From assembly GCA_018658715.1 (NCBI GenBank), contig JABHUQ010000111.1, positions 6,280 through 70,279 of the forward strand: a stretch of DNA of 64,000 nucleotides, read 5' to 3'. Made by a program: the position numbers and the translations under genes. Origin of the DNA: Fidelibacterota bacterium (GTDB taxonomy: Bacteria > Fidelibacterota > Marinisomatia > Marinisomatales > UBA1611). Shown here piece by piece: positions 1 to 64,000 of the stretch (the first letter of the stretch is position 1; every line of letters starts with the position of its first letter). The notes below the pieces were generated by a model. It searched no databases and had not been told where the DNA came from. It worked only from the letters and a program-made list of their open reading frames with translations.

Positions 1-492
1 GACTTGGTTTAAAGATAGAAGGAAGTTATGATAATCTTTTGAATTGAAAAGATTATGAATTACTTCCCTTCGATATTCAAAGATATAATTCAAATTGTTT
101 TTTATCCATATAGCGTGTAATAGTTTTCCGATAATGCCAAATGGTACACTATATTGTATTTCATCATGAATCTCAACTCCATCAGAACCTTCTACAAAGG
201 TATGCGTATGATGCCAATACTTATATGGCCCTTTTATCTGTTTATCTACGAATTTGTATGGTGGTTCATAGGATGTAATTAAAGTTTGCCAATGAATTGG
301 CGCTTTGAAAATTCGAATTATATAATCTATCAGCGCTCCTTTTTTCATTTCAATGGGTGGAGGCGTTAGGATTTTAAAATCTAGATGATCAGGTGTAATT
401 AAGGATAGGTTTTCTGGTCGGGAAAAAAAGGCGAAGATTTCAACTAGGGGTCGCTTAATAATTTGCTTTGTAGTTATCTTATATATTTTCAT
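1..492 (-). CDS. SRPBCC (START-like ligand-binding) family protein, 3' end runs off the window
   Basis: Not in the ORF track. Manual translation from ATG at 492 is open to position 1: MKIYKITTKQIIKRPLVEIFAFFSRPENLSLITP...WQTLITSYEPPYKFVDKQIKGPYKYWHHTHTF...DEIQYSVPFG, typical SRPBCC motifs. Confidence 0.85.
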   Translation of the reverse strand, partial: MKIYKITTKQIIKRPLVEIFAFFSRPENLSLITPDHLDFKILTPPPIEMKKGALIDYIIRIFKAPIHWQTLITSYEPPYKFVDKQIKGPYKYWHHTHTFVEGSDGVEIHDEIQYSVPFGIIGKLLHAIWIKNNLNYIFEYRREVIHNLFNSKDYHNFLLSLNQV

Positions 493-498
493 TGTTTA

Positions 499-1368
499 TT
501 ATAATATAATCTTAGAAAGCAAATCGTTAAAATTATCTATGATAGAAAATAATTCGGTCTTGGTATCTGTTAATTGGGTAATTGCATTTCCGCCAACAAA
601 AATTTTGATATTATGCTTTAAAGCTATAGTCAATAATTCATCTAACTCTTCTTCTATTTGGTCTAGGTTTTCAATGTAATTCACTGAGATTACTATATAC
701 TTTGGATTTAGTTGATCAATTAATCTTTTTAAAAACTTTATTGGGAAATTACGACCCAAATTAAGTGTCTTGATTTGATTCAATTCTAACAATTGTTTAA
801 CCATAATTAATGGTAATTCATGATCATCGCCAGTAAAAGTGAAACATATGGCTGCGGTATCATCAACCAATGGAGGATATTCCAATAATTCGCCCAAATC
901 ATAGAGAGCTATACGAACTGCTTCAGATGCTAAATGTTCTTCATAAACTGACAGTTTATCAGCTGCCCATAAATAGCCTATTTTATGTAAAACTGGGAAT
1001 ACAAGTTTATCATAGATATTATGCAATGGATTGCCTTTTAAATATAGGCCAGTAAGTATAGTAATGAGTCGTTTATTATCAGCAAGAATTGAAGCATTAA
1101 GAAAGAGAGGGCATAATTCGTTATAATCGCCCTTCTCGATATAATGTATCAAATTTTTATCGGCCAATCCCTGTAACTCAAAAAGATTTACCTTTTGAAC
1201 TTTTTTCTTATTGTTTTTTAAAAATATATTGATATGGGCAAGTGTAAATTTTCTATGACCACCCTGTGTTTGAAAGCATGGTAACATATTAGCATCAGTC
1301 CAACGCTTTATGGTGGAAACATTAACTCCCATTAATAGGGCGACATCTTTGGAGTTCAAGTATCTCAT
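499..1368 (-). CDS. MerR-type HTH plus cobalamin-binding domain regulator (CarH/LitR-like)
   Basis: N-terminal HTH (DVALLMGVNVSTIKRW...TQGGHRKF); W-x9-EH motif (WAADKLSVYEEH); Rossmann B12-binding elements DDHELP...ISV...FVGG. Confidence 0.85.
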   Translation of the reverse strand: MRYLNSKDVALLMGVNVSTIKRWTDANMLPCFQTQGGHRKFTLAHINIFLKNNKKKVQKVNLFELQGLADKNLIHYIEKGDYNELCPLFLNASILADNKRLITILTGLYLKGNPLHNIYDKLVFPVLHKIGYLWAADKLSVYEEHLASEAVRIALYDLGELLEYPPLVDDTAAICFTFTGDDHELPLIMVKQLLELNQIKTLNLGRNFPIKFLKRLIDQLNPKYIVISVNYIENLDQIEEELDELLTIALKHNIKIFVGGNAITQLTDTKTELFSIIDNFNDLLSKIIL

Positions 1369-1401
1369 ATTTTATATAGAATATTTCATATTTAAATACT
1401 G

Positions 1402-4400
1402 TTATTGAGTGTTTCGAGCGAATTTATTTTTTATATTTTCAATAAATAAATAAGATGATGGTACAATAATTAGGGTAATTACTGTTGCAAATAACACACC
1501 AAATGCCAAAGAAATCGCCATCGGAATTAGAAACTTTGCTTGGACACTTTTTTCCATTAACATAGGAAAGAGTCCAAAAAAAGTGGTTAGAGATGTTAGT
1601 AAAATTGGACGAAAACGCCTAGGGCCTGCCTCAAGTACAGCCTGCTCAACAGTATGACCATCATCTCTATAACGGTTAATAAAATCCACCAAGACAAGTG
1701 CATCATTCACAACGACACCAGAAAGCGCTACAATTCCAATCAGAGAGAGAATTGTCAAATTTTGGCCCATAATAATATGTCCAATGACAGCGCCTGTTAA
1801 ACCAAATGGAATTGCACCCATGATGACAAGGGGTTGTGAATATGAGCGAAATGGAATTGCTAATAAGGTATAAACCACAATCATTGCAAAAATAAAATTT
1901 TTGAATATGGATCCTAGACTATCATTTTGTTCACGTTGCTCTCCCTCCAATGAAAAACGTACAGAAGGATAATTTTTCATAATATCAGGTAAATCTACTT
2001 GCGTTATAGCCGTCAGCACTTCGTTAGATGTTATTTTAGAAATGTCTACATTTGCTGTAACATTAACCGCCCGCTGTCGATTAACTCGATTGATACTTGA
2101 ATACCCCTGAGTAAACTCCATATTCACCACTTGGCGTAATGGGATTGCACCTCCTTGATTATTTCGTACCATTAACCCTTCAAGATTTTTAATGGTTTTC
2201 CTTTCATCATCAGGGTATCGAATGAACACTTTTACTTCATCGCGACCCCGTTGGAAACTTTGAACTTCTAATCCATAAAATGCCTGACGAACTTGACCTG
2301 CAACATTGGTCATAGTAATCCCATAATATTTTGCTTCTGGTCGCAAAGTCAATTCAATCTCTTCTTTGCCGAGGCTAAAGGAGTCTTTAATATCGATTAC
2401 ACCAGGATATCGAGCCAATTTTTGTTTGAGCAAAGTACTAACCATATTTAGGTCATCCATATTTTGGCTAGTTAGTTGAACATTGATAGGATCACCAGCG
2501 GAAAATAAATCAGAAGTAAAAACAACTTCCTTAACACCAGTCAGTGGTGGTGTCAATTCACGCCATCGCCTAGCAATTTCTGTTGCACTAATAAGTCGCT
2601 TTTCACCTGGAGACAATTCGATAGCGTATTCTGCCAAATGAGTACCACTTTGATTTCTGCTACCGCCATTAGGGCCTCCCCGGCTTTTATTCTTTACTGG
2701 TTGGTCGCCTGCAGTTGATAAAATATTTATAAATATTTTCTGATCTTTAAATTCATTAGATAATTCTTTTTCTAATTTATCAGCTGCTTCAGCAATAATA
2801 CGTAACCCTTCTATTGATTGTTGAATGGGAGTCCCTTCTGGGTAAACAATGGTAGCATTGACTGAATCAGCTTCCAGCGGTGGGAAAAAGACAAATTTCA
2901 TCCATCCACCAGCTAGTAAACCTATAGTCAATAATAATACACTAATTGAAGATGCGAGTGTAATACCTTGATGCCTTATCGTCCAACCCAATAATGGTTT
3001 GTACTTTGTATGGATAAACCACTGTAGTCCTACTTTAATTTTATTTTGAACTGATTCCCATCGCCGACTCAAAGTATTTATCCAGGGAAAACGGCTCTTG
3101 GGGGCTTCAGAAATATGGCCGAGATGGGAAGGAAGTATTGTGAGAGATTCAATCAGAGAAAAAACTAATACAATAATGGTTACTAAAGGAATAATTCTCC
3201 AAATTTGGCCAATATTACCAGCAACGGACAACATGGGTGAAAATGTTGCAATAGTTGTTAATATAGCAAAGATAACTGGTGTGGAGACTTGAGAAACACC
3301 TTTAATTGCTGCTTCTTTCGGCGATAGTCCACGCTCTCGCCATAAAAATACATTTTCTCCTACTACAATGGCATCATCGACCACTATACCTAGGACTAAA
3401 ATAAAGGTAAACAAGGAAAGCATATTTATAGATAAATCAAAAAGAGGCATTAACCAAAAACCACCCATAAAAGAGATTGGGATACCTAATGAAACCCAAA
3501 ATGCCAATTTAGGTTTTAAAAATAATGCTAATACCAATACGACCAACCCTAATCCTAGATAGGCATTTTTTGTAAGTAAATCTATTCTGCCCTGCAAAAT
3601 AATAGCTTCATCTGACCACGTTTTAGCGGCTACTCCTTGAGGTAAAACTTTATTTAAGTTTTTCACATATTTTTTGACTGATTCAGATATGGTTAAGGCA
3701 TTTTGATCTCCTACACGATAAATACGAATCAAGATAGAAGGGTAGCCATTAAAATTTTGAGCTAAATCAAACTTAGCGAAACCATCCTGAATCTTTGAAA
3801 TATCACCAAGAAGTAGACTTGATCCATCTGATCGGGATATTATGGGGATATTTGCAAATCCATCTTGAGTGTACTCTTGTCCTTTTGAACGAATCAGGAT
3901 TTCTCCAACTTCCGTCTCGATAACTCCCCCAGGAATATCCATTGAATTTAATTTGATTGCTGAAGCCACTTGTTCCAAAGTCAATTGATGCTTTTTTAAG
4001 GACAACTCAGAAATTTCAATGGACATTTCTCTATCTTTTTTACCAACAACTTTTGTTAAAGACACTTCAGGAAGGGCATCAATTTCGTCTTTAACCTGAT
4101 CTGCAACAGCAACTAAGCTTTCTTCATCAATATTACCATATACAGCTACTGTGATGACATCAGAAGTAGGACTTATATTCTGAATAATAGGTTTTTCAGC
4201 ATTATCAGGAAATGTATTAATAGCATCAATTTGTGTTTGGATTTTATCTTGAATTTCATTTACATCTTCACTAGGTAATATTTCAACACTAGTTACACCA
4301 ACGTTTTCTGATGCGGTAGATGTGATTCGTTTAATGCCCTTTAACCCTTGGAGTTTCTCTTCAATTCGTAAACAGATTCCTTCTTCAACATCTCCAGGTG

Positions 4401-4566
4401 ATGCCCCTGGATATACAACAGAAATAGAAACAATATCCAATTCAATATCTGGAAATACTTCCATTTTTAACCGGGGCAAGGTTAGCGTACCTGCAACCAA
4501 TATAAATAACATAAACATATTAGCAGCTACCGAATTATCGATGAACCATCGTATGATTCGGTCCAT
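1402..4566 (-). CDS. RND efflux transporter permease (AcrB/AcrD/AcrF family)
   Basis: 1054 aa; TM4 GIVVDDAIVVGEN, TM11 RFRPILLTSLTT, two large periplasmic loops. Confidence 0.95.
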   Translation of the reverse strand: MDRIIRWFIDNSVAANMFMLFILVAGTLTLPRLKMEVFPDIELDIVSISVVYPGASPGDVEEGICLRIEEKLQGLKGIKRITSTASENVGVTSVEILPSEDVNEIQDKIQTQIDAINTFPDNAEKPIIQNISPTSDVITVAVYGNIDEESLVAVADQVKDEIDALPEVSLTKVVGKKDREMSIEISELSLKKHQLTLEQVASAIKLNSMDIPGGVIETEVGEILIRSKGQEYTQDGFANIPIISRSDGSSLLLGDISKIQDGFAKFDLAQNFNGYPSILIRIYRVGDQNALTISESVKKYVKNLNKVLPQGVAAKTWSDEAIILQGRIDLLTKNAYLGLGLVVLVLALFLKPKLAFWVSLGIPISFMGGFWLMPLFDLSINMLSLFTFILVLGIVVDDAIVVGENVFLWRERGLSPKEAAIKGVSQVSTPVIFAILTTIATFSPMLSVAGNIGQIWRIIPLVTIIVLVFSLIESLTILPSHLGHISEAPKSRFPWINTLSRRWESVQNKIKVGLQWFIHTKYKPLLGWTIRHQGITLASSISVLLLTIGLLAGGWMKFVFFPPLEADSVNATIVYPEGTPIQQSIEGLRIIAEAADKLEKELSNEFKDQKIFINILSTAGDQPVKNKSRGGPNGGSRNQSGTHLAEYAIELSPGEKRLISATEIARRWRELTPPLTGVKEVVFTSDLFSAGDPINVQLTSQNMDDLNMVSTLLKQKLARYPGVIDIKDSFSLGKEEIELTLRPEAKYYGITMTNVAGQVRQAFYGLEVQSFQRGRDEVKVFIRYPDDERKTIKNLEGLMVRNNQGGAIPLRQVVNMEFTQGYSSINRVNRQRAVNVTANVDISKITSNEVLTAITQVDLPDIMKNYPSVRFSLEGEQREQNDSLGSIFKNFIFAMIVVYTLLAIPFRSYSQPLVIMGAIPFGLTGAVIGHIIMGQNLTILSLIGIVALSGVVVNDALVLVDFINRYRDDGHTVEQAVLEAGPRRFRPILLTSLTTFFGLFPMLMEKSVQAKFLIPMAISLAFGVLFATVITLIIVPSSYLFIENIKNKFARNTQ

Positions 4567-5714
4567 TAGTTACTATCCTTTTTTTGATTCAATTTCATAC
4601 CTTCCACTAGGACAGCTAAACGAGTAAGAAGTATAGCGTCTTCCGATGATAGTCCACTACGAATGAATGCAGAATTATGTTCATAACGTAGCACTTCTAC
4701 GTCTTTTTGGAATAAAACACCTTCTTCATTTACCACCCATATTTTATTATCTCTAACTGTATAACGCGGGACAACAGCAATTTGAAGAAATTGTTTTCCT
4801 TCAATTTCAGCTTTAACAAACATACCAACTTTCAAAGGGAGATTATGAGTATATGGATTTGATACTTGTGCAATAACTGAAAGCATTCGTGTCCGAGAAT
4901 CGATTTCAGCAGCTGAGCGAATTATTTTCCCTTCCCAAAAGGCCTGATTACCTGCATACAGTGTATGTAATAAAACACTGGGTTGTTCATTTGTAGGAAT
5001 ATTTCTTCCATCTAAGGGGATATTTAAAAATGCTAAATCTTTCTCAGCAATGGGCAAAGATATTTCCACAATATCTGTGGCATACACCTGTGCCAAAGCA
5101 ATACTAGGTCCAACCACCATCCCTACATCAACATTTTTTTTACGAATGCGCCCATTAAAGGGAGATATAATATCAGTGCGAAAAAGGTTCCGTTCAGCTT
5201 GCTCGTAACCTGCTTCCATAGCTGCTAACAAAGCCTTTGCTTGAGCAAGTTGAGGTTTTCGCAATGTAAGATCACTGGCTTCCCCACCATTAATTCGTTC
5301 CCATTCTCTTGCGGCCAATAATGATTCAGCCATTTCCCTCTCATAATTAACCTTAGCTTGGGATAGATTAGATTCTGCGGCAATGAGCGCTAATTCATAA
5401 TCACGCTTATTTAGGCGGAGAAGAACGTCACCTTTATGAAAGGTAGCACCACTTTGTAAATTGTCAGAAACCCAATCAATTTTGCCAGATATTTCAGGCA
5501 TTAACCTAATTTCAGTTCTTGGAGTAACCGTACCTTGGGATTCGACTTTAACACGAATATCCTTCATAATTACGGGCTGAGTTTCAACTAATGGAGGTAT
5601 GAATTTCTTTTCTGTTGATTGTACAGCTGGCTTTGCTAAAATCATGACAACTGTCATGATAAGACTACCTAGTAAAATCCAAAACGGAGTATATTTTTTA
5701 AATATTATTTTCAT
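4566..5714 (-). CDS. RND efflux periplasmic adaptor (membrane fusion protein)
   Basis: N-terminal TM, lipoyl-like halves (EISGKI...KGDVLLRL / IISPFNGRI), helical hairpin, LKVGMFVKAEI; next to the RND permease. Confidence 0.93.
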   Translation of the reverse strand: MKIIFKKYTPFWILLGSLIMTVVMILAKPAVQSTEKKFIPPLVETQPVIMKDIRVKVESQGTVTPRTEIRLMPEISGKIDWVSDNLQSGATFHKGDVLLRLNKRDYELALIAAESNLSQAKVNYEREMAESLLAAREWERINGGEASDLTLRKPQLAQAKALLAAMEAGYEQAERNLFRTDIISPFNGRIRKKNVDVGMVVGPSIALAQVYATDIVEISLPIAEKDLAFLNIPLDGRNIPTNEQPSVLLHTLYAGNQAFWEGKIIRSAAEIDSRTRMLSVIAQVSNPYTHNLPLKVGMFVKAEIEGKQFLQIAVVPRYTVRDNKIWVVNEEGVLFQKDVEVLRYEHNSAFIRSGLSSEDAILLTRLAVLVEGMKLNQKKDSN

Positions 5715-5723
5715 TTTATTGCC

Positions 5724-7205
5724 TTAATTATTTTTGTAGGTGAATTCACCACCTAGTGCGAGTAGCAGATTTATTCTAGCATTAATTTGTTGTGATTGAA
5801 TAGTAATTTTACTTGAACGGGCACTGAACCATTGCTGTTGACTATTCATTACTGTCACCAAATCTGTTAATCCTTTTTCATAACGATCAAAGGCTAATAT
5901 GTAAGCGGAAGCCGCTTGCTGTTCAGCATCTTTTATTGCAATGAATTGACGTTGAACCGATGCATCAGCTGTTAGACTTTGTTCTACTTCAGAAAAAGCA
6001 GTAATAATAGTTTTAATCACATTTTGTTCTGCAAGCGTTAACTCATTTTTAGCTAGAGATACATTAGCTCGAAGGCGACCACCCTGAAAAATTGGAGCAG
6101 TCAAATTAGTACCTATATTCCATACTGAATAATCACCATTTAAAATATTTTGGATATCTGATGTAGATGTGCCTCCGCTTGCTGTAAGAGTAATAGATGG
6201 TAATAAATTACGCTTAGCTTGCGCCATTCGATAGCTAGATGCATCTGCTTTTAATAAAGCAGATTGGATATCTGGTCGTCTGTTGATTAACTCTGATGGT
6301 ATGCCAGCTGGTACATTCGGAAAGTGAATTGGGAATGTTGAAGGAATCATTAATGAACCAGCAGGGTATTTACCCATCAACATTTCGAGGACTCTTAACG
6401 AATTTTTATATTGAATGGATCGATTTTCTTTTTGAACGATACTCATTGCAAAGGAAGACTCAGCGATTCGAAGATCTAAACTAGATGATAGTCCATTATT
6501 ATATCGATCTTGGACAATATTGCGTATGTCAGCGAGAGTTGATGATGTTTCTATTGCTAGTTGATTTTGTATTGCAGCTTCAACGGCATTGTAGTAGGCA
6601 TTAGTGAATTGAGCTGATAATGAAAATAGGAGGTATCCCAATTCATTTTGTGTGGCTTCATATTCTTTCAATGCAGAACGTCTTTGGTTCAATAGTTTCC
6701 CCCAAATATCAATTTCCCATTGGACACCAAGGTTTATCCCATAATTTTGTGAATCGAAACTGACTTCTGAGTTTGATGAACTACTAGATGTTGAGGTATT
6801 GGGTGAATTACCACCAAGCCCTAACATACCACCCGATAAGCCAAAAGCAGATAAATTTTGTTTACGATTACTATTAGAGTTTGTCCCTGAGACATTTGGT
6901 AATATAACCGCTCCATTTATTTTTGCAGTTTGTTTAGCAATTTCTAATTGAGCGAAAATTGATCTTAAATCGGGATTATTGTTTTGAAATATTTCAAAAT
7001 ATTTTTGGAATGTTGTATCTGAGAAGGATTTCCACCAAGGACCAGTTATGTTTTCTTGCTGAGGTAAAGGCGTTAACCATGTTTGGGGTATTTCTTCCGG
7101 TAGCGATATGTTAATTTCTTGTATACTAGCACAGCCTTGAATATTAAATTGTCCAAAAAGCATAAATACTATGAAAATTATTCTAGTTGTATGCTCAACT
7201 AACAT
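5724..7205 (-). CDS. Outer membrane efflux lipoprotein (TolC/OprM/NodT family)
   Basis: Lipobox-like QGC; motifs WWKSFSD, NNPDL, WEIDIWGK, PSELINRRPDI, PIFQGGRL, LLLALGG. Confidence 0.93.
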   Translation of the reverse strand: MLVEHTTRIIFIVFMLFGQFNIQGCASIQEINISLPEEIPQTWLTPLPQQENITGPWWKSFSDTTFQKYFEIFQNNNPDLRSIFAQLEIAKQTAKINGAVILPNVSGTNSNSNRKQNLSAFGLSGGMLGLGGNSPNTSTSSSSSNSEVSFDSQNYGINLGVQWEIDIWGKLLNQRRSALKEYEATQNELGYLLFSLSAQFTNAYYNAVEAAIQNQLAIETSSTLADIRNIVQDRYNNGLSSSLDLRIAESSFAMSIVQKENRSIQYKNSLRVLEMLMGKYPAGSLMIPSTFPIHFPNVPAGIPSELINRRPDIQSALLKADASSYRMAQAKRNLLPSITLTASGGTSTSDIQNILNGDYSVWNIGTNLTAPIFQGGRLRANVSLAKNELTLAEQNVIKTIITAFSEVEQSLTADASVQRQFIAIKDAEQQAASAYILAFDRYEKGLTDLVTVMNSQQQWFSARSSKITIQSQQINARINLLLALGGEFTYKNN

Positions 7206-7644
7206 TTGTTCCTAATCTCTCTATTATTGCAATCAGTACTTTCCTAGTAATATTTGCGTCATTTTCCGATATAATAGATCTCATATTATTTCGAGTATTC
7301 TTCATAAGTGGCTCAATTTTATCAAATAATGACATACCCTTTTGGGTTAAATGAATATGCTTTTTACGTTGATCAGTATGACCTTTTACGCGAACTACAA
7401 TGTTTTTATTCTCAAGAGTACTAATTATTCTTGTGACGGATGCTTTGCCTTTCCCACATTTTTCGACAATTTCATTTTGAGCAATACCATTATTTTTCCA
7501 TACGGGCATTAATACCATCCACTGATCTAATGAAAGATCATATCCCGCATGACTCACTATGTACATGAATTTTTTAACCGTTGTGCGGTGGGCTAACCCC
7601 AGCAACACAGGTAAGGGTTCTTTGTTTAACATTGACTTGTCCAT
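7195..7644 (-). CDS. MarR family transcriptional regulator
   Basis: 149 aa with DQWMVL...SVTRIISTLE...DQRKKHIHLTQKG winged-helix signature; first gene of the efflux operon. Confidence 0.92.
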   Translation of the reverse strand: MDKSMLNKEPLPVLLGLAHRTTVKKFMYIVSHAGYDLSLDQWMVLMPVWKNNGIAQNEIVEKCGKGKASVTRIISTLENKNIVVRVKGHTDQRKKHIHLTQKGMSLFDKIEPLMKNTRNNMRSIISENDANITRKVLIAIIERLGTNVS

Positions 7645-7660
7645 AATAATACCTTAAATA

Positions 7661-7680
7661 ATAGTTGAATATACAACTAT
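7661..7680. promoter_or_regulatory. Palindromic operator, probable MarR-binding site
   Basis: ATAGTTG-AATATA-CAACTAT, 16 nt upstream of the marR start. It overlaps the -10 of a candidate minus-strand promoter TTTAAA-N17-TATATT. Confidence 0.7.
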
Positions 7681-7775
7681 AAATTTCATATTTAAACTAT
7701 AATATTAACATTCTATAGTAAATAATAAAGCATATTTTAACAATTATAGTCACGATTAATATGCATTATTCTTTA

Positions 7776-8336
7776 TCATTTTATTTGAACTAATATTTCA
7801 TTGCGGCGGAAAGGCGGCAATACCCAAGGTGAATTATATTGCGCAACCATAAAATTTCCAATTTTACTCAAATTGAGTTCATTTATTCTTGTTTTAAGTA
7901 TTTTTTGGTAGTCTGCTACTTTGTCTTGAGTTGCCCAGCCACCAAATTGAATAACAGCTACACGGCTTAGTGATCTTTCTTCTAATTTTACATGATCCAA
8001 ATTAGGTTGAGGCAACATTGGCATTGCATATTCTTTAGGCATAACAAACAATATTTCATGTTCTTCAAGATCTGTTGAAAGTTTTTGAGAAATCACTGGC
8101 GCGGTCATTGCTATACTCATATTTTTATCATTTCCACCAAAAATATAATTTGCAATCCGGTGGAATCCTTCACTCTGTGCTTCTCTATAACTAAGATGAA
8201 CGTTAGTCTTAGCTATAATCATTGGCATATATTCTCGAATTTCTACCTTACCATAGTTTTGAATTACTTTATAATTAGGTTTTTCAATAGCCAATATTGT
8301 ACTCACTCCAAAAATGTAAATAAGCATATTTTTCAT
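7776..8336 (-). CDS. SOUL family heme-binding protein
   Basis: EKPNYKV...EIREY, GFHRIANYIFGGN, IAMTAPV, FVMP, QYNSPWVLPPFRRNEI. Confidence 0.93.
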   Translation of the reverse strand: MKNMLIYIFGVSTILAIEKPNYKVIQNYGKVEIREYMPMIIAKTNVHLSYREAQSEGFHRIANYIFGGNDKNMSIAMTAPVISQKLSTDLEEHEILFVMPKEYAMPMLPQPNLDHVKLEERSLSRVAVIQFGGWATQDKVADYQKILKTRINELNLSKIGNFMVAQYNSPWVLPPFRRNEILVQIK

Positions 8337-8353
8337 GTTATTGTTAATTCATT

Positions 8354-9226
8354 CTAGCCATTTCCTTTATAAAAAGGAATGAGAACGGCAGTGTTGTTCT
8401 TATATGTTTGGTATTCATCTAGATTTCCCCATTTCTTATCAGCATACTCTTCTAAAAGATTTATTCCACTAATTTTAGTCAGCATCAGAATAACGAATAG
8501 CGGTGAAATCAAAGTTGCATTTTGCCAACCAGAAAGTGATGGATAAGATATGATTGCCATACCAATCCAAATTAAAATTTCACCGAAATAATTTGGATGT
8601 TGTGATATAGACCAAAGTCCTGTTGTAATAAACTGACCGCGTAATAATACGTTTTTTCTGAACTGTCTTTTCTGTTCATCTGCAATTACCTCAAATAAAA
8701 ATCCAATGACCCAAATAAATCCGCCAATACCAAGAAATAAATCAGCTTTGATTTCTGGATTATTTAGAATTAGAGTCAAAGCATTTGCTATTGTCAAAAA
8801 GGCCCATAAACCTGAAATACTAAAAAACATCAGAAATTTGAAAAAGGATATTTTGGCTTTTAAAAATCGTTTGTCTTCCCCTACATGAAAAACTCGGATT
8901 AGCAAAAATAAACCTAGTCGTAATGCCCAGGCGAGAACCATTACAGCAATAGTTTTAGACAGAAGTGAAACAGAACTACTCTCACTTGTAATATATACCG
9001 CCAAACCAACCATGACAAAATATGCTGCTGTTCCGGTAATATCATAAAATTTTTCCGTTTTTGAAAAGAATGATGGTAAAAACAATATCCAATGAATGAT
9101 GAATCCTATCCCCATTATCAACATTAATGCAGGTAACCCAGTAAAAGATGGTCCACCACAAGACCCAGCCCAAGCAAATGCAGCTGCGATGATGATAGAA
9201 ATGATTGAAATAAATAAATCACGCAT
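8354..9226 (-). CDS. DUF1295 membrane protein (steroid 5-alpha reductase-like)
   Basis: EKFYDITG, WALRLG.FL..R, EDKRF, EVIADEQK, GLWSISQHPNYFGEI, SGINLLE. Confidence 0.9.
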   Translation of the reverse strand: MRDLFISIISIIIAAAFAWAGSCGGPSFTGLPALMLIMGIGFIIHWILFLPSFFSKTEKFYDITGTAAYFVMVGLAVYITSESSSVSLLSKTIAVMVLAWALRLGLFLLIRVFHVGEDKRFLKAKISFFKFLMFFSISGLWAFLTIANALTLILNNPEIKADLFLGIGGFIWVIGFLFEVIADEQKRQFRKNVLLRGQFITTGLWSISQHPNYFGEILIWIGMAIISYPSLSGWQNATLISPLFVILMLTKISGINLLEEYADKKWGNLDEYQTYKNNTAVLIPFYKGNG

Positions 9227-9228
9227 AA

Positions 9229-9447
9229 TTAATAAACCTTATTTATTTGAAATTTATTTGGTTCATGCTCGCAGTCATCTATTATATTGCCACTTAAGTG
9301 AATAAAATCACTTGTCATTTCTGAAGTTTCCCATTTTGTATTAGTATTTAATAAAGTCAATAAAGTATGGCTTCCAAGAGTTGATACTTTAGAATAACCG
9401 GAATAAATAGGTAACATATAAATACCTTTAACAAATAATTTTCTCAT
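9229..9447 (-). CDS. Hypothetical 72-aa protein, possibly a gene remnant
   Basis: Fills the gap exactly: ATGA overlap with DUF2878 and 2 nt to the DUF1295 start. No recognisable motif. Confidence 0.4.
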   Translation of the reverse strand: MRKLFVKGIYMLPIYSGYSKVSTLGSHTLLTLLNTNTKWETSEMTSDFIHLSGNIIDDCEHEPNKFQINKVY

Positions 9448-9962
9448 TTTTCTAATACGATTTTATTATTTAAATAAAATAAAAATGGAAGAGTCAAGCC
9501 CCATACTATAGCTAGAATAGTTATCGAAAAAAATGATACATGAAAAACAAGCGCATCAAATTTTACACCAGCTATATATGAAAAAGGGCCAAAAATGGAT
9601 CCAAAGAGAATGGCATAAAACCATTTACCATCTAACCTAGATAAAGAATGGTTAATTGTCGTCGCAAAGCCTGCCCACATAGCAAGGATCCAAATTGGAG
9701 CCATGAATTCAAAAGTTAGTCCCTGATAATTAATTAACGTAGTCTGTAGCATTACTGTATCTAGGACAGCACCCAGAAATATTACAATTGCAATAAAGAT
9801 AATTTCAGATGTATTGATTTTAAAAAAGAAAATATGTACAAATAAAAAAAAAGCCATAATAATTGAGCCAAAATGGGGATGTCCGTTTTGAACACCGAAT
9901 ACACAAGCCCACCAACTCAGTTGAAAACCAGCAATATTGAACAATTTATTAATATTTGACAT
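9444..9962 (-). CDS. DUF2878 family membrane protein
   Basis: N..GFQLSWWACV, PIWILAMWAGFATTINHSL, GPFSYIAG. Probable start ATG at 9962; the track uses TTG at 9968. Confidence 0.85.
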   Translation of the reverse strand: MSNINKLFNIAGFQLSWWACVFGVQNGHPHFGSIIMAFFLFVHIFFFKINTSEIIFIAIVIFLGAVLDTVMLQTTLINYQGLTFEFMAPIWILAMWAGFATTINHSLSRLDGKWFYAILFGSIFGPFSYIAGVKFDALVFHVSFFSITILAIVWGLTLPFLFYLNNKIVLEK

Positions 9963-9991
9963 GATCAAATATTAATAAATTGTTCAATATT
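9933..9991. repeat. Perfect 27-bp inverted repeat with a 5-nt loop that contains the DUF2878 start codon
   Basis: AATATTGAACAATTTATTAATATTTGA (9933-9959), loop CATGA, TCAAATATTAATAAATTGTTCAATATT (9965-9991); checked base by base. Confidence 0.95.
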
Positions 9992-10110
9992 ACGCAAGAT
10001 AAAAATGAGCGATATAAGCGATTTATAGAAATAAAAATATAAAATATAATATACGCCTAATGAATGTCCTTATTATTTCAAAAATAAAATAATTTATACG
10101 AGACTAGTAA

Positions 10111-10135
10111 TGAACTTTTTACTCGTGAGTTCGTA
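10111..10135 (+). promoter_or_regulatory. Candidate ECF-sigma promoter
   Basis: TGAAC-N16-CGTA (AAC/CGT consensus), 20 nt upstream of the small ORF at 10156. Confidence 0.5.
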
Positions 10136-10155
10136 TTAATACAAAGGAGTATAAT

Positions 10156-10281
10156 ATGGAATTCTTAAAAACACTGAAAAAAGTTGAAGTTGTGATTCTT
10201 GGTGAGAAGAAACCTATGGACCATTGGAAGAAATACAGGAAAGATCATTGGAAAAAATATCGTACGAAGAATAAGGTCTAA
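10156..10281 (+). CDS. Small basic 41-aa protein with a tandem DHWKKYR repeat
   Basis: Below the ORF-track cutoff. MEFLKTLKKVEVVILGEKKPMDHWKKYRKDHWKKYRTKNKV, with RBS AAAGGAG, an upstream promoter-like motif and a downstream hairpin. Confidence 0.7.
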   Translation: MEFLKTLKKVEVVILGEKKPMDHWKKYRKDHWKKYRTKNKV

Positions 10282-10291
10282 CTTTAGACAC

Positions 10292-10319
10292 ACCAAGCCT
10301 CACATCAGTGGGGCTTGGT
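10292..10319 (+). terminator. Stem-loop, probable intrinsic terminator, possibly bidirectional
   Basis: ACCAAGCCTCAC-ATCA-GTGGGGCTTGGT: 12-bp stem with one G-U pair, between convergent genes. The U-tract is weak. Confidence 0.6.
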
Positions 10320-10402
10320 TAATCTTATCTATATCTTAATAAGATTGAGATGATACGAAATTTATTAGCAATAAATCAAATATTGGGAAATCATACTTTT
10401 TT

Positions 10403-10849
10403 TCAAAATTTTTCTTCTTCATCCAAACCGTCAATATGAATTCCCAATTGGTTTTCAATGACTTGTAAGGAATCGACTTCACCAGACATGACCATTCCAT
10501 CAGCAAGTATAAGATTTTTAAGATGATCTTTTAGTGCCCCTTGAATTTGTTCTTGAGGGAGTGCAATCTTAATTTGGTCTAAAATTTGAATAAAGAATGA
10601 TTTTCTATCATTCCTATTAAGCTGATTTAGTTTTGTGTAGGCATCATTTATAAACTGGTCGGCTCTTTCTGAAGAATGCATGGGAAACATTTCTGCTAAT
10701 GCATTTGACCAAGCTTCCCTTTCTTCGTAAGCTGCTTCGTTATCTGATAACTGAATAATGGCAAATAAATGTGTAACCACTTCAACAGGTGACATGTCTT
10801 TTGGTTCTGTAAATGTTGGTTCTTTTTCTTTTCTGCTAAATAATCCCAT
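10403..10849 (-). CDS. TerB-like (tellurite-resistance fold) helical protein
   Basis: LSDNEAAYEER and LILADGMVMSGEVDSLQVIENQLG resemble the two ADG..EE repeats of TerB. Start reassigned to ATG 10849 (RBS AGGA). Confidence 0.65.
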   Translation of the reverse strand: MGLFSRKEKEPTFTEPKDMSPVEVVTHLFAIIQLSDNEAAYEEREAWSNALAEMFPMHSSERADQFINDAYTKLNQLNRNDRKSFFIQILDQIKIALPQEQIQGALKDHLKNLILADGMVMSGEVDSLQVIENQLGIHIDGLDEEEKF

Positions 10850-10911
10850 AATGAATTCCTTTGTTATTGATTGCCATTGCATTTCAATTCAATCCTATTG
10901 AAGTTAATCCT

Positions 10912-11295
10912 ATGGCGAACGAGAAATTATTTCAGCTAACCGAGGAAGATAAAGAAAAATATCGAAAATTGATTAATAGTATTGATTTAAAAACTCAAAA
11001 AATAATTATTAATATTGCTGTTCAGAAAATCAGAGAAATTGTAAAAAATAATATAAATGAAGTAGAAGCTCAGCTCGTCAAAGATATAATGCAACTAATT
11101 GGATTGATAGAAACTTTTCCAGGATTAACAGATCATATGAAACAAAGAATTATCTTTGCTTTAACATATTTTTGTGATGAGAATGATGAGATACCCGACT
11201 TTATTCCAGATATTGGGTATTTGGACGATGCGTCTGTTGCGCAGTGGATTGTAAATGGTATTCTTCTTGAATTGCCACCACCTACTAAGGCTTAA
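10912..11295 (+). CDS. YkvA/DUF1232 family protein
   Basis: FALTYFCDENDEIPDFIPDIGYLDDA signature; probable start ATG 10912. Confidence 0.85.
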   Translation: MANEKLFQLTEEDKEKYRKLINSIDLKTQKIIINIAVQKIREIVKNNINEVEAQLVKDIMQLIGLIETFPGLTDHMKQRIIFALTYFCDENDEIPDFIPDIGYLDDASVAQWIVNGILLELPPPTKA

Positions 11296-11300
11296 GAAAA

Positions 11301-11513
11301 CTAATCTGTAACTTTATTTTCAGGTAAATCTTCTTCTGAAAATTGCCATTGACATCGTCCACACCACCAAGGTTTCCCTAGGTAAGCTGGCTCATTATTT
11401 TGTAATTCTAAAGGTTGTTTACATTTAGGACAATCTTTTTCAGTCCCAGTCTCAGGCCATTTATAATCTTCGCGATATTTTAGCCCTTTTTCATGTGTAT
11501 GGTGATCTTGCAT
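11301..11513 (-). CDS. Small zinc-ribbon protein
   Basis: CPKC...WWCGRCQW; 70 aa. Confidence 0.7.
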   Translation of the reverse strand: MQDHHTHEKGLKYREDYKWPETGTEKDCPKCKQPLELQNNEPAYLGKPWWCGRCQWQFSEEDLPENKVTD

Positions 11514-11558
11514 AGGGAGAAATTACGGTGATTAGCAGTTGTGTGAAATTAAAGTTTT

Positions 11559-11984
11559 TTATATCGCATTTAAAATAAGCGTAATAACGATGAGAAATAA
11601 TCCTATGCCCGAAAAAGATTGTATTTTGAATTCTTTATGAAGTGATTCAGCTTGTGCTGCATAATGGTCATAAAAAAGAAATACATCTAGCGTATCATTC
11701 GGAATAACATAAACTCTTTTAACAGCTTCTGATAAATTTCCTTTTACAAATTTATTCGATATTTCTGGTGGTAAATACCCCACTTCATGAAATCCGGGTA
11801 ATACAGGGATAACATCTTCCAATGGATCTTTTCCAATATAAACACCATCGATATAAAGGGGAGCACCTAAACTATCAGTATGAATATATAAGAATCCAAA
11901 ATTTTCCATATCTGTTTTTGCTGATTGACCAAATGCAATTGAGCTTCCAAGAATCAAAAGGAATAAAAATAATATTTGTTTCAT
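11559..11984 (-). CDS. PEGA-domain exported protein with C-terminal membrane anchor
   Basis: Signal peptide MKQILFLFLL; GFLYIHTDSLGAPLYIDGVYIGKDP...VLPGFHEV; hydrophobic C-terminus. Start reassigned to ATG 11984. Confidence 0.75.
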   Translation of the reverse strand: MKQILFLFLLILGSSIAFGQSAKTDMENFGFLYIHTDSLGAPLYIDGVYIGKDPLEDVIPVLPGFHEVGYLPPEISNKFVKGNLSEAVKRVYVIPNDTLDVFLFYDHYAAQAESLHKEFKIQSFSGIGLFLIVITLILNAI

Positions 11985-12038
11985 AGTGCAAATTATTTTT
12001 ATCTCACATTGAAAGCAAATAAGTAAATTCAATATTAA

Positions 12039-13802
12039 ATGAAAAAACAATTACGACATTTATGGCTCATTTCCATCTTTTTCACGATATCATGTGCCTA
12101 TTTTAACACATTCTATAATGCTCAATCGTATTTTGATAAAGCAGAAGATCAGAGGCTCGAAAAATTAGGACAAAAATTGCCCAACTCTGTTTTGGATGCT
12201 TATGGCAAATCGATTAAACGGTGCCAGAAAGTGATTAATGATTATCCTGAGTCTCGATTTAGAATCCCAGCTATGATGCTTATGAGTAAAGCAAGATATT
12301 ATCGAAGTGAATACAAAAGTTCATTAGAACAACTTCAAGAGATTAAACAAAGCGATCGTGATGAATACGCGGAAGAAGTTGACTACTGGATAGCTTTATG
12401 CAAATGGAGGCTAGGTAAAGTTCAATTTGCATTAGATGCACTACATCAATTAAGTGAAATATCTAAATCAAGAGATCTAAAATCTCGATGTTTACTTTCT
12501 CGTGCAGATATTAACCTAGAATTATCACAAGATAGTGTTGCTCTCGAAGAGTTGGAAGCGGCAGCCGAATTAGCAAGGAATAATACCCAAAAGTCCCAGA
12601 TCTATACTCGTTTAGCAGATCTTGCATTTAAAAAAGGAGATTATGAAAAAGCTTTATCTGCTTTTAAAGGTGTTGTTAAAGCATCTCTATCTCGAACGAA
12701 AATTGAAAATTCTCATCTTCAAATATTAAAGATATATCGTATACAAGGGGATTATAAAACGGCTACCCGAAAAATTAAATCTATGTTGGCTGATGAGAAA
12801 TTTAAGAAAATTGCTGGTCAACTTGATTTGGAACTTGTTCAACTCTACATTGCGCAAGGGGAAATGGCACAGGCAGAGACACGGTTACAATCAATAGTTA
12901 ATGATTACCAAAGGTCTGCTGTATCAGCTGAAGCATATTATTTATTAGGTCAAATAATGATTGAATCCTATTGGGACTTAGAGAAAGCTGACGAATATTA
13001 TGGAAAAGTAGGGAAAGAATATAATAAAACACCATTTAAATTTTTGGCAAGTGAGAAACAAAAAGACATTCAATTATACACGACGACAAGAGAAAATATA
13101 ATCATTTGGGTAGATGAACAGTCCAACCCAGATACGCTTAATACTTTGAATGATACAACTGAAGTAGAACCAAAATTATTATCAGATTTTGATCCTGCAG
13201 AAGCTTACTATTTACTCGCTGATTTAGAAGCATTCAAATTCAATCGATTAGATTCAAGCTTAATAATAATGGATAAAATCCAGACGGATTTTACAGAATC
13301 AGCATTTTATCCGAAGTCACTCTTTACATCAATCTTTATTCATAATCAATTAGGTGATTCGTCAAAGAGCCAAATTGCAAAGAATAATTTAGTACTTCAT
13401 TTTCCGAATTCTGAGTATGCCTATTTCTTATCAGAAAAAGTAAATACCAAAGAATTAGAACCCATTGAAATAAAATTTAAAAATGCAGAATCCTATATCT
13501 CCACAGATATGAGTCGAGCGTTATTATCATTTATTGAAATTACAAAAACTGATTCTTCAGACGAATTATCTGCTTCAGCAGGTTATTATTTAGGGCATCA
13601 TTATGATTGGATTAATGTAATCCCTGATAGCGCAGTTAAATATTATTCATGGGTTTCAAATCATCATTCAAATACTGATCAGGGCAAATCTGCATTAAAT
13701 CGATTAAATACTATTTTAAGTGTTTTAGCAGACACATTGGCTCAAGATATTTCTTTAACACCAGATTCCACAATTTTAGACACTATAAATATTGATCAAT
13801 AG
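12039..13802 (+). CDS. TPR-repeat lipoprotein (SprE/PorW-like by motif resemblance)
   Basis: Lipobox TISC followed by AYFNTFYNA; many TPRs (VINDYPES, EAYYLLG, HFPNSEYA). Confidence 0.8.
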   Translation: MKKQLRHLWLISIFFTISCAYFNTFYNAQSYFDKAEDQRLEKLGQKLPNSVLDAYGKSIKRCQKVINDYPESRFRIPAMMLMSKARYYRSEYKSSLEQLQEIKQSDRDEYAEEVDYWIALCKWRLGKVQFALDALHQLSEISKSRDLKSRCLLSRADINLELSQDSVALEELEAAAELARNNTQKSQIYTRLADLAFKKGDYEKALSAFKGVVKASLSRTKIENSHLQILKIYRIQGDYKTATRKIKSMLADEKFKKIAGQLDLELVQLYIAQGEMAQAETRLQSIVNDYQRSAVSAEAYYLLGQIMIESYWDLEKADEYYGKVGKEYNKTPFKFLASEKQKDIQLYTTTRENIIIWVDEQSNPDTLNTLNDTTEVEPKLLSDFDPAEAYYLLADLEAFKFNRLDSSLIIMDKIQTDFTESAFYPKSLFTSIFIHNQLGDSSKSQIAKNNLVLHFPNSEYAYFLSEKVNTKELEPIEIKFKNAESYISTDMSRALLSFIEITKTDSSDELSASAGYYLGHHYDWINVIPDSAVKYYSWVSNHHSNTDQGKSALNRLNTILSVLADTLAQDISLTPDSTILDTINIDQ

Positions 13803-14868
13803 AATGAGACTAACACTCTTTTCTTTTTTGTATAAAATAATTCGAAAAATTTCAATTATGCTATATTCTTTTTGGTCGATGTTAATGGGGAAACCATTCG
13901 ATTTAGAAACTATCTCGGATTTTGGTAATCGCCAATTGTCTCATTTGGATTCTATGCCATTCGATCTATTTTATTCATTTTCAATTCCAAATGGAATTAT
14001 CACATCTTTTTTAAATTATGAATTTAAATCTCCCTTAATTGCGGCTTCATTCCAGCCTGATAAGAAAGCTCTTTCAAGATGGCTAAGATTTGGGCTCGGT
14101 GGAGTTACATTTAAAACTATGATGCTTGATCCCCAAACTGGCAATGAGAGACCACGCTTATCAGAAATAATGGTTAATGGTAAAAAATCGTTTATAAATG
14201 CAATGGGTTTGCCAGGTGAAGGAGTTCAGTCATTTGTAAACACCATTCTAGATGAAAATATTTTTCCTAGGGAAATACCATTAGGTTTAAGTATTGGAGG
14301 CGATAATAAAGAAGAATATGTACAGGTATTTCATGACATTAATCGGAAAATGAGTTCTATATATTCTCAATTATTTTATGAATTGAACATTAGTTGCCCA
14401 AATACAAATGATGGGAAAATGTTAAGTGAACATCCAGATGATTTATTATATGTTTTGTCAAAAATTCGAGAAGAGAGCCAGTGTCCTATAATCATAAAAT
14501 TATCGCCAGATCAAGACGAAATTGAAATACTTCGTATGATTGAAACAATTAAATCCGTTTCAGATATTGGAATTAATACAGGTAATACATCATATATGAG
14601 TAGAGAAAAAGCCGGATTAAATGAATACAACTTCAAGCCTGTTGGTGGTGGCGTGAGTGGACCTAGCCTTTTTCTCAAAGTATTAAATATGATTAAATTA
14701 CTTAAACCCTTTAAGTTGCCAATTATTGCAACAGGTGGTATTGATTCTGGGGAAAAAGCAAAAGCAGCTATCCATGAAGGGGCCACTCTAATTGGAATGG
14801 CGTCAGCTCTAGTAATTGATCCATATTGTATTCCTCGAATAAATCAATATTTGGGTATTCATAAATGA
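13792..14868 (+). CDS. pyrD: Dihydroorotate dehydrogenase
   Basis: GGVTFKT, NAMGL, ELNISCPN, IKLSPD, GNT, GGVSG, IIATGGI. Alternative start ATG 13804. Confidence 0.85.
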   Translation: MINRMRLTLFSFLYKIIRKISIMLYSFWSMLMGKPFDLETISDFGNRQLSHLDSMPFDLFYSFSIPNGIITSFLNYEFKSPLIAASFQPDKKALSRWLRFGLGGVTFKTMMLDPQTGNERPRLSEIMVNGKKSFINAMGLPGEGVQSFVNTILDENIFPREIPLGLSIGGDNKEEYVQVFHDINRKMSSIYSQLFYELNISCPNTNDGKMLSEHPDDLLYVLSKIREESQCPIIIKLSPDQDEIEILRMIETIKSVSDIGINTGNTSYMSREKAGLNEYNFKPVGGGVSGPSLFLKVLNMIKLLKPFKLPIIATGGIDSGEKAKAAIHEGATLIGMASALVIDPYCIPRINQYLGIHK

Positions 14869-15320
14869 TTACAGTCGTTTTATTAGACCCAAAGATACCA
14901 CCCAATACGGGAAGTACAGCTCGTTTATGTGGTGCCATGAATGTTAAACTAGATATTGTAGGAAATATTGGTTTTGAGTTAACGGATAGTCGATTGAAAA
15001 GGGCGGGGCTTGATTATTGGGATCATATAGAGTGGAAATATCATGCGGATAGAGATTCATATATTTCAGAATTAGTGAAAAAACGGTTCCATTTTTTAAG
15101 CACAAAATCAGATAAACCATATACAAAATGCGAATTTAAAGATGGAGATTATCTTGTTTTTGGGAGTGAAACAGCTGGGATAGAAGAATCATTGCTAAAA
15201 AAATATTGGGATAATACTTGTACAATTCCCATGATTAATCCAAATATCAGAAGTTTAAACTTAGCCACAAGTGTAGGAATTGTGTTGTATGAAGCCCTTA
15301 GGCAAACAGATGCATATTAA
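14865..15320 (+). CDS. trmL: tRNA (cytidine/uridine-34-2'-O)-methyltransferase TrmL
   Basis: PKIPPNTG, LKRAGLDYW, VFGSETAG, IPM...RSLNLATSV. Confidence 0.95.
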   Translation: MITVVLLDPKIPPNTGSTARLCGAMNVKLDIVGNIGFELTDSRLKRAGLDYWDHIEWKYHADRDSYISELVKKRFHFLSTKSDKPYTKCEFKDGDYLVFGSETAGIEESLLKKYWDNTCTIPMINPNIRSLNLATSVGIVLYEALRQTDAY

Positions 15321-15777
15321 AGGATCAGTATATTTATTAATTTTATTGTTTGGTGGATGTGCTAGTTCTCCGCGGTATGGTGCGTCATCTACATCTGTAC
15401 CAAAACTTAGTAAACCAGGAAAATCAAAGAAGCCCATTCGCCATCAAAAAATAATGACAGGTATTAGTTCATTCTATGCAGAAGATTTCCATGGAAAATT
15501 GACAGCTAATGGAGAAGTCTATGATATGTATGGTGTAACAGCAGCTCATAAAACACTTCCATTGAACACCATTGCTCGTGTAACAAACCTTGATAATGAT
15601 AAATCACTAATCCTTAGAATCAATGATCGTGGCCCCTATGTTAAAGGAAGAATATTGGATTGCTCATATGGTGCAGCAAAGAAACTAGGATTCTTGAATA
15701 AAGGGACTACACGTGTTAAAATCGAAGTCATAGAGTGGGGAGATAATAAGTATATGAAACATAGAAGTAAGCCATAA
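15310..15777 (+). CDS. rlpA: Septal ring lytic transglycosylase RlpA family lipoprotein
   Basis: Lipobox FGGC; SFYAEDFHGKLTANGE, TAAHKTLP, RINDRGPY double-psi barrel. No SPOR domain. Probable start 15310. Confidence 0.92.
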   Translation: MHIKGSVYLLILLFGGCASSPRYGASSTSVPKLSKPGKSKKPIRHQKIMTGISSFYAEDFHGKLTANGEVYDMYGVTAAHKTLPLNTIARVTNLDNDKSLILRINDRGPYVKGRILDCSYGAAKKLGFLNKGTTRVKIEVIEWGDNKYMKHRSKP

Positions 15778-16664
15778 TGAAAAAAATGTTTATGATAGTT
15801 AATCCTCATGGAGGATTAAAAAAGGGAATTGGAATTCTTGAAAAAGTTAGACCAATCTTTCAAAAAGCCCAGATTGAATTAACAATCCTTAAAACAGAAT
15901 ATGCAGGTCATTGTCGAGATTATGCTAAAGAAGTTGATTACACTGGTTATTCAGGCATATGTGCTATCGGCGGTGATGGGACCATGCATGAAGTAATCAA
16001 TGGTATGTTATGTAGGCCTGACAGGCGACAATTACCTATTGGGCTTGTAACTGGAGGTACGGGTAATTCGTTCATGCATGATTTAGATTGCTTGGACCCA
16101 GAAATAGCAGCAAAACGCATTGTGACAGAAAGAAAAAGAAGTATTGATGTTGCAAAAGTTGATGCAAATGGTGAAATAATTTATGGGTTCAATATTATTG
16201 GATGGGGAATGCCAACTGATATTAATGAGCTTTCAGAAAAAATGAGATGGCTCGGTGGACAGCGGTACAATATTGCTTCTATTATTGAAGTATTTAAGTA
16301 TAAGCAACGTTTAGCAAAACTAATTATTGATGGAAATACCGTCGTTGGTGATTTTGGGTTCATTCTAGGGTGCAATACTATTCACACTGGGAAAGGAATG
16401 AAAATGGCTCCTTTAGCGCAGTTAGATGATGGATTAATAGATCTCATTATAGCTCGGAAAGCAGGAAGATTAAAACTTTTATCCGTATTCCCAAAATTGT
16501 TTGGAGGGACACACGTAGGTGATCCAATTGTGGACTATCGGCAAGTGAAAGAATTCTCAATAATTCCCCAAGAAGATAACATTTTAAATATTGATGGAGA
16601 AATGATTGGTAATACACCTATCCATGTAACTGTAATGCATAATGCGATCGAAGTTTTGGTGTGA
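15777..16664 (+). CDS. Diacylglycerol/sphingosine kinase family lipid kinase (YegS/DgkB-like)
   Basis: IVNPHGG, GGDGTMHEVING, GGTGNS, LDDGLID, NIDGE. Confidence 0.92.
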   Translation: MKKMFMIVNPHGGLKKGIGILEKVRPIFQKAQIELTILKTEYAGHCRDYAKEVDYTGYSGICAIGGDGTMHEVINGMLCRPDRRQLPIGLVTGGTGNSFMHDLDCLDPEIAAKRIVTERKRSIDVAKVDANGEIIYGFNIIGWGMPTDINELSEKMRWLGGQRYNIASIIEVFKYKQRLAKLIIDGNTVVGDFGFILGCNTIHTGKGMKMAPLAQLDDGLIDLIIARKAGRLKLLSVFPKLFGGTHVGDPIVDYRQVKEFSIIPQEDNILNIDGEMIGNTPIHVTVMHNAIEVLV

Positions 16665-16675
16665 TATCCATCACG
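16660..16675. promoter_or_regulatory. CRP/FNR-family-like box upstream of cdsA
   Basis: TGTGA-TATCCA-TCACG, 9/10 match to TGTGA-N6-TCACA; overlaps the stop codon of the kinase gene. Confidence 0.35.
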
Positions 16676-16717
16676 ATTCATTATTAATAAAGAATGTAAA
16701 ATAGGAGTCAATTTTTA

Positions 16718-17542
16718 ATGTCTGCTCAATCTTCTGACAGAATGTTTATTAATATTATCGGGATACCTAGCTGGATAGCAATCATCTGGCTTGGTGGATT
16801 TTATTATTTTAGTTTTATAGCTGTATGTGCGTTAATTGGTCTTGTTGAATTTTATAGCATGTCTGAGCTAAAGGGTGTAACTCCAAATCGTTATGTAGGG
16901 ATTACATTTTCTATTCTGATATTAGCTTACTATTGGTTTACTCCACAGGTGAGTGAAACTCTTTTTATTGGTTTCTTAATTATTGGAATTATGTGGCTTC
17001 TTATGGAAGAATTATATCGTGGATTACCAAACGCTGTAGGGAATATGTCCTATACATTTTTTGGTATTTTTTATAGTCCACTATTGCTTGGGACAGCAAT
17101 ACCTATTCGTCAATTTGATTCAATAAATAATATTTCCTTAACCTTCGCATTAATAGTTAGCGTTTGGGCTTGTGATTCTGCCGCATTTTTCTTTGGTACA
17201 AAATGGGGTAAAAAGAAAATATTCCCCAGAGTAAGCCCTAAAAAGTCATATATAGGATCCATTGCAGGTGTATTTGCTTCATTCTTAGTAATGACTATGT
17301 TTCAATATTTTGGATGGCTTGGGGCAATGTTTACTGGGTATGATATATTTATTTTTAGTATGATTACAGGTATTTTAGGTCAAGTGGGCGATTTCGCAGA
17401 ATCATTAATAAAACGTGATGTGGGCGTAAAAGATTCAGGAACAATTTTAAGAGGTCATGGAGGTGTGCTTGATCGATTTGATTCCTTGATATTCGCCATG
17501 CCTATTGCCTACCTTTACACCCACTTTTTAGAACTTATTTAA
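16718..17542 (+). CDS. cdsA: Phosphatidate cytidylyltransferase
   Basis: WACDSAAFFFG, SPKKS, GDFAESLIKRDVGVKDSG.ILRGHGGVLDRFDS. Confidence 0.96.
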   Translation: MSAQSSDRMFINIIGIPSWIAIIWLGGFYYFSFIAVCALIGLVEFYSMSELKGVTPNRYVGITFSILILAYYWFTPQVSETLFIGFLIIGIMWLLMEELYRGLPNAVGNMSYTFFGIFYSPLLLGTAIPIRQFDSINNISLTFALIVSVWACDSAAFFFGTKWGKKKIFPRVSPKKSYIGSIAGVFASFLVMTMFQYFGWLGAMFTGYDIFIFSMITGILGQVGDFAESLIKRDVGVKDSGTILRGHGGVLDRFDSLIFAMPIAYLYTHFLELI

Positions 17543-17561
17543 TCTTTTCAGACCACCGTAC

Positions 17562-19376
17562 ATGGAATTAAAATCAATTCTTGCCACAGATTGTGGGAGC
17601 ACTACAACAAAAGCAATCCTTATAGAAAAAATTGATGGTGAATTTCGTCTCAAAGTGAGAGGTGAAGCTCCAACTACCGTTGAAGCTCCTTTTGAAGATG
17701 TTACAAAAGGAGTCTTAAATGCGGTAATGGAAGTTGAAGAACTAGCAGGTCGTAAATTATTAGATGGTGACAATATTATGTCTCCTCAAAAAAATGGTTC
17801 CGGCGTTGACATCTATATCTCTACAAGTTCGGCTGGTGGTGGGCTCCAAATGATGGTGGCAGGCGTGGTTAAATCTATGACTGGCGAATCTGCAGAACGC
17901 GCTGCATTGGGTGCAGGGTCGATTGTTATGGATGTTATTGCATCAAATGATGGAAGATTACCACACGAAAAAATCAAACGTATACGCCAGTTACGACCTG
18001 ACATGATTCTACTGTCAGGAGGGATTGATGGCGGAACGGTGTCCCATGTTGTCGAATTGGCTGAAATATTAAGTGCAGCCAATCCTAAACCGCGGTTAGG
18101 GCAAAACTATAAGTTGCCCGTAATCTATGCTGGAAATATTAAAGCACAAGACCAAATACGTGACACACTTGGTGAATTAACTGATTTAGATATTGTTGAT
18201 AATATTAGACCCGTTCTAGAACGCGAAAACCTTGGACCATCACGCGATAAAGTACATGATTTATTTATGGAACATGTGATGGCTCAAGCTCCAGGTTATA
18301 AAAAATTAATGTCTTGGACAGATGCACCAATAATGCCAACGCCAGGCGCAGTTGGGTTTTTAATTGAAATGATTGCCAAAGAAGAAAATATTTCTGTTGT
18401 TGGGGTAGATATTGGCGGAGCAACTACTGATATATTTTCTGTTTTTTCAGGGAAATTTAATAGAACGGTAAGTGCCAATTTAGGGATGAGTTATTCTGTA
18501 TGTAATGTATTAGCAGAAGCTGGATTAGATAATGTATTGCGTTGGGTACCACTTGATATTGATCGAAAAGAATTAACAAATCGCATTGGCAATAAAATGA
18601 TTCGACCCACAACAGTCCCTCAGTCTCTAGAAGAATTAATTATTGAACAAGCCATTGCAAGGGAAGCATTGCGACTATCCTTTAAACAACATAAAGAATT
18701 TGCTGTTGAACTAAAAGGAGTTCAAACTGAAAGAACAATTTCAGATGCATTTGAGCAATCTGGATCCGGACAATCATTAGTTAATATGATGGATTTAGAT
18801 TTACTAGTAGGATCTGGAGGTGTATTATCTCATGCACCTCGTAGGTCACAATCAGCACGAATGCTTGTGGACGCGTTTCAACCTGAAGGAATTACTCAAT
18901 TAGCTGTTGATTCCATATTTATGATGCCGCAATTGGGTGTTTTAGCCAATATTGACAATAAGGAATTATCAGAAGAGGCTCTAAAGGCAGCTTTAGAAGT
19001 ATTTCATAAAGATTGTCTTATTCGTTTAGGTACATGTATTGCCCCTGTGGGAAAAACAAAACCTGGAACACTTGTTTTATCGGCTCATTTAGTATTTCAG
19101 GATAAATCCACACAAACGGTTGAATTGCACAATGGTGAATTAATAAAAATTGATGCACCTTATGAGCCTATTAAGGTAATATTAACACCAGCTAAAAAAA
19201 TGGATGTTGGATCAGGGGTTGGTGAACCAATTGAAACTGAAATATTCGGAGGCGTTACTGGACTTCTTTTTGATGGTCGCGGGCGACCGCTAGATGTTCC
19301 AATTGAAAAAGACAAGCGATTAGGCTTGCTTGAAAAATGGTCAAATGCAGTTGACGAATATCCGAAAAATAATTAG
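17562..19376 (+). CDS. GlmL/MutL-like (glutamate mutase L family) actin-fold ATPase
   Basis: Phosphate-1 ATDCGSTTTK, SSAGGGL, AALGAG, LLSGGIDGG, MPTPGAV, phosphate-2 VDIGGATTD, RTVSANLGM, adenosine motif GSGGVLSH. Confidence 0.88.
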   Translation: MELKSILATDCGSTTTKAILIEKIDGEFRLKVRGEAPTTVEAPFEDVTKGVLNAVMEVEELAGRKLLDGDNIMSPQKNGSGVDIYISTSSAGGGLQMMVAGVVKSMTGESAERAALGAGSIVMDVIASNDGRLPHEKIKRIRQLRPDMILLSGGIDGGTVSHVVELAEILSAANPKPRLGQNYKLPVIYAGNIKAQDQIRDTLGELTDLDIVDNIRPVLERENLGPSRDKVHDLFMEHVMAQAPGYKKLMSWTDAPIMPTPGAVGFLIEMIAKEENISVVGVDIGGATTDIFSVFSGKFNRTVSANLGMSYSVCNVLAEAGLDNVLRWVPLDIDRKELTNRIGNKMIRPTTVPQSLEELIIEQAIAREALRLSFKQHKEFAVELKGVQTERTISDAFEQSGSGQSLVNMMDLDLLVGSGGVLSHAPRRSQSARMLVDAFQPEGITQLAVDSIFMMPQLGVLANIDNKELSEEALKAALEVFHKDCLIRLGTCIAPVGKTKPGTLVLSAHLVFQDKSTQTVELHNGELIKIDAPYEPIKVILTPAKKMDVGSGVGEPIETEIFGGVTGLLFDGRGRPLDVPIEKDKRLGLLEKWSNAVDEYPKNN

Positions 19377-19388
19377 ATAAATAACATA

Positions 19389-20516
19389 ATGGCACACGCA
19401 TATACACCGGGACTTAAAGTATTACATCAATCTGATGTAGAAAAAAATAGACGACTGCCAATTAAAGGGAAAGTCGTTAAAAATATTGGCGATAATGTAT
19501 CTCCCGATATGATTGTCGCTAAGACTGATTTGCCCGGAAATGTTCAAATGGTAAAGGTATCAAATTTGCTGAATATTGGGCCTGGAGATATTAAGGATGC
19601 AATGATTGTGGCTATTGGAGATCATGTGGATAAAGATCAAGTCATTGCTGAAATGGCTGGTCTCTTTGGTCTTTTTAAATCAGACGTTAAATCACCAATA
19701 GATGCAACAATTGAGTCCATTTCCGATATTACAGGCCAAGTTGTCTTAAGAGAAAAACCAATTCCTGTAGAAGTGGATGCATATATGTCTGGAACAGTGA
19801 AAGATATTATTCCTGAAGAAGGAGTTATCGTCCAAGCAACTGCTGCCTTCATACAGGGGATTTTTGGTATCGGTGGTGAAAGCCGTGGTGAAATTGTAAT
19901 GGTGACTGATAATAGGAGTGATGAAATTACTCCCAATCATATTTTAGAAGAGCATGCTGGGAAAATAATCGTAGGTGGTTCATTCATAAGTTTAGAGGCT
20001 TATCGGAAAGCAATTTCAATGAAAATAGCTGGTGTTGTTGTTGGTGGTTTTAATTATTTTGATCTTGAACCTATTTTGGGATATACATTGGGTGTAGCTA
20101 TTACTGGTAGTGAAGATTTAGGAACATCTTTAGTTGTAACTGAAGGATATGGGAAAATATATATGAGTGATAGAACATTTTCCTTATTGAAAGAACATGA
20201 AAACAACTTTGCGTCAATTAATGGGGCTACTCAGATTCGCGCTGGTGTTATTCGGCCAGAAATTGTTATTCCATTGAGTGATGCTCAAAAGTCAAATATT
20301 GAAGAAACTCGAGATCAGGAAATAGGAATCGGGGTTGGTAGTTTGGTCCGGATAATTCGTGCACCATATTTTGGTAAAATTGGAAAAGTAAAATTATTAC
20401 CTTCAGAATTGAATAAAATGGAATCAGAAACGATGGTACGCGTAGCAGAAGTGGATGTAAATGGAGACATCCTAATAGTTCCACGGTCCAATTTAGAAAT
20501 GCTGGAGACTAATTGA
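19389..20516 (+). CDS. Conserved hypothetical protein with barrel-sandwich hybrid repeats and a C-terminal KOW-like domain
   Basis: IGDNV..DMIVA / IGDHVDKDQVIA...VKSPIDATI lipoyl-like repeats; GVVVGG; TEGYG; IGVGSLVRIIRAPYFGKIGKV...VPRSNLE. Confidence 0.75.
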   Translation: MAHAYTPGLKVLHQSDVEKNRRLPIKGKVVKNIGDNVSPDMIVAKTDLPGNVQMVKVSNLLNIGPGDIKDAMIVAIGDHVDKDQVIAEMAGLFGLFKSDVKSPIDATIESISDITGQVVLREKPIPVEVDAYMSGTVKDIIPEEGVIVQATAAFIQGIFGIGGESRGEIVMVTDNRSDEITPNHILEEHAGKIIVGGSFISLEAYRKAISMKIAGVVVGGFNYFDLEPILGYTLGVAITGSEDLGTSLVVTEGYGKIYMSDRTFSLLKEHENNFASINGATQIRAGVIRPEIVIPLSDAQKSNIEETRDQEIGIGVGSLVRIIRAPYFGKIGKVKLLPSELNKMESETMVRVAEVDVNGDILIVPRSNLEMLETN

Positions 20517-20839
20517 ACTCTATCGCAACTCACTCCAATAATTCTGCTGATTTAACTCAGCAAGATATTCAATTTATCAAAAATATTGCAAAGAGAATTT
20601 ATAATTCAGGATTAGTGACACCTGCAGTTTTATTTCTAGAAATGACAAAGCCACTTTCCTTATTAGGAAGTCATTTTCTTGTATTCTTTGGTCCCATTAT
20701 TAATGCTTTTATTCGCGCAGAAAATTATTATAGGGCAACTGAAATAATGGAAGAACCAAAAAATGTGGAATTATTAATTAAAGAAATTGAAGCTTTAGAA
20801 TGGGCAAATGAAAAGCCCGAAACGGAGAAACACTCATGA
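20513..20839 (+). CDS. Small conserved hypothetical protein
   Basis: TTG start overlapping the upstream stop (TTGA), GGAG RBS; PAVLFLEMTKPLS motif with a hydrophobic core. Confidence 0.75.
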   Translation: MNSIATHSNNSADLTQQDIQFIKNIAKRIYNSGLVTPAVLFLEMTKPLSLLGSHFLVFFGPIINAFIRAENYYRATEIMEEPKNVELLIKEIEALEWANEKPETEKHS

Positions 20840-21699
20840 GAGACAAACAGTTCTGGATTGGTTCTGGTATTATTATAGTCTTTTTATTGATCTATAATAT
20901 AATTGGACATCCACATTTCTTAACAAATCGAACCGTCATGTTTTTTGCGATTTTATTATTCTCTGGAACGTTAATTTATTACACAAGAATGGCAATAATG
21001 GGAGAACCCATCTTCCTACGTGATATTCCGGGACTTAAAGCTGTTGAAGAAGCAGTCGGAAGATCCACGGAAATGGGCAAGCAAGTCCTTTTTGTCCCTG
21101 GTATAATGGATATGGACCAAGTCGAAACGGTGGCTGGCGTCATTGTATTGGGGCATGTGGCTAAAATGACAGCAAGATACGAAACGCCATTAAATGTGCC
21201 TGTATCACGAGCCATTGTGATGAAGGCAGGCCGAGAAGCATGTAAAGAATCTTACCTAATGGAAGGTCGTCCTGATTTATTTCAAGATGATATGGTGCAT
21301 TATTTAACTGATGACCAATTTGCTTATGCAGCAGGTGTAAATGGAATTATGGTTAGGGAACAGCCAGCTGCATGTTTGTATATGGGGAAATTTTTTGCAG
21401 AATCCCTCATTTTAGCTGAAACAGGGAATTCTATTGGAGCTATTCAAATTGCTGGTACAGCATCTCAGTCACAAATTCCATTTTTTGTTACTGCATGTGA
21501 TTATACATTAATCGGAGAAGAATTTTTTGCAGCTAGTGCCTATCTCTCACAAAAACCAGAATTATTGGGAGGCATCAAAGGTCAGGACGTTCTAAAGGCT
21601 ATTGTGGTTGGAACAATATTATTCGCAACCATTCTTAGATTTTTCCATGATATGGGTTGGGTGTCTTGGGATATCATGAAATTTTTAACCATTCAGTAG
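20836..21699 (+). CDS. DUF6754-like membrane protein
   Basis: LRDIPGLKAVEEAVGRSTEMG, QFAYAAG, AESLILAETG, QIPFFVTACDYTLIGEEFFAASAYL; TM segments at both termini. Confidence 0.75.
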   Translation: MRDKQFWIGSGIIIVFLLIYNIIGHPHFLTNRTVMFFAILLFSGTLIYYTRMAIMGEPIFLRDIPGLKAVEEAVGRSTEMGKQVLFVPGIMDMDQVETVAGVIVLGHVAKMTARYETPLNVPVSRAIVMKAGREACKESYLMEGRPDLFQDDMVHYLTDDQFAYAAGVNGIMVREQPAACLYMGKFFAESLILAETGNSIGAIQIAGTASQSQIPFFVTACDYTLIGEEFFAASAYLSQKPELLGGIKGQDVLKAIVVGTILFATILRFFHDMGWVSWDIMKFLTIQ

Positions 21700-21709
21700 G
21701 AATTTAATT

Positions 21710-22528
21710 ATGTTTTGGAAAAGAACTATTCCCATTGCCATCGTAGGTCTTGTGGGGTTTTTAACATTATTTGGCTGGTTTATCGATCAGCCCAACATTA
21801 AAGCATTCGTCGAAGATGATGCAACACAATGGTATGATATTTTAGCCAGTTTTGCCATTTTCCTTGGAGCATTAAACCTATTGAAAATGCAATCGCAAAA
21901 AATTCTTAAAAAACAAAAAGGATGGCAATACAGTATCTTCGCTGTTGGTGGATTTGTATTCTCAATATTAGCTGGATTTGTAATTAAGGGAAACGATGCT
22001 ATTCAATGGGGAGCACATGTTACTGGAAAAGGAACATTATTTAAATGGATGTTTGAATTTATGTTTACACCATTGGCAGCAACAATGTTTGCCCTATTAG
22101 CATTTTTTGTGGCATCAGCATCATATCGTGCATTTCGAATCAGAAATTTCGAAGCAACTCTTTTATTAGTTGCAGGAATTATAATTATGCTGGGTCGAGT
22201 TCCAATCGGGTTAAGAATATCGTCTTGGTTTGTTATGTATATTACATTGTTAGGATTTAGTATTGTTGTGAATACATATTTTAAAAATAAACAAATTACA
22301 TTAGCCTTTGTTGGGGGTGGGATACTCCTAATAACCATAGCAGGATACTTAATGGGATGGCCGATTGATGAGCCGGGATTATTTTACCTACCTGTTTTAC
22401 AAGATTGGATTTATAATATACCAAACGTAGCTGGAACAAGAGCAATTATGATTGGAATTGGACTAGGTATATTTGCAACATCAATGCGATACATTCTTGG
22501 CATTGAAAAATCATACATTGGAGAATAA
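21710..22528 (+). CDS. Polytopic membrane protein of the GlmL-like operon
   Basis: About 8 hydrophobic segments; PLAATMFALLAFFVASASYRAFRIR, RAIMIGIGLG. Confidence 0.8.
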   Translation: MFWKRTIPIAIVGLVGFLTLFGWFIDQPNIKAFVEDDATQWYDILASFAIFLGALNLLKMQSQKILKKQKGWQYSIFAVGGFVFSILAGFVIKGNDAIQWGAHVTGKGTLFKWMFEFMFTPLAATMFALLAFFVASASYRAFRIRNFEATLLLVAGIIIMLGRVPIGLRISSWFVMYITLLGFSIVVNTYFKNKQITLAFVGGGILLITIAGYLMGWPIDEPGLFYLPVLQDWIYNIPNVAGTRAIMIGIGLGIFATSMRYILGIEKSYIGE

Positions 22529-22530
22529 TC

Positions 22531-23379
22531 ATGAATAGTTTTTTAAATATGATTTCACAGTTTGGCCAATTAGATAGACGATGGATTTTCCTTATTATTG
22601 CACTTGTTGTATTGTTACCTTTATTCTTCCCAATAGGATTACCCATTCGTGCGACTGAATCTACAAGGCAAGTTTGGGAAACTGTTGAAAACCTAGAGCC
22701 AGAATCAAAGGTTCTAATGTCTTTGGAGTATGGACCAAGTACAAAACCAGAACTTCACCCTATGGCATTTGGCATCATTCGGCATTTGCTAAAAAATGGC
22801 CACAAAATATATATTACATGCTTATGGCCTGATGGCCAGTTCATGGCTGAAGATATCATAGAAAAAGTCATTGAAAAGGAATTTCCCCATAAATTCTATG
22901 GTGAAGATTTTGTTCTTTTAGGATTCAAACCAGGCAATGAAGCAGTTATAAAAGGGATTGTTAGTAATATTAGAAAATTATATACAGTGGATGCACGCGG
23001 AAAATCTGTAAATAGTATCCCAATGATGAAAGGTGTAAATCAATTTAAAGATTTTGACTTTCTATTTTCAGCAAGTGCAGGATACCCTGGCACCGTTGAA
23101 TGGGTACAGTACGCATCGGATCCAACAGGTGTTCCAATGAGCACAGGTACAACTTCTATTCAAGTGAATGAAGTGATGCCGTATGTGCAAGGTGGGCAAG
23201 TGAAAGGCATCTTAGCTGGTATGCCGGGAGCAGCCGAATATGAAGCATTAATTGGGATCCCTGGAATTGGAACAAGTGGAATGGATGCACAATCTATTGC
23301 CCATGTTGTTATAGTATTATTCATTGTTTTTGGAAATGTGGCTTTTTTCGTTGAACGGAAAAAATCACAAAAATATTAG
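22531..23379 (+). CDS. Membrane-anchored protein with extracytoplasmic alpha/beta domain (GlmL-like operon)
   Basis: N- and C-terminal TMs; EYGPSTKPELHP, YGEDFVLLGF, PY...GQVKGILAGMPGAAEYE. Confidence 0.8.
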   Translation: MNSFLNMISQFGQLDRRWIFLIIALVVLLPLFFPIGLPIRATESTRQVWETVENLEPESKVLMSLEYGPSTKPELHPMAFGIIRHLLKNGHKIYITCLWPDGQFMAEDIIEKVIEKEFPHKFYGEDFVLLGFKPGNEAVIKGIVSNIRKLYTVDARGKSVNSIPMMKGVNQFKDFDFLFSASAGYPGTVEWVQYASDPTGVPMSTGTTSIQVNEVMPYVQGGQVKGILAGMPGAAEYEALIGIPGIGTSGMDAQSIAHVVIVLFIVFGNVAFFVERKKSQKY

Positions 23380-23381
23380 AG

Positions 23382-24227
23382 GTGGTTGAAATGAGTGGTG
23401 AAATTATTGGTGCTTGGATAGCGGTATTTTTAACATTAGCTATTTTCTCCTATTTGTATAAAGATAATGCATTTTACAAAATCGCTGAACATTTATTTGT
23501 TGGAATTTCTGCAGGCTATTGGACATCCATGTTTTTTTGGACTCAGATTCAACCCAACCTATTTGGACGACTATGGCCATCAAGCCACTATAATGCTGAT
23601 TCTTTTTGGTATTCTATTTATAATGGGTTAAGCTGGTTTAGTAGTTCAGTATTTCCTGTTGGTGGAATCGATAAAGGTCATGAGTTGCATTTAATTTATC
23701 TTATACCATTTGCGTTAGGTATTATGATGCTATTAAGTGTGGTAAACCAATGGAGTTGGTTTGCACGGTGGGGTATTGCTTATACAGTTGGAATGGCAGC
23801 TGGCTTAAGGGCTTATGGCTATTTAAATTCAAATGTTATTGCTCAAGTTCGAAATTCTACGCTTAATTTTTCTGATCCTGATTTGCCAGTTTTTGCATTA
23901 ATAGGCAATAGCTATTTCAATGGATTACTTTTGCTAATTGGAACCATCGCTGGATTATTGTATTTCTATTTTTCTAAGGAGCATAAAGGCACATTTGGAA
24001 AAGTAGCACGTGTTGGTATTTATTTTCTAATGGTGAGTTTTGGCGCATCATTTGGATTTGCTGTAATGGGGCGAATATCTTTACTAATCGGTCGTTTTGT
24101 AGATTTGATTACTTATAATGGTGCTGAGTACCATCATGCTACGTCTTGGATATTGATAAGTATGATTATTCTATTAGGGTATTCAACATTTAAAAATGAT
24201 AATCATGGTGAAACCCCAGTAGAATAA
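23382..24227 (+). CDS. Polytopic membrane protein of the GlmL-like operon
   Basis: LTLAIFSYLYKDNAFYKIAEHLFVGISAGY, LLYFYFS, FLMVSFGASFGFAVMGR. Confidence 0.8.
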   Translation: MVEMSGEIIGAWIAVFLTLAIFSYLYKDNAFYKIAEHLFVGISAGYWTSMFFWTQIQPNLFGRLWPSSHYNADSFWYSIYNGLSWFSSSVFPVGGIDKGHELHLIYLIPFALGIMMLLSVVNQWSWFARWGIAYTVGMAAGLRAYGYLNSNVIAQVRNSTLNFSDPDLPVFALIGNSYFNGLLLLIGTIAGLLYFYFSKEHKGTFGKVARVGIYFLMVSFGASFGFAVMGRISLLIGRFVDLITYNGAEYHHATSWILISMIILLGYSTFKNDNHGETPVE

Positions 24228-24258
24228 ATTTTCTATAAAATACGTGTTATTTTAGTAT

Positions 24259-24280
24259 GAATGTGCCTTACGTCACATTC
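24259..24280. promoter_or_regulatory. CRP/FNR-family-like palindromic box
   Basis: GAA-TGTGC-CTTACG-TCACA-TTC in the intergenic region upstream of the two secreted-protein genes. Confidence 0.5.
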
Positions 24281-24344
24281 GAGGCTTTGAACCTTTCTTT
24301 TTTGTCTTGTGTCCATTATATTTCATCTCTGGGAACCTACCAAA

Positions 24345-25097
24345 ATGAACATATTTAGGCTAAAAAAGATCATTCTTGCGACTTTTACAATCGTGTCTAT
24401 CACGAGTCAAGTCTTTGGTGTTGAGCTAAATCAATTCATCGGGACCTGGACAGGGACTGAATCATTATCTAGCGATTTTGTTGATAATTATAGCAATAAA
24501 CCAATTTCGATTGATATTTCTGATGCAGAAAATAGGGAGGGGTTCCTCTCATTTTTATCTTCATCAGAATTTATTTTTAATGAAGATTTAATTTGGGCTA
24601 TCCATTATTTTACTTATGATAAAGAAACTCATCAAATTATTTTTTATAAATGCTTTATTACTCCGCTAGGCTTACTTGGGAATCACGAACTAAGATATAA
24701 TATTTTAGAAATTAATGAAAATCTCATGGTATTAGACTATAGTACGCAAGATAATGATACGGTACATCAGATCAGAGTTTCTAGAGATGCGCTGGGAGTT
24801 GACTCTAAATCGATAGCTTCAATTTTTAAATTATCACAAAACTACCCAAACCCATTTAATCCTGAGACTGCCATTCAAGTGAATCTTCCTCAAGATGAAT
24901 TTATTCAGCTTGAGATTCTAGATATTAGTGGACGAATTGTGAATCAGCTTGTTAAAGGTATACAATCTGAAGGTATTCATTCTTTTCGTTGGAATGGGAC
25001 TAATGCTTCAGGAAAATCTGTGAGTGCTGGAACATACATCTATCGTTTATCAAGTGAGAGTGGAATTGAATCTAAAAAAATGATTCTATTAAAATAG
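24345..25097 (+). CDS. Secreted protein with FlgD-Ig/T9SS type A-like C-terminal domain
   Basis: Signal peptide; lipocalin-like FIGTWTG start; C-terminal QNYPNPFNP...WNG...SAGTYIYRL...KKMILLK. Start reassigned to ATG 24345. Confidence 0.8.
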   Translation: MNIFRLKKIILATFTIVSITSQVFGVELNQFIGTWTGTESLSSDFVDNYSNKPISIDISDAENREGFLSFLSSSEFIFNEDLIWAIHYFTYDKETHQIIFYKCFITPLGLLGNHELRYNILEINENLMVLDYSTQDNDTVHQIRVSRDALGVDSKSIASIFKLSQNYPNPFNPETAIQVNLPQDEFIQLEILDISGRIVNQLVKGIQSEGIHSFRWNGTNASGKSVSAGTYIYRLSSESGIESKKMILLK

Positions 25098-25151
25098 ACA
25101 CTTTAGTTGTCTTTTTAATATTCCTATTTAATCATTCATTTCAAAATATCT

Positions 25152-25179
25152 GGGGCTTTATGAGAGGGGCTTTATGAGA
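25152..25179 (+). repeat. 14-bp tandem duplication spanning the start codon of the M6 protease
   Basis: GGGGCTTTATGAGA occurs twice; this creates the mini-ORF MRGAL* (25160-25177), which overlaps the main ATG. Confidence 0.9.
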
Positions 25180-28100
25180 AAAATTTTACTCATACCATTA
25201 TTTATTTTTCAATCTATATTATGGGCTACTTGGTTTAATAATGTTCCAAAAACTCTTTTACAACCAGATGGTGAAAAAGTAGAATGTTTTATTTCAGGTG
25301 ATCAATTTTATCATCGACTTCATGACAAATCTGGGTTTACTATCGTTCAAAACCCAGCAAATGGATATTTTGTATATGCCATAGAAAATGCAGATACTAT
25401 TAGACCATCTTCATTCATTGTAAATCAAATTGACCCAACCCAAATGGGATTGATCCCAAATCTTATGCTCTCATCTGAAGCATATCATGAACGTAGAAAT
25501 CTTTTTGAAGATGAAATTTCTCGTGATGGGCGTGATGCCCCTACGTCAGGAAATATCGAGCAAATCAATGTATTTATAAAATTTGCAGATGACCCTGCAT
25601 TTCCTAATCCACGATCTTATTATGATGCTGTTTTTAACTTAGAGAATGAACCTTCTTTAAAACATTATTTCCAAGAAGTTTCATACAATTCACTCGATGT
25701 AAACACACATCAATTCCCAGGCACTTTTACAGATGCTAATACAGCATACATTGATGAACATGAAAGAGGGTATTATAGTCCTTATACTAATACTAATCTG
25801 ATAGGATATCAAACGGATGCACAACGAAGTGAGCGTGAACATAATTTGTTAAAAAATGCTATTGAAGCTATTGCATCTCAAGTCTCATCAGACTTAGTGA
25901 TTGATGCAAATAATGACGGATATGTAGATGCTGTTTCATTTGTTATTTATGGTGAACCGGATGGGTGGGCGGAATTATTATGGCCCCATCGTTGGGCTCT
26001 ATATTCGGAAGATGTCTATATCCATGGCATTCGTGTTTGGGATTATATGTTCATGCTGAGTGAATCGTGGTACTTTAATGTGGGTGTTCTTTGTCACGAA
26101 TTTTTCCATGTATTGGGCGCTCCAGATTTATATCATTATGAAGATACAGGTGCTCCGTCAGCTGTTGGTGGTTGGGATATTATGGAATCTACTAGCCAGC
26201 CACCCCAATATATGTCTGCTTTTATGAAATATAAATATGGCGATTGGTTTGATAATATTCCTGAAATCACTGAATCGGGTCAATATGAACTAAATCCATT
26301 ACAATCTCCTGAGAATGCTCTCTATAAAATTGCATCCCCTAATTCTGAATCAGAATATTTCGTGGTTGAATATCGGAAAAAAGAAGGTATTTATGAAGTA
26401 AATACACCTGGAAGTCGATCTGGATTGGTAGTTTATCGAATTAATACAGAAGCGGGGAATGGAAATGCAGGTGGACCGCCTGATGAAATATATGTTTATC
26501 GCCCAGGAGGAACTTTATCAGCGAATGGGAATTTCAATAATGCTCCATATAGTAGTGATTACAACCATACAGCTATCAATGATGGTACAAATCCATCTAG
26601 TTTTTTATATAACAATGGGTCAGGTGCTCCTGGTGGTTTAAATATTTTTGATGTGGGTGAAGCTGGAGAAACAATTACATTTTATGTCGGATTTGGCATA
26701 CCGCATTTAGTTGTAACACCTGAATCTTATGAACCTTCTATTAATTTGAATAATATTTTAACTGAATCATTTGTTATAACCAATGAAGGAGATGATGGGT
26801 CTGCGGTAAATTATAGTGTGACGGCCACAGATCCACCTGCATTTGAGACGCCAGCACTGGGGCCAGATGGTGGGAATTACATTGTAGCATATTCAACCGA
26901 TGAAGTTTCTCTAGGCTATGATTGGATTGAAATAGAAGGACTGGGAACAGAAGCTATATTTGAACATAATGATGTATCAACAAGTCCAATATCTCTTCCT
27001 TTTGCATTCCCTTTTTATGAAAATAATTATTCCCAGTTCATTATTAACCCGAATGGATGGATTGGTTTTGGGGAAGATAATAGCAATTGGTCCAATGTAG
27101 AAATACCATCTCCGGATGGCCCGATTCCTGGTATTTTGGGATTTTGGGACGATTTAAATCCTGAGAATACAGCTGGCGGTGGTTCGCCTTCAGGAAATGT
27201 TTATTATCATTTTAATGATAATAGGATTGTTGTTTGGTATGATCATGTTGTTCGGTGGAATACATCTGATCCTGGGACTTTCGATTTCCAAATTGTCCTA
27301 TATCCTGACGGAGAATTCCGTGTGAATTATAGACAAATGACTGGTATTGTTAATTCTGCTACGGTTGGTTTTCAAAATGCTGAAGGAAGTGACGGATTAT
27401 TAATTACATATAACGCATCTATGCCAGATAATAATGAATTTACATGGGCAGCAGATCGACCTAACAATTTACCATGGCTTAGTTTAGACGGTCTTGTAGC
27501 CGGGCAATTAAATGGCGGAGAATCAAGCACTTTTACTGGAATTATCAATACGACCAATTTGAATGTTGGATACTATCAAGGATCCATTAACGTGGTAGGG
27601 GAAGGGGCAAATACAGTTTTAGTTCCGGTTAATTTGACTGTTACAGATAATAATGGCGATACACCAACACTTCCAGTTTTAGATATTTCATCTTCTGAAA
27701 ATGGTATTGTGGAGCTTCCAGACTGGGTAAACCCATTATTTAGGGATGCATTTAGCAGATACACACATATTCCAGTTAATAATGGAGATGTTATTCCGAT
27801 ACTAATCCAAGACGATTTAACAGAAAAACAAATCAATCATGTGCGGAAAATATTAGAATCTCATTTAACTTCGATTTTTGGAAGTGAATGGGGAAATGAC
27901 AAAACGGCTGTTCGAGATTCGATTGCGATGAGTAATGCTATTTTATTTTTATTGAATGATGAAGATGAATATGATAATCCAAATCTAGAAGCATTAATGA
28001 ATGCTGATGTTGTTGGACAAGATTTATTAGCAACCGAAATATTTCCAGAGTCAAGCCCGGAATATATAATGAGTTCTGAAAGAGATGCTAGTTATGAAGA

Positions 28101-29130
28101 AATTCTTCATTTCATTCATGGCTTTGGTATACAAAGTGCGTTTCCAAATTATCAAGATTCTTTATTGGTTGCCATGGAAAATGCGATTTCAAATAATATA
28201 TATAATCCACTATGGGATATTCCTCAGGAACATTATGATGAAGAATATTTAGCCATGGGTTTAGAATGCTATTTTGGACTTTGGTCACACGATCCAAATG
28301 AAAATGGCTATTGCGGAGATAATGAATATGCATTTATTACACGCGAAGAGATGGAAAATGGTGATCCAAAATTATTTGAATTAGTGAAAGGTTTCTTTGG
28401 GGAAACACTTGAATATGAAGCAGAATGGGGTGTGTCTGCGGGACTTGACTTTCTATTGCATAGAGAAGAATCATTAGACTATACACACCGTTCCCAATAT
28501 TTGAAGAATGCACGGTTAATTGGTGATAATACCATCAATCTATTAGGAAATAATTTTGATAATTTATTAGTCGGTAACGATGGTGTGAATAGACTAGCAG
28601 GATACGGCGGTCATGATGTTTTAATTGGTCAAATTGGAAATAATGATATTGCCAAATTTCAAGGCGAACCATCGGAATATACGGTTGTAGAAATGGATGA
28701 TGCGGATGGACATGATGATTACTTTATTACAGATTTAATTTCTAATCGTGATTCTACATGTCATATTATAGATATTCATTTATTAAACTTTAATGGAATT
28801 GTGTATGAAATCGAAAATTTACTTGATGTAAAGAATCAACTGATTCTTCCAACAGAAACCAAGTTGTTACCAGCATATCCAAATCCATTTAATCCAGTAA
28901 CTACCATTCGATACCACCTTGCCCAAAATGATTGGGCTCAATTAACGATTATTGATTTATTAGGACGTCCTGTCCGAACATTACTTCAGCAGCAAAAAAC
29001 AGCTGGAAAGTATAGTATAAAATGGGATGGAAAAAATGATGTTGGCCAACCTATGAGTGCTGGTATGTATTTCTATCAATTGCAGACGCAATATATGACA
29101 GAAACACAAAAAATAATCCTTATAAAATAA
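25174..29130 (+). CDS. M6 (immune inhibitor A-like) metalloprotease, multidomain, with C-terminal sorting domain
   Basis: QPDG propeptide, LWPH, GVLCHEFFHVLGAPDLY, WDIM Met-turn, EYFVVEYR; then a NIDO-like domain, an EEILH zincin-like domain, RTX-like repeats and a YPNPFNP CTD. Confidence 0.9.
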   Translation: MRKILLIPLFIFQSILWATWFNNVPKTLLQPDGEKVECFISGDQFYHRLHDKSGFTIVQNPANGYFVYAIENADTIRPSSFIVNQIDPTQMGLIPNLMLSSEAYHERRNLFEDEISRDGRDAPTSGNIEQINVFIKFADDPAFPNPRSYYDAVFNLENEPSLKHYFQEVSYNSLDVNTHQFPGTFTDANTAYIDEHERGYYSPYTNTNLIGYQTDAQRSEREHNLLKNAIEAIASQVSSDLVIDANNDGYVDAVSFVIYGEPDGWAELLWPHRWALYSEDVYIHGIRVWDYMFMLSESWYFNVGVLCHEFFHVLGAPDLYHYEDTGAPSAVGGWDIMESTSQPPQYMSAFMKYKYGDWFDNIPEITESGQYELNPLQSPENALYKIASPNSESEYFVVEYRKKEGIYEVNTPGSRSGLVVYRINTEAGNGNAGGPPDEIYVYRPGGTLSANGNFNNAPYSSDYNHTAINDGTNPSSFLYNNGSGAPGGLNIFDVGEAGETITFYVGFGIPHLVVTPESYEPSINLNNILTESFVITNEGDDGSAVNYSVTATDPPAFETPALGPDGGNYIVAYSTDEVSLGYDWIEIEGLGTEAIFEHNDVSTSPISLPFAFPFYENNYSQFIINPNGWIGFGEDNSNWSNVEIPSPDGPIPGILGFWDDLNPENTAGGGSPSGNVYYHFNDNRIVVWYDHVVRWNTSDPGTFDFQIVLYPDGEFRVNYRQMTGIVNSATVGFQNAEGSDGLLITYNASMPDNNEFTWAADRPNNLPWLSLDGLVAGQLNGGESSTFTGIINTTNLNVGYYQGSINVVGEGANTVLVPVNLTVTDNNGDTPTLPVLDISSSENGIVELPDWVNPLFRDAFSRYTHIPVNNGDVIPILIQDDLTEKQINHVRKILESHLTSIFGSEWGNDKTAVRDSIAMSNAILFLLNDEDEYDNPNLEALMNADVVGQDLLATEIFPESSPEYIMSSERDASYEEILHFIHGFGIQSAFPNYQDSLLVAMENAISNNIYNPLWDIPQEHYDEEYLAMGLECYFGLWSHDPNENGYCGDNEYAFITREEMENGDPKLFELVKGFFGETLEYEAEWGVSAGLDFLLHREESLDYTHRSQYLKNARLIGDNTINLLGNNFDNLLVGNDGVNRLAGYGGHDVLIGQIGNNDIAKFQGEPSEYTVVEMDDADGHDDYFITDLISNRDSTCHIIDIHLLNFNGIVYEIENLLDVKNQLILPTETKLLPAYPNPFNPVTTIRYHLAQNDWAQLTIIDLLGRPVRTLLQQQKTAGKYSIKWDGKNDVGQPMSAGMYFYQLQTQYMTETQKIILIK

Positions 29131-29275
29131 TCCCTTAAAAAAATGAGTGCTTTAAGTCATTAACTCGTTATTTTTGTAGCGGGCGGGGGACTAGTGTATC
29201 TTTTTTATTATCCGAGTTAAAAATTGAACCTAATTATTAAACTAAATACTTGAAGAAAAAAGGAGAAAAATCATC

Positions 29276-29689
29276 ATGATTCAAACCAAAAAACGTGAAG
29301 CCGGCTTTACCATGATTGAAATTATGGTTGTGGTTGTTATTGTTGCTATTCTAGCTGCAATTGCTGTACCTATTTACGTAGAATATGTGAAGAGTGCTCG
29401 TGCGTCAGAAGCGCGATCAGTGATTGGAAGTATTTCCAATTCATCTGATATGTTTTACCAAACAAATGGTGAATGGCCATCTTCAACGGAAGATCTTGAA
29501 CGCCAAGGGCAATTGGACTTAAAACGTTCCACTAAAGCGAAATGGCAATTTGAACTTCAATTGAGTGATGAAGGCGGTCAAATAACAGCTACCAGCTCAG
29601 AAGAAATGGCAGGAGGCGGTGGGCACCAAGTTATTTTTAATAGAGAAACTGGGAAATTCACCGGCTACGGTTCTAAAGGCGAAGAGTAA
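29276..29689 (+). CDS. pilA: Type IV major pilin
   Basis: Class III signal KKREAG|FTMIEIMVVVVIVAILAAIAVPIY; strong AAGGAG RBS; first gene of the locus. Confidence 0.88.
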   Translation: MIQTKKREAGFTMIEIMVVVVIVAILAAIAVPIYVEYVKSARASEARSVIGSISNSSDMFYQTNGEWPSSTEDLERQGQLDLKRSTKAKWQFELQLSDEGGQITATSSEEMAGGGGHQVIFNRETGKFTGYGSKGEE

Positions 29690-29697
29690 TTTATTGT

Positions 29698-30750
29698 ATG
29701 GATATCAATAAATTACTCAACTATTCTCTCGAAAGTGGTGCATCTGATTTACATTTAAGTGTAGGGTCTGTACCTATGGTTCGCATCAATGGAGGGATGA
29801 AACCATTGAACATGGATAAATTATCTCAAAATGATATGGAATCCATTTTACCGCAAGTGATGAATGAAGATCAAATAGCTTTATTTAAAGAAAATAAGGA
29901 AATGGATTTATCAGCTAAGCTTGAAGGGAAAGGGCGTTTTCGCGTCAACTTCTTTAACCAAATTAATGGTTTAGCAGGCGTATTTCGTACAATTCCTGAA
30001 GTGGTGAAAGATTTTGATGATTTGGGGATTCCACCCATTCTCAGAAATTTAGCCAACATTAATCGTGGATTGGTTTTGTTAACAGGACCAACAGGTTCTG
30101 GGAAAAGTACAACATTAGCCGCAATGATTGACCATGTGAATACAACGAGGGCTTGCCATATTATAACCATTGAAGATCCCGTAGAATATTATCATCGATC
30201 GAAGGAAAGCCTTATTAATCAACGTGAATTGGGTGCGAATACAAAAAGTTTTTCCAATGCACTGAGAGCAGCGCTTCGGGAAGACCCAGATGTCATCTTA
30301 GTTGGAGAAATGCGTGATTTGGAAACTATTTCACTTGCATTAACAGCAGCTGAAACAGGGCATTTAGTATTATCGACACTTCATACATCGAGTGCGGTTA
30401 AAGCAATTGACCGTATTATTGATATTTTTCCTCCAGGGCAAAAGGATCAAATACGTTCGATGCTATCGGAAAGTTTAGAAGCTGTTATTGCTCAAAAACT
30501 ACTCCCATCCAAAGATGGTAAAGGTAGAATTCCTGCGTGTGAAGTTATGATTGCTTCGACGGCAATTCGCAATTTAATTCGTGAAGATCGTATTTATCAA
30601 ATACCTTCAGTCATTCAGTCTGGTGGCGTGGACGGAATGCAGGGCTTAGATCAAGACTTGCAACGTCTGGTGTCACAAGGAAAAATTGAACGAAAATCTG
30701 CAGCTGCTATTGCAGAAAATCCAAAATTATTTCAATCTAGCGTGTTGTAG
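29698..30750 (+). CDS. pilT: Type IV pilus retraction ATPase PilT
   Basis: ASDLHL, GPTGSGKSTT, TIEDPVE, LREDPDVILVGEMRD, TGHLVLSTLHT, AIRNLIRE. Confidence 0.96.
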   Translation: MDINKLLNYSLESGASDLHLSVGSVPMVRINGGMKPLNMDKLSQNDMESILPQVMNEDQIALFKENKEMDLSAKLEGKGRFRVNFFNQINGLAGVFRTIPEVVKDFDDLGIPPILRNLANINRGLVLLTGPTGSGKSTTLAAMIDHVNTTRACHIITIEDPVEYYHRSKESLINQRELGANTKSFSNALRAALREDPDVILVGEMRDLETISLALTAAETGHLVLSTLHTSSAVKAIDRIIDIFPPGQKDQIRSMLSESLEAVIAQKLLPSKDGKGRIPACEVMIASTAIRNLIREDRIYQIPSVIQSGGVDGMQGLDQDLQRLVSQGKIERKSAAAIAENPKLFQSSVL

Positions 30751-30768
30751 AGAATCCAATATTTCATA

Positions 30769-31239
30769 ATGAAATCATTCATACAAAATAATAGTGGTTT
30801 TACTTTCATCGAAGTTATGACAGCTTTTATGATTATTTCTATTGCTGCTGTTGGAATGATGATGGGTGCATCTCATGCACAAGGTGAATTAAGGTCTTTA
30901 GGGCTAAAAGAACGTGCCACAGAAGAACTTCTAAACTATACTGAATATTGGCGTGGAAGGATTGCTGATGGTCGATTGTCTCAATCTGAAGTTGTAGGAA
31001 ATCTTGAAGGTGAGCAAGTTTATTTACGTGGAAGTGCTACATCACAGGATAAGGTTGTTGCTAAAGTTTATTATGATATTACTCAACTTGATGATGATAC
31101 CGAGTTTGGGAAAACAAGTTTTTCGAGATTGAAACTTGAGACATGGATTAAATGGTCAGATTTTTTACCAAAGGGAAATGTCCAATCTAGACCTCAGAGA
31201 AAACGAAGATTAGAAACCGTTATGGCGGTATTTAATTGA
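30769..31239 (+). CDS. Minor pilin (PilV-like)
   Basis: NNSG|FTFIEVMTAFMIISIAAVG. Confidence 0.8.
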   Translation: MKSFIQNNSGFTFIEVMTAFMIISIAAVGMMMGASHAQGELRSLGLKERATEELLNYTEYWRGRIADGRLSQSEVVGNLEGEQVYLRGSATSQDKVVAKVYYDITQLDDDTEFGKTSFSRLKLETWIKWSDFLPKGNVQSRPQRKRRLETVMAVFN

Positions 31240-31832
31240 AACAATTCTTAAAAAAATCATCTGCTGGACTCACATTAATGGAATTAACGGCTGTAATGAC
31301 AGTAGTAGGTGTCATTGCTCTAGGAATGGGAATTGGATTTAAAAATATTTTATACCATTATCAGCATGATGCAGTTCGGCAAGATATTCGCCATTACGGG
31401 AATACAGTACTACGAGAAATTAATCGTGAAATGGGGCTTGCTGAAAAAATAGAAGATGATCATTTTAATGGATATTCACGACTGAAAATCTATTATGCAG
31501 AAGAAAGTCTCGTCCCGGACGTTGTTATAACAGCTTCAATAGATGATGGCGTGTATTTCAATGGTGAAAGACCACTCGCTGGTAGTTTAAAATTACCAAC
31601 AGATGGCAGATATAGAGGTGAGAATAAGAGATATGTTCTAATGGGTGATTTTGATGTAGAACGTCATGTAGATGTCAGGACAAATTTGAAAAAATTTTCA
31701 GATGCTTTCTTTCATGTTAATCTCAAATTGGAGTTGAAATCACACGTATATACTGATGGGAGAAGTGTCAAAGAAGAATTTCCATTTTTTAGAACCAGTT
31801 TTATGTCAAGGTCTTATCTTGCAAGTCTTTAG
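31236..31832 (+). CDS. Minor pilin (PilW/PulJ-like)
   Basis: KSSAG|LTLMELTAVMTVVGVIALG; TTG start overlapping the upstream stop. Confidence 0.8.
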   Translation: MKQFLKKSSAGLTLMELTAVMTVVGVIALGMGIGFKNILYHYQHDAVRQDIRHYGNTVLREINREMGLAEKIEDDHFNGYSRLKIYYAEESLVPDVVITASIDDGVYFNGERPLAGSLKLPTDGRYRGENKRYVLMGDFDVERHVDVRTNLKKFSDAFFHVNLKLELKSHVYTDGRSVKEEFPFFRTSFMSRSYLASL

Positions 31833-34050
31833 AAAACGCGAAGCAGGTTCAGTCGCACCTTTAGCTGTTTTATTCACCATGCTGAGTATGGGATTTACGA
31901 TTGCATATTTAAGAAACAGCTCAACCGTAGCATCTATGGAACGATATCGATATGCGGAAGCCAAAGCACAATACCTTGCAGAAGCAGGGCTAAATGAAGT
32001 TGGTATTGTCATGTTACCAGGCATTACATCTGCTGACACAACTATGTTTGAAGACGGACGCGATTTCGGAATCGATGAGCGGGGGGACGTCTTAGGACAA
32101 TATCGAAATATTCATATGTGGACTGATTTGATTGAAAATTCTACACGGAAATACTATTCTGCCACATCAGAAGGAGTTGTTAAATATACAACCCCTAGCG
32201 GAAATGAAGTGGATGTAGTGCAACGCGTTTCAACCATAATGAAGCCAGAAGGCTTTGAAGAATTTATGTATTTTACGAATGAAGAATTGCCCACAGGGCC
32301 TCCGAATGAAGAAATGAATGGTGGTGTTATTAATTTTGGCGGAGATGATAAACTGGAAGGGCGCGTTCATACAAATGGGACTATAAATTTTAGCAACTTT
32401 GGATGTCCTGAAATTGACCCAAATGCTGAAGTAACTATTACATATGAAGCTGTAGACGGTGGAGGTGGTATAGGCTCCATGGGTGCTTGTAGTGATGATG
32501 TATTTGAATTTGAAGATGCTAGTGGTGAATCGTACACCATTTTAGATACGGTATCTCAAATAATTTGGCCACCATCTACATCAGCAGAAAATGCAAAATC
32601 AAACGCAAATAATACAATTATCGCTGACAGTAAAATTACTTTTTCTCCTTCTAAACAAGATACAATGATTATGTCGGAAATACATTTTGCCGATGAAGGA
32701 TATTATTTAACACAATGGTGGTATTTAATCCCACCAATTGGAGGCCCCCCCAACGAATTCTCTTATTTATGGGATGAAACGAGCGCAACAAATTTCAATA
32801 TTGATGCTGGGCATTTACGTATTGGATTTGATAATACATACACTCCGGGAGTTGGATACACCTTCCCAGCTTGGTTAATTATAAATCCACAAACGTCTGA
32901 AGGTGAAAATGTATATTCAATATTGAATGGCATTGAATCTGGAAGCCAAATACAAATTCAAAATATTTCTGGATCTAAAACTATGATTATTGAAGTTGGT
33001 AATCATTTAAATCCATCTGGAAATGTGGCTTATAATGTGGCCAACTTTTCATATACTTCTATCGATGATATAGGGTTTTTGCAGAATGAGGCCGTAACAT
33101 TTATTAATTTAAGTGCGGACACTGATTTAGACCCAACAATTGAATTTAATGCTTATGCAAATTTTCACAGCCACACTTCTACAGATTATTGTCGTGTTGA
33201 TGGATTGCAACATTTTGATTTAGAATATTGGCGGGTTTCTGATATTTTCTCTAATCCAGATGCAGTTTACAATAGTGATTATGTTGTATTCCCAAAAACA
33301 TTTTTTCCATACCCAAATAAACCGCAAGTTTTATATGTAAGAGGAGGACAGGTTCTTATAAGGGGAACAATCAAGGGAAAGTATACAATTGTAACAGATG
33401 ATTATATCGAATATAGAAGGCATGATAATCAAAGTATAGTGGATCGTGTTTGGGGAAATATTTGGCTTATAGATGATATTGTATATGAAGATTCAAACCC
33501 ATTAACTGGAGAAGTGATTCATCCTGAAGCGGGCGGAACAGAAAATATTTTGGGGCTAATTGCAGGTGGAAACGTAATTATAGCGAATACAAGACCGAAT
33601 GGTGCCCGCGCACAGCAATATGGGCAAGATATAAAAATTAATGCTGCAATGATGGCTATGCATGGTGGTTTTTTATCACACTATTGGCAGAATACATTAT
33701 CTAATTATGGAAATCCTAATACATCAAATCCATATAACTCTTTGGCTGATGGCCAGGGACGTTATCGTAACCCTTATTATGTGGAAGCATCAAGCCCGGG
33801 AAATACAGGACAAAATGATATTAGGGGAACTGTATATGTTTGGGGGGCTATTGTACAATCAAAACGTGGGTATATGAAACGAAATACAGTTGGCCCTTAT
33901 AATGCATCTCCCGGTGTGGGATACGATAAAGATTACCATTACGATTATAATTTAAAGGATAACCCACCACCGCATTATCCAAATCCGGAAGATGTGGATG
34001 GGAATGTCATTTTACATATGTCATCTTATGGCATAGCACAGAAAGAATAA
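31819..34050 (+). CDS. Giant PilX/ComZ-like minor pilin
   Basis: RKREAG|SVAPL (no Glu5), KAQYLAEAGL, MYFTNEE, GRVHTNG, LGLIA, GYDKDYHYD...PPPHYP. Probable TTG start 31819; the track starts at 31756. Confidence 0.75.
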   Translation: MQVFRKREAGSVAPLAVLFTMLSMGFTIAYLRNSSTVASMERYRYAEAKAQYLAEAGLNEVGIVMLPGITSADTTMFEDGRDFGIDERGDVLGQYRNIHMWTDLIENSTRKYYSATSEGVVKYTTPSGNEVDVVQRVSTIMKPEGFEEFMYFTNEELPTGPPNEEMNGGVINFGGDDKLEGRVHTNGTINFSNFGCPEIDPNAEVTITYEAVDGGGGIGSMGACSDDVFEFEDASGESYTILDTVSQIIWPPSTSAENAKSNANNTIIADSKITFSPSKQDTMIMSEIHFADEGYYLTQWWYLIPPIGGPPNEFSYLWDETSATNFNIDAGHLRIGFDNTYTPGVGYTFPAWLIINPQTSEGENVYSILNGIESGSQIQIQNISGSKTMIIEVGNHLNPSGNVAYNVANFSYTSIDDIGFLQNEAVTFINLSADTDLDPTIEFNAYANFHSHTSTDYCRVDGLQHFDLEYWRVSDIFSNPDAVYNSDYVVFPKTFFPYPNKPQVLYVRGGQVLIRGTIKGKYTIVTDDYIEYRRHDNQSIVDRVWGNIWLIDDIVYEDSNPLTGEVIHPEAGGTENILGLIAGGNVIIANTRPNGARAQQYGQDIKINAAMMAMHGGFLSHYWQNTLSNYGNPNTSNPYNSLADGQGRYRNPYYVEASSPGNTGQNDIRGTVYVWGAIVQSKRGYMKRNTVGPYNASPGVGYDKDYHYDYNLKDNPPPHYPNPEDVDGNVILHMSSYGIAQKE

Positions 34051-34053
34051 AAT

Positions 34054-35112
34054 ATGATACTTGGACTCGATATTGGGAGACATACTATAAAAATAGTCTC
34101 CATCGAAAAAACAAAAGAAGGCTTCAAAATTTTGGATGCTGCAAGCAGAATAGTTCCTGATGTAAACAGTGCTTTTGATCCTGAAAAAATTGACCAACCC
34201 ATGTGGATTATGGCCATTAAGGAATTAATGCGATTGCAAGGAATTAATCCCAAGCGTGTGAAAAATATTGTAACAGGAATCGGTGGAGTGCATGCTAGTG
34301 TAAAACAAATCACTACATTAGATATGCCAACTGAAGAATTGCATTCATCAATGACGCTGGAAGCAAGAAAGCATATTCCTATGGATGGTACAGATGCTGT
34401 GATTGATTTTGAAATATTTGGTCCGAATGCACGGGAAGTTGATAAAATTGATGTTGGGTTAGTTGCATGCACAAAAGGAATTTTATCTAAGCATTTAGAT
34501 TTATTGAAGGAATGTGGATTTAAACCAGGAATCGTAGATGTTGAACCTATTGCATTGACCAATTCTTTTTCTCATGCGAAAGATATGCCTGATGATGGAT
34601 TAGTTGTCATGTTAGATATAGGGGCTGTATCATCTGGACTTGTGGTATGGGGACATCAACAACAATATTTTACTAGGGATATTCAAATAGGCGGACATGA
34701 ATTTGTGAAGGCAATAATGGAGAAAAAAGATTTATCCTATATAGATGCCCAGGATCTTCTTCAAAAAGATGGGTTATCTGCACTATTAAAACAAGCATCT
34801 GATGATAATGGTAATGATAATGCTATTGGATTAGCTGAAAGAACAGTTTTTGATAACTTAGTAGAAGATATTAGACGATCACTCCGTTTTTACGCCAAAA
34901 CAACAGGACAAAGTTTTTTCCTTAAAATTCTACTGAGTGGTGGAGTTGCCGAAACACCAGGTTTGGTCGATTTTATCCAATCTAAGTTAAATGTTGATAC
35001 AGCCGTTTTTAATCCTCTTGAATCCCTTTCAGGTATAGACGAATTAGAGACTGCTAATCCTTCTCAATATTCGATTGCTATGGGGCTAGCAATTCGTGGA
35101 GGTTTATCATGA
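34054..35112 (+). CDS. pilM: Type IV pilus assembly protein PilM
   Basis: LGLDIG, EARKHIP, VIDF, VDVEPIAL, LDIGA, DIRRSLRFY, LSGG, AMGLAIRG. Confidence 0.93.
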   Translation: MILGLDIGRHTIKIVSIEKTKEGFKILDAASRIVPDVNSAFDPEKIDQPMWIMAIKELMRLQGINPKRVKNIVTGIGGVHASVKQITTLDMPTEELHSSMTLEARKHIPMDGTDAVIDFEIFGPNAREVDKIDVGLVACTKGILSKHLDLLKECGFKPGIVDVEPIALTNSFSHAKDMPDDGLVVMLDIGAVSSGLVVWGHQQQYFTRDIQIGGHEFVKAIMEKKDLSYIDAQDLLQKDGLSALLKQASDDNGNDNAIGLAERTVFDNLVEDIRRSLRFYAKTTGQSFFLKILLSGGVAETPGLVDFIQSKLNVDTAVFNPLESLSGIDELETANPSQYSIAMGLAIRGGLS

Positions 35113-35714
35113 AAAAATATATAATCATAAACCTTAATCAATCTGAAAGTAAAGAGACGCAACAGGAAAGAGTTAATGAACAAATTAGATGGGCTCTATT
35201 TTCAGTATTTCTAATTTTATTTCTTGGAGCCAATATTCGTATTTGGATGATATCAAGTGGATATGATCGAATTATTGTTCAAAAAGAACAAGAGATAGAA
35301 GAAGTAAAGAAAGAAATCAAAGCATTAGAAGCAAAAGGTAAAAATTTATCTAAAGAAGATATTTTGTCATTTGCTGAATTGGAGCAGACACGCTATTTGT
35401 GGGCTAGAAATATGGAAATGCTTGGTGAAATGACACCAAATGATATGGCAATAACTGGATTAAAATTTAAACATGATAAATTAACCATTAATGGAATAGC
35501 TCCAGTCTATGATGATAGAAAAGATTTTGAGATTATAAATAGTTATGTCCACAAATTGAATAATCATTCGGAATTTGCTTCTCATTTCCAACGGATTAAA
35601 TACGTGGGGCATAATCGATTAAATTTTAGAGGACAGGATATTGTGAAATTTGAAGTACTAGCGCCAGCAAAATACTCTTCTGGTAAGAAAAAAGTGAAAC
35701 GGAAGGGACGATAA
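35109..35714 (+). CDS. pilN: PilN-like protein
   Basis: INL N-terminal motif, TM, coiled coil, W...L...TPNDMAITGL...INGIA; position after pilM. Confidence 0.8.
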   Translation: MKKYIIINLNQSESKETQQERVNEQIRWALFSVFLILFLGANIRIWMISSGYDRIIVQKEQEIEEVKKEIKALEAKGKNLSKEDILSFAELEQTRYLWARNMEMLGEMTPNDMAITGLKFKHDKLTINGIAPVYDDRKDFEIINSYVHKLNNHSEFASHFQRIKYVGHNRLNFRGQDIVKFEVLAPAKYSSGKKKVKRKGR

Positions 35715-36289
35715 TGGCTGAAAAACGAAACTTAATTCTGTTGGGTGTTGTGGTTCTATTGTCCATTTCTTTTTTTATGGGTTCATCAATGCTTATTGGT
35801 GAAAAACCATTAACAATTAAAATGTTGGAACAGGAACAAGAAGAATTAAATGAAAATTTAATTAGTGCGCAAATTTTAGCAAGTAAGCTGGATCGCGTTT
35901 ATACATTATTCCAAGAAAATTTAGCATTATCATTAAAAGATTCATTGGCAGAAGATGCATCCATGCCATTCCTTCGTGATTTGACAGATAAATTGGAAGG
36001 TCTAAATATTGAAGTTATGAGTATTAAACCCAGAAAACGGATTAAAGAAAAAGGATATTACAGATCCCCTTATGAGTTAACTGTTAAATGTAGCTTTGAT
36101 CAATTTGGTGAATTTTTAACAGAATTAGAGCGGTCACCAAGATTAGTAAATATTGATGATTTTATTGTTAAAAATGGAATCGAGAGAGTGAAGTCAAAAA
36201 TGAAAGAAGAAGATTTAGTCGATCAAGTATTTGAACTGGGCCTTTCAACGATTACGTTGGTAAAAGGGAAAGGAAAAATTAAATCATGA
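35714..36289 (+). CDS. pilO: PilO-like protein
   Basis: TM, coiled coil, PYELTVKCSFDQFGEFLTELERSPRLVNI. Confidence 0.85.
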   Translation: MAEKRNLILLGVVVLLSISFFMGSSMLIGEKPLTIKMLEQEQEELNENLISAQILASKLDRVYTLFQENLALSLKDSLAEDASMPFLRDLTDKLEGLNIEVMSIKPRKRIKEKGYYRSPYELTVKCSFDQFGEFLTELERSPRLVNIDDFIVKNGIERVKSKMKEEDLVDQVFELGLSTITLVKGKGKIKS

Positions 36290-37248
36290 CAAATGAAGGA
36301 CGTGCACGTACCGTTTGGATGCTCATCTCTTGGTTGAGTCTCATTCTTTTAGTCATAATTGGTTTTAAGCTTTATCCCTTGAATAAAAAGTGGGCCAAAA
36401 TTCAAGATAGATCATCACAAGTTGAGTTTGGTACCGATGAAGATTTAGAAGATGTTATAACCTTTTTAGAAACACGATTAAAAGATCGTGGCAAATTTCA
36501 ATTCCAATTAGACAATACACCATTGCGTATTACTAACGTTTTATTTTTAACGGATGGATCTGGACGCCGGCTAAGACGAGATCGTTCTGCTGTGCGCGTA
36601 TCCATGATTTATCAGCGAGAGAATTATTTTCAAGCTCAGTTATCTTATCGAGGAAAAACAGTCACAGCAAAATCAGGAGACTTTTTAGTCGAATTGGGTA
36701 AAGTATTGATGATAGATCAATCAAGGGTCATTATTGAGAATGAAGGTAAAATAATGGCATATCCTGCACCTGGTTCTGATTTAGAAAAGCCAACAGAATT
36801 AATTGACTTTGTTCTACCTGAATCATCTAAGAAAAAAATAGAGTTACCCAAGAAGCCAATTACTGCACTTGTACAGCCAGCTAAAGAAGAAAAAGTTGTA
36901 CCTAAATCAAGTGCTATTAAAGAGAATGAACCTATTATTGTCACAGAAACTGTTAATCAACCTGAAAATAATTCAATTGAATCATCTACGTGGGTAAATG
37001 ACCCAGAGTGGAAAAAAACAATTCAATTATCTCTTGGCACTATTCAATCTGAATTAAGTGGTAAACCCGCTGAAAAAACATTTGAAGCATTAAAAATAAA
37101 AGCTCAAGAAAAGGGTATTTCCGACGAAATATTTAATAAGCAATTTGATGAAATTGGCTTTTACCAGTTTCAAGCTTATTTGGAAAAAAATCAAGAAACA
37201 GTTTTATCACTTATCGAAAAAAATATTAAAAGAGATTATAAGGAATAA
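36286..37248 (+). CDS. Hypothetical protein at the PilP position (PilP/GspC-like, TM-anchored)
   Basis: Between pilO and pilQ; N-terminal TM; TVTAKSGDFL...GKVLMIDQSRVII resembles the PilP/GspC HR domain; Pro/Lys/Glu linker and helical tail. Confidence 0.55.
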   Translation: MTNEGRARTVWMLISWLSLILLVIIGFKLYPLNKKWAKIQDRSSQVEFGTDEDLEDVITFLETRLKDRGKFQFQLDNTPLRITNVLFLTDGSGRRLRRDRSAVRVSMIYQRENYFQAQLSYRGKTVTAKSGDFLVELGKVLMIDQSRVIIENEGKIMAYPAPGSDLEKPTELIDFVLPESSKKKIELPKKPITALVQPAKEEKVVPKSSAIKENEPIIVTETVNQPENNSIESSTWVNDPEWKKTIQLSLGTIQSELSGKPAEKTFEALKIKAQEKGISDEIFNKQFDEIGFYQFQAYLEKNQETVLSLIEKNIKRDYKE

Positions 37249-37250
37249 TA

Positions 37251-38651
37251 ATGAAAAATAAATTTATTAAATGTCTAATAGTTCCCATTTTTTGTATTGG
37301 TCTAGCATTTGGGCAATCAGCAACAGGGACTGTTGCTTCCAGCGAAGCTGAAGACCCCACCTTAGTGACAATTCATGCAGAAGATGCACATCTTCCAGGG
37401 ATTTTATCTGTTCTAGCTAAAGAAAGTGGATACAATATTGTCACAGATCCAAATGTGAATCATCAAGATAAAATTACGATTCATTTGGATAATGTCCCGA
37501 TTGAGCAAGCGATTAATTTAGTTGTACGTGCAGTAGGACTTAGTTATGAAGTTGTAGGGAACTCATTCCTTGTTGCAGAACCGAGTAAGCTCAAGGAAGA
37601 AGTGGGTGTTTCTTCTTATGTCCTCAATTTGAAATATGCGAATGCATTAGAAGTTCAATCCATGTTAAAAGATATTACAAAACAGGTTCAGGTAGATACT
37701 TCTGGCAATAAACTCCTCATAAATGCTTCACCAAAAAGAATTGCTGAAATTGAGGATATGGTTTTTCAAATTGATGTGCCAGCGACTCAAATTATGTTGG
37801 AAACTCGACTCATCGAAGTATCTGTTGATGCGGAAGAGCAATTAGGAATTGATTGGTCAAAACTTGCTTCATTTACAAATATACTGGGAGAGAATGCAAC
37901 ACCTACTACATCAAATAGTGGTGGCATACCTGCTTCGACTACAATGGGGCAAATGCCGAGCAATGGACCTTTTGAAAAATTAAGGTGGGGATCATGGTCA
38001 GACCAAACTTTAATTCCTCGCTATTTTAGTCGACAATTGACTGCATTTAATATTACATTAGATTTATTATTGAAAAATAATAAAGCTGAAATTTTAGCGA
38101 ACTCTCGTCTGACGACATTAAATGGTCGGCAGGCATCCATCGATTTGCTTGATATTGTCCCTTATATTCTAAGTTCTGGTGGTGTGGGTGGTCAGGTCCA
38201 GGTTCAAAGAGAAGAAGTGGGTATTAAACTGAAAATCCTACCAGCAGTGAATATGGATGGGTATATCACAGTGAAGGTTGAGCCCGAAGTATCATCCATC
38301 TTTGAATTCATTGGTCCAGATAAAAATATTCCACGTGTAAAAAGTAGAAAATCATCTACGACTATCCGAGTTAGAAACGGAGAATCTATCATAATTGGTG
38401 GTCTATTAAGTCGCGACAAAAAAAATACAACTTATCGATTTCCTATATTACACAAAATACCTTGGTTAGGTAAAAAAGTGTTTACAAGTAATAATGTTGT
38501 AGAGAGAAAAACAGATTTAATTATCCAAATTACTCCGCACATTGTTGAGGATAATTATACAGGCATAACTAAATCAGAAGATATGAAATCATTCGAAGGT
38601 GAAACAGTCCAAAAATCTGAAGAAACATTAAATAGTGAAACAGGGGAATAA
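37251..38651 (+). CDS. pilQ: Secretin (PilQ-like, short form without AMIN domains)
   Basis: N0 and N3 domains, QIMLETRLIEV, LGIDW, VGIKLKILP, IIIGGL, P.LHKIPWLG, LIIQITPHIV. Confidence 0.88.
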   Translation: MKNKFIKCLIVPIFCIGLAFGQSATGTVASSEAEDPTLVTIHAEDAHLPGILSVLAKESGYNIVTDPNVNHQDKITIHLDNVPIEQAINLVVRAVGLSYEVVGNSFLVAEPSKLKEEVGVSSYVLNLKYANALEVQSMLKDITKQVQVDTSGNKLLINASPKRIAEIEDMVFQIDVPATQIMLETRLIEVSVDAEEQLGIDWSKLASFTNILGENATPTTSNSGGIPASTTMGQMPSNGPFEKLRWGSWSDQTLIPRYFSRQLTAFNITLDLLLKNNKAEILANSRLTTLNGRQASIDLLDIVPYILSSGGVGGQVQVQREEVGIKLKILPAVNMDGYITVKVEPEVSSIFEFIGPDKNIPRVKSRKSSTTIRVRNGESIIIGGLLSRDKKNTTYRFPILHKIPWLGKKVFTSNNVVERKTDLIIQITPHIVEDNYTGITKSEDMKSFEGETVQKSEETLNSETGE

Positions 38652-38652
38652 C

Positions 38653-41574
38653 ATGATTTTAAATGCTATAATAAAAAAGGTTAGTTTATTCTTATTCATC
38701 GGGATTGCAATGACTATTATGAGCTGTGATGAAAGAATTGCTGTAGATGAAGATGCAAATTATACAATCACCATTACCCAAAAAGCATTCGTTGGGTCAA
38801 CTTATTCTTCTTTTTCGGATGAAAATGTTGTTGGTGAAGATGTTGTTGGTGAAGCTATTTCAACTTTGATTGAAGCAAAATTGACTGATGAAGATGGAAA
38901 GGCTATTAAAGATAAAACAATCTATTTCTCAAGCAGAAATAACTATGGTTCTACTGATATAGATGAAGGGAAAACAGGCGAAGATGGCACCATTACTGTT
39001 GTTTACACTGATGGGGCAGAGAGTGGTGCTGTTGACATAGCATCCACATCTACCTTCGAAGGTGTGACAGTTACAGCTAAGTATTCTGATAAAGTGACTG
39101 CAGATGCAACATTCAATGTATATAGCTCACAAGACGATGTTTGGCCTTATGGGATTAATATTAGCACGGATAAATCATCCTTATTGCTAGATGGAAGTTC
39201 TTCCAATGCAACTATATCTGTTACATTAGCCAATAAATTGGGAACAGTTGGTGGAAATATGACCATAGAATTTGCTTCAGATAAAGGCGGATATAATGCA
39301 GATGGAAGTAGCACAGCTTCTATTTCAACTAACGATGAAGGGAATGGCAGTATCTCTTTTGATGAAAACAATACACTTGAAGATTTAGGGTTAGCAACAT
39401 TGGTAGCAAGCTATACTCATGCAGGGTTTAGCGCTACCGTTTCTGATACAGTTTATATTTCTATTTCAGACATATATACTGTTCAAATGAATACATATTC
39501 CGGTGCATTTAATCAGAATGATGAGTTTGTATTAGTCGGAGAAGATATTGCTGGTGACTATGCTCAGACACTATTAGTCGCTTCAGTAATAGATACTGCT
39601 GATAATCCTGTCTCCGGTGTGGAATTAACGATGGCAACTAAAGTTTCAGGGAGCAATGTTGGGTCCATTACTTACCTTAATTCTGTGACCGATTCTGAAG
39701 GTTTAATTCGAGCCTATTTTGATGATGGTGGTAATAGTTATGCAGATACCCCTGGGACTCCAAGTTTTGAGGGAGTTGTTGCAAGTGCATCCTATGGCAA
39801 TAATGATGATGTGTCTGTTCAGTTTAATGTATATAACCAAGGAGATGTATGGCCATACTCTCTTATTATGACTTCTGATGTAGATGTGATATATATTGAT
39901 GGCGGAGAAACAAAAGCAAAAATAACGACGCGCCTATTAAACTCAATGGGGAACCCAGTAGAGAATGTATTGATTTCTTATGAATCAACACTAGGCTTTA
40001 TTCCTTCTGTTGGCAATGAAACAGATTCTACAGGTGTAGATTCTGTTGAGTTTACCGATTTAGGTGATCCTAATGAAGTAGGTGTATCAGAAGTAACAGG
40101 TAGTTTTATTCACCCAGGTTTTCAAGACGAGAATATTTCTAATTCTTTAGAAATATATATCGAAGATCAATCATTTCAAGCATGTGCATTTATTGAAATT
40201 CCACCATCAAATCCTGGACAAATTGTAGTCAGAGATGGGGGCGGAGTAGAATCCACAACTATAAAAGCTGAGATTTATGATGATGCAGGAAATTTAATAG
40301 ATACACCAACACCAGTTACTTTTCGATTGAACCCTGTTTTATCAGGCGCCTTTCTAGAAGATGCAGGTGAATCAGAAGTAACAATTTATACAGTCAATGG
40401 TGTAGCCACAGTATCCGTGAATAGTGGCACAGAACCAGGAGTTATTCGAATCGAAGTGGATGTTGATTGTGATGAAGATGGAATTGTAGACTTATCTGCG
40501 AGCAAATCACAGGCTATTATTGCTGCTGGTGCCCCTTACCATATTGAGCCAGAATATGATCCTCAATCTACTGAATCTATTGGTGGTGGTTTTTATCAGA
40601 CAGAAGTGGCATCTATTGTGTATGATAAATGGTATAATCCAGTAGAATGTAGTACGTATGTTTATTGGACTATTGATCCGACACCTCCAGATACTTTAAT
40701 TGATGCATTTGTTCAGGGAATAAGTTATACATGTAATGAAAATATGAATGGCGATACATATGATGGTGTTGCATACTCATCTATCACATATTCAACGGAT
40801 GCAATTGGAGATATTGGTTCAGTTTCTGCTACAACATTTGGGGCTAATGGAGATACTATTACTGCACAAATTAATGAAGGTGATGGTGATGCTGTTATGT
40901 TCTTTGTGCCTGGTGCACTCACTTTAATGGCAACCACACAATATTGGGACTTTACTCTCCCTATAGCAACTGATGAAGCTGAAATTACAATCACAGCAAT
41001 GCTCATTGATTATTATGGAAACCCTGTTGTAGATGCCCCTATAGCATTTTCAGGAATGGGTGTCTCTGAATGGAAAGAAGTTGGATATGAAAGTTACACG
41101 GATGGTAGTAATGATTTAGCCGCTGATGGATGTTTTACTTGGCGAGATTATGGTACAGATGACGATCCTGAAACGTTAGATATGGGAACCTTTAATGATT
41201 TGCATGATGCGTTTGATACTACAGGCAACGGCGAATGGGATGTTGCTGAAGTGTCCGAAATATTTGATGATTTTGGATTAGATGGTATAGATAATACATT
41301 TGATGAAGGTGAAGGTAATGGCGAATGGGATGGATACCCCATGATTGATTGTGAGCCGTTAGTTCTAACAGACAAAGATGGATTTGCTCGGATTACAGCT
41401 GTATTTCCAAAAGAATTATGTTTATGGCAAAGTACTGATGATGAATCAGGTTTATGTACTTTCGAAGATTTTACAGGTTCTATTTCAGCTAACTTGATGA
41501 TTCCACAGCAAACGGCAAGCGACCCTCTTGATATCCAATTGGTTCGATCACAAACAACTGTAGGGTGCCCATAA
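38653..41574 (+). CDS. Large acidic lipoprotein with invasin/intimin-like Ig repeats and Ca-binding motifs
   Basis: Lipobox IMSC; repeated A...D..GNPV..V...F / TD..G units; internal duplication FEGV...FNVY...DVWPY; C-terminal DDFGLDG...EGEGNGEWDG. Probable start ATG 38653. Confidence 0.75.
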   Translation: MILNAIIKKVSLFLFIGIAMTIMSCDERIAVDEDANYTITITQKAFVGSTYSSFSDENVVGEDVVGEAISTLIEAKLTDEDGKAIKDKTIYFSSRNNYGSTDIDEGKTGEDGTITVVYTDGAESGAVDIASTSTFEGVTVTAKYSDKVTADATFNVYSSQDDVWPYGINISTDKSSLLLDGSSSNATISVTLANKLGTVGGNMTIEFASDKGGYNADGSSTASISTNDEGNGSISFDENNTLEDLGLATLVASYTHAGFSATVSDTVYISISDIYTVQMNTYSGAFNQNDEFVLVGEDIAGDYAQTLLVASVIDTADNPVSGVELTMATKVSGSNVGSITYLNSVTDSEGLIRAYFDDGGNSYADTPGTPSFEGVVASASYGNNDDVSVQFNVYNQGDVWPYSLIMTSDVDVIYIDGGETKAKITTRLLNSMGNPVENVLISYESTLGFIPSVGNETDSTGVDSVEFTDLGDPNEVGVSEVTGSFIHPGFQDENISNSLEIYIEDQSFQACAFIEIPPSNPGQIVVRDGGGVESTTIKAEIYDDAGNLIDTPTPVTFRLNPVLSGAFLEDAGESEVTIYTVNGVATVSVNSGTEPGVIRIEVDVDCDEDGIVDLSASKSQAIIAAGAPYHIEPEYDPQSTESIGGGFYQTEVASIVYDKWYNPVECSTYVYWTIDPTPPDTLIDAFVQGISYTCNENMNGDTYDGVAYSSITYSTDAIGDIGSVSATTFGANGDTITAQINEGDGDAVMFFVPGALTLMATTQYWDFTLPIATDEAEITITAMLIDYYGNPVVDAPIAFSGMGVSEWKEVGYESYTDGSNDLAADGCFTWRDYGTDDDPETLDMGTFNDLHDAFDTTGNGEWDVAEVSEIFDDFGLDGIDNTFDEGEGNGEWDGYPMIDCEPLVLTDKDGFARITAVFPKELCLWQSTDDESGLCTFEDFTGSISANLMIPQQTASDPLDIQLVRSQTTVGCP
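38825..38854 (+). repeat. In-frame 15-bp tandem duplication
   Basis: ATGTTGTTGGTGAAG twice (NVVGEDVVGE). Confidence 0.85.
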
Positions 41575-41578
41575 GATT

Positions 41579-43300
41579 ATGACGACAAATTTCAATCCAC
41601 AATTCTCAAAAATAGGAGAAATATTAATTCATTTAGGTAAAGTGAATGAATCGCAAGTTAATGAAGCTTTAGCTCAACAAAAAGGGAGTCAGGAAAAAAT
41701 TGGACAAACGTTGATTGACTTAAATTTTATTGAAGAAGATGATTTCGCGTCTGCATTTGCACTTCAACTGGGTGCAAAAAAGGCTGATAATTTTCTATTA
41801 CTTGAAGCAGATGCTACGGTGGCTGCTTTAATTCCAGAAGATTTTGCTCGCACAAATCGAGTGTTAGCTGTTAGCCAGAATCAATCTATGATTGTTGTAG
41901 CTATGGAAGATCCAGAAGATTTAGTTACAATCGATTCTATCAAACGATTAACAAACTTAAATCCTGAACCATTAGTTGCAGGCTCATCGTTACTCGAAAA
42001 AGCGTTAGATAAAGTTTATGGTGATATTCAGAAAACTGCAGAAGTCAGCCAAACCATTGATGATATAAAAATCGTTTCTGGCGATGAAGGTTCTCAAGAA
42101 GTTGTGGATTTATCTCCAGATAATGCTTCGGAAGAAGATGCGCCTATTGTCAAATTGGTGAATTTGATTTTTAAGGAAGCCATTAAAGAGCGGGCAACGG
42201 ATATTCACGTGGAGCCACAAGAAAAAAAGGTAATTATTCGAATTCGGATTGATGGCGTATTGCAAACTATTATGACTCCACCATCAACGTCACTGAGTGG
42301 ATTAGTAACAAGGATTAAAATTTTATCAAAATTGAATATTGCTGAAAAGAGATTACCACAAGATGGGCGTTTCTCCATTAAATCAACAACAAAAGATATT
42401 GATGTTCGTGTTTCTATTTTGCCAACTGTTTATGGTGAAAAAATAGTTATGCGATTATTAGATAAAACTGGTTTTGACTTTAACCTTACATCTCTTGGAT
42501 TTCCTTCTGAAAACTTAAAAATCTTTAAGAAAATTATTAGTCAGCCATATGGAATGGTCGTTGTCTCTGGTCCAACTGGATCTGGTAAATCAACATCTTT
42601 ATATGCTGCATTAAAAGAGATTAAAAGTGATACAACCAACATAACAACAGTTGAAGATCCAGTTGAATATCAATTAGATGGTGTAAACCAAGTTCAAGTT
42701 TTTGAAGATATTGGATTAACGTTTGGTTCTACATTACGATCAATTCTTAGGCAGGATCCGGATGTATTACTCATTGGTGAAATTCGAGATGGAGAAACAG
42801 CGGATATTGCTGTAAAATTTTCACTCACAGGTCACCTTGTATTTTCAACCGTTCATGCTAATGATGCGGCTGGTACTATAACTCGATTACTCGATATTGG
42901 GATTCAACCCTTCTTAGTAGGATCGTGTTTAAATATGGTTATGGCGCAAAGATTGGTAAGGCGTATTTGTAGTAATTGTAAGGAAGAATACACTCCAACC
43001 GCGGAAGAGCTTGCGTTGTTAGATTTAGAAGCATCAAAAGTATCTGGACCTTTATATCATGGAAAAGGGTGTGCTGATTGTCGAAATACTGGATATCATG
43101 GACGAATTGCAATTTTCGAAATGATTCCTATGGGAAAAAATATTCGAAAGCTTGTTTTTGAAAATGCTAACGAAGATGAAATTAGGCAATGTGCTTTAGA
43201 TGCAGGAATGGTGACATTAAGAGATAGTGGTGTTCGTCGTGTTTTAGATGGGACAACAACCATTGAAGAGATATTACGCTCAACTGTAGAGGACTTTTAA
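41579..43300 (+). CDS. pilB: Type IV pilus assembly ATPase PilB
   Basis: MshEN-like N-terminus, ATDIHVEP, AEKRLPQDGR, GPTGSGKS, LRQDPD, CSNC/CADC tetracysteine. Confidence 0.94.
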   Translation: MTTNFNPQFSKIGEILIHLGKVNESQVNEALAQQKGSQEKIGQTLIDLNFIEEDDFASAFALQLGAKKADNFLLLEADATVAALIPEDFARTNRVLAVSQNQSMIVVAMEDPEDLVTIDSIKRLTNLNPEPLVAGSSLLEKALDKVYGDIQKTAEVSQTIDDIKIVSGDEGSQEVVDLSPDNASEEDAPIVKLVNLIFKEAIKERATDIHVEPQEKKVIIRIRIDGVLQTIMTPPSTSLSGLVTRIKILSKLNIAEKRLPQDGRFSIKSTTKDIDVRVSILPTVYGEKIVMRLLDKTGFDFNLTSLGFPSENLKIFKKIISQPYGMVVVSGPTGSGKSTSLYAALKEIKSDTTNITTVEDPVEYQLDGVNQVQVFEDIGLTFGSTLRSILRQDPDVLLIGEIRDGETADIAVKFSLTGHLVFSTVHANDAAGTITRLLDIGIQPFLVGSCLNMVMAQRLVRRICSNCKEEYTPTAEELALLDLEASKVSGPLYHGKGCADCRNTGYHGRIAIFEMIPMGKNIRKLVFENANEDEIRQCALDAGMVTLRDSGVRRVLDGTTTIEEILRSTVEDF

Positions 43301-44547
43301 TGGCCATTTTTCAATATCTAACAAAGGATGGTGATGGTAACCGAAAAGAAGGTGAAATCCATGCCGACTCCTTAGATATTGCTGCTCAAAAATTATCAAG
43401 CGGTGGCATGATTGTTGTCAATTTAAAAGAAGTGGATACAACATGGGATTTCCTTGGCCCTTTCTTAGATGAAGTTTCATTATCTATTGAGCGGTTCAAA
43501 AATCGTATTCCATTGAGTAATATTGTTTTTTTTACACGACAATTGTCAACAATGTTTTCTGCCGGCTTAACTATTGAACGGGCTATTCAAGGACTTGCAC
43601 TTGAAGAAAAACATAAAAAATTCAAAAAAGTATTGACAAATGTTGGTGGAAATATTCGCAAAGGGCTTAATCTTTCAGAATCATTGGAAAAACATCCAGG
43701 TGTATTCTCAAATTTATTTGTGGCTTTAACTAAGGCAGGTGAAGTCAGTGGTAACTTGAATGATATTTTAGATCAATTAGCCACTTATTTAGAAAATCTC
43801 GACGATACAAGAAGAAAAGTTCGTTCTGCCATGAATTATCCTATTTTTATGGTTATTTTTCTTGCAAGCATGATTGGCGCAATGTTTGTATTCATAATCC
43901 CTAAATTTTCTGAAGTTTATGAACAATTGGGTGCTGGTTTACCGGGAGCGACGAGAGCGCTTGTAAATTTAAGTGATTGGATCAGTGTCCATTTTTACGG
44001 TATGTCTATGATTTTGATCATGATTATTATAGGATTGTGGCTAGTATCAAAAACAAAAAAAGGAGGCTATGTATTTGATTCAATATTTTTAAAACTTCCC
44101 GTTTTTGGTCCATTAATTGATCAATCTATTTTGAACAAATTTTGCAAAACATTTGGCATTTTATTGGGAGCGGGGGTTCCAGTATTAGATACAATGGCTT
44201 TATTAAAGAAGGTAGTAAATAATAGAGTGTATGAGAAAGCCATTGAAGATTCTGCTAATTATATTCGAGATGGGTACAATATTTCAACAGCCTTAAGAAG
44301 AACAGAAGTGTTCCCATCAATTTTACTTCAATTATCTTCAACAGGAGAAGAAACAGGTGAATTAGACTCTCTTCTTGATAGAGCCGCAGATTATTATTAT
44401 AAACAAGTGAATGCACTTGTGGACAGAATGACATCATTAATTGAACCAATTCTAATCTTGGCCGTTGGTGCTGTCATTGCATTAATGGTTGTTATTACAT
44501 ATTTGCCTGTATTCTATTTGGGCTCAGCATTGCAAACAGGATTATAA
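43300..44547 (+). CDS. pilC: Type IV pilus platform protein PilC (T2SS F family)
   Basis: FTRQLSTMFSAG, AGEVSGNL, SAMNYP, GEETGELD, LIEP, YLPVF. Confidence 0.94.
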   Translation: MAIFQYLTKDGDGNRKEGEIHADSLDIAAQKLSSGGMIVVNLKEVDTTWDFLGPFLDEVSLSIERFKNRIPLSNIVFFTRQLSTMFSAGLTIERAIQGLALEEKHKKFKKVLTNVGGNIRKGLNLSESLEKHPGVFSNLFVALTKAGEVSGNLNDILDQLATYLENLDDTRRKVRSAMNYPIFMVIFLASMIGAMFVFIIPKFSEVYEQLGAGLPGATRALVNLSDWISVHFYGMSMILIMIIIGLWLVSKTKKGGYVFDSIFLKLPVFGPLIDQSILNKFCKTFGILLGAGVPVLDTMALLKKVVNNRVYEKAIEDSANYIRDGYNISTALRRTEVFPSILLQLSSTGEETGELDSLLDRAADYYYKQVNALVDRMTSLIEPILILAVGAVIALMVVITYLPVFYLGSALQTGL

Positions 44548-45197
44548 TGGAAAATATTTTCATATTCATTCCTGTAATACTTGGTGTAATGGCTGCAAAT
44601 ACAATGAAATATTTATTTGCCTTTTTTGATGTAGCTGAACCGAAAGCTATATCACATATTCCAATTTATGAATTATCGTTAGGGCTTTTATGGGCTTGGG
44701 CATTTGTTGAACTTCCAATGATTGAAGCATTTATTTTCTCATTGATTACACTGTTAATAACCGCAATTGGATGGATTGATTTAAAATCATTCAAAATTCC
44801 ATTTCTATTAATTATAACTTCAAGTTTAATTTTAATTGGATCAATCTTTTTAGACCAAATCCAAGCTACACCAGCATTTTTGGGTTTAAGTATTGGAGGA
44901 ATAATCCCTTGGGCTATTATGGTAACTACGTCCATATTTACTAAAAGAAAAGGCATGGGAACTGGAGATTTTCAACTAGGAATTATTCTTGGAATATGGC
45001 TTGGTCCTGTTCGAATGGCACTTACATTATTTATGGCAAGTTTTTTCAGTCTATTAATGTGGGCCTATATATCAATGTCCTTGGGTATTGATAAAGATCG
45101 TGCTTTGCCATTTGCCCCTTTTCTAGTTTTCGCAGCCATAGATATTTATATAGCAAGTTATTATTATCCAAAATTTTTCCATCATTTAATGATTTAA
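44547..45197 (+). CDS. pilD: A24 prepilin peptidase lacking the N-terminal Cys-rich domain
   Basis: Catalytic WIDL...IP and GMGTGD, plus LPFAPFL; 216 aa; no CxxC pairs. Confidence 0.85.
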   Translation: MENIFIFIPVILGVMAANTMKYLFAFFDVAEPKAISHIPIYELSLGLLWAWAFVELPMIEAFIFSLITLLITAIGWIDLKSFKIPFLLIITSSLILIGSIFLDQIQATPAFLGLSIGGIIPWAIMVTTSIFTKRKGMGTGDFQLGIILGIWLGPVRMALTLFMASFFSLLMWAYISMSLGIDKDRALPFAPFLVFAAIDIYIASYYYPKFFHHLMI

Positions 45198-45210
45198 TAG
45201 AGAGGACTTA

Positions 45211-48200
45211 ATGAAACACATATTATTAATAATTAGCATCTTTTTTGTCGCTATTAGTTCAGCTACAGATATACCAACTTCAAAAATTGATGATGGCTTT
45301 TCCTTTTTAGGGATTCAAAATGGAAAGCAAACAATTGGATTTGAAAATATTAATTATTCTCTAAAAACAATTGAACATTCCGGCACAGTATATCAAAAAC
45401 CAGAATTATTATCTGCTGGATCTGTTGTGGATGAAGGTGAACCATATTTACCTTCAGTAACAACCTATTATGCTGTCGAACCTGGAAAAACTTTTGAAGC
45501 CCAGATTGAAATATTAGAATCTGAGATCATTGAAAATGTTAATGTTATTCCATTCCATGGCTGGGAAAAAGATTCATTTGACCCAGAAATACCGTTAGCT
45601 CGAAATTCATCACTTTATTCTGACAATCAACTTTTCCCAAACAATATTGTGCAAGTTTCAGAACCGATCGTCATGAGAGAATTAACGATGGTAAAGGTGA
45701 CTATAACTCCATTTCAATACAATCCAGTTACACAAGAATTAAAAGTCATCCAAGAAGCAAATATTACAATGGATTCAGAAGGAACAACGGATGCTGGTTT
45801 TCGTCCGTTAACACGTTCTCGTGCTTTTGAACCACTTTATAAATCAATGGTTGTGAATTATGAAGATTATAGCCGTGATGATGTGCCCTATCAACGTCCG
45901 TCTATATTATATGTTATTCCATCCAATATTGGAAGTTTAATGTCTACTATAGAACTATTGATGGACTGGAAACATCGATTAGGCTATGAAGTGAATTATG
46001 TATCAAGTACAAGTGTTGTAAATAATTCTACTAATTTAAAAAACTACATTGAAGACGCCTATGAAACGTGGGACAATCCACCTGAATTTGTAACGTTCTT
46101 TGGGGATGCTAGTGGTACATATGATATTCCAACTTATTACGAAAATTGGAGTGGATATAATGGAGAGGGGGATCATCCCTATTCACAACTAGAAGGATCA
46201 GATATATTCCCTGAAGTATTCTTGGGAAGAATGTCTTTTTCAACCCAATCACATTTAAATACAATAGTTGGTAAAATATTAAATTATGAAGCATCCCCTT
46301 ATATGGGAGAAGATTGGTTTACAAGAGCCTGTTTAGTCGGGGATCCTTCAACTTCTGGAATTTCTTGTGTCATAACGAATGAAAATATTAACTCAATATT
46401 AGATATTAATGGCTACACAGATGTAAATACAATTTATAGTGGATCCTTTCCATCACAAATGGTTAGTGGCATCAATGAAGGTGTTTCCTTCTTCAATTAT
46501 CGGGGATATTATGGTGTAAGTGGATTCACAAGTTCAAATGTGAATAGTACATCAAACGGATTTATGCTCCCTGTAGCGACAGTAATAACATGTGGGACGG
46601 GTTCTTTTGGTGGCGATTCTATTGCTGAATCATTTTTGCGTGCAGGAACTGCTACAAATCCTAAAGGAGCAGTAGCTAGTATTGGAACGGCTACTACTGG
46701 AACACACACCATGTTTAATAATATAGTTAACATGGGCTTTTATTATGGGACATTTATTGATGATATTGAAACAGCTGGGGCAGCTTTAATGCAAGGTAAA
46801 CTTTATTTAGCAAAAGGTTATCCATCTAATCCAAATAATTATGTGTCTATTTTTACACATTGGAACAGTTTAATGGGAGATGCTTCACTCCAAATGTGGA
46901 CTGAATTTCCAAGTACATTTAATGTGGAATATGAAAGTTGGGTTATGTCCGGGACAAATTATATGGACATTCATGTAGCTTCAGGACCTGTTTCTGTAAG
47001 TGATGCATGGGTTACCATATTAAGAGATGGTGATATTTTTGAATCAGGTTATACTGACCAATCTGGAAATGTAACGCTCGATATACCTTCATCTGATGAT
47101 GGTGAAGTTTTAATTACAGTGTCGAAGAAAAACCACGTACCATACCAAGGATCTTTCCAAATTTATGACCCAGGTGTGAGTGTATACATTGTAGAAGATT
47201 ATGTAACCTATAATGATGACAATGTTGGTCAATCTTCTGGGAATAATGACGGATTAATAAATGGGGGCGAAACGATTGAACTTTATATTCCTTTTAAGAA
47301 TTATGGTACCGAAGATGGAACAGAATTAAGTATATCACTTTCGACTGATAATTCTCATGTTGTTATCATGAATTCTGATTTATTGATTGGAGATTTAGAC
47401 GCACAGCAAATGGTAATTCCAGAAACACCATTTGTTCTATCCATAGAGAGTGGTGTTCCTGAAGGCATGAATATTCCAATTATAGTGAATATTTCAGATA
47501 ATAGTGGTGGTGCTTGGCAGGGAATGGTGAATCTTGAAACGCGTGGAAATAATATAACAGCTCATATTATTAATGTTCTAGGAAATAATGATAATGTATT
47601 AGAATCTGGGCAATCATCTCAAATTGAAATAATATTAGCTAACAATGGGTCAACAAATGCTACATCATTAACAGGAACAATGATAAGTCCTTCACCAATG
47701 ATAGATATTGTAGATAATGAAGGTTCTTGGCCTTTGATTGGAGCAGGATCCGTTGGATCAAATTCATCCAATACATTTGAAATAGCCGTTTTAGAAGGAA
47801 CAATCCCAGGGACCATCGTCCATTTAATTATAAACCTAGAATCTAGCGATGGGTACGAAACAAATATTGTTGTTCCAGTTCAAATTGGAATGCCAACTGT
47901 ATTCGATCCTTTAGGCCCAGATGATTATGGTTATTACATTTATGATAGTGGTGATGCTTTATATAATCTGGCACCTTATTATTCTTGGGTGGAGATAGAT
48001 GATCGTCAAGGTGGGCCTGGCTTTCATCTTAACTCATTAACAGATTCAGGCAACAATGGTGATGATGTTGAAACGGTTACTCTTCCATTTTCTTTTAAAT
48101 TTTATGGACTATCTTATGATGAAATAAGTATTTGTAGTAATGGTTGGATTGCAATGGGTGAATCAACATTAGAATCTTTTCGGAATTATGAATTGCCAGG

Positions 48201-48801
48201 TCCTGCAGGACCATCTCCTATGATAGCAGGATTTTGGGATGATTTACAATTGACGAATGGCGGTCGAGTTTATACGTATTATGATCAAGCAAATCATCAA
48301 TATATTGTTCAATGGTCCCAAGTAAGAACATATCAAAATAATTCTACGAATACATTTCAAATTATTTTGAGAGATCCTGCATATTATTTTGGTCCCACTG
48401 GGGATGGGGAAATATTAATTCAATACAAAGAATTTAATAATACATCCTATGGTAGCTATGGCTGGGGACAAACACATGGTAATTATGCAACAGTTGGAAT
48501 TGAGGATCATACAATGACGGTAGGATTAACCTATACATGGAATGATACTTATCCTACAGCATCCATGGAATTGGGTGATGAAACAGCCATTCTTATTACC
48601 ACGCGTGGAAGTGAAGTTCGCATGTTTGGAGATTTGAATATGGATGAAGTCATTAATCTTTTTGACATTCTTGGTCTGGTAGATTATATCTTAGGCAGTG
48701 GCGCACCAATAAATCCATATCTTGGCGATATTAATCAAGATGGTATGATAAATGTATTAGATATGCTTGGCCTAGTTCAAATTGTAATGGGGTGGCGATA
48801 A
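45211..48801 (+). CDS. C25 gingipain-like protein with propeptide, Ig-like and NIDO-like domains and a C-terminal dockerin
   Basis: GEPYLP propeptide, PFQYNPV, WK..LGY, GDHPYS.LEG.D.FPE..LGRM, NYRGYY, ITCGTG, GAVA.IG, LMGD; C-terminal GDLNMDEVINLFD / GDINQDGMINVLD. Confidence 0.88.
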   Translation: MKHILLIISIFFVAISSATDIPTSKIDDGFSFLGIQNGKQTIGFENINYSLKTIEHSGTVYQKPELLSAGSVVDEGEPYLPSVTTYYAVEPGKTFEAQIEILESEIIENVNVIPFHGWEKDSFDPEIPLARNSSLYSDNQLFPNNIVQVSEPIVMRELTMVKVTITPFQYNPVTQELKVIQEANITMDSEGTTDAGFRPLTRSRAFEPLYKSMVVNYEDYSRDDVPYQRPSILYVIPSNIGSLMSTIELLMDWKHRLGYEVNYVSSTSVVNNSTNLKNYIEDAYETWDNPPEFVTFFGDASGTYDIPTYYENWSGYNGEGDHPYSQLEGSDIFPEVFLGRMSFSTQSHLNTIVGKILNYEASPYMGEDWFTRACLVGDPSTSGISCVITNENINSILDINGYTDVNTIYSGSFPSQMVSGINEGVSFFNYRGYYGVSGFTSSNVNSTSNGFMLPVATVITCGTGSFGGDSIAESFLRAGTATNPKGAVASIGTATTGTHTMFNNIVNMGFYYGTFIDDIETAGAALMQGKLYLAKGYPSNPNNYVSIFTHWNSLMGDASLQMWTEFPSTFNVEYESWVMSGTNYMDIHVASGPVSVSDAWVTILRDGDIFESGYTDQSGNVTLDIPSSDDGEVLITVSKKNHVPYQGSFQIYDPGVSVYIVEDYVTYNDDNVGQSSGNNDGLINGGETIELYIPFKNYGTEDGTELSISLSTDNSHVVIMNSDLLIGDLDAQQMVIPETPFVLSIESGVPEGMNIPIIVNISDNSGGAWQGMVNLETRGNNITAHIINVLGNNDNVLESGQSSQIEIILANNGSTNATSLTGTMISPSPMIDIVDNEGSWPLIGAGSVGSNSSNTFEIAVLEGTIPGTIVHLIINLESSDGYETNIVVPVQIGMPTVFDPLGPDDYGYYIYDSGDALYNLAPYYSWVEIDDRQGGPGFHLNSLTDSGNNGDDVETVTLPFSFKFYGLSYDEISICSNGWIAMGESTLESFRNYELPGPAGPSPMIAGFWDDLQLTNGGRVYTYYDQANHQYIVQWSQVRTYQNNSTNTFQIILRDPAYYFGPTGDGEILIQYKEFNNTSYGSYGWGQTHGNYATVGIEDHTMTVGLTYTWNDTYPTASMELGDETAILITTRGSEVRMFGDLNMDEVINLFDILGLVDYILGSGAPINPYLGDINQDGMINVLDMLGLVQIVMGWR

Positions 48802-48821
48802 TAAAGTAATCTAGGAACATT

Positions 48822-50003
48822 ATGACAGCTTTTCCCTTAATCATACTTGGATTTTTATTACTCTTCTTGTTAGGGGCGGGTGTATTAGAGTTCCAACTTC
48901 ATCAGCGTGTTCTTGCTACGATTCCATTACGAATTCACGTAAATGGAACTCGGGGAAAATCTAGTGTAACGCGTCTAATAGCGGCTGGATTAAGAGCAGG
49001 CGGTTTACGCACATTTGCAAAAACAACTGGAACAGCGCCTCGTGTAATAGACATGGAAGGGAAAGATAGAATCATTCATCGACTTAGGTTACCATCCATA
49101 GGCGAACAGGTAAGGTTAATGTCTTTTTTCTCAAAAGAAAAACCAGATGCAATGGTGATGGAATGCATGGCAGTACAACCACAATATCAATGGATAGCAG
49201 AGCACCAAATGATTCAATCACAAATTGGCGTTATTACAAACACTCGACCAGATCATCTGGAAGAAATGGGACCAACAGAAAAGGATGTTGCATTGTCTCT
49301 ATGTAATACAATTCCAGAAAATGGAAGCTTAATTACAGGGGAAGTTGAAAAATATTCTATCTTAAAAGATGTGGCTGCTTCTCTAGATACATCTTGCATA
49401 TTATCCAACGAATCCACCGTTTCTGAAGATGAATTAAATGCCTTTAATTATTTAGAACATCCACAGAATGTAGCCGTTGCTTTAGATGTATGTGATGCCG
49501 TGGGTATTGATAGAAATGTTGCTTTAAGTGGGATGCAAAATGTGCAACCTGATTTAGGTGCATTGGTCGTTTGGAAATGTGGTTTTGATAATAAAACAAT
49601 TTCATTTGTAAATGGAATGGCTGCCAATGACCCTGTTTCAACTTTACAAATTTGGAAATTTATAATTGATCGATATCCTGCTAAAGGTGGAACATGTGTT
49701 TTACTGAATTCGCGTGAAGATCGACCTGTACGAACACGGCAAATGATAGAATTAACACTTGAAGAAATAAAACCAGATCATTTTATAGTCAGAGGGAATA
49801 AAGTAGACTCATTATTAGATCGTTTGCATCATCATTCGCCCTTGACTCAATTTCATACTATTGGATTAGATCAACCGACCCAAAAAACAATTGAAATGAT
49901 AAAAACTTTAACAAATGATTCATTGGTATATGCCATTGGGAATCAAGTGGGTGCTGGACAGGAAATTTTAAACCAATTAAACATGGTAAGAGTAAATGGT
50001 TGA
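48822..50003 (+). CDS. pgsB: Poly-gamma-glutamate synthase PgsB/CapB
   Basis: RIHVNGTRGKSSVTRLIAAGL, KTTGT, IGEQ, ECMAVQP, TNTRPDHLEEMG, AANDP. Confidence 0.95.
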   Translation: MTAFPLIILGFLLLFLLGAGVLEFQLHQRVLATIPLRIHVNGTRGKSSVTRLIAAGLRAGGLRTFAKTTGTAPRVIDMEGKDRIIHRLRLPSIGEQVRLMSFFSKEKPDAMVMECMAVQPQYQWIAEHQMIQSQIGVITNTRPDHLEEMGPTEKDVALSLCNTIPENGSLITGEVEKYSILKDVAASLDTSCILSNESTVSEDELNAFNYLEHPQNVAVALDVCDAVGIDRNVALSGMQNVQPDLGALVVWKCGFDNKTISFVNGMAANDPVSTLQIWKFIIDRYPAKGGTCVLLNSREDRPVRTRQMIELTLEEIKPDHFIVRGNKVDSLLDRLHHHSPLTQFHTIGLDQPTQKTIEMIKTLTNDSLVYAIGNQVGAGQEILNQLNMVRVNG

Positions 50004-50439
50004 AGTGTCAATTGGTTTAGGGATTGTTCTTAGTCTAATATTATCAGAATCGTTAGGTGTTACTGCAGGAGGCATTATTGTTCCTGGGTATATATCACTT
50101 TATTTGCATCAGCCGTTACAAGTTTTAATTACATTTGTAGTGGCAGCGATTGTATATGGAATTATTCATTTATTGAGTAAAGTTATGTTCCTATATGGAA
50201 AAAGACGATTGGTATTAGCATTAATTCTTGGCTTTTTCCTGGGGTATATATCGAGGCATTATATTTATTCGCCATTTGATAATTTATCTTTTGCTGTGAT
50301 TGGTAATATTATTCCAGGTCTCATAGCAAATTGGATGGATCGTCAAGGTGTTGTTCGAACATTATCAGTGGTTATTGTAACGGCAGTACTTGTAAAACTA
50401 TTGGTTATGATTATATTTGGAGGACAACTCGTTGTCTAA
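49996..50439 (+). CDS. pgsC: Poly-gamma-glutamate biosynthesis protein PgsC/CapC
   Basis: E.LG.TAGGIIVPGY, LYGKRR, IGNIIPGLIANWMDRQG. Confidence 0.95.
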   Translation: MVEVSIGLGIVLSLILSESLGVTAGGIIVPGYISLYLHQPLQVLITFVVAAIVYGIIHLLSKVMFLYGKRRLVLALILGFFLGYISRHYIYSPFDNLSFAVIGNIIPGLIANWMDRQGVVRTLSVVIVTAVLVKLLVMIIFGGQLVV

Positions 50440-51583
50440 TTATAAAAAACAACCCTTTATTCCAATGATTCAGAAAACATCTACTTTAGTAGGGCTAGCA
50501 GTATTAAGTATTGCATGTTTTACATTTTCAGTCAACAATAAAGTAATTGATGTTTCTCCTACATATGATTTAAAAGTAAAAGCAGCTCAATTAATGAAAA
50601 AGGGCATGGAAGAACTCAAACAAGCTCGAATGGAAAAAAGTATATTTGTTGATTTAGAGAATGACCCAAATGAAACAGGGTTGGTTGGGAGTCCATTTAG
50701 CTTAATAACGACTGATGAAGGTGATTTAGACGCAAAGCTTACGACTCTGGATCCTAACTTTTCTGCTGCATTAGTTGAACTTTATTATCGCGCAGGTCTC
50801 AAATCAGGTGATACTGTTGCTGTCTTACTAACAGGGTCAATGCCTGGTGGTAATATAGCTGCCCTAACTGCATGCAAAACGATGGGAATAACACCTGTAA
50901 CAATAACATCTGTCGGTGCATCTCAATGGGGAGCTAATCATGAAGATTTTACATGGCTCGATATGGAAAATATTCTTTTTCAAAAAAGTATTATTTCAAA
51001 TAGAAGTATAGCTGCTTCTATTGGAGGTAGGAATGATTTGGGACGATTATTGAGTCCTAAAGGTCGTGATCTTATTCGTAAAAATATTGCTGACCATGAA
51101 TTGCCCATTATTCATTATAATCGTTTAAAAAATAATATTCAGGAACGGCTCAAACAATTCTCATCAATATTGCCTATTAAGTCGTATGATGCATTTATTA
51201 ATGTTGGGGGTGGAGTTGCAAGTTTAGGAACATCTTTTAACCATAAGTTGCTCCCTCCGGGTGTAATTCTTCGGAATCATATAACTGACATTACACGTCC
51301 AGGTGGTATTGAGGGTGTGTTATCTCATTTTGCAAAACAGAATGTACCTGTTGTTCATATTTTAAACATTAAATCGCTCACGGAATCGTTAAACCTTCCA
51401 TTTGCACCAATACCAATTCCTGATATCGGTTCAGGCAAATTATATGCTAATGAGACATATAATCTCATTATTACCTTTTTAGCATTTATGGTTGTTGCAG
51501 GTGCTGTAGTAGGAGTTGGATTTCATAGTAAGAAAAGAATTAAGGAACACTTATTACAACATGAACCAGATAGTTTATTATAG
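50417..51583 (+). CDS. pgsW: Poly-gamma-glutamate system protein (PgsW-like)
   Basis: DPNETGLVG...ITT..G.LDAKLTT.DP, GSMPG, SVGASQWGAN, INVGGG; N- and C-terminal TMs. Start uncertain (TTG 50417 or ATG 50465). Confidence 0.85.
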   Translation: MEDNSLSNYKKQPFIPMIQKTSTLVGLAVLSIACFTFSVNNKVIDVSPTYDLKVKAAQLMKKGMEELKQARMEKSIFVDLENDPNETGLVGSPFSLITTDEGDLDAKLTTLDPNFSAALVELYYRAGLKSGDTVAVLLTGSMPGGNIAALTACKTMGITPVTITSVGASQWGANHEDFTWLDMENILFQKSIISNRSIAASIGGRNDLGRLLSPKGRDLIRKNIADHELPIIHYNRLKNNIQERLKQFSSILPIKSYDAFINVGGGVASLGTSFNHKLLPPGVILRNHITDITRPGGIEGVLSHFAKQNVPVVHILNIKSLTESLNLPFAPIPIPDIGSGKLYANETYNLIITFLAFMVVAGAVVGVGFHSKKRIKEHLLQHEPDSLL

Positions 51584-52442
51584 AAAAATTCTTATAACCA
51601 TTTTAGGTATTATTTTTGTAGGTACCTTAGATGCCACATTGTTGAAACCTTCGGAGAATGGTGAAAAGAAAGAAATACTCATAATTAATAAAAAAAGACG
51701 TCTGTATTATCCTGTGCAAAATGAAGGATTAGTTTACTCGGTCTCGGGTCCAATTCGGCTAGAGTTTATTTCTCGATATCCTATTCTTAAAAAAAATAAA
51801 AAAAGTCATCCATTCCAATACAAAATTGTTGTGAATAAACAGGATACTATTCAGGTAAAACATCGATATAAAATTCAAAAAAGGATTAAATCGGTTCAAC
51901 ACCCAAAGCACTATTACTCATATTCTGGGAATTATTTCATAAATATTCCAAAGGGTGAACATCATATTCAAGTTCTTCCATCAGGCAAATCAAAATATCC
52001 CGTTCTCTCTCGTGTATTAGCAAAAGATTTTGAAAAGGTTGGGAAAGAAAAGCGAATTATAATGCCAATGGTACATCAATCAGCTATTCCATTAAAAATC
52101 CAAGGGAAAAAAATGGATTATTATGAATGTTCACAGAAATTGCCACTTCAGATTGAATCTAATGGCCCTAAGTCGATTAAAATATTAAGTCGACTTTCAT
52201 TTAATGAATTAATGGGACAAGAATCTTCATATAGGGTTCGAATTAAAAGTGGTCAAAAAGTAGTTGGAACATTCTATTTTAACACTGAGCGATCATCTGA
52301 AACAACCATACCTGACCATCCTGAATGGGTACCAGGAAAATGGAGATCCTGTGAAATTAAGGTCCCAAAGGGTAAACATGTTTATACTATTAAAATTTTA
52401 GATGTAAACAAATCTATTTTGGCACGTTTTATTGAGTATTAA
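51561..52442 (+). CDS. Basic exported hypothetical protein with two repeated beta-rich domains
   Basis: Signal peptide; GPIRLEFISR...IPKGEHHIQV and GPKSIKILSR...VPKGKHVYTI; Lys/Arg-rich. Probable start ATG 51561. Confidence 0.7.
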   Translation: MNQIVYYRKILITILGIIFVGTLDATLLKPSENGEKKEILIINKKRRLYYPVQNEGLVYSVSGPIRLEFISRYPILKKNKKSHPFQYKIVVNKQDTIQVKHRYKIQKRIKSVQHPKHYYSYSGNYFINIPKGEHHIQVLPSGKSKYPVLSRVLAKDFEKVGKEKRIIMPMVHQSAIPLKIQGKKMDYYECSQKLPLQIESNGPKSIKILSRLSFNELMGQESSYRVRIKSGQKVVGTFYFNTERSSETTIPDHPEWVPGKWRSCEIKVPKGKHVYTIKILDVNKSILARFIEY

Positions 52443-53462
52443 ATGAACAGGTTCTTATTATTTGTAGTATTGGCCTCTACATTGGGTGCTAGTACGCCAC
52501 TTTATATGACTTTTGGATTGGAAAATGGCTATGACTCCAATGTATTAAGATTGTCTGAACTTGAAAAAGGGGAAGCTGCACATTACTTAGACATGTTAGG
52601 CGGTATGGAAACATTTGATTCCCACATACTTAAAGGATCTATTCAAGGGAAAAAAGAATATTATATTCGTGGTAGAGTTCTTGCATTTTCGGGCTCGTTT
52701 GGGTTAACAAATTATTCCCATTCTACACACAAGCAATATAATTCTCATCGTTTACTAGTTTCTTATAAATTAGGGTCATATAAAAAAATTGATTATTTGA
52801 TTAACCATTTAGATCAATACTATTTAAGGCATTATATAGATAGGGATATTTCTTCTACACTTTTAAATGCTGCTGCCTTTACAGATAGAAACCAAAGAAT
52901 TGGATTTTCATATCCATTATTAAAGCGTACATGGTTAAATATATGGGGCGGATATTTACAGAGATATTATAACAATCCATTTACAGAATTTGATTTAGAT
53001 ATATATTATGGAAAGATAAAAATAAATCGATCAATTCGAAAATTTGGTACGGTTGGAATTCAATTTGAACAGGGTAGAGCTGTAAATAAAACTTTTGGAG
53101 AAACGGCTGTAGCAAGTGATTTTGACAGGAGTTATAATTATTATCAATTCTATATCCCTATTAGCAAAACAAAACGGAACCGTTGGACAGATGGAGTTGG
53201 ATTTTCAACAAGGGCGGATATTCGTACCTATGATGCTGAAAATTTGAGTGATCCATTACATGCAGGGAGAAATCATTTAGATTTGAAACTAGATGTTTGG
53301 GCGAAAAAAAATATTACAGAATGGATTACGTTAAAGTCTACTCTTCGTTATCGATCACGAAGTACCAAGTCTCAATTTGAGTGGGTAGAATCTCTCAAGA
53401 GTTTTAGTCAATGGCAACTAGCGTGCAAATTAGAATGGAATATGATTTATGATAAATATTAA
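52443..53462 (+). CDS. Putative outer-membrane beta-barrel protein
   Basis: Signal peptide, GLENGYDSNVLR N-terminal strand, alternating aromatic/polar strands rich in Tyr and Arg, aromatic C-terminus. Confidence 0.65.
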   Translation: MNRFLLFVVLASTLGASTPLYMTFGLENGYDSNVLRLSELEKGEAAHYLDMLGGMETFDSHILKGSIQGKKEYYIRGRVLAFSGSFGLTNYSHSTHKQYNSHRLLVSYKLGSYKKIDYLINHLDQYYLRHYIDRDISSTLLNAAAFTDRNQRIGFSYPLLKRTWLNIWGGYLQRYYNNPFTEFDLDIYYGKIKINRSIRKFGTVGIQFEQGRAVNKTFGETAVASDFDRSYNYYQFYIPISKTKRNRWTDGVGFSTRADIRTYDAENLSDPLHAGRNHLDLKLDVWAKKNITEWITLKSTLRYRSRSTKSQFEWVESLKSFSQWQLACKLEWNMIYDKY

Positions 53463-54468
53463 TAAAAAGTTATTAATAGGGTTTATAGGATTCATCTTTT
53501 TATCAGGGTGTATGGAGCCCAAAACAGAATTGTTATGGGATGTAGAAACATATACCGTAATAGAGACAAATGGATTTTGTCGCTTTGTGGATATTCACAA
53601 TGATACCGCTTTTGTTGCTGCGGGACAGGCAGGGGTTCAAATTTGGGATTTGAATTCTGTCACAAAAATTATTGGCTTAGATCAATATTCGGCTTCACAG
53701 GATTTAAGTGATATTGCGCAAATAGAATATGCACCGACGATAAAAAAAATATTTGCACTTGAAAATAATAGCCGAGTGGTTATTATGGATTTGATTCATG
53801 GTGATTCCCTTGCTGTTCTAGGTGAAGAAATGAGTGAAAAAACACGAGAAATCCGCATTTTAGAAGGGAGTGATTCTTATATCATTTTAGCTGCTGATAA
53901 TGATGATGGATTAAAGTGGAATAAGTTTGATTTTTTTGCTGATTGGGGAATATGGTCCAATGTGGCGGGTACTGAATTATCCACACCAGGCAAACCTATG
54001 GGGTTGGACTATTTAAATGGGAATATTGCATTAGCAGTAGACCAACAAGGCATAGAACTTTGGACATTAGATTCTTTAGGTGCCGACCCTGTATTTGTAA
54101 ATAGACTAGATACACCGGGAAATGCTGAAAAAGTAACATTGACAGAAACAGGTGTTTTTGTAGCCTGTGATGATGCAGGAGCCAGGTATATTCCATTGGA
54201 TATTTTGTATTTACCTGTACAAGATAATTTATATATTGAAAAGCAATTTGCTGAAGATTTAACTGTGGACCACATTGCAGTTTCTGGAGATAAAGCTGTT
54301 TTGTCCGTCGGAGGAAAGGGAATTGCACTATACGATATTTCTAATCCTGGAAGTCCTGAACCGCGAGGAATATTTGATGTGGGATATACGTATTATTCCA
54401 CTTTTTGGGAAGAGAAGTTAGTCGTATGTACAAGAGAAGGGCTTGTTGTACTTAATATTATTCAATAA
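53449..54468 (+). CDS. LVIVD-repeat beta-propeller lipoprotein
   Basis: Lipobox LSGC; AFVAAGQAGVQIWD, LDTPGNAEKV, VFVACDDAG, GIALYDISNPGSP. Confidence 0.8.
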   Translation: MININKKLLIGFIGFIFLSGCMEPKTELLWDVETYTVIETNGFCRFVDIHNDTAFVAAGQAGVQIWDLNSVTKIIGLDQYSASQDLSDIAQIEYAPTIKKIFALENNSRVVIMDLIHGDSLAVLGEEMSEKTREIRILEGSDSYIILAADNDDGLKWNKFDFFADWGIWSNVAGTELSTPGKPMGLDYLNGNIALAVDQQGIELWTLDSLGADPVFVNRLDTPGNAEKVTLTETGVFVACDDAGARYIPLDILYLPVQDNLYIEKQFAEDLTVDHIAVSGDKAVLSVGGKGIALYDISNPGSPEPRGIFDVGYTYYSTFWEEKLVVCTREGLVVLNIIQ

Positions 54469-54478
54469 GAAAGAAAAA

Positions 54479-57400
54479 ATGAAACATATACACAAAATAA
54501 TTATTATACTTTTAAGTTCAATCTTATTTGGGCAAAACTTATTAAACGAAGCTGGAATTCCAATTCGTCAAGGAATTCACATAGAATGGTTTAAAACGGT
54601 TAGTCCAGGAACAGATGGGACCGCCATATTTGTATGGTCAGACAATAGATTTGGACCGCGTAATATTTTTGCTCAAAAAGTTAATGGAGATGGAGAATTA
54701 CTTTGGGGTGAAGCTGGTGCAGTTGTAACTGATCTACCAGGTAGACAGGAAGACCCTGTTTCTATTTCTGATGGAAATGGTGGTGTTTTTATTGCTTGGA
54801 TCGATTATCGTTTTGATGAAGAGGGGGATGTATTCTACCAACACATAGACTCTGATGGGTATAGATTACTTGATGATAACGGGATACCATTGGCTTTAAT
54901 ACCAAGCAAGCAAATATCAATAAATATGTGTACTGATAGTCTTGGTGGTGTATTTGTTACTTGGCAAGATAAGCGAAATCAGGTTGATGAAGATATTTAT
55001 GGAACCCATATTTCTTCAGATCATTTAGTGGTAGAGCCAGGATTAGGTGTGCCTGTCATTGTTGCCGGTGGAGCTCAAATGGCTAAGAGTATTGAATATG
55101 CTGGAAATAATGAAGCATTTATTGTTTGGGCTGATGCACGAAATGGCGGAAATATGGACATTTATGGTCAACGATTGGATATGAATATGAGTCCACTTAT
55201 GACTAGTGATGGATTTCCTGTTGCGTCATCTGATATGCTCGAAACACGTCCTAGAACAACTTATATGTCGAATAATCAATCATTTGTAACATGGAAGTCT
55301 GGCGATGAAAGTTCAGAAATTTTATATCAAATTATAGATCCTAATGGTTTTGTGCTAATGGCGCCTGTTAAAGTTTCACAATTTGATGCGATTCAGAAAT
55401 CACCACGTATCAAACGAAATGCCAACGGAGAAGTATTTATTAGTTGGACAGATTTAAGATTTGATTCAATTGATGGTGATATATTTTTCCAAAAAATTGG
55501 ATTGGATGGAACTATTTTATGGGGAGACGGAGTTCAGTTGGATACATCCGATGAAAAAAATCTGAATGGACGATTTGCAGGAGACGAAAATGGTGGATTA
55601 TATGTTGTATGGGAAAGAGGCAGCTTCCCCGATACGGATATTCCTGCTCAATATTTTTCTCCTGATGGTGTAGCAGAATGGACAAATGATCAGCATATCT
55701 CAAATGCGAATGGGAATCAAGATGCTCCAAATGTTGTTTATTCTGCAGATATTGGTTTATTTACAATTTATGGAGACAAATCATCTGGAAGTGTCGATTT
55801 GCGAGTTGATTACCCTCTGGATGGTAGTTCTCCTTTCTCTGAGAATGATATTCTTGGTGCAACAGGAATGGATGGCGATGTAAAATATATTAAGGGATTC
55901 AATGCAAATGCAGGTGAATCCATTTTATTATGGGAAGATAACCGTTATTCACAAAAGATTTATGCTGATCGTGCCATTAATGAAGATTTAGAACATACAA
56001 ATGGAGTCCAAATTACTTATTCAGATGATTCTGCATCTGATGATGATTTAACTTATCCTCGATATCATTTTGATGGGAATCATTTATATGTTGCCACATT
56101 CGATGGTTCTGGAACACCAAAATCCATGCGTATCAATAAATTAACCACGGATTTTGAAAATGTTTGGGGTGACTCAGGTGTAGTAGCTACTAGTTCAATG
56201 GATCAGTGGAATGGGCAGCTCATAGGTCTTGATGGAACAATCGGTTGTTTTTGGAGTCAATATCAATCCATAAGCATGGATGCATTTTTTCAACGATTTG
56301 ATGATAATGGTACACCATTACTAGATGGAAATGGGAAAGTATTATTAGATGGATGGAATGATGAATTCTTATTAAAAGCATTTAATACACCTGATAATAA
56401 AATTATGATATTCTGGTTGGATAATGCATGGCATAATGCAACATTGAAAGTTAAAAAAATAGATTTAAATGGAAATCTAGCTGTAGGTTGGCCATCCGAT
56501 GGGTATAACTTGAGTGCTGGTGTTTATGAAATACATGATTTTAGTGCCAATATTGTTTCAAATGACGATGGTATTTTTACAGCATGGCGACAAACAACAA
56601 GCACAGAAACGGAAATATACGGCCAAATGGTTGATTGGGATGGAAATATGGTTTGGGGTGATGCTGGAATTTCTATATCTAATGCTGAGCAAGATCAGGT
56701 GAATCCATCCATGGATATTGATCCTATAGGCAAAACTGCTTTTGTAGCTTGGGAAGATTTAAGGAATGGAAATGATTATAACATTTATGGACAAGAAATA
56801 GATTTAATTACAGGTGAATTATCCGGCGAAGCTGTACAATTTTCATCTGATACAACCCAACAATTAAAACCATACGTAAAAAATGTATATGAAAATCACT
56901 ATTTTATTTTGTGGGAAGATGGACGTGGATTTAATACAATAGACCCACTGCTAACAGGTGGGACAGATATTTATGGCGCAGGGTATAGAACAACAATTGG
57001 TATGACATCCGAAATAGATGGATTTTCTGTTGTAAAGAATTATCATGACCAAAAAGATATTCAAGTGACATCTTACAATCAAGAATCGCAATATTTGCTC
57101 CATTGGATTGATTTAAGAAGTTCAGGGAAAGAAGATATTTACAATTATTACGGTCGTATTGTTGAAGTGGCTGATTTACTGAATGTAAAAGACGATCATG
57201 AAGTTTGGGCTCAAGATTTTAGCCTCCATTCAGCTTATCCAAATCCATTTAATGGTGCAGTTCAATTTTCATTCAATATGAAAGGAACAAACCCAGTCGA
57301 ATTTGCAATATTTGACCTAACAGGTAGAAAAGTTTCTGATCGCTTAATTCTTCCTAATGCATCTGGGACATATCAGATTTCATGGAATGGTACAGATATG

Positions 57401-57490
57401 CGTGGAGTAGATTTATCTAGCGGAATATATTTTTATCAGTTCAAAGCTAATAACGTAATAATTAAAGATAAAATTACATACTTAAAGTAA
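54479..57490 (+). CDS. Secreted repeat (beta-propeller) protein with C-terminal sorting domain
   Basis: Many DG.GG.FI.W.D.R...DIY.Q...G...W repeats; AYPNPFN...SSGIYFY...KITYLK CTD. Probable start ATG 54479. Confidence 0.8.
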   Translation: MKHIHKIIIILLSSILFGQNLLNEAGIPIRQGIHIEWFKTVSPGTDGTAIFVWSDNRFGPRNIFAQKVNGDGELLWGEAGAVVTDLPGRQEDPVSISDGNGGVFIAWIDYRFDEEGDVFYQHIDSDGYRLLDDNGIPLALIPSKQISINMCTDSLGGVFVTWQDKRNQVDEDIYGTHISSDHLVVEPGLGVPVIVAGGAQMAKSIEYAGNNEAFIVWADARNGGNMDIYGQRLDMNMSPLMTSDGFPVASSDMLETRPRTTYMSNNQSFVTWKSGDESSEILYQIIDPNGFVLMAPVKVSQFDAIQKSPRIKRNANGEVFISWTDLRFDSIDGDIFFQKIGLDGTILWGDGVQLDTSDEKNLNGRFAGDENGGLYVVWERGSFPDTDIPAQYFSPDGVAEWTNDQHISNANGNQDAPNVVYSADIGLFTIYGDKSSGSVDLRVDYPLDGSSPFSENDILGATGMDGDVKYIKGFNANAGESILLWEDNRYSQKIYADRAINEDLEHTNGVQITYSDDSASDDDLTYPRYHFDGNHLYVATFDGSGTPKSMRINKLTTDFENVWGDSGVVATSSMDQWNGQLIGLDGTIGCFWSQYQSISMDAFFQRFDDNGTPLLDGNGKVLLDGWNDEFLLKAFNTPDNKIMIFWLDNAWHNATLKVKKIDLNGNLAVGWPSDGYNLSAGVYEIHDFSANIVSNDDGIFTAWRQTTSTETEIYGQMVDWDGNMVWGDAGISISNAEQDQVNPSMDIDPIGKTAFVAWEDLRNGNDYNIYGQEIDLITGELSGEAVQFSSDTTQQLKPYVKNVYENHYFILWEDGRGFNTIDPLLTGGTDIYGAGYRTTIGMTSEIDGFSVVKNYHDQKDIQVTSYNQESQYLLHWIDLRSSGKEDIYNYYGRIVEVADLLNVKDDHEVWAQDFSLHSAYPNPFNGAVQFSFNMKGTNPVEFAIFDLTGRKVSDRLILPNASGTYQISWNGTDMRGVDLSSGIYFYQFKANNVIIKDKITYLK

Positions 57491-57493
57491 AAT

Positions 57494-59812
57494 ATGAATA
57501 TCATACGCTCTTTAGGATGGATAATTATCTTTCTGTTTTCAACAGTTATTAGTCAGGAACTTGATTCTCGATACCATACGTTAGAAGAAATCTATGAAGC
57601 TATTTATGCCATAGATGAAGATTCAAATACAGATTATTTTTTTAGGATTGATACAATTGGGTTCTCGACGCTTGAGAACATTCCAATTCTAGCTGTAAAA
57701 ATCTCCAATAATGTAAATGTGCGAGAAGATGAAGCTCGCGTTTTATTTATTGGACAAGTGCATGCAGAAGAAGTCATTGGCGTGGAAAGTGTACTTCAAT
57801 TAATAGATGATTTAGTTAATCCAGAACCTATTCAACAAAATCACGTAAATATTCTTAGAGCTAATCTCGAAATATGGATTATCCCAACAGCTAATCCTGA
57901 AGGATTAAATGTGGTGCACGAAGGCTTAGACGTGAGTTATCGCAAAAATAAGCGTGATTTATCGCCAGAAGGGCCATTCCCAAATGGCGTATTTGATTTT
58001 GACCCATCTGTAGGGAATGATTTGGATGGTGTCGATATAAACAGAAATTTTAGTTTTAATTGGACATTTGGAGATACATTCTTAGAACCTGATGCAAGTG
58101 ACTATGCGTCTCATTATGATTATTACAAAGGGGAAGAACCTTTCTCGGAAGGTGAATCCATTGCTATAAGAGATCTAGCTCTCAGAGAACAATTTCTATT
58201 CTCGATCGTGTGGCATAGCTCTAGATCAGGGCGTTTATCTGAAAAAGTATTTACATCATGGTTATGGGAAGAATCTAAACCCTCACCAGACTTAACGTAC
58301 ATGAAAACCATTGCAGACGATTTTGCAGAAGGAATAGAAACGGAAGATGGATCGGGAACATATTTATCTGTATATAGTGGCTCTCGAAATGGAAAATTAC
58401 ATGATTGGTTTTATCGAGAAACTGGATGTATTCAATATTTAATCGAATGTGGAACAGCGATTCTTCAACCGGATAGCACATTATTGGAAAATACCATCGA
58501 ACGCATAAATCCAGCCATGTGGTATTTAATGGATCGTTCTATTGGATATTATATGGATGCATCCCAATTAACTGGAATTGTAACTGACGCATCCACAGAT
58601 GCTCCAATTCAAGGTGCTATTGTTGAAGTACTAGAGCACAGTGGTTCAGTGTTAAAACCGCGCAAAACGGATGAATTTGGGCGCTATAGACGTATATTGG
58701 ATGTAGGTTCCTATACTGTTTCAATTCGCGCAAAAGGATATGAGCCGCAGATAATCAGCGTGGTTGTTAATAATGCAGCCATTACAAATCAAAATGTTTC
58801 ATTAAATCTGGCTCAAAATTATACATTAAATGTGTCAACAATTATTCATGATTTATTGACTGTGGAAAGTACAGGTTATTTATTTACAGAATTTGGCATA
58901 GATACTCTTATTATAGGTGGAACTAATATTATTGAATTACCGGAAGATGATTATCATTTAACATTAATTCGTATGGGAACAATGATGCCATGGGAAAAAT
59001 CATTTCATTTAAACCGCGATATGTCATTTATTGCTGATTTTCAAGAAGCGAATCCTGTCGCACTCGGTGAATCTTGGCCATGGGAAAATGCACAAGGACC
59101 TTGGATTGTAGGAAATGTTATTCTTAAAACTCAAGAAGATTCATACTACGAAAATGGTGATACAGCATTTACTGAGCAATGGATGGAATCGGAGTTGGTC
59201 GATATGTCAGGAAAAAATCGACTGGTTTTAAAGGTAGATCATCGGTTCGAAACTGAATGGGATTATGATCCAGTTTCAATATCGATGATTGATCAAAATG
59301 ACTCTCTACTTGTCAGTAAATCGTGGACGGGGTTAGCGTGGGGAGATTATCAAACAGATTATATGACAGCAATCAATGAAAGTGGATTTGACAGTGTAAA
59401 AATAAGATTAAGCTTTTTACCGGATGAGACGGTGAATTATCACGGATGGGAATTGCAAGAATTAACTTTATTTTCAGTTAATGATGAATATCTTAGTGTA
59501 GCTGCATCACAAGGTGGTTACATGCCTAAAATTCCATTAACACTCAATAGGATATTTCCAAATCCATCTCAAGGAATGTTTCAACTTGATATTGGACATT
59601 GGCCTGGTGGCAAAGGTGGAATTGTAGTTTATAATTTATTAGGTCAAGAAATAGCTCAATATCCAATTAATCAATTATCTCCAGGACGACACTTCATTCG
59701 ATTGAACTTAGAGCAATCTATGAATAAACTTTTAAGTTCTGGTGTCTATTTTATCGTTTTAAATACAGAGAGGGAAATGGTCACACAAAAATGCGTATTT
59801 ATGAAAAATTAA
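57494..59812 (+). CDS. M14 zinc carboxypeptidase with transthyretin-like domain and C-terminal sorting domain
   Basis: HAEE (HxxE), NPEG, RKN, GVDINRNF, WHS, IEC; CarboxypepD_reg-like GIVTDAST..PI.GA; FPNP CTD. Confidence 0.9.
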   Translation: MNIIRSLGWIIIFLFSTVISQELDSRYHTLEEIYEAIYAIDEDSNTDYFFRIDTIGFSTLENIPILAVKISNNVNVREDEARVLFIGQVHAEEVIGVESVLQLIDDLVNPEPIQQNHVNILRANLEIWIIPTANPEGLNVVHEGLDVSYRKNKRDLSPEGPFPNGVFDFDPSVGNDLDGVDINRNFSFNWTFGDTFLEPDASDYASHYDYYKGEEPFSEGESIAIRDLALREQFLFSIVWHSSRSGRLSEKVFTSWLWEESKPSPDLTYMKTIADDFAEGIETEDGSGTYLSVYSGSRNGKLHDWFYRETGCIQYLIECGTAILQPDSTLLENTIERINPAMWYLMDRSIGYYMDASQLTGIVTDASTDAPIQGAIVEVLEHSGSVLKPRKTDEFGRYRRILDVGSYTVSIRAKGYEPQIISVVVNNAAITNQNVSLNLAQNYTLNVSTIIHDLLTVESTGYLFTEFGIDTLIIGGTNIIELPEDDYHLTLIRMGTMMPWEKSFHLNRDMSFIADFQEANPVALGESWPWENAQGPWIVGNVILKTQEDSYYENGDTAFTEQWMESELVDMSGKNRLVLKVDHRFETEWDYDPVSISMIDQNDSLLVSKSWTGLAWGDYQTDYMTAINESGFDSVKIRLSFLPDETVNYHGWELQELTLFSVNDEYLSVAASQGGYMPKIPLTLNRIFPNPSQGMFQLDIGHWPGGKGGIVVYNLLGQEIAQYPINQLSPGRHFIRLNLEQSMNKLLSSGVYFIVLNTEREMVTQKCVFMKN

Positions 59813-62800
59813 TTCTTACTATACTAATTACTAGTTTTGGTTTTGCAGACGGAATAACATTTCGAGGGAAATCCGTTGAAGCTATGGCCCAGGAGACAAT
59901 TCCATTGGCCTTTCAACATTTTGTTGAATCAGAGTTGGATTTGCCCCATTTGACGAATTTAAATCGTGGAAGTTACCTTATCATTGTTCCGGATGGATTA
60001 GTCAGTTATTTAGATCAATTTGTGTCTTTTAAAAAATCGCAAGGATTTGATGTGAACGTTTCTCTTCTTTCTGAGGCGGGGAGTAGTTCGGATGAGATTA
60101 AAACATTTATCGGCGCAACATTGGCTGAAGACCCCATGCTAGAATATGTTTTATTGATTGGTGATGTGGATGGATTTGCCGCTTTGCCTTCTTTTTACTA
60201 TGGCCCTGAAAATGATGTGTCCGATCAAAAATATTCTCACTTGCTTGGAGACGATATTGTCCCAGATGTCTTTATCGGAAGAATGTCTGTAGACAATTTA
60301 ACGGATTTAATCGTTATTCTGTCCAAAACAATGAAATATGCTCGGGATCCTTTAGCTTATGATCAAAACTGGTTAAATCGTGGTCTTATTGTGGCTGGGA
60401 ATTACAGTAACACTTATCCCATTCCCATTACACCTAAATGGACATCATATTGGTTGCGAGATGAATTGCTTGATTTTGGATATTCAAATGTAGATACAGT
60501 TTTTTATCCACCAACGCAACAAGGGGCCCCCCAAATTATTTCTGCTATCAATCAAGGTGCAGGTATTGTGAATTATCGTGGTTGGGGAGATGCGAATGGT
60601 TGGCATTATCCTGAATTCCATGTAAGCGATGTGAATGATTTAAATAATGGTTGGCTTACACCTGTATTTATGAGTTATGTGTGTAACTCAAACGATTTTG
60701 CTAATAATGTAGATCCTTGCTTATCGGAAGCTGTATTGCGCTCAGGGACACCATCCGTGCCAAAAGGGGGTGTTGCTTTTATTGGGCCGTCTGACCTTCA
60801 TACAAGCACAAAATACAATAATATTATTAATGCATATATGTATGATGCAATGTTGAACCATAAGGTAGTCGAATTAGCTCCAGCTATGCTTGCGGGACAA
60901 CTTGGATTACAAAAAGAATTTCCTGAGCAGGATGACGCGGGGGAAGCACAGGAATTCTATACCCATGTTTATAATATTTTGGGCGATCCTTCCTTGCAAG
61001 TTTATACTGGAACACCCAATACATTTTTATTTGATTATGAACCAATTTATGATAATGATGGATTTCTTGACTTAAGAGTAACAGATATAAATGGCCAAAC
61101 TACTCGTAACGCTGTTATCGCAGTCATGATGAATGATGAATTAATCGCAAAAGGATTAACAGATTCGGATGGGCGGTTTTTGGCAAGCTTGGAAAGTCAA
61201 GCTATCTCTAACTATCAAATATATGCGAATAAGAACGGATATATTCAAGGTATGGTTGAAGTACAAAGCAATGAACCAACATCAGATCTTTATTTGAGCA
61301 ATATTACAATATCATCTGTAGACAATGGTGAAATGGTAGGTTTAGGAGAGTCATTTAGTTTATCTATAATTCTTACTAATTCTTCTGGAAATACGGTTAA
61401 TGGATTTAATGGTACTGTCATTTTCAGTGAAGGTGTTGAGTCACAATCTGTGAATGTAACGATTCCAACATTAGAAAGTGGAGAATCATCTACTATGGAT
61501 TTGGTAGATATTGTGATTTACAATCCATTTCATTCAGTTGGTGCAACATTTAGACTAATTAATGAAAGTGGAGACAGAATAGTTGATGGAGTTATTCCAG
61601 TAGAATTACCAATTTTTAATATTACATTCGAAAATACATCAATTACACCCAACTCTACAATTGAGCCGATTTTATCTGTAGAGAGTTTTTCAAAAGTGTC
61701 GTATAATGATGTACATTTTGACATAGGACAGTCTGTGGATGGCGCAGAAGTTGAATATAATAGCGAGTCAAACAATTTATCTGACTTGAGTCCATTTTCA
61801 TCTTCTTTGGAAAGTACAAATTATACGATTAATATTGATGATGTATCCTATGGCAGTGATATAACATTTTTTATAGACTTTGTTAAGAGTAATCATTCTA
61901 TATATAGGCAGGAAGTTCAACTTCATATTGAGCCTCAAACAGAGAATCTCCCTGTGGCCCCATCTCATTATGGTTATTGGGCATTTGACGATACGGATAC
62001 TGGTTTTGATCAAACACCAACATTTGATTGGGTTGAGTTAGATCCAACCTATGGTGGATCAGGTGCAACAGAATATTTATTAGATGATGATGATCATGTA
62101 GATGTTGATTTGCCATTTACTTTCCAATATCATGGACAGGAGTATGATAGATTAACCATTAGCTCTAATGGATGGGCATCATTTGAATCATGCTATATAG
62201 ATTATTTTTGGAATTATACCATACCAATGTACATGGGCCCGAAAGCATTGTTGGCCCCTTTTTGGGATGATTTAGAAGTTGTGGATGAAAATTGGATTCG
62301 TGTTTATACGCGGTATGATGAAGTCAATGGACAATTTATAGTGGAATGGTCTCGAGTACTGAATGGATATGACGAAGTTACAGAAGAAACATTTGAAATA
62401 ATTTTATATACACAGGAAGCAATGTCAACAGAATCTGGCGATGGTGTTATTGATTTCCAATATTTAGAAATTGATGATGTGGATGCTACAAAAAATTATG
62501 CCACCGTGGGGATTGAATCTCCAGAAAAGAATGATGGAATTCAGTATTCTTTTAATCATGGACTTGCATCAGGAGCTGCTCCACTAGCGAATGAACGGAT
62601 TATTCGATTTACAACATATGCGCCGGACAATTATGTTGCCCCGTTAGATGTGGATAATGACATTTATCCATCCGAGTTTATTTTGTCTAATGCATATCCT
62701 AATCCATTCAATCCAACAACACATTTAAATTTGATGATTGGAGAAGATAAATTTATGTCAGTACTGGTTTATGATATGTTGGGAAGAGAAGTAAATACAT

Positions 62801-62949
62801 TAATGTCAAAATGGATCAATGCTGGTCATCATCAAATCATATGGAATGGACAAAATTATTTAGGACAAATGGTCTCTTCGGGACCATACTTTATTGTGGC
62901 AAAAACTCATAATGATACACGTATCCAAAAAGTATTATTTATGAAATAA
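59791..62949 (+). CDS. Second C25 gingipain-like protein with NIDO-like domain and C-terminal sorting domain
   Basis: YLIIVP, YVLLIGD, SDQKYS...PDVFIGRM, NYRGWG, YVCNSNDF, GGVAFIG, YNILGDP; AYPNPFNP CTD. No full propeptide. Confidence 0.88.
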   Translation: MRIYEKLILTILITSFGFADGITFRGKSVEAMAQETIPLAFQHFVESELDLPHLTNLNRGSYLIIVPDGLVSYLDQFVSFKKSQGFDVNVSLLSEAGSSSDEIKTFIGATLAEDPMLEYVLLIGDVDGFAALPSFYYGPENDVSDQKYSHLLGDDIVPDVFIGRMSVDNLTDLIVILSKTMKYARDPLAYDQNWLNRGLIVAGNYSNTYPIPITPKWTSYWLRDELLDFGYSNVDTVFYPPTQQGAPQIISAINQGAGIVNYRGWGDANGWHYPEFHVSDVNDLNNGWLTPVFMSYVCNSNDFANNVDPCLSEAVLRSGTPSVPKGGVAFIGPSDLHTSTKYNNIINAYMYDAMLNHKVVELAPAMLAGQLGLQKEFPEQDDAGEAQEFYTHVYNILGDPSLQVYTGTPNTFLFDYEPIYDNDGFLDLRVTDINGQTTRNAVIAVMMNDELIAKGLTDSDGRFLASLESQAISNYQIYANKNGYIQGMVEVQSNEPTSDLYLSNITISSVDNGEMVGLGESFSLSIILTNSSGNTVNGFNGTVIFSEGVESQSVNVTIPTLESGESSTMDLVDIVIYNPFHSVGATFRLINESGDRIVDGVIPVELPIFNITFENTSITPNSTIEPILSVESFSKVSYNDVHFDIGQSVDGAEVEYNSESNNLSDLSPFSSSLESTNYTINIDDVSYGSDITFFIDFVKSNHSIYRQEVQLHIEPQTENLPVAPSHYGYWAFDDTDTGFDQTPTFDWVELDPTYGGSGATEYLLDDDDHVDVDLPFTFQYHGQEYDRLTISSNGWASFESCYIDYFWNYTIPMYMGPKALLAPFWDDLEVVDENWIRVYTRYDEVNGQFIVEWSRVLNGYDEVTEETFEIILYTQEAMSTESGDGVIDFQYLEIDDVDATKNYATVGIESPEKNDGIQYSFNHGLASGAAPLANERIIRFTTYAPDNYVAPLDVDNDIYPSEFILSNAYPNPFNPTTHLNLMIGEDKFMSVLVYDMLGREVNTLMSKWINAGHHQIIWNGQNYLGQMVSSGPYFIVAKTHNDTRIQKVLFMK

Positions 62950-62951
62950 TT

Positions 62952-62979
62952 TGTAACATTTATGACTTTTGTACATCTA
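62952..62979 (+). promoter_or_regulatory. Candidate ECF-sigma promoter of grxC
   Basis: TGTAAC-N16-CATCTA, 19 nt upstream of the ATG. Confidence 0.35.
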
Positions 62980-62998
62980 ATGTTAAAAGGAAAATATA

Positions 62999-63235
62999 AT
63001 GATTAAAATGTATACAGCCAATTGGTGTACTTATTGTGTTAACGCAAAGAGACTTTTAATGGCAAAAGGGATGGAATATGAAGAAATTAATATTGTCGAC
63101 AAAGGGATGAGTCGAGAAGATTTATTTGAAATTACTGGAGGACGGTCAGTGCCACAAATTGTCATCAATGATAAACCCATTGGCGGATACGATAATTTAC
63201 TCCAACTAGATCAAGCCGGGGAATTATCCGCCTGA
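62999..63235 (+). CDS. grxC: Glutaredoxin 3
   Basis: WCTYC, TGGRSVPQI, IGGYDNL. Confidence 0.92.
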   Translation: MIKMYTANWCTYCVNAKRLLMAKGMEYEEINIVDKGMSREDLFEITGGRSVPQIVINDKPIGGYDNLLQLDQAGELSA

Positions 63236-64000
63236 TAGTATTTCGCAAAATTGTTTTTAACTTATTCCTACTTGGTGTGGGAATGATGGGATGGATATCC
63301 TGTTCATATTTTAAAGTGAAAATAGATCCATTTGTAGATCTCCCTTCTCTTGATGCTCATATTCTAAATACACGTGATTGGCTTCATTATTCGCAAGAAG
63401 AATATATGGCTTTTCAACCCCTTCTAAAGGACGAGCAAGCCATCAATATCAAAAAGAAATTCAAAATTTATCAGCAATTAAAAGCATTGAATCTTCGAAT
63501 GGATAAAGCGTTATCTAATATTACGCTTTCTTTAGATGATCAAAAGAAAATGGCTCTACAATTGAAAGGGCAGCCGGGTTTAGTATTTGTGGATTCCACA
63601 TCGGGAAAATCTCATCCATTATTAGATTCTTTAGTGTCGAATAAACAAAGAATTAACCAATCTCAATCAGTCTTTGAGAGTGGAAAATTGAAATGTATTA
63701 AATTATTTAAAAAACGGAAAAAGCGTCTCGTTTTTATCCGAGATCAGGTGAAACCGTGGCAGAATGAAGTGACTGAATTAGCCTTAAAACGGCATGAAAT
63801 TCGTGAAAGTATGATTCAGTTTGAACACACCCTGGGTGAAGCGGTTTTTCAACAGGAGAGTAATATTTATAAACAAAATATCTCTAAAATGAGTCGAGAA
63901 TTAAATAGAAAAATTGATTCGCTTAATCGATTTGAAAAAAATGTTAAAAATATGAATGGAATTGCTAAAAAAGAAGTTGGTGCTTTTGTTTATAAAACTC
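63232..64000 (+). CDS. Hypothetical coiled-coil lipoprotein, partial
   Basis: Not in the ORF track. Frame is open from CTG 63232 (CTGA overlap with the grxC stop) to the window end: (M)IVFRKIVFNLFLLGVGMMGWISC..., lipobox-like WISC. Confidence 0.7.
   Translation, partial: MIVFRKIVFNLFLLGVGMMGWISCSYFKVKIDPFVDLPSLDAHILNTRDWLHYSQEEYMAFQPLLKDEQAINIKKKFKIYQQLKALNLRMDKALSNITLSLDDQKKMALQLKGQPGLVFVDSTSGKSHPLLDSLVSNKQRINQSQSVFESGKLKCIKLFKKRKKRLVFIRDQVKPWQNEVTELALKRHEIRESMIQFEHTLGEAVFQQESNIYKQNISKMSRELNRKIDSLNRFEKNVKNMNGIAKKEVGAFVYKT

Follow-up and report, generated by a model that had tools for sequence, protein, structure and literature searches.

The seven genes g1 to g7, which lie in the 64,000-nucleotide stretch of DNA analysed here (the window), from the genome of a marine member of the Marinimicrobia, combine an ATPase module (g1-g2-g3) with a membrane module (g4-g7), and this pairing, as yet uncharacterised, recurs across several bacterial phyla. 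On balance, we favour the view that the seven genes encode one conserved envelope machine of two modules that is driven by ATP. In agreement with the initial annotation of this DNA, no experimental description of such a system was found in the literature.

The seven genes and their products

All seven open reading frames are present on the + strand at exactly the coordinates originally assigned to them, and the spacing from g1 to g7 is 12, -4, -4, 10, 2 and 2 nt, i.e. no gap exceeds 12 nt and g3 overlaps both g2 and g4 by 4 nt. Five further co-oriented genes are found 5' of the block (DHO_dh, SpoU methylase, DPBB_1, DAGK/YegS and CTP_transf_1); this upstream run ends 19 nt before g1, and spacing sets no 5' edge of the block. 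The seven-gene unit is instead delimited by cross-phylum conservation, without regard to intergenic distance. The arrangement is far beyond chance: other genomes have these genes in the same order at 70 of 80 loci. When the seven proteins were searched against Pfam profiles, no family exceeded its cut-off for g2, g3, g5, g6 or g7. The ABC Walker/LSGGQ signature, which had been reported as missing, was indeed not found by a pattern search of all seven proteins, nor was there any ABC_tran Pfam match.

The first gene, g1 (17562..19376, 604 aa), encodes a GlmL/MutL-family ATPase of the ASKHA (actin/Hsp70-fold) group. Its match to the MutL family PF13941 scores 409.3 bits (gathering cut-off 27 bits) and aligns residues 6-467 with profile positions 1-440 of 450, leaving about 135 extra residues at the C-terminus. 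The nucleotide motifs described previously are intact (DCGSTTTK at residue 10, DIGGATTD at 283 and GSGG at 417); we take them to be the ASKHA phosphate-1, phosphate-2 and adenosine motifs, respectively. Nearly all their residues are invariant in 21 orthologues, namely K17, the residues of DIGGATTD and S418-G420, with G417 conserved in at least 90%. Nevertheless, g1 scores below the curated cut-offs of all three NCBIfam models for its closest named relatives: 217.2 bits against 475 for GlmL (NF040745, equivalog), 209.1 against 600 for Or-4 (NF040744, an equivalog for GlmL-related ornithine degradation) and 152.8 against 204 for the GlmL subfamily TIGR01319, so that its description as an orphan GlmL relative is upheld. 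There is a single copy of g1 in its own genome. Across 20 orthologues from several phyla, identity is 59-80% with about 250 invariant columns, the highest conservation of all components and above that of every membrane protein; the engine subunit is usually the most conserved component of a machine.

The second gene, g2 (19389..20516, 375 aa), encodes a soluble partner, for which the predicted model (pLDDT 85.8) gives three parts: a barrel-sandwich hybrid at the N-terminus, a swivelling beta/beta/alpha domain in the middle and a KOW/SH3-like domain at the C-terminus. In fold comparisons, residues 49-123 matched NqrA and RnfC (Z 7.5-7.6) and residues 313-375 matched KOW domains (Z 9.0); in Pfam, g2 has a sub-threshold match to RnfC_N (22.5 bits, cut-off 25.6). 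For residues 152-296 the best match by VIA-align was PTS enzyme I (2wqd; Z 9.4, rmsd 2.7, 105 aligned), and other swivelling domains followed, those of RraA (3c8o) and rifampin phosphotransferase (5hv1), both at Z 8.7; a pyruvate kinase C-domain was also matched, and aconitase X matched g2 at Z 7.5. In 47 protein clusters g1 and a full-length g2 are fused into a single protein of 974-1022 aa, an arrangement that was checked in one member (P0273) and is also present in locus L082. Some of these fused relatives are labelled "TIGR01319 family" by JGI. The small protein g3 (20513..20839, 108 aa) consists of a conserved hydrophobic hairpin, seen in the hydropathy profile as one stretch at residues 48-67, and a charged helical tail. 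It is a candidate adaptor: in other phyla its gene sits just upstream of g1, and at 42 of 67 metagenome loci its neighbour is g1 or g2.

Among the membrane proteins, g4 (20836..21699, 287 aa) is clearly a DUF6754 protein, as had been suspected (PF20539, 374.7 bits over residues 28-271, against a gathering cut-off of 27 bits). Its hydropathy profile has N- and C-terminal anchors, and its model (pLDDT 85) has five strands alternating with helices, which suggests two N-terminal transmembrane helices, a Rossmann-like alpha/beta domain on the cytoplasmic side and one C-terminal transmembrane helix. The fold matches form a flat list of generic folds at Z 9.8-8.5 (TrkA/KTN, sirtuins, methyltransferases) and therefore indicate no function, and Foldseek returned nothing at 1e-3 or better. 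The core of g4 is 45-62% identical across 24 cluster representatives, with 39 invariant columns, in which E, D, Q and T abound and one C occurs. In a set of 24 long g4 relatives, two carry FN3 and seven carry a PQQ_2/BamB-like propeller over cut-off, while FG-GAP repeats occur on one g5; these added domains are variable and probably periplasmic.

Both g5 (21710..22528, 272 aa) and g7 (23382..24227, 281 aa) are polytopic, with multiple hydrophobic segments, and each has conserved motifs in its family alignment, but neither belongs to a known family or has a Pfam or PDB relative. Scanning 19 g5 members individually against Pfam gave a weak ABC2_membrane_3 match in one (E 0.012) and sub-threshold TMD0_ABC in seven. 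Hydropathy supports the proposed double anchoring of g6 (22531..23379, 282 aa), with transmembrane anchors at both termini and a domain of about 210 aa between them. This domain, putatively of alpha/beta fold as first proposed, is probably periplasmic by the positive-inside rule, g6 having a conserved DRR before the first transmembrane helix and a basic C-terminal tail; it has no Pfam, PDB or Atlas-named relative. None of the membrane proteins matched a characterised transporter in the Pfam searches of g4-g7, the PDB searches or the per-member scans.

Distribution and modular organisation

The association of the ATPase with the membrane genes, proposed from a single locus, holds in a wider sample, with identical profiles in one phylum and nearly identical ones in another. 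Of the 101 genomes of the phylum, 67 have both DUF6754 and a g1 orthologue (61-100% identity) and the other 34 have neither; in 81 Planctomycetota genomes the two are found together in 22, DUF6754 without g1 in one, g1 without DUF6754 in none and neither in 58. Being missing from those 34 and 58 genomes, the system is accessory and not universal. It is kept in all six streamlined genomes of about 1 Mb of one family (f3).

All four membrane genes are present at 70 of 80 genome loci; where the flanks reach 8 kb or more in both directions, this holds for 35 of 36. Across the 80 loci, g5 follows g4 in 77, g6 is present in 74 and g7 in 70. The genes for g1 or g2, on the other hand, fall within the membrane-gene locus in 41 of 80 cases, or 18 of the 36 with full flanks. 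Of the genomes from other lineages that lack g1 within 10 kb of DUF6754, five of five carry one g1 orthologue elsewhere (62-67% identity). In an independent metagenome set, g2 came after g1 in 42 of the 54 loci long enough to include it, and the complete set of membrane genes was seen in 11 of the 23 loci that extend 7 kb or more downstream. The idea of a single seven-gene system thus stands insofar as the genes are co-conserved across several phyla, but they form two modules whose genes are separated at about half of the full-flank loci: a cytoplasmic module A (g3-g1-g2) and a membrane module B (g4-g5-g6-g7). Module B is present in one to three tandem copies, and three loci from Zixibacteria and Ignavibacteria (L045, L048 and L053) have a single g1-g2 pair beside two or three tandem g4-g7 sets, which fits an engine shared between them. 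In other phyla there is also an eighth gene, encoding a protein with two transmembrane segments (c26).

Metatranscriptome contigs from four marine libraries of four studies cover the block with at least 99% identity and run across each junction between its genes, bearing in mind that contigs from RNA libraries may include carried-over DNA and that a two-gene contig does not establish a single transcript.

Chaperone, scaffold, phosphorelay and B12-mutase alternatives

For an ATPase of this family, one has to consider a rather unlikely alternative, namely that g1-g2 is a reactivase-type chaperone that acts only occasionally to assemble, repair or swap the cofactor of a membrane enzyme. Its models would be GlmL and the diol dehydratase reactivases, and the catalytic part of the enzyme would be the invariant-rich Rossmann-like domain of DUF6754, whose 39 invariant columns, with their E, D, Q, T and one C, might be those of an active site. 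The named members of PF13941, as far as PMC4682846 describes them, are chaperones that reactivate glutamate mutase, and g1 belongs to the same family. Similarly, the glycerol dehydratase reactivase, as outlined in PMC7674605, has an Hsp70-like ATPase domain and a swiveling domain that binds a small beta subunit and lets it go on ATP hydrolysis. The layout suggested here would likewise be that of an Hsp70-like ATPase and a swivel domain acting on a small alpha/beta client, and the co-occurrence and synteny fit such a chaperone equally well.

The resemblance to these reactivases (DdrAB/GdrAB) is one of domain type, the putative equivalents being g1, the g2 swivel and the Rossmann-like domain of g4, and it goes no further than domain type because no reactivase chain was found among the best 50 fold matches of g2 (Z at least 6.9); none was among the best 50 of g4 either. 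Moreover, there is no sequence match to any PDB chain, the swivel domain is here on a separate or C-terminally fused protein, and the client would be an integral membrane protein without an adjacent B12 enzyme. Conservation of g1 beyond that of any membrane component would be unusual in an accessory chaperone, the alignments contain neither an invariant His nor a Rossmann glycine motif, and no known enzyme family or cofactor-binding motif was detected in g4-g7.

It is quite improbable that g1 is instead a membrane-tethered cytoskeletal or scaffold protein, organising g4-g7 in the manner of MreB, FtsA or PilM with g3 as a PilN-like tether. The ASKHA fold would suit such a role, PilN is encoded beside PilM much as the small hydrophobic g3 is directly beside g1 in most phyla, and the propeller and FN3 domains on the membrane partners are of a periplasmic scaffold type. 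The general plan of PilM-PilN-PilO is indeed similar: an ASKHA protein has a small hydrophobic protein as its genetic neighbour, and the membrane partners have periplasmic domains. However, the Pfam matches of g1 at E of 0.01 or better are to MutL and, weakly, to Hydantoinase_A, and none is to the PilM, FtsA or MreB models; the obligate and often fused g2 has no counterpart in PilM-PilN-PilO or in actin-like filaments, and the block contains no secretin or pilus genes.

Very improbable, too, is a kinase-type group translocation or phosphorelay, in which g1 would pass phosphate from ATP through the g2 swivel, as PEP-utilising enzymes do with theirs, to modify a substrate imported by g4-g7. The ASKHA superfamily includes many kinases, and in fold the central domain of g2 most resembles the phosphohistidine swivel domain of PTS enzyme I, with rifampin phosphotransferase and a pyruvate kinase C-domain next; yet RraA and aconitase X fit g2 about as closely, and neither is a phosphocarrier. 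No invariant or near-invariant His was found in g2 among 15 orthologues, nor any PF00391 match. In 6 of 80 loci the membrane module has PEP-utiliser genes no more than 10 kb away, a weak association in which several of the loci come from close relatives, and we know of no GlmL-family protein that is a kinase.

The comparison with GlmL/MutL and Or-4 themselves is one of a homologous ATPase core, with all three ASKHA motifs intact, set against scores far below the equivalog and subfamily cut-offs and the additional C-terminal residues. Unlike GlmL, g1 is always paired with g2 and co-occurs with DUF6754. As noted initially, no mutase subunit is encoded in the block, and a link to glutamate mutase was not borne out either: glutamate mutase E (PF06368) had no match in the source genome (96% complete) and none over cut-off in the 101 genomes of the phylum, and was over cut-off in one of five genomes from other phyla, where it lies within a polysaccharide cluster. 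The search was functional, giving a 424-bit match in genome G109. The alpha subunit of lysine 5,6-aminomutase (PF09043) likewise had no match in the source genome, a weak blank since none of the control genomes had one. Methylmalonyl-CoA-type mutases (PF01642), in contrast, are found in all 67 carrier genomes, including three matches plus B12-binding domains in the source genome, and are kept in all five streamlined carriers tested, but they also occur in 28 of the 34 genomes that lack g1. These mutases are found almost everywhere and do not follow the distribution of the system; they neither account for a B12 link nor formally rule one out. No B12-dependent client gene was seen among the window neighbours scanned, and none recurred in the gene families of the 80 related loci. 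That g1 is an ordinary AdoCbl-mutase reactivase serving, for example, a methylmalonyl-CoA-type mutase encoded elsewhere, with incidental membrane neighbours, is thus scarcely credible despite its membership of PF13941 and the presence of PF01642 in every carrier, because it is DUF6754 that tracks g1 (67/67 versus 0/34), g1 falls far under the GlmL and Or-4 cut-offs, PF06368 is over its cut-off in none of the 101 genomes of the phylum and in only one of the five others, and methylmalonyl-CoA mutases use G-protein chaperones rather than those of the GlmL type.

A possible envelope engine

If the seven genes do encode an ATP-driven envelope machine, module A would comprise the g1 ATPase, g2 (often fused to it, giving about 1000 aa) and the small g3 in the cytoplasm. 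In the inner membrane, module B would hold the Rossmann-like domain of g4 on the cytoplasmic side, next to the polytopic g5 and g7, and would expose the g6 domain to the periplasm. Nucleotide-driven opening and closing of g1 could then be transmitted by the g2 swivel to the alpha/beta domain of g4. The membrane helices would relay the motion of that domain to the periplasmic side, and there it may do mechanical work on a partner or move a substrate. The glycerol dehydratase reactivase, with its Hsp70-like ATPase and swiveling domains, offers a precedent for such a combination. In this scheme we infer ATP hydrolysis, the topology, the direction of work, the substrate and the contacts other than that of g1 with g2.

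As a working analogy only, MacB, FtsEX, LolCDE and the importers with a shared ATPase also combine a cytoplasmic ATPase with membrane subunits that have sizeable periplasmic domains, and variable periplasmic add-ons and one ATPase for several membrane modules are likewise known from ABC mechanotransmission systems and shared-ATPase importers. In contrast to MacB, FtsEX and LolCDE, the block has no Walker A or LSGGQ motif and is not consistently matched by any ABC, FtsX or MacB family in Pfam, and its ATPase has an unrelated fold.

To our knowledge, no ASKHA ATPase has been established as the primary energiser of membrane transport. We raise only tentatively, as a possibility that we hold somewhat doubtful, that these genes represent a new class of primary envelope engine, in which a GlmL-family ATPase and its swivel partner would drive a four-protein inner-membrane module and be shared among up to three interchangeable modules with different periplasmic recognition domains. 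If true, this would add a new fold to the ATP-powered membrane machines, beside the P-loop (ABC, AAA and rotary) and P-type ones.

Gene block, surroundings and presence in RNA libraries

When the open reading frames are listed, the seven genes g1 to g7 have exactly the coordinates first assigned to them, all on the + strand: g1 (17562-19376, 604 aa), a GlmL/MutL-family ATPase; g2 (19389-20516, 375 aa), its soluble partner; g3 (20513-20839, 108 aa), a small protein; g4 (20836-21699, 287 aa), a DUF6754 protein; the polytopic g5 (21710-22528, 272 aa) and g7 (23382-24227, 281 aa); and the doubly anchored g6 (22531-23379, 282 aa). Spacing from g1 to g7 is, in order, 12, -4, -4, 10, 2 and 2 nt, and hydropathy backs the membrane assignments of the initial annotation. 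Upstream, at 13792-17542 (+), lie five closely packed genes of the same orientation, encoding DHO_dh, a SpoU methylase, DPBB_1 (RlpA-like), a DAGK_cat+YegS_C lipid kinase and CTP_transf_1 (CdsA-like); because they reach to 19 nt from g1, spacing does not define the 5' edge of the unit. Homologous clusters of these genes precede g1 in 11-18 of 80 related loci, all from close relatives (g4 at least 59% identical), and none was seen in other phyla. Directly 3' of the block, 24309-25097 and 25174-29130 (+) encode two proteins with FlgD_ig and Por_Secre_tail domains, the latter a type IX secretion sorting domain; the 1318-aa protein has an additional weak Peptidase_M6 match (25.3 bits). Rfam gave no riboswitch or other RNA family in the whole window or in ten related loci, and a promoter and terminator scan was similar to that of shuffled sequence (50 vs. 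44.1 promoters, 6 vs. 6.2 terminators).

Parts of the block are held by 20 public runs from 17 studies, 19 of the runs being recorded as RNA. Contigs from four marine metatranscriptome libraries (four studies) match it at 99% identity or more, and these contigs bridge cdsA-g1, g1-g2, g2-g3-g4, g4-g5, g5-g6-g7 and g7 with the next gene. The block is present in RNA libraries, which may contain carried-over DNA and whose contigs are no proof of a single transcript. Two runs of separate studies (X1 and X6) have RNA-library contigs that join position 23066 to 20781 with five extra letters, leaving loose ends at 20798 and 23045 (positions 20781-20798 and 23045-23066); this probably reflects either an assembly chimera or a short stretch of matching sequence from a different organism.

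Co-occurrence of the ATPase and the membrane genes

g4 belongs to DUF6754 (PF20539, 375 bits), a family that matched 2042 protein clusters (clustered at 50% identity) and that is encoded in at least 597 stretches of species-representative genomes (597 of the 600 pattern matches listed), with Marinimicrobia, Zixibacteria, Ignavibacteria, Eisenbacteria, WOR-3, Planctomycetota and Acidobacteria among the carriers as named in database records. One carrier record, L079, is of Singulisphaera. Compared with 24 representatives of clusters formed at 50% identity, the DUF6754 core of g4 shows 45-62% identity. Identity of g1 to 20 orthologues of several phyla is 59-80%, with ~250 invariant columns, a level of conservation typical of core machines; identities among orthologues are 42-65% for g2 and about 33-74% for g5, g6 and g7.

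The two families are found in the same genomes. Within the phylum, DUF6754 is present in 67 of 101 sampled genomes and a g1 orthologue (61-100% identity) in those same 67, the remaining 34 having neither; carriers include six of six streamlined genomes of ~1 Mb from one family of abundant ocean bacteria. Among 81 sampled Planctomycetota genomes, DUF6754 occurs in 23 and g1 in 22: the two are together in 22, DUF6754 is alone in one, g1 is never alone, and 58 lack both. Besides the orthologue, a second and divergent g1 paralogue (41-46% identity) occurs in some Planctomycetota, and some carry lower-scoring DUF6754 copies (about 313-337 bits), the contigs concerned being G137:C4, G124:C95, G169:C106 and G188:C19; judged from these sequences, the paralogues and low-scoring copies suggest that subtypes of the system exist.

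For synteny we kept 80 loci from the species-representative genome collection, 36 of which are flanked by 8 kb or more on either side. The full set of four membrane genes occurs in 70 of the 80 (35 of the 36), and g1 or g2 is found in the same locus in 41 (18 of the 36). Five genomes in which the DUF6754 locus has no g1 were tested, and each carries one orthologue elsewhere (62-67% identity). Such separately encoded g1 genes usually stand in the order c26-g3-g1-g2, where c26 encodes a 2-TM protein with no confident family; searching the window's own genome with one c26 query, with no positive control, gave no match. Of 67 g1-type loci in an independent metagenome set, 54 have room for a g2 after g1, and 42 of these have it there; g3 adjoins the g1-type gene in 42 of the 67, and the four membrane genes are complete in 11 of the 23 loci with at least 7 kb downstream. 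Phyletic profiles in two phyla, synteny and the orthologues encoded elsewhere agree in tying the ATPase to the membrane genes, as had been proposed. The system consists of two modules, a cytoplasmic one (g1-g3) and a membrane one (g4-g7).

In 47 protein clusters (974-1022 aa) g1 and g2 form one polypeptide, and these fused sequences argue strongly that the two work as a physical pair. Three further, shorter fusion clusters are probably truncated, and the two that we checked (P0314 and P0319) start inside the MutL domain. A putative g4-g5 fusion (P0124) was unsupported when checked, and P0294 (707 aa), which fuses g2 with the first half of DUF6754, was given no weight because it is a single truncated record that may be a frameshift. 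Zixibacteria and Ignavibacteria loci have two or three tandem g4-g5-g6-g7 sets beside a single g1-g2; the membrane module is duplicated or triplicated in L042, L045, L048 and L053, and also in L065, L072 and L075, and the pair is single wherever any is present (L042 has none). The tandem copies are not alike in periplasmic add-ons; a g5 variant with FG-GAP repeats (L045:14452-16230) is one example. In some loci of the Zixibacteria/Ignavibacteria type (L046, L053, L065, L075 and L089) a gene of ~255 aa adjoins g1, standing between g1 and g2 where g2 is also present (L053, L065 and L075); its product combines a signal peptide and a ~200-aa domain with a TM helix at the C-terminus and a basic tail, and the two copies scanned (L053 and L065) matched no Pfam family.

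Predicted folds and a possible mechanism

Five of the seven proteins have no Pfam family over cut-off: g2 has an RnfC_N match below threshold, and scans of g3, g5, g6 and g7 gave no family. Searches of the PDB by sequence or profile, with g1 and with the family alignments of g1, g2, g6, g5 and g7, returned chance-level rows only; the ESM Atlas gave unnamed clusters for g6 and no match for g5, and scanning the alignments of g6, g5 and g7 against Pfam member by member (E up to 1) yielded no family consistently. The match seen most often in these scans, TMD0_ABC in 7 of 19 g5 sequences (best E 0.004), was read as hydrophobic noise, and a hit of g5 to the NCBIfam model MAB_1171c (19.9 bits vs. 100) was set aside. 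Neither BLASTP nor hhalign detected homology between g4 and g6 or between g5 and g7, so that g4-g7 are not a duplicated pair. A pattern search of all seven proteins found neither Walker A nor LSGGQ, in line with the earlier statement that ABC signatures are lacking; the likeness to ABC mechanotransmission systems is by analogy only.

In the model of g4 (pLDDT 85), a Rossmann-like alpha/beta domain of five strands comes after two TM helices at the N-terminus and before a long TM helix at the C-terminus. Its fold matches form a flat, generic list, headed by TrkA/KTN (Z 9.8) and still at Z 8.5 for the 50th match, and Foldseek gave no match at or below 1e-3. We rejected an HAD-like DxD behind strand 1, as its aspartates are variable among g4 relatives. 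N-terminal extensions of 24 long g4 relatives contain a PQQ_2/BamB-like propeller over cut-off in seven and below cut-off in three more, FN3 in two, and no second family in 12. FN3, propeller and FG-GAP modules are typically extracytoplasmic, and since these add-ons precede the TM helix that leads into the core, we infer that the DUF6754 core domain is cytoplasmic.

The model of g2 (pLDDT 85.8) has three parts. The first is a barrel-sandwich hybrid, aligned over 64-65 residues with NqrA (Z 7.6) and RnfC (Z 7.5). The central one is a swivelling beta/beta/alpha domain, best matched by PTS enzyme I (2wqd) at Z 9.4 and rmsd 2.7 over 105 residues, ahead of RraA and rifampin phosphotransferase (both 8.7), the pyruvate kinase C-domain (8.0) and aconitase X (7.5). 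The C-terminal one is a KOW/SH3-like domain (Z 9.0, rmsd 1.2, 51 aligned). In six of the 80 loci (L042, L055, L057, L062, L080 and L083) the membrane module has a gene for a PEP-utilising enzyme no more than 10 kb away, the L057 copy having the enzyme I domain set and L042 a 993-aa form; this proximity is possibly due to chance, and is notable as the g2 swivelling domain best matches enzyme I.

On balance we favour, with modest confidence, the view that g1-g7 form an ATP-driven envelope machine, in which g1 would cycle with nucleotide, the swivelling domain of g2 would couple it to the cytoplasmic alpha/beta domain of g4, and the membrane module would pass the change on to periplasmic domains that vary by copy and lineage. 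Beyond the g1-g2 pairing, every contact in this scheme is inferred, as are ATP turnover, topology and the substrate; a complex prediction for g1+g4+g3, with g3 as partner (score 0.00, mark 0.32), weighs neither way. The nearest mechanistic precedent for g1-g2, by analogy, may be the reactivases of AdoCbl dehydratases, in which a small beta subunit is bound by an Hsp70-like ATPase carrying a swiveling domain and set free on ATP hydrolysis (PMC7674605); g1-g7 as a whole most resemble a reactivase-type ATPase joined to a membrane complex. The main rival, which we consider unlikely, is that g1-g2 act as a chaperone that repairs or assembles a membrane enzyme with DUF6754 at its centre. That g1 is an actin-like scaffold is improbable. 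A kinase or phosphorelay is quite improbable: g2 has no invariant histidine among orthologues, so that phosphohistidine was rejected and g2 does not belong with the phosphohistidine carriers of PEP-utilising enzymes.

The B12 question and the glutamate mutase L label

GlmL is described, in a figure legend (PMC4682846, Fig 4), as a chaperone reactivating glutamate mutase. g1 shares with GlmL, Or-4 and TIGR01319 the Pfam family MutL (PF13941, 409 bits) and has the intact nucleotide motifs claimed for it (DCGSTTTK, DIGGATTD and GSGG), but it is without their genomic context and falls below their cut-offs (217 bits vs. 475 for the NCBIfam GlmL equivalog, 209 vs. 600 for the Or-4 equivalog and 153 vs. 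204 for TIGR01319). Glutamate mutase E (PF06368) was not found in the window's own genome (96% complete), nor was lysine aminomutase (PF09043, searched with no positive control). PF06368 is over cut-off in none of the 101 sampled genomes of the phylum, which, together with the failed cut-offs, upholds the earlier view that the ATPase is not tied to glutamate mutase. It is over cut-off in one of five carriers from other phyla (G109, Ignavibacteriales), as a 645-aa B12-binding+glutamate mutase E fusion (L091:6526-8463) with a weak B12-binding match (25 bits, cut-off 32.1), which sits beside an Asp/Glu racemase in a polysaccharide-biosynthesis cluster, an unusual context for this mutase, with GlmL not adjacent. 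A classical B12 reactivase is very improbable, since methylmalonyl-CoA-type mutases (PF01642, in 95 of the 101 genomes), whose presence in all 67 carriers leaves a small probability of a B12 link, are spread over carriers and non-carriers (28 of 34) alike and do not track the ATPase. In the window, a weak B12-binding match (30.2 bits, cut-off 32.1) lies at about 574-849 (-) (G000:C63:6853-7128), within a 290-aa open frame on the opposite strand ~17 kb upstream of the block.

A distant family of fused GlmL+g2-like proteins (P0322-P0337, ~809-1074 aa, 24-34% identical to g2), some with an N-terminal HTH_3 (P0323 and P0326), is called 'glutamate mutase L' by some sources. In eight metagenome loci of this family (L092-L099) the g3-g7 genes are absent, and the 47 neighbours scanned there share no common context, methylmalonyl-CoA mutase being within 7 kb in one locus only; the family is a second orphan branch. 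Proteins similar to the two sorting-domain proteins 3' of the block are found beside it in L092, L093, L096 and L098.

Searches of open-access full text and bioRxiv found no description of the system, consistent with the initial annotation, and no paper on DUF6754, PF20539 or PF13941; GlmL-related terms retrieved only E. coli mesaconase work and unrelated ThiC work, and the paper on the FcmB actin (PMC12645912) concerns ParM relatives and is irrelevant here. We regard the system as new as a whole, a real and widespread feature whose function is undescribed for every part. The 'glutamate mutase L' label of these ATPases, seen in some sources on relatives of the g1-g2 fusion, is hereby corrected. 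If the ATPase does power the membrane module, this would be a new coupling of ATP to the cell envelope; either way, many proteins labelled 'glutamate mutase L' or 'hypothetical' now have a concrete, testable complex.

Follow-up and report, generated by a model that had tools for sequence, protein, structure and literature searches.

The window analysed here is a 64,000-nt stretch of DNA from a Fidelibacterota bacterium, whose positions 45211-62949 hold ten plus-strand genes according to the ORF listing and the Pfam and NCBIfam scans. The same sources bear out the gene order given in an earlier note on this DNA, namely C25a, PgsB, PgsC, PgsW, a basic protein, a barrel, a lipoprotein, a 1015-aa CTD protein, an M14 carboxypeptidase and C25b, with no gap above 20 nt; the intergenic distances inside the block range from -68 to +20 nt. 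Packing as tight as this spans 12039-62949, reaching 33 kb upstream through unrelated DHODH, SpoU, DAG kinase and type IV pilus genes, and the spacing between PilD and C25a is only 13 nt. Tight packing alone is therefore uninformative and delimits no unit. Contigs from marine RNA libraries in two studies align along the entire block with at least 99% identity and run across its gene junctions, a weak hint that the block is expressed, with DNA carry-over as another possible source. A literature search returned no paper describing this ten-gene poly-gamma-glutamate (PGA) cluster.

Three of the genes belong to PGA synthase families. PgsB (48822-50003, + strand), the amide ligase subunit of poly-gamma-glutamate synthase, matches the TIGR04012 equivalog (414.1 bits, cut-off 222.7) and contains a Mur_ligase_M domain, while PgsC (49996-50439, +), the membrane subunit, matches TIGR04011 (119.4 bits, cut-off 96.45) and the Pfam family Caps_synth_CapC (E 8.3e-33). 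The third synthase-associated membrane protein (50417-51583, +) is a PgsW-type 'poly-gamma-glutamate system protein' (TIGR04332, 300.1 bits, cut-off 100), whose gene we take to be pgsW; of 301 genomes sampled across the phylum, 138 contain it. Judging from family membership, PgsB, PgsC and PgsW would polymerise glutamate at the inner membrane. The genome's sole PGA_cap domain lies in a 1590-aa protein on another contig. The transpeptidase CapD had been described as absent, which is correct for the cluster, where the Pfam and NCBIfam scans detect neither a GGT/CapD gene nor an NlpC/P60 gene, but does not extend to the genome, where a gamma-glutamyltranspeptidase-family gene is found on another contig (C68, 547.8 bits).

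The next three genes encode envelope proteins. The basic 293-aa protein (51561-52442, +; the longest ORF starts at 51516, and orthologues align from residue 16) has an N-terminal hydrophobic helix followed by two beta-sandwich domains, and scans of Pfam and NCBIfam assign it to no family. Its AF2 model (pLDDT 84.8, pTM 0.55) has its best Foldseek matches among tandem CBM51/CBM22 modules (E 2.6e-7), which, at TM values of only 0.2-0.25, is a generic fold match for a predicted structure. Its pI is 9.94 and its net charge +31, in a genome with a median pI of 5.84; no more than 5 of the 1736 ORFs in the genome reach this charge, and 13 of 13 orthologues carry a net positive charge. We propose that this protein binds or escorts a polyanion, PGA, in the periplasm. 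The outer-membrane beta-barrel (52443-53462, +) has a signal peptide and 14 predicted strands (AF2 pLDDT 85.6, pTM 0.80); its structural neighbours by VIA-align are CymA (Z 23.4, rmsd 3.6, 286 aligned) and OmpG (Z 20.8), both of which Foldseek also matches at E about 1e-8. Moreover, the PgaA, BcsC and PelB barrels match it with Z values of 14.3, 13.9 and 13.7. The barrel is present in 32 of 41 related genomes, with a net charge that varies from +16 to -7 among orthologues, so that positive charge is not conserved, and on the basis of its modelled structure it is proposed as the outer-membrane channel for PGA. The lipoprotein (53449-54468, +) carries LVIVD-type beta-propeller repeats and a lipobox cysteine, Cys21 (53509-53511), that is invariant in the 15 and 13 orthologues of two alignments. 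An hhalign comparison (probability 100%, E 2.7e-67) places both alignments in the same family, and 8 of 15 members give an LVIVD match, with a best E of 4.7e-10.

The block is bracketed by two gingipain-like proteins. C25a (45211-48801, +) consists of a signal peptide, a Propeptide_C25 propeptide (45325-45870), a Peptidase_C25 domain (45934-46893, 165 bits), a NIDO-like domain (48124-48372) and a type I dockerin (48628-48774; Dockerin_1, 31.7 bits, cut-off 22.9), and in orthologues from other families a T9SS CTD replaces this terminal dockerin. C25b (59791-62949, +) consists of a signal peptide, a C25 domain (59974-60999; Peptidase_C25, 192 bits), a NIDO-like region and a borderline T9SS CTD (62695-62937; 23.1 bits, cut-off 23); the NIDO-like domains common to the two proteins are 35-39% identical. 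By phmmer, C25a aligns to RgpB (1cvr/4ief, E 1.5e-20) and to the RgpB prodomain (E 2.3e-15), and C25b aligns to RgpB at E 3.1e-24. The gingipain-type inhibitory propeptide of C25a fits a latent enzyme better than a lectin.

In these alignments, the position of RgpB His211 is occupied by Tyr433 in C25a (46507-46509) and Trp265 in C25b (60583-60585), while RgpB Cys244 has its equivalents in Cys461 (46591-46593) and Cys298 (60682-60684). The same pattern, with Tyr, Trp, Phe or Leu in place of His211 and with Cys244 kept, is found in the two window proteins, 17 orthologues and 27 out of another 28 cluster C25s, the regex finding no match in the remaining one; the C25b motif NYRGWGDANGWHYPEFH is identical among the six orthologues compared. 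A Gly-His-Gly (GHG) motif is kept in the genome's own PorU and in four C25 paralogues from families that lack PGA genes. In a quick ML tree, His-less and His-bearing C25 proteins fall into separate groups (SH-aLRT 99), and C25a and C25b form one group each (SH-aLRT 100). Clan CD enzymes rely on a general acid/base His; because this residue is absent, C25a and C25b are not conventional proteases or PorU-type sortases. As the Cys is invariant, Cys-only acyl-transfer chemistry may still be available to them. The invariant Cys likewise speaks against the C25 proteins as mere binders.

Two further proteins carry CTDs. The 1015-aa acidic repeat protein (54443-57490, +) ends in a T9SS type A CTD (57236-57475; TIGR04183, 37 bits, cut-off 23), replaced by a dockerin in one orthologue, and contains W-x-D-x-R ... 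D-I-Y-x-Q units at a spacing of 54-55 aa. Outside the CTD it matches no Pfam family, nor do the first 900 aa of 11 orthologues; it is presumed to be a propeller, solely from the 54-55 aa repeat and from Atlas leads below 0.9. The M14 zinc carboxypeptidase (57494-59812, +) combines an M14 domain (57644-58480; Peptidase_M14, E 6.8e-32) with CarboxypepD_reg (58565-58804) and a T9SS CTD (59552-59797). Its Zn ligands His90, Glu93 and His241 and its catalytic Glu318 are all present, and an alignment with carboxypeptidases T and D shows that the HxxE motif, the second His and the Glu270 equivalent are conserved. The Pfam scan gave no match to a poly-gamma-glutamate hydrolase family, and the enzyme could be an ordinary nutritional peptidase instead of trimming PGA.

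With its active site intact, the M14 enzyme lends itself to a reading in which the surface proteins turn over or release PGA. M14 and non-canonical C25 catalysis would then depolymerise the polymer rather than retain it. Once shed, the polymer could, for example, soak up cations or nutrients or glue particles together; alternatively, the cell would recycle it as a store of glutamate. There is a precedent in Bacillus, where hydrolase genes such as pgdS and capD adjoin the PGA synthase genes. A net charge of -59 to -99 makes the three CTD proteins acidic and the electrostatic binding of a polyanion unattractive. PMC4497714 describes the PGA hydrolase PghP as a Zn peptidase related to carboxypeptidase A, and such enzymes can thus cut gamma-glutamyl bonds. 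However, a carboxypeptidase working alone is poorly suited to depolymerising a long chain, neither C25 protein has the catalytic His, and degradation alone poorly explains both a conserved, non-enzymatic-looking 1015-aa repeat protein and the shared NIDO-like domains; we regard this reading as unlikely.

The earlier note had compared the block to the T9SS attachment complex, with the C25 proteins as transpeptidases, the barrel as a PorV counterpart and a propeller protein as PorZ. Model searches argue against this assignment. In particular, C25a reaches only 25.8 bits on the PorU model (cut-off 420) and C25b has no match, while the genome's true PorU (614.7 bits, GHG motif) lies on another contig, and SprA (733 bits) is also encoded outside the cluster. 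PorV-family matches occur at 11 places in the genome, none of which is the barrel. For PorZ, the N-terminal propeller model reaches only E = 0.098 on the lipoprotein, does not match the 1015-aa protein and finds no counterpart anywhere in the genome, which is 96% complete. On sequence grounds, a sortase reading of the cluster is weak. Spelled out as a mechanism, the note's comparison makes the His-less C25 proteins atypical transpeptidases, a diderm counterpart of CapD or PorU, whose retained Cys joins PGA to LPS or protein, or cargo to PGA, with the barrel and propeller proteins in PorV/PorQ/PorZ-like roles. The Cys244 equivalent is indeed invariant across the phylum, an invariant Arg precedes the pocket in an NYRG motif of the cluster C25 proteins, C25a retains a zymogen-type propeptide, the linkage of C25 to pgsBCW survives rearrangement (see below), and the absence of a GGT/CapD gene from the cluster, like that of a PorZ propeller match from the genome, is consistent with such a role. 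In contrast, the general acid/base His is replaced in every cluster C25 examined; C25a has, by our own reading of the RgpB alignment, a gap at Glu152 and Val at Asp163; a canonical PorU exists elsewhere; the PorV and PorZ models are unmatched; and C25b, like most orthologues of C25a, is itself CTD cargo. Overall, this proposal appears quite unlikely.

Marinisomatota (SAR406) are abundant uncultured ocean bacteria, and gene order was compared across 80 barrel-anchored loci from different species, every named one of them Marinisomatota; the counts that follow are loci where the gene was found out of those assessable. Near the barrel are the basic protein (78/78), PgsW (70/71), PgsC (68/69), PgsB (65/65), the lipoprotein family (62/63), the 1015-aa CTD protein (54/54), C25a (52/56), M14 (43/48) and C25b (39/44). 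All 12 loci compared in the other orders of this class keep the full ten-gene order. In other classes, 7 of 8 loci retain the six-gene core from PgsB to the lipoprotein, and in 6 of 8 a C25 gene has been relocated to directly after the lipoprotein gene, still inside the cluster, indicating that the linkage outlasted a rearrangement. Linkage to the PGA genes holds at barrel identities down to 22-28%. M14 and C25b are missing at five loci and C25a at four, and one further locus retains the six core genes but has no C25 gene and neither the 1015-aa protein nor M14; the surface genes are therefore dispensable or replaceable. Further, within family f9, at least three C25 matches occur in all 16 PgsW-positive genomes and at most one in all 30 PgsW-negative genomes, and no His-less C25 was found in its genomes without pgsW. 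The earlier note had allowed that gene order might prove variable, the packing then reflecting genome streamlining; the order is instead conserved across families, orders and classes. Together with the retention of C25 after rearrangement and the co-occurrence in f9, this points to a real, functionally coupled unit rather than a packing effect.

The same comparison bears on the view that nothing functional links the genes past the core, so that C25a, the 1015-aa protein, M14 and C25b would simply be T9SS-secreted degraders of proteins or particles, whose genes owe their place next to the PGA genes to synteny inherited within a streamlined genome. Consistent with it, packing is equally tight over unrelated genes, the adjacency of PilBCD and C25a is likewise kept within the order, surface genes are missing at some loci, and Marinimicrobia C25 genes are counted as extracellular peptidases in PMC8359207. 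Yet the linkage persists at low barrel identity and after the C25 gene changed position, His-less C25 never occurs without pgsW in f9, the genome's only three C25 genes are PorU and the two in the cluster, and the paralogues sampled in families without PGA genes belong to a different, His-bearing type of C25. We consider this view very unlikely.

The reading that we favour, at slightly better than even confidence, is a PGA system conserved across the phylum and fitted to a two-membrane envelope, composed of a synthesis and export core and a T9SS-displayed surface module; on this reading, the block is probably a device for synthesising, exporting and retaining a polymer coat, and not a sortase. 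In the core module, PgsB, PgsC, PgsW, the basic protein, the barrel and the LVIVD lipoprotein would make and export PGA, with the basic protein, tethered by its N-terminal helix, binding the polyanion in the periplasm and the barrel and lipoprotein carrying it over the outer membrane. The surface module, comprising the 1015-aa protein, M14, C25b and, in most lineages, C25a, would be exported via CTDs by the genome's ordinary T9SS. M14 may then trim or free PGA from its free carboxyl end, in a role like that of PgdS, CapD or PghP, and the 1015-aa protein would bind or hold the polymer with the His-less C25s. The weakest step is that C25a and C25b would themselves bind PGA and retain or organise it at the surface.

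Known PGA operons include capBCADE of B. anthracis and pgsBCAE, with pgdS, of B. subtilis. As in these, PgsB and PgsC equivalogs head the cluster and a gene for a peptide-bond enzyme adjoins the synthase genes; unlike these, the cluster has a PgsW-type protein (TIGR04332) in place of PgsA/CapA, no GGT/CapD or NlpC/P60 gene, and six extra envelope and surface genes (barrel, lipoprotein, T9SS cargo) suited to an outer membrane. We know of no Gram-positive PGA system with barrel, lipoprotein or T9SS cargo genes. The synthase-dependent exopolymer export systems of diderms (PgaABCD, BcsA-C, AlgE/K, PelBC) combine a polymerase, a periplasmic binder, a barrel and a lipoprotein, and the cluster has the same parts in a row, starting from an inner-membrane polymerase. 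However, the polymer here would be a polyamide rather than a polysaccharide, the 14-strand barrel lacks TPR domains and is nearer to CymA/OmpG, and the proteins have no sequence relationship to those systems. The M14 enzyme resembles PghP, as described in PMC4497714, in being a PGA-associated Zn enzyme related to carboxypeptidase A, but it is a classical M14 (PF00246) with CarboxypepD_reg and a CTD, nearest to carboxypeptidases T and D. The P. gingivalis PorU-PorV-PorZ-PorQ complex, as described in PMC8545088, PMC5562754 and PMC12365241, resembles the cluster on paper in its C25-fold protein, barrel, propeller-type CTD proteins and anionic polymer; it differs in that the cluster barrel has its nearest folds in CymA and OmpG, outside the PorV family, and that the cluster C25s lack the catalytic His while the real PorU and SprA lie elsewhere in the genome. 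The gingipains RgpB and Kgp (MEROPS C25; PDB 1cvr, 4ief, 4rbm) share with the cluster proteins the C25 catalytic-domain fold, by sequence, and the Cys244 equivalent, together with the prodomain on C25a and the T9SS CTD on C25b; in contrast, the cluster proteins have Tyr (C25a) or Trp (C25b) at His211 and, in C25a, Val at the Arg-binding Asp163 position by our own reading of the alignment, and they add NIDO-like C-terminal domains and form a separate His-less group.

The ten + strand genes at 45211-62949 follow exactly the order described in the earlier note, as identified by open reading frames, Pfam and NCBIfam. The first gene encodes the gingipain-like protein C25a, with Propeptide_C25, Peptidase_C25, NIDO and type I dockerin domains; it precedes PgsB (TIGR04012 equivalog, 414.1 bits against a cut-off of 222.7), PgsC (TIGR04011, 119.4 bits against 96.45), whose gene overlaps that of PgsB by 8 nt, and, beside PgsBC as the fourth gene, a PgsW-type 'poly-gamma-glutamate system protein' (TIGR04332, 300.1 bits against 100), which we take to be the protein named pgsW. 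Genes five to ten encode a basic protein, a barrel, a lipoprotein, a 1015-aa CTD protein, an M14 protein with a CTD and a second gingipain-like protein, C25b, also with a CTD. By all three family criteria, PgsB, PgsC and PgsW are predicted to be a poly-gamma-glutamate (PGA) synthase, with gamma-linked polyglutamate as the predicted product.

The reported lack of gaps above about 20 nt was also confirmed, with measured gaps of -68 to +20 nt inside the cluster. Equally tight packing spans 12039-62949, including genes for dihydroorotate dehydrogenase, SpoU, DAG kinase, CDP-diglyceride synthase and a complete type IV pilus cluster, whose PilD gene ends 13 nt before C25a; because equal packing runs through unrelated genes, packing alone is uninformative. 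The pilus cluster that abuts C25a across this 13-nt gap (29276-45197) contains a pilin, a PilT-like ATPase, minor pilins, PilM/N/O, a secretin, a 979-aa Big_1 protein, PilB with a c-di-GMP-binding MshEN domain, PilC and a prepilin peptidase. The PilB-PilC-PilD-C25a adjacency recurs in most same-order loci, and the loci of other orders have a PilB-like gene upstream, encoded on the opposite strand. Further upstream is a poorly characterised run (17562-24227) with a MutL-like protein (PF13941, not the mismatch-repair MutL), an RnfC_N-like protein, DUF6754 and three family-less ORFs, after which come two CTD proteins, including an M6-like one (25174-29130). Downstream, after the only sizeable gap (327 nt), a family-less basic protein with a pI of 9.75 (63277-63999) is conserved behind C25b, with 21-30% identity within the family and about 80% in the genus; it probably falls outside the unit. 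A promoter and terminator scan of 44000-63999 found 85 and 8 sites, compared to 99.8 and 9.9 in shuffles, and gives nothing usable because shuffled sequence yields as many.

Gene order, whose failure to be conserved was the earlier note's own refutation of its proposal, passed this check across the phylum when 80 barrel-anchored and 20 PgsW-anchored loci were compared. A barrel homologue is present in 32 of 41 related genomes, and 20 loci share the series C25a, PgsB, PgsC, PgsW, basic protein, barrel, a gene of about 1 kb and the 1015-aa protein, still seen at barrel identities down to 26-33%. When one genome per species (185,579 species) was scanned with the barrel alignment, using one peptide pattern from the barrel, 80 loci were found, and all those with a named source belong to Marinisomatota. 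Counting as assessable only the loci long enough to show a given gene, the core neighbours were found at 78/78 (basic protein), 70/71 (PgsW), 68/69 (PgsC), 65/65 (PgsB) and 62/63 (lipoprotein family), and the surface neighbours at 54/54 (1015-aa protein), 52/56 (C25a), 43/48 (M14) and 39/44 (C25b); for example, locus L094 has C25b and lacks C25a.

With PgsW as a second anchor, 20 loci from other orders and classes were compared. Every one of the 12 loci in other orders of the same class has all ten genes in order. In other classes, the six-gene core from PgsB to the lipoprotein is kept in 7 of 8 loci, and a C25 gene of about 1500 aa lies directly after the lipoprotein gene in six of the eight. 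Five of these six continue with the 1015-aa gene and then with M14, except at L118, where the contig stops inside the 1015-aa gene; at L115, a second C25 gene comes next instead. Only the core is present at L116, and L119 has divergent PgsBCW with different neighbours. A C25 gene that stays linked after moving within the cluster argues for coupling more strongly than collinearity does. Together with the conserved order, it leaves the proposal that the cluster genes function together well supported.

The distribution of these genes across genomes points the same way. Of 301 genomes sampled from the phylum, 138 have PgsW and 268 have C25 domains. In one family of the phylum, all 16 PgsW-positive genomes have at least three C25 matches and all 30 PgsW-negative genomes have at most one, a contrast between related and thus non-independent genomes that the loss of one contiguous block would equally produce. 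Extra C25 genes do not occur in this family without PGA genes, and the lone C25 of its PgsW-negative members is presumably PorU. The window's genome (2.46 Mb, 96% complete) contains no C25 genes beyond PorU and the two of the cluster, three in all.

Within the core, the AF2 model of the barrel, built from 13 orthologues (pLDDT 85.6, pTM 0.80), has 14 strands. It most resembles CymA (Z 23.4, rmsd 3.6, 286 aligned) and OmpG (Z 20.8), both monomeric channels of 14 strands; PgaA, BcsC and PelB, which are exopolysaccharide barrels, reach a Z of about 14. Basic charge on the barrel was considered as a sign of an anion channel and rejected, as the charge is not conserved across orthologues. The basic protein, most likely starting at 51561, has a pI of 9.94 and a net charge of +31, where the genome's median pI is 5.84 and only 5 of 1736 ORFs are equally positive; its net charge is positive in 13 of 13 orthologues. 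Its model (pLDDT 84.8, pTM 0.55) shows an N-terminal helix and two beta-sandwich domains, and its best Foldseek matches are tandem carbohydrate-binding modules with low TM, so that only the fold class is trustworthy; an ESM Atlas search gave only unnamed clusters of the same kind of protein. The lipoprotein has an invariant lipobox Cys, its LVIVD repeats are matched in 8 of 15 members, and hhalign joins its two orthologue alignments into one family (100%, E 2.7e-67).

The surface module can be placed in a T9SS context. The genome has SprA (733 bits) and PorU (614.7 bits), and a T9SS is thus present. Three cluster proteins carry TIGR04183 type A CTDs at 37 bits (1015-aa protein), 35.5 bits (M14) and a borderline 23.1 bits (C25b), against a cut-off of 23. 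In C25a, a dockerin replaces the CTD, its orthologues outside this family end in a CTD, and one orthologue of the 1015-aa protein (L108:11150-14062, in a relative's locus) shows the reverse swap. CTD and type I dockerin are thereby exchanged at the same C-terminal position among orthologues, with the C25a dockerin at 48628-48774. The genome has eight dockerin matches, seven of them over the cut-off, and a cohesin search of the same genome gave only marginal matches (18.5-22.5 bits).

M14 matches PF00246 with 111.7 bits (cut-off 21.6), and its nearest relatives are carboxypeptidases T and D, with whose residues its His90 and Glu93 (HxxE), His241 and Glu318 (the Glu270 equivalent) align. A passage of PMC4497714 describes PghP, a Zn enzyme related to carboxypeptidase A, as a known PGA hydrolase; because such an enzyme hydrolyses PGA, it is plausible by analogy that M14 would trim or release PGA. 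In the 1015-aa protein, units recur every 54-55 aa, no Pfam family was found, and ESM Atlas scores were all below 0.9 with only TolB-like and BNR-like leads; a propeller fold for it is a guess.

The C25 proteins are clear members of the gingipain fold, with Peptidase_C25 scores of 165.3 bits (C25a) and 192 bits (C25b) against a cut-off of 23 and phmmer E-values to RgpB (1cvr, 4ief) of 1.5e-20 and 3.1e-24, respectively. At the position of the catalytic His211 of RgpB they have Tyr433 (C25a) and Trp265 (C25b), and at Cys244 they have Cys461 and Cys298; the alignment of C25a also reads a gap opposite Glu152 and a Val opposite the Arg-binding Asp163. In a first set of 11 C25a and 6 C25b orthologues, NYRG precedes Tyr, Phe or Trp, and the Cys never varies. 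A second set adds 28 cluster C25 proteins from loci in other orders and classes; 27 of them have (N/S)YRG, then Tyr, Trp, Phe or Leu, then Cys, and the remaining one gave no regex match. His is absent and Cys present in 19/19 sequences when the two window proteins are added to the first set and in 27/28 of the second, and the Arg of the (N/S)YRG motif is invariant in all matched cluster C25 proteins. By these alignments, the loss of His is not decay.

The genome's true PorU lies on another contig (C9) among unrelated housekeeping neighbours, scores 614.7 bits against a cut-off of 420 and has NYIGHG and the Cys; it also weakly matches model NF052324. C25 paralogues of PGA-less families were sampled from six regions. 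Four large paralogues from PgsW-lacking families have a Gly-His-Gly-Gly (GHGG) motif and Cys, the paralogue at L126 has no motif match, and the L127 region has no C25 gene. These four (L122-L125, 1518-1635 aa) represent a second large C25 type that PGA-less families conserve between the same genes of about 335 and 255 aa and that may be a 'PorU2'-type sortase. A quick maximum likelihood tree of 37 C25 domains, unrooted, without gingipains and with PorU on a long branch, separates His-bearing from His-less sequences (SH-aLRT 99) and places C25a and C25b in one group each (100).

Overall, the cluster C25s form a separate and conserved branch of the gingipain fold that lacks the His and, among those sampled, is tied to the PGA cluster. 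Peptidase activity by the canonical mechanism is not expected of them, and they are unlikely to work as canonical proteases or as PorU-type sortases; because the Cys is invariant, they may still carry out some Cys-dependent chemistry. This also corrects a common annotation, as a passage of PMC8359207 counts Marinimicrobia 'gingipain C25 peptidases' as extracellular proteases, and those in the cluster have no catalytic His. The clade offers a natural experiment in how a protease fold can be repurposed.

RNA libraries offer a hint, and only a hint, that the cluster is expressed. Part of 48822-58800 occurs in 14 runs from 11 studies, three with 62-76% of sampled words. When 44000-63999 is divided into 30 bins, contigs from four runs of two studies cover 30, 30, 30 and 28 of them, almost everywhere with at least 99% identity. 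These contigs, in which DNA carry-over is possible and transcript ends are not visible, bridge the C25a/PgsB, PgsB/PgsC/PgsW, PgsW/basic protein and lipoprotein/1015-aa protein junctions.

Most likely, the cluster would combine a core for PGA synthesis and export with a T9SS-displayed module that trims and holds the polymer, in which the His-less gingipain-like proteins would bind PGA at the surface. Marinisomatota (SAR406) rank among the most abundant uncultured bacteria in the dark and the low-oxygen ocean; a cultured member of the phylum is Fidelibacter multiformis (PMC11652737). If the PGA system is real, about half of the sampled genomes (138/301) could make an anionic polyamide coat, which would matter for attachment to particles, the binding of metals and ammonium, defence against phages and grazers, and how much nitrogen marine organic matter contains. 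The literature search found no paper on PGA genes in this phylum, with none of the best 25 of 290 matching papers pairing a name of the phylum with polyglutamate or CapB, and none linking PGA to T9SS, judging by the titles of the two papers that matched both. None of the best 10 of 33 papers matching the name pgsW concerns PGA, and the one paper matching TIGR04332 or its family name is on Francisella. To our knowledge, PGA export across a two-membrane cell has not been worked out, and the cluster supplies three concrete candidate proteins for it. Fusobacterium nucleatum is named in reviews as the first Gram-negative PGA producer, according to the reference list of PMC4497714.

The earlier note had compared the cluster to the PorU/PorV/PorZ attachment complex, an analogy that is not supported, as each membership feature tested failed. 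Against the PorU model NF033707 (cut-off 420 bits), C25a scores 25.8 bits and C25b has no match; the clan CD His-Cys pair is incomplete in both (Cys only) and complete in the genome's own PorU (GHG and Cys). The PorV model NF033710 gave 12 matches at 11 places in the genome at E <= 0.001, all sub-threshold, and none at the barrel gene (C63:58722-59738); by fold, which does not decide the point, FadL-like barrels reach a Z of 15-17, below CymA and OmpG. The PorZ N-terminal propeller PF21544 reached only E 0.098 and 13.4 bits (cut-off 27) on the lipoprotein, which has no CTD, and matched the 1015-aa protein in none of 11 orthologues, though the CTD is present; in the whole genome it was not found (E <= 0.001), despite PorU, SprA and at least 50 CTD-bearing frames.

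The absence of the Bacillus transpeptidase CapD was upheld for the cluster, with no G_glu_transpept domain in Pfam matches to the ten cluster genes; one GGT-family gene lies elsewhere in the genome, on contig C68. The genome's sole PGA_cap (CapA-like) domain lies far from the cluster (C106:7222-9507, a 1590-aa frame with a dockerin), and that family is not PGA-specific, as it also has matches in 7 of 14 control genomes. The accompanying proposal that the C25 enzymes act as transpeptidases is not supported, as the catalytic His is missing; covalent attachment is kept as a minority reading on account of the invariant Cys. At its fullest, a version we consider quite improbable as a whole, a gingipain-derived clade would have lost the His, kept the Cys and gained an invariant pocket Arg, and its members, as Cys-only gamma-glutamyl transferases analogous to CapD, would tether PGA covalently to T9SS-displayed proteins or LPS, in an undescribed diderm PGA capsule machine that exports through a 14-strand channel, a lipoprotein and a basic periplasmic escort.

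The preferred reading, synthesis and export with surface binding, has a parallel of its own. In synthase-dependent exopolymer export, an inner-membrane polymerase works with a periplasmic protein, an outer-membrane barrel and a lipoprotein. The cluster's polymerase, positive periplasmic beta-sandwich protein, barrel and lipoprotein follow the same logic and, by this analogy, the basic protein, barrel and lipoprotein would form the PGA export route.

Follow-up and report, generated by a model that had tools for sequence, protein, structure and literature searches.

Poly-gamma-glutamate (PGA) made at the inner membrane of a diderm bacterium has an outer membrane to cross, and the question raised by this locus is whether the envelope genes that follow its pgsB-pgsC-pgsW genes provide the way. 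The locus lies in a 64-kb stretch of DNA, analysed as a whole and called the window, from a marine, uncultured member of the Marinimicrobia, with its genes on the + strand. The initial annotation had described pgsB, pgsC and pgsW as followed, with overlapping or abutting frames, by three envelope genes, which encode a basic secreted protein (called P4 in what follows), a barrel and a lipoprotein; the coordinates, the junctions and the NCBIfam scores bear this order out, and all six ORFs were confirmed on the + strand from 48822 to 54468 (Table 1). The overlap between pgsB and pgsC is of 8 nt, the ATG of the P4 gene (51561) stands 23 nt ahead of the pgsW stop, its TAA (52440-52442) is directly followed by the barrel ATG at 52443, and the lipoprotein ATG (53449) produces an overlap of 14 nt with the end of the barrel gene, no unassigned gap of more than about 25 nt being found between 48822 and 54468. 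Such close spacing is the rule from 34 to 63 kb, where nearly every gene overlaps or abuts its neighbour, and is not peculiar to these six genes; in the window sequence, no promoter or terminator signal marks any operon boundary.

Table 1. Features of the pgs locus and its conserved downstream neighbour in the 64-kb window, with the basis of each assignment
Feature	Coordinates	Strand	Basis
pgsB, ATP-dependent amide ligase of poly-gamma-glutamate synthase	48822..50003	+	TIGR04012, Mur_ligase_M
pgsC, small polytopic membrane subunit	49996..50439	+	TIGR04011, Caps_synth_CapC, hydrophobic segments
pgsW, 'poly-gamma-glutamate system protein'	50417..51583	+	TIGR04332, TM helices
P4, secreted very basic protein with two homologous beta-rich domains	51561..52442	+	charge, internal duplication
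Predicted outer-membrane beta-barrel, undescribed family; motifs GYDSN, FTEFD, DPLHxGR	52443..53462	+	ESM Atlas model, aromatic C-terminus
Acidic lipoprotein with propeller-like repeats; doubtful member	53449..54468	+	lipobox, repeats
T9SS cargo protein, 1015 aa, conserved neighbour outside the finding	54443..57490	+	Por_Secre_tail

Judged by their profile scores, PgsB, PgsC and PgsW are true members of their families. PgsB attained 414.1 bits with the NCBIfam equivalog TIGR04012, against a cut-off of 222.7, and has one N-terminal TM helix (residues 4-22), and PgsC reached 119.4 bits with TIGR04011 (cut-off 96.45) and matched Caps_synth_CapC at 8.3e-33. PgsW scored 300.1 bits with TIGR04332 (cut-off 100), a family that carries the RefSeq gene symbol pgsW in Cetobacterium; its gene stands directly after pgsC, as does the annotated pgsW of Cetobacterium, and occupies the place of pgsA/capA in the gene order. 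Two TM helices, at residues 21-39 and 350-368, flank a PgsW domain of about 310 aa, which would be periplasmic. Where pgsW starts is uncertain, the lengths of its homologues (383 and 372 aa) pointing to 50432 or to the ATG at 50465. The initial annotation was also right that the window has neither pgsA/capA nor capD, as no Pfam match to CapA (PGA_cap) or CapD (gamma-glutamyltranspeptidase) was obtained among the 53 ORFs scanned (10 at E≤0.01 and 43 at E≤1e-5).

Regarding the genes that follow, P4, of 293 aa, is more basic than any other of the 49 ORFs scored in the window, with a net charge of +30 and a pI of 9.96, and its orthologues have a positive net charge in 73 of 74 cases. Its earlier description as a Lys/Arg-rich exported protein of two domains is upheld by a K+R content of 18.1%, a hydrophobic N-terminus and an internal duplication, the two domains being homologous to each other (hhalign 97.3%, E 1.8e-11). 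No match to P4 was found in Pfam, NCBIfam or the PDB; in the family, weak matches to MtxA_IG-like appeared in 10 of 32 members, and none of the 32 matched a TbpB-type Pfam family. No paralogue of P4 or of the barrel was found elsewhere in the 64-kb window. P4 could serve the barrel as a partner in the periplasm and bind the polyanion.

The next protein, of 339 aa, has the general hallmarks of an outer-membrane barrel, as predicted from its sequence and its ESM Atlas model: a hydrophobic N-terminus, an alternation pattern with 15 amphipathic strand-like windows, an aromatic residue at the C-terminus (234 of 267 family members), a model with pTM 0.84, and OMP_b-brl matches in 6 of 79 members. 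The structural matches in the Atlas cover residues 6-339, the best (TM 0.82) being a cluster in which 43% of the members carry BBP2_2, and further neighbours, with TM 0.72-0.74 over about 285 residues, being clusters with SlipAM (PF04575) and TPR. Its earlier designation as a YDSN-type barrel rich in Arg and Tyr holds as well, since GYDSN is found at residues 29-33 and the protein contains 8.0% Tyr, the maximum of the window, and 13.6% K+R. The other two motifs are widespread in the family, FTEFD in 227 and DPLHxGR in 216 of 267 members. A crude charge estimate gave +4.3 for the inward phase of the strands vs +0.6 for the outward one, and 6 of 76 orthologues carry a net negative charge.

This barrel family consists of 371 representative clusters. 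The window barrel has no Pfam match at E≤10, and no match to BBP2_2 (PF10082), SlipAM/DUF560 or any polymer-porin Pfam family was obtained at E≤1 in 79 members, one of which matched EpsL (TIGR03014) with an E of 1.1e-5; no Wzi similarity emerged in any Pfam scan of the family. TPR gave no match in P4, the barrel or the lipoprotein, an hhalign comparison with E. coli PgaA reached 0.2%, and no match to the barrel was found among 72,556 plasmids. The BBP2_2 and EpsL families have an N-terminal YDxN motif, which the window barrel has in common with these barrels of polysaccharide loci, the former being also its best structural neighbour, although 0 of 79 members match PF10082; since both families are mechanistically uncharacterised, no function is assigned from this likeness. 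The barrel may be the passage, or a holding site, for PGA.

The conservation of the locus was followed in 80 loci at species level, nearly all carrying the label Marinimicrobia, Neomarinimicrobiota or Fidelibacterota, each gene being counted only where the contig reaches far enough. The co-occurrence of P4 and barrel with pgsBCW, which the initial annotation had put forward as a check, was found throughout, within one lineage, P4 being present in 76/76 loci, pgsW in 66/67, pgsC in 65/66 and pgsB in 61/61. Of the two observations that the annotation had named as refuting its reading, downstream genes unlinked to pgsBCW in relatives and a protein that does not fold as an outer-membrane barrel, neither was made. 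The 67th locus (L009) retains the last 68 residues of PgsW at a contig edge; it also has the only interruption of the order pgsB-pgsC-pgsW-P4-barrel, a 472-aa ORF inserted between pgsW and P4, this order being otherwise maintained wherever the contig reaches. The pgsW/P4 overlap is conserved (median -20 nt, 70 loci), identity to the window proteins falls to 38% (PgsB), 28% (P4) and 24% (barrel), and the loci span 0.30 to 0.54 in GC. In the loci that diverge most, rearrangement affects both flanks, and the stretch from pgsB to the barrel remains contiguous. On this comparative evidence, pgsB-pgsC-pgsW-P4-barrel is one inherited unit of Marinimicrobia.

The linkage of the pgs genes with P4 and the barrel may represent a single evolutionary event, because all 80 loci belong to one lineage. 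Moreover, synteny alone is not specific, because outside neighbours are conserved almost as well, a C25 peptidase gene being found upstream in 49 of 50 loci and the T9SS cargo gene in 55 of the 55 with enough contig; in fact, pairwise-distance correlations are 0.81-0.91 for the genes of the pgs unit and for outside neighbours alike. The other breaks of synteny fall beyond the five genes from pgsB to the barrel: the upstream C25 gene is absent from L075, where the match is to a downstream paralogue, and the M14 and C25 genes after the T9SS gene have been lost in L069, L070, L071 and L076. In most loci, the conserved flanks run from type IV pilus genes (gspE/gspF-like) and a C25 peptidase, through pgs, P4, barrel, lipoprotein and T9SS cargo, to M14 and a second C25 peptidase.

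The three downstream genes had been proposed together as a PGA export set, and it is the lipoprotein that fits least well. It has an LSGC lipobox whose Cys is retained by all 19 orthologues aligned, and its assignment as a beta-propeller is moderately supported by sequence comparison: internal repeats of about 40-45 aa were detected (hhalign 55-85%), its profile gave 20 weak matches in the PDB, nearly all to WD40/propeller structures (best 9.4e-4), and a match to LVIVD lies below the cut-off (E 0.0054). Its net charge is -27 and its pI 4.26, that of the T9SS-secreted proteins of the window being 4.05-4.46, and its orthologues, with net charges from -12 to -48, are acidic in all cases scored. 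Its gene is always present, yet it is coupled more tightly to that of the T9SS cargo protein, which has six WxDxR...DIYxQ repeats and is always at a distance of 150 nt or less (n=51), than to pgs. In L051 a gene on the opposite strand comes between barrel and lipoprotein, and in L029 the two are 690 nt apart; in both loci P4 and barrel, unlike this pair, are not separated. The membership of the lipoprotein in the PGA unit is thus doubtful, because of its strong acidity and because its gene keeps to the T9SS gene and not to pgs, and it probably belongs with the T9SS surface protein that follows; from the proposed set, P4 and the barrel are kept.

The strongest new evidence, a connection between these two proteins, comes from a distant relative of 498 aa (P0322), whose barrel carries a fused P4-type domain at its N-terminus. 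Its residues 156-496 match the barrel profile (E 6.0e-21), and residues 33-151 match both the profile of the P4 C-terminal domain (hhalign 97.15%, E 4.7e-11) and, in a tblastn search, the P4 genes of 8 loci (E of about 1e-9 to 2e-11); it has a single signal peptide, and none between the P4-type and barrel parts. The fusion suggests that P4 and barrel act together, and adds support to their functioning as a pair of periplasmic partner and barrel. It also fits a passenger displayed by its own barrel, and in autotransporters the passenger is followed by the barrel.

That P4 and the barrel pass PGA through the outer membrane, or retain it there, is the most likely reading of the locus, and is given slightly less than an even chance. 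PgsBC, with PgsW in the place of PgsA, would build the chain from glutamate at the inner membrane and drive this polyanion into the periplasm. There, P4 would be placed at the periplasmic side of the barrel, in the position that TPR domains have in PgaA and BcsC, and its Lys/Arg surface would bind the PGA chain and feed it to the barrel, which would be its way across the outer membrane. Such an arrangement resembles the synthase-dependent secretion systems of alginate (Alg8/Alg44-AlgK-AlgE), PgaABCD and BcsABC, built from a polymerase, a periplasmic partner and a barrel, in that the gene for an inner-membrane polymerase precedes those for a putative periplasmic partner and a barrel of the outer membrane, P0322 has its P4-type domain joined to the barrel's N-terminus just as PgaA and BcsC have TPR, and the cargo would be a long polyanion, as in alginate. 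Nevertheless, PGA is a polyamide, P4 consists of basic beta domains in tandem, without TPR, and the barrel, just 339 aa long, has no sequence relation to E. coli PgaA or to polymer-porin Pfam families; moreover, no c-di-GMP receptor is found at the pgs locus. In PMC8406197, PgaA is described as a 16-stranded porin, and such systems as having or associating with TPR domains. P4 and barrel might even be the first machinery devoted to the export of a polyamide across the outer membrane, where a basic tandem beta adaptor replaces TPR and a new barrel family replaces the AlgE/PgaA-type porins, a proposal that is possible but falls short of probable. If true, Marinimicrobia (SAR406), uncultured bacteria abundant in the deep ocean, would carry a coat of poly-gamma-glutamate or shed it, since the unit is found throughout the 80 loci sampled.

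A Slam/type XI-like function of the barrel, as a protein translocon placing the lipoprotein and/or P4 on the surface, is unlikely; PGA would then cross elsewhere, and a polycationic P4 on the surface might hold it as a capsule. The resemblance to Slam barrels (DUF560, PF04575) concerns size and shape, the SlipAM+TPR clusters among the Atlas neighbours having TM 0.72-0.74, and also the surroundings, given that an adjoining lipobox gene starts within the last codons of the barrel gene and P4, of SPI type, precedes it. Slam barrels have adjoining cargo genes, 185 of 353 standing beside a lipobox gene in one survey (PMC5449769), and they also export soluble proteins whose signal peptides are of the ordinary SPI kind (PMC8406197). 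A lipoprotein as acidic as the T9SS-secreted proteins of the window, and the passenger-then-barrel order of P0322, point the same way. Nevertheless, no SlipAM/DUF560 match was obtained at E≤1 in the 79 barrel members, the best structural neighbour is of BBP2_2 type and not Slam, and the 339 aa of the barrel leave no room for the N-terminal TPR domain which every Slam of that survey has (PMC5449769). The barrel is, moreover, found outside Proteobacteria, and its neighbours do not look TbpB-like, no TbpB-type Pfam family being matched by 32 P4 members; the lipoprotein looks like a propeller, whereas known Slam cargo carries a C-terminal eight-stranded barrel (PMC8406197). Barrel and lipoprotein are also apart in L029 and L051, where P4 and barrel are not.

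It is similarly improbable that P4, barrel and lipoprotein have nothing to do with PGA and are simply envelope genes in a long gene block frozen in the lineage, although the conserved order does extend from the type IV pilus genes to the second C25 peptidase in most loci, the tight packing from 34 to 63 kb is general, no promoter or terminator signal delimits an operon, distance correlations do not set the pgs genes apart, and Cetobacterium has pgsBCW without these three genes. A frozen block, however, does not agree with the contiguity from pgsB to barrel in the most divergent loci despite their rearranged flanks, nor with the conserved pgsW/P4 overlap, the lack of a P4 or barrel paralogue elsewhere in the window and the presence of pgs genes in all 80 barrel loci where the contig allows; the positive charge of P4, in 73 of 74 orthologues, fits a polyanion. 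There is a slim chance that the barrel is a surface anchor and not a channel, in the manner of Wzi, the lectin barrel of group 1 capsules, and that with P4 it keeps PGA on the outer membrane, replacing the anchoring of PGA to peptidoglycan which CapD carries out in Bacillus anthracis. The polycationic nature of P4 and the absence of a CapD/GGT gene from the window are consistent with this, and the highly conserved polar motifs DPLHxGR and FTEFD suggest a specific binding site over a plain pore. An anchor, however, would leave the crossing of the outer membrane by PGA unexplained, as the conserved unit has no other barrel gene; Pfam scans gave no Wzi similarity, and fusion domains at the N-terminus of outer-membrane barrels are normally on the periplasmic side.

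With respect to known PGA systems, the PgsB and PgsC families are those of Bacillus PgsBCA(E)/CapBCADE, the window PgsB being 36.9-37.1% identical to Bacillus capB/pgsB among the matches listed. The differences are that PgsW is found instead of PgsA, that the window has no CapD, and that the polymer has to pass an outer membrane here, the unit containing two additional envelope genes. For diderms, the reference list of PMC3815933 names F. nucleatum (Candela 2009) as the first PGA producer among Gram-negative bacteria. A different arrangement appears on a cyanobacterial (Chroococcidiopsis) plasmid, where pgsB-pgsC are followed by a hypothetical gene and then by a PilZ+HlyD periplasmic adaptor, and therefore another diderm too puts envelope-spanning parts behind pgsBC. 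The same pgsB-pgsC-pgsW trio, with a PgsW 30% identical, is carried by plasmid p1 of Cetobacterium somerae (Fusobacteriota, diderm), but there it is followed by a cold-shock gene, without P4 or barrel, and preceded by a ggt gene and an AstE-like peptidase gene. The original idea that P4 and barrel are the missing periplasmic guide and channel for PGA in a diderm, which gains from their linkage and from the fusion, is consequently too general, Cetobacterium having the trio without them and the cyanobacterium a different adaptor. The PgsW of Cetobacterium has 319 aa, and its alignment ends at residue 301 of the window protein, short of the second TM helix.

Between about 34 and 63 kb the window consists of a single dense run of plus-strand genes, in which the three pgs genes for poly-gamma-glutamate (PGA) are followed by those of P4, a secreted and very basic two-domain protein, of a putative outer-membrane beta-barrel and of an acidic, propeller-like lipoprotein. 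The family of PgsW (TIGR04332) is the one called pgsW in the RefSeq labelling of Cetobacterium; the protein has a domain of about 310 residues flanked by two membrane helices, which would be periplasmic according to the positive-inside rule, and PDB sequence searches with it gave only noise. The overlapping or abutting reading frames described in the initial annotation were confirmed, since the P4 ATG (51561) precedes the pgsW stop by 23 nt, the barrel ATG (52443) follows immediately after the P4 stop, and the lipoprotein ATG (53449) lies within the barrel gene, with an overlap of 14 nt. The absence of pgsA/capA and capD, also claimed there, held as well, none of the 53 window ORFs scanned matching the CapA or CapD family. 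A scan for sigma-70 promoters and terminators gave signals at or below the shuffle expectation, and no gene junction showed enrichment of the Bacteroidetes-type TAnnTTTG box.

Coordinates and main characteristics of the pgs genes and of the genes surrounding them in the window
Feature	Position	Strand	Characteristics
PgsB	48822-50003	+	TIGR04012, 414.1 bits (cut-off 222.7)
PgsC	49996-50439	+	TIGR04011, 119.4 bits (cut-off 96.45)
PgsW, "poly-gamma-glutamate system protein"	50417-51583	+	TIGR04332, 300.1 bits (cut-off 100)
P4	51561-52442	+	Hydrophobic N-terminus; 18.1% Lys+Arg; net charge +30; pI 9.96
Barrel	52443-53462	+	No match to any family (Pfam, NCBIfam)
Lipoprotein	53449-54468	+	Lipobox Cys invariant in 19/19; net charge -27
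T9SS cargo protein, 1015 aa	54443-57490		Six WxDxR...DIYxQ repeats with a spacing of about 55 residues; sorting tail the sole family match
Two large C25 (gingipain-type) peptidases and M14 carboxypeptidase with T9SS tail	45211-48801, 57494-59812, 59791-62949		Flank the pgs unit in most loci

P4 is the most basic of the 49 window ORFs scored, and a positive net charge was found in 73 of its 74 orthologues (median +19). Its two halves are mutually homologous (hhalign 97.3%, E 1.8e-11), while sequence searches of Pfam, NCBIfam and the PDB gave no relative; a weak match to MtxA_IG-like, an Ig-like domain, appeared in 10 of 32 family members (best E 0.0014). In two loci, L079 and L080, the protein consists of one N-type domain.

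The exact barrel sequence is modelled in the ESM Atlas (pTM 0.84), where its closest outside neighbour is a cluster with BBP2_2 in 43% of the members (TM 0.82), the next closest being Slam/TPR-type clusters (TM 0.72-0.74). The final residue is aromatic in 234 of the 267 full-length family members, and three motifs recur among them, YD[SN]N in 235, FTEFD in 227 and DPLHxGR in 216. OMP_b-brl was matched by 6 and EpsL by 1 (1.1e-5) of 79 members, PDB sequence searches gave no match, and we would assign the barrel to no named family. Net charge is positive in 70/76 orthologues. A crude strand-alternation reading gave 15 strand-like windows and a family-average charge of +4.3 in the inward phase and +0.6 in the outward phase; there are thus hints of a basic lumen. 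Mean-field DCA on the 267 sequences (Neff 170) was too noisy for strand pairing or barrel closure, and indel mapping yielded too few loop sites for a strand count.

Independent evidence that P4 and the barrel may act together, with P4 at the N-terminus of the barrel, comes from a protein in which both are fused. This natural-looking fusion of one P4-type domain to a barrel (P0322, 498 aa), found among the best 150 of 371 representatives related to the barrel, consists of a signal peptide, a domain at 33-151 and a barrel at 156-496, with no second signal peptide between the two. The domain aligns with the P4 C-domain profile (hhalign 97.15%, E 4.7e-11) and, by tblastn, with the P4 genes in eight of the loci (E about 1e-9 to 2e-11), and the barrel part matches the barrel profile with an E of 6.0e-21. 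P0322 shares at most 27% identity with any barrel of the 80 loci surveyed. Periplasmic TPR domains lie N-terminal to the barrel in PgaA and BcsC. The same holds for the periplasmic TPR domain of Slam as described in PMC5449769, and it is this place that the P4-type domain occupies in P0322. A second candidate fusion, P0075, begins in the middle of P4 and has a deletion-like junction; it is probably an artefact and was not counted.

A profile search of 1.84 billion representatives gave 371 barrel relatives at E<=0.001, the detail on the distant ones resting on the best 150. In a separate search with the barrel, all the named matches are labelled Marinimicrobia, as are those of the P4 search except one row labelled Euryarchaeota. 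The genome survey, whose query was a 20-sequence barrel alignment narrow enough to bias the result towards Marinimicrobia, gave 80 species-level loci, almost all of them Marinimicrobia, Neomarinimicrobiota or Fidelibacterota MAGs. The window proteins were compared with these loci by tblastn, counting only those whose contig reached far enough. The co-occurrence of P4 and the barrel with the pgs genes, which the initial annotation had proposed to look for in diderm genomes, was found throughout this Marinimicrobia-biased set: P4 in 76/76 loci, pgsW in 66/67, pgsC in 65/66 and pgsB in 61/61. The sole pgsW and pgsC miss is L009, whose contig begins within the last 68 codons of pgsW. In this locus a 472-aa ORF (L009:187-1605) with a lipobox and no Pfam match, the initial residues of which repeat the P4 N-terminus, lies between pgsW and P4; it is the only break seen in the five-gene unit. 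Two other large gaps between pgsW and P4 (L030, L054) contain runs of N. In one MAG (L018:6374-7995) pgsB and pgsC are both broken into two ORFs, with P4 and the barrel intact, which may be due to frameshift errors or to a synthase in decay. The linkage is old, since identity to the window falls to 38% for PgsB, 28% for P4 and 24% for the barrel, and the GC content of the loci ranges from 0.30 to 0.54.

Some labels do not fit this distribution. L073, labelled as a Winogradskyella sp. MAG, carries a Marinimicrobia-type gene block at a GC of 0.374, inside the range of the other loci, and a Marinimicrobia-type block or P4 protein stands under an archaeal label in P0183 (Euryarchaeota) and in one Atlas row ("Archaea"). 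For these flavobacterial and archaeal labels, mis-binning is a likelier cause than gene transfer.

The lipoprotein carries repeats of about 40-45 residues, and its weak PDB profile matches are nearly all WD40 or propeller proteins. Its acidity, with a negative net charge in every orthologue scored, resembles that of the T9SS-secreted proteins of the window. The idea that P4 and the lipoprotein neutralise each other was dropped, because their net charges are uncorrelated (rho 0.11). The lipoprotein was detected by tblastn in 56 of 66 loci; in nine of the ten misses the equivalent position holds an ORF that can be aligned to it and has retained the Cys, and the tenth (L072) has a 376-aa acidic ORF there. 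The T9SS cargo protein, with which a PDB sequence search gave no match, is encoded directly after the lipoprotein in every case (55/55 loci), at a distance never above 150 nt (n=51), and therefore the two may form a surface module of their own.

As regards function, P4 and the barrel could well handle PGA at the outer membrane, a reading that we prefer tentatively and would stop short of calling probable; P4 would be a basic adaptor for PGA in the periplasm and the barrel would provide the passage through the outer membrane. It is unlikely, on the other hand, that P4, the barrel and the lipoprotein have no connection with PGA and simply lie inside a conserved block. Linkage by itself is a weak argument here, since genes beyond the unit are retained in these loci as well, namely the upstream C25 peptidase (49/50, the match in L075 being a downstream paralogue), the downstream T9SS cargo gene and the M14 peptidase (47/51). 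Moreover, the pairwise distances of pgsB, pgsW, P4 and the barrel correlate with one another at 0.87-0.91 and with those of the T9SS gene at 0.81-0.89. What does discriminate is the positions at which the order breaks in divergent loci. L075 is devoid of the upstream C25 gene; M14 and C25 are missing after the T9SS gene in L069, L070, L071 and L076; and barrel and lipoprotein are separated by a 690-nt gap in L029 and by a 424-aa ORF without Pfam match on the minus strand in L051 (11047-12321), which rules out co-transcription of barrel and lipoprotein in that species. From these breaks, and from the short distance between lipoprotein and T9SS gene, two tight sub-blocks emerge, pgsB-C-W-P4-barrel, broken once, and lipoprotein-T9SS cargo.

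The Slam-type structural neighbours of the barrel and the lipobox gene adjoining it would also agree with a Slam-like role, in which the barrel puts its neighbours on the cell surface, but three defining features speak against it, as the DUF560 match and the TPR domain are missing and neither neighbour looks like a TbpB-type cargo, and we regard this role as improbable. Still more doubtful is that the barrel serves as an anchor, keeping PGA on the surface instead of passing it.

Two pgs loci of other diderms were compared with the P4-barrel arrangement. Plasmid p1 of Cetobacterium somerae (Fusobacteriota; NZ_CP143320.1, 2574-9981) carries the same pgsB-pgsC-pgsW trio as the window, but without P4 or barrel; the order is ggt, DUF6305, TRAP permease, a small ORF, an AstE/AspA-like peptidase, pgsB, pgsC and pgsW, followed by a cold-shock gene. 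No P4, barrel or other outer-membrane gene was found within 9 kb, and the genes upstream include possible PGA-processing ones. In plasmid pCHRO.01 of the cyanobacterium Chroococcidiopsis thermalis PCC 7203 (NC_019699.1, 8908-15617), pgsB and a gene for a 333-aa PgsC are followed by those of a 347-aa hypothetical protein, unrelated to PgsW or the barrel, a PilZ+HlyD adaptor (584 aa), a PG_binding protein and a metallophosphoesterase. Alg44 of alginate secretion likewise joins a PilZ domain to a membrane-fusion domain, and by this analogy the locus suggests a c-di-GMP-gated route of PGA export in the cyanobacterium. The single Cetobacterium and Chroococcidiopsis cases show that diderms lack one common solution for PGA, and the latter that envelope parts behind pgsBC are not unique to Marinimicrobia.

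The exit of PGA from cells bearing an outer membrane is not addressed in the literature searched. A search for PGA in Gram-negatives gave nothing on export among the matches listed, a second one did not show the name PgsW in its bacterial sense among those listed, and no paper joining Marinimicrobia with polyglutamate or poly-gamma-glutam* was retrieved. In one review on PGA production (PMC3815933), F. nucleatum is given as a Gram-negative producer and the term "outer membrane" does not occur. Should P4 and the barrel be the route of PGA, two new protein families with a testable job would be defined, a compact module for PGA secretion by Gram-negative hosts would be at hand, and a widespread marine lineage would make an acidic, metal-binding polyamide of relevance to dissolved organic nitrogen and particle chemistry. 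Under the rival explanations too, P4 and the barrel, which one relative joins in a single protein, make up a new outer-membrane device of two parts.

As for the flanking genes, one of the two C25 peptidases bears a dockerin and a NIDO domain, and the M14 carboxypeptidase might conceivably trim PGA. Directly upstream of the C25 peptidase and pgs genes lies a complete-looking type IV pilus/type II secretion-like cluster (29276-45197), with two N-methyl pilins, a PilT-like ATPase, PilM, PilO, a secretin, a 979-aa Big_1 protein, an MshE-type ATPase, a PilC/GspF protein and a prepilin peptidase, the gspE/gspF/peptidase end of which is conserved with the pgs block in most loci. Further upstream, at 17562-24227, lies a conserved-looking cluster headed by an ATPase-like gene of the PF13941 "MutL protein" kind and one for a DUF6754 protein, with five ORFs that match no family.
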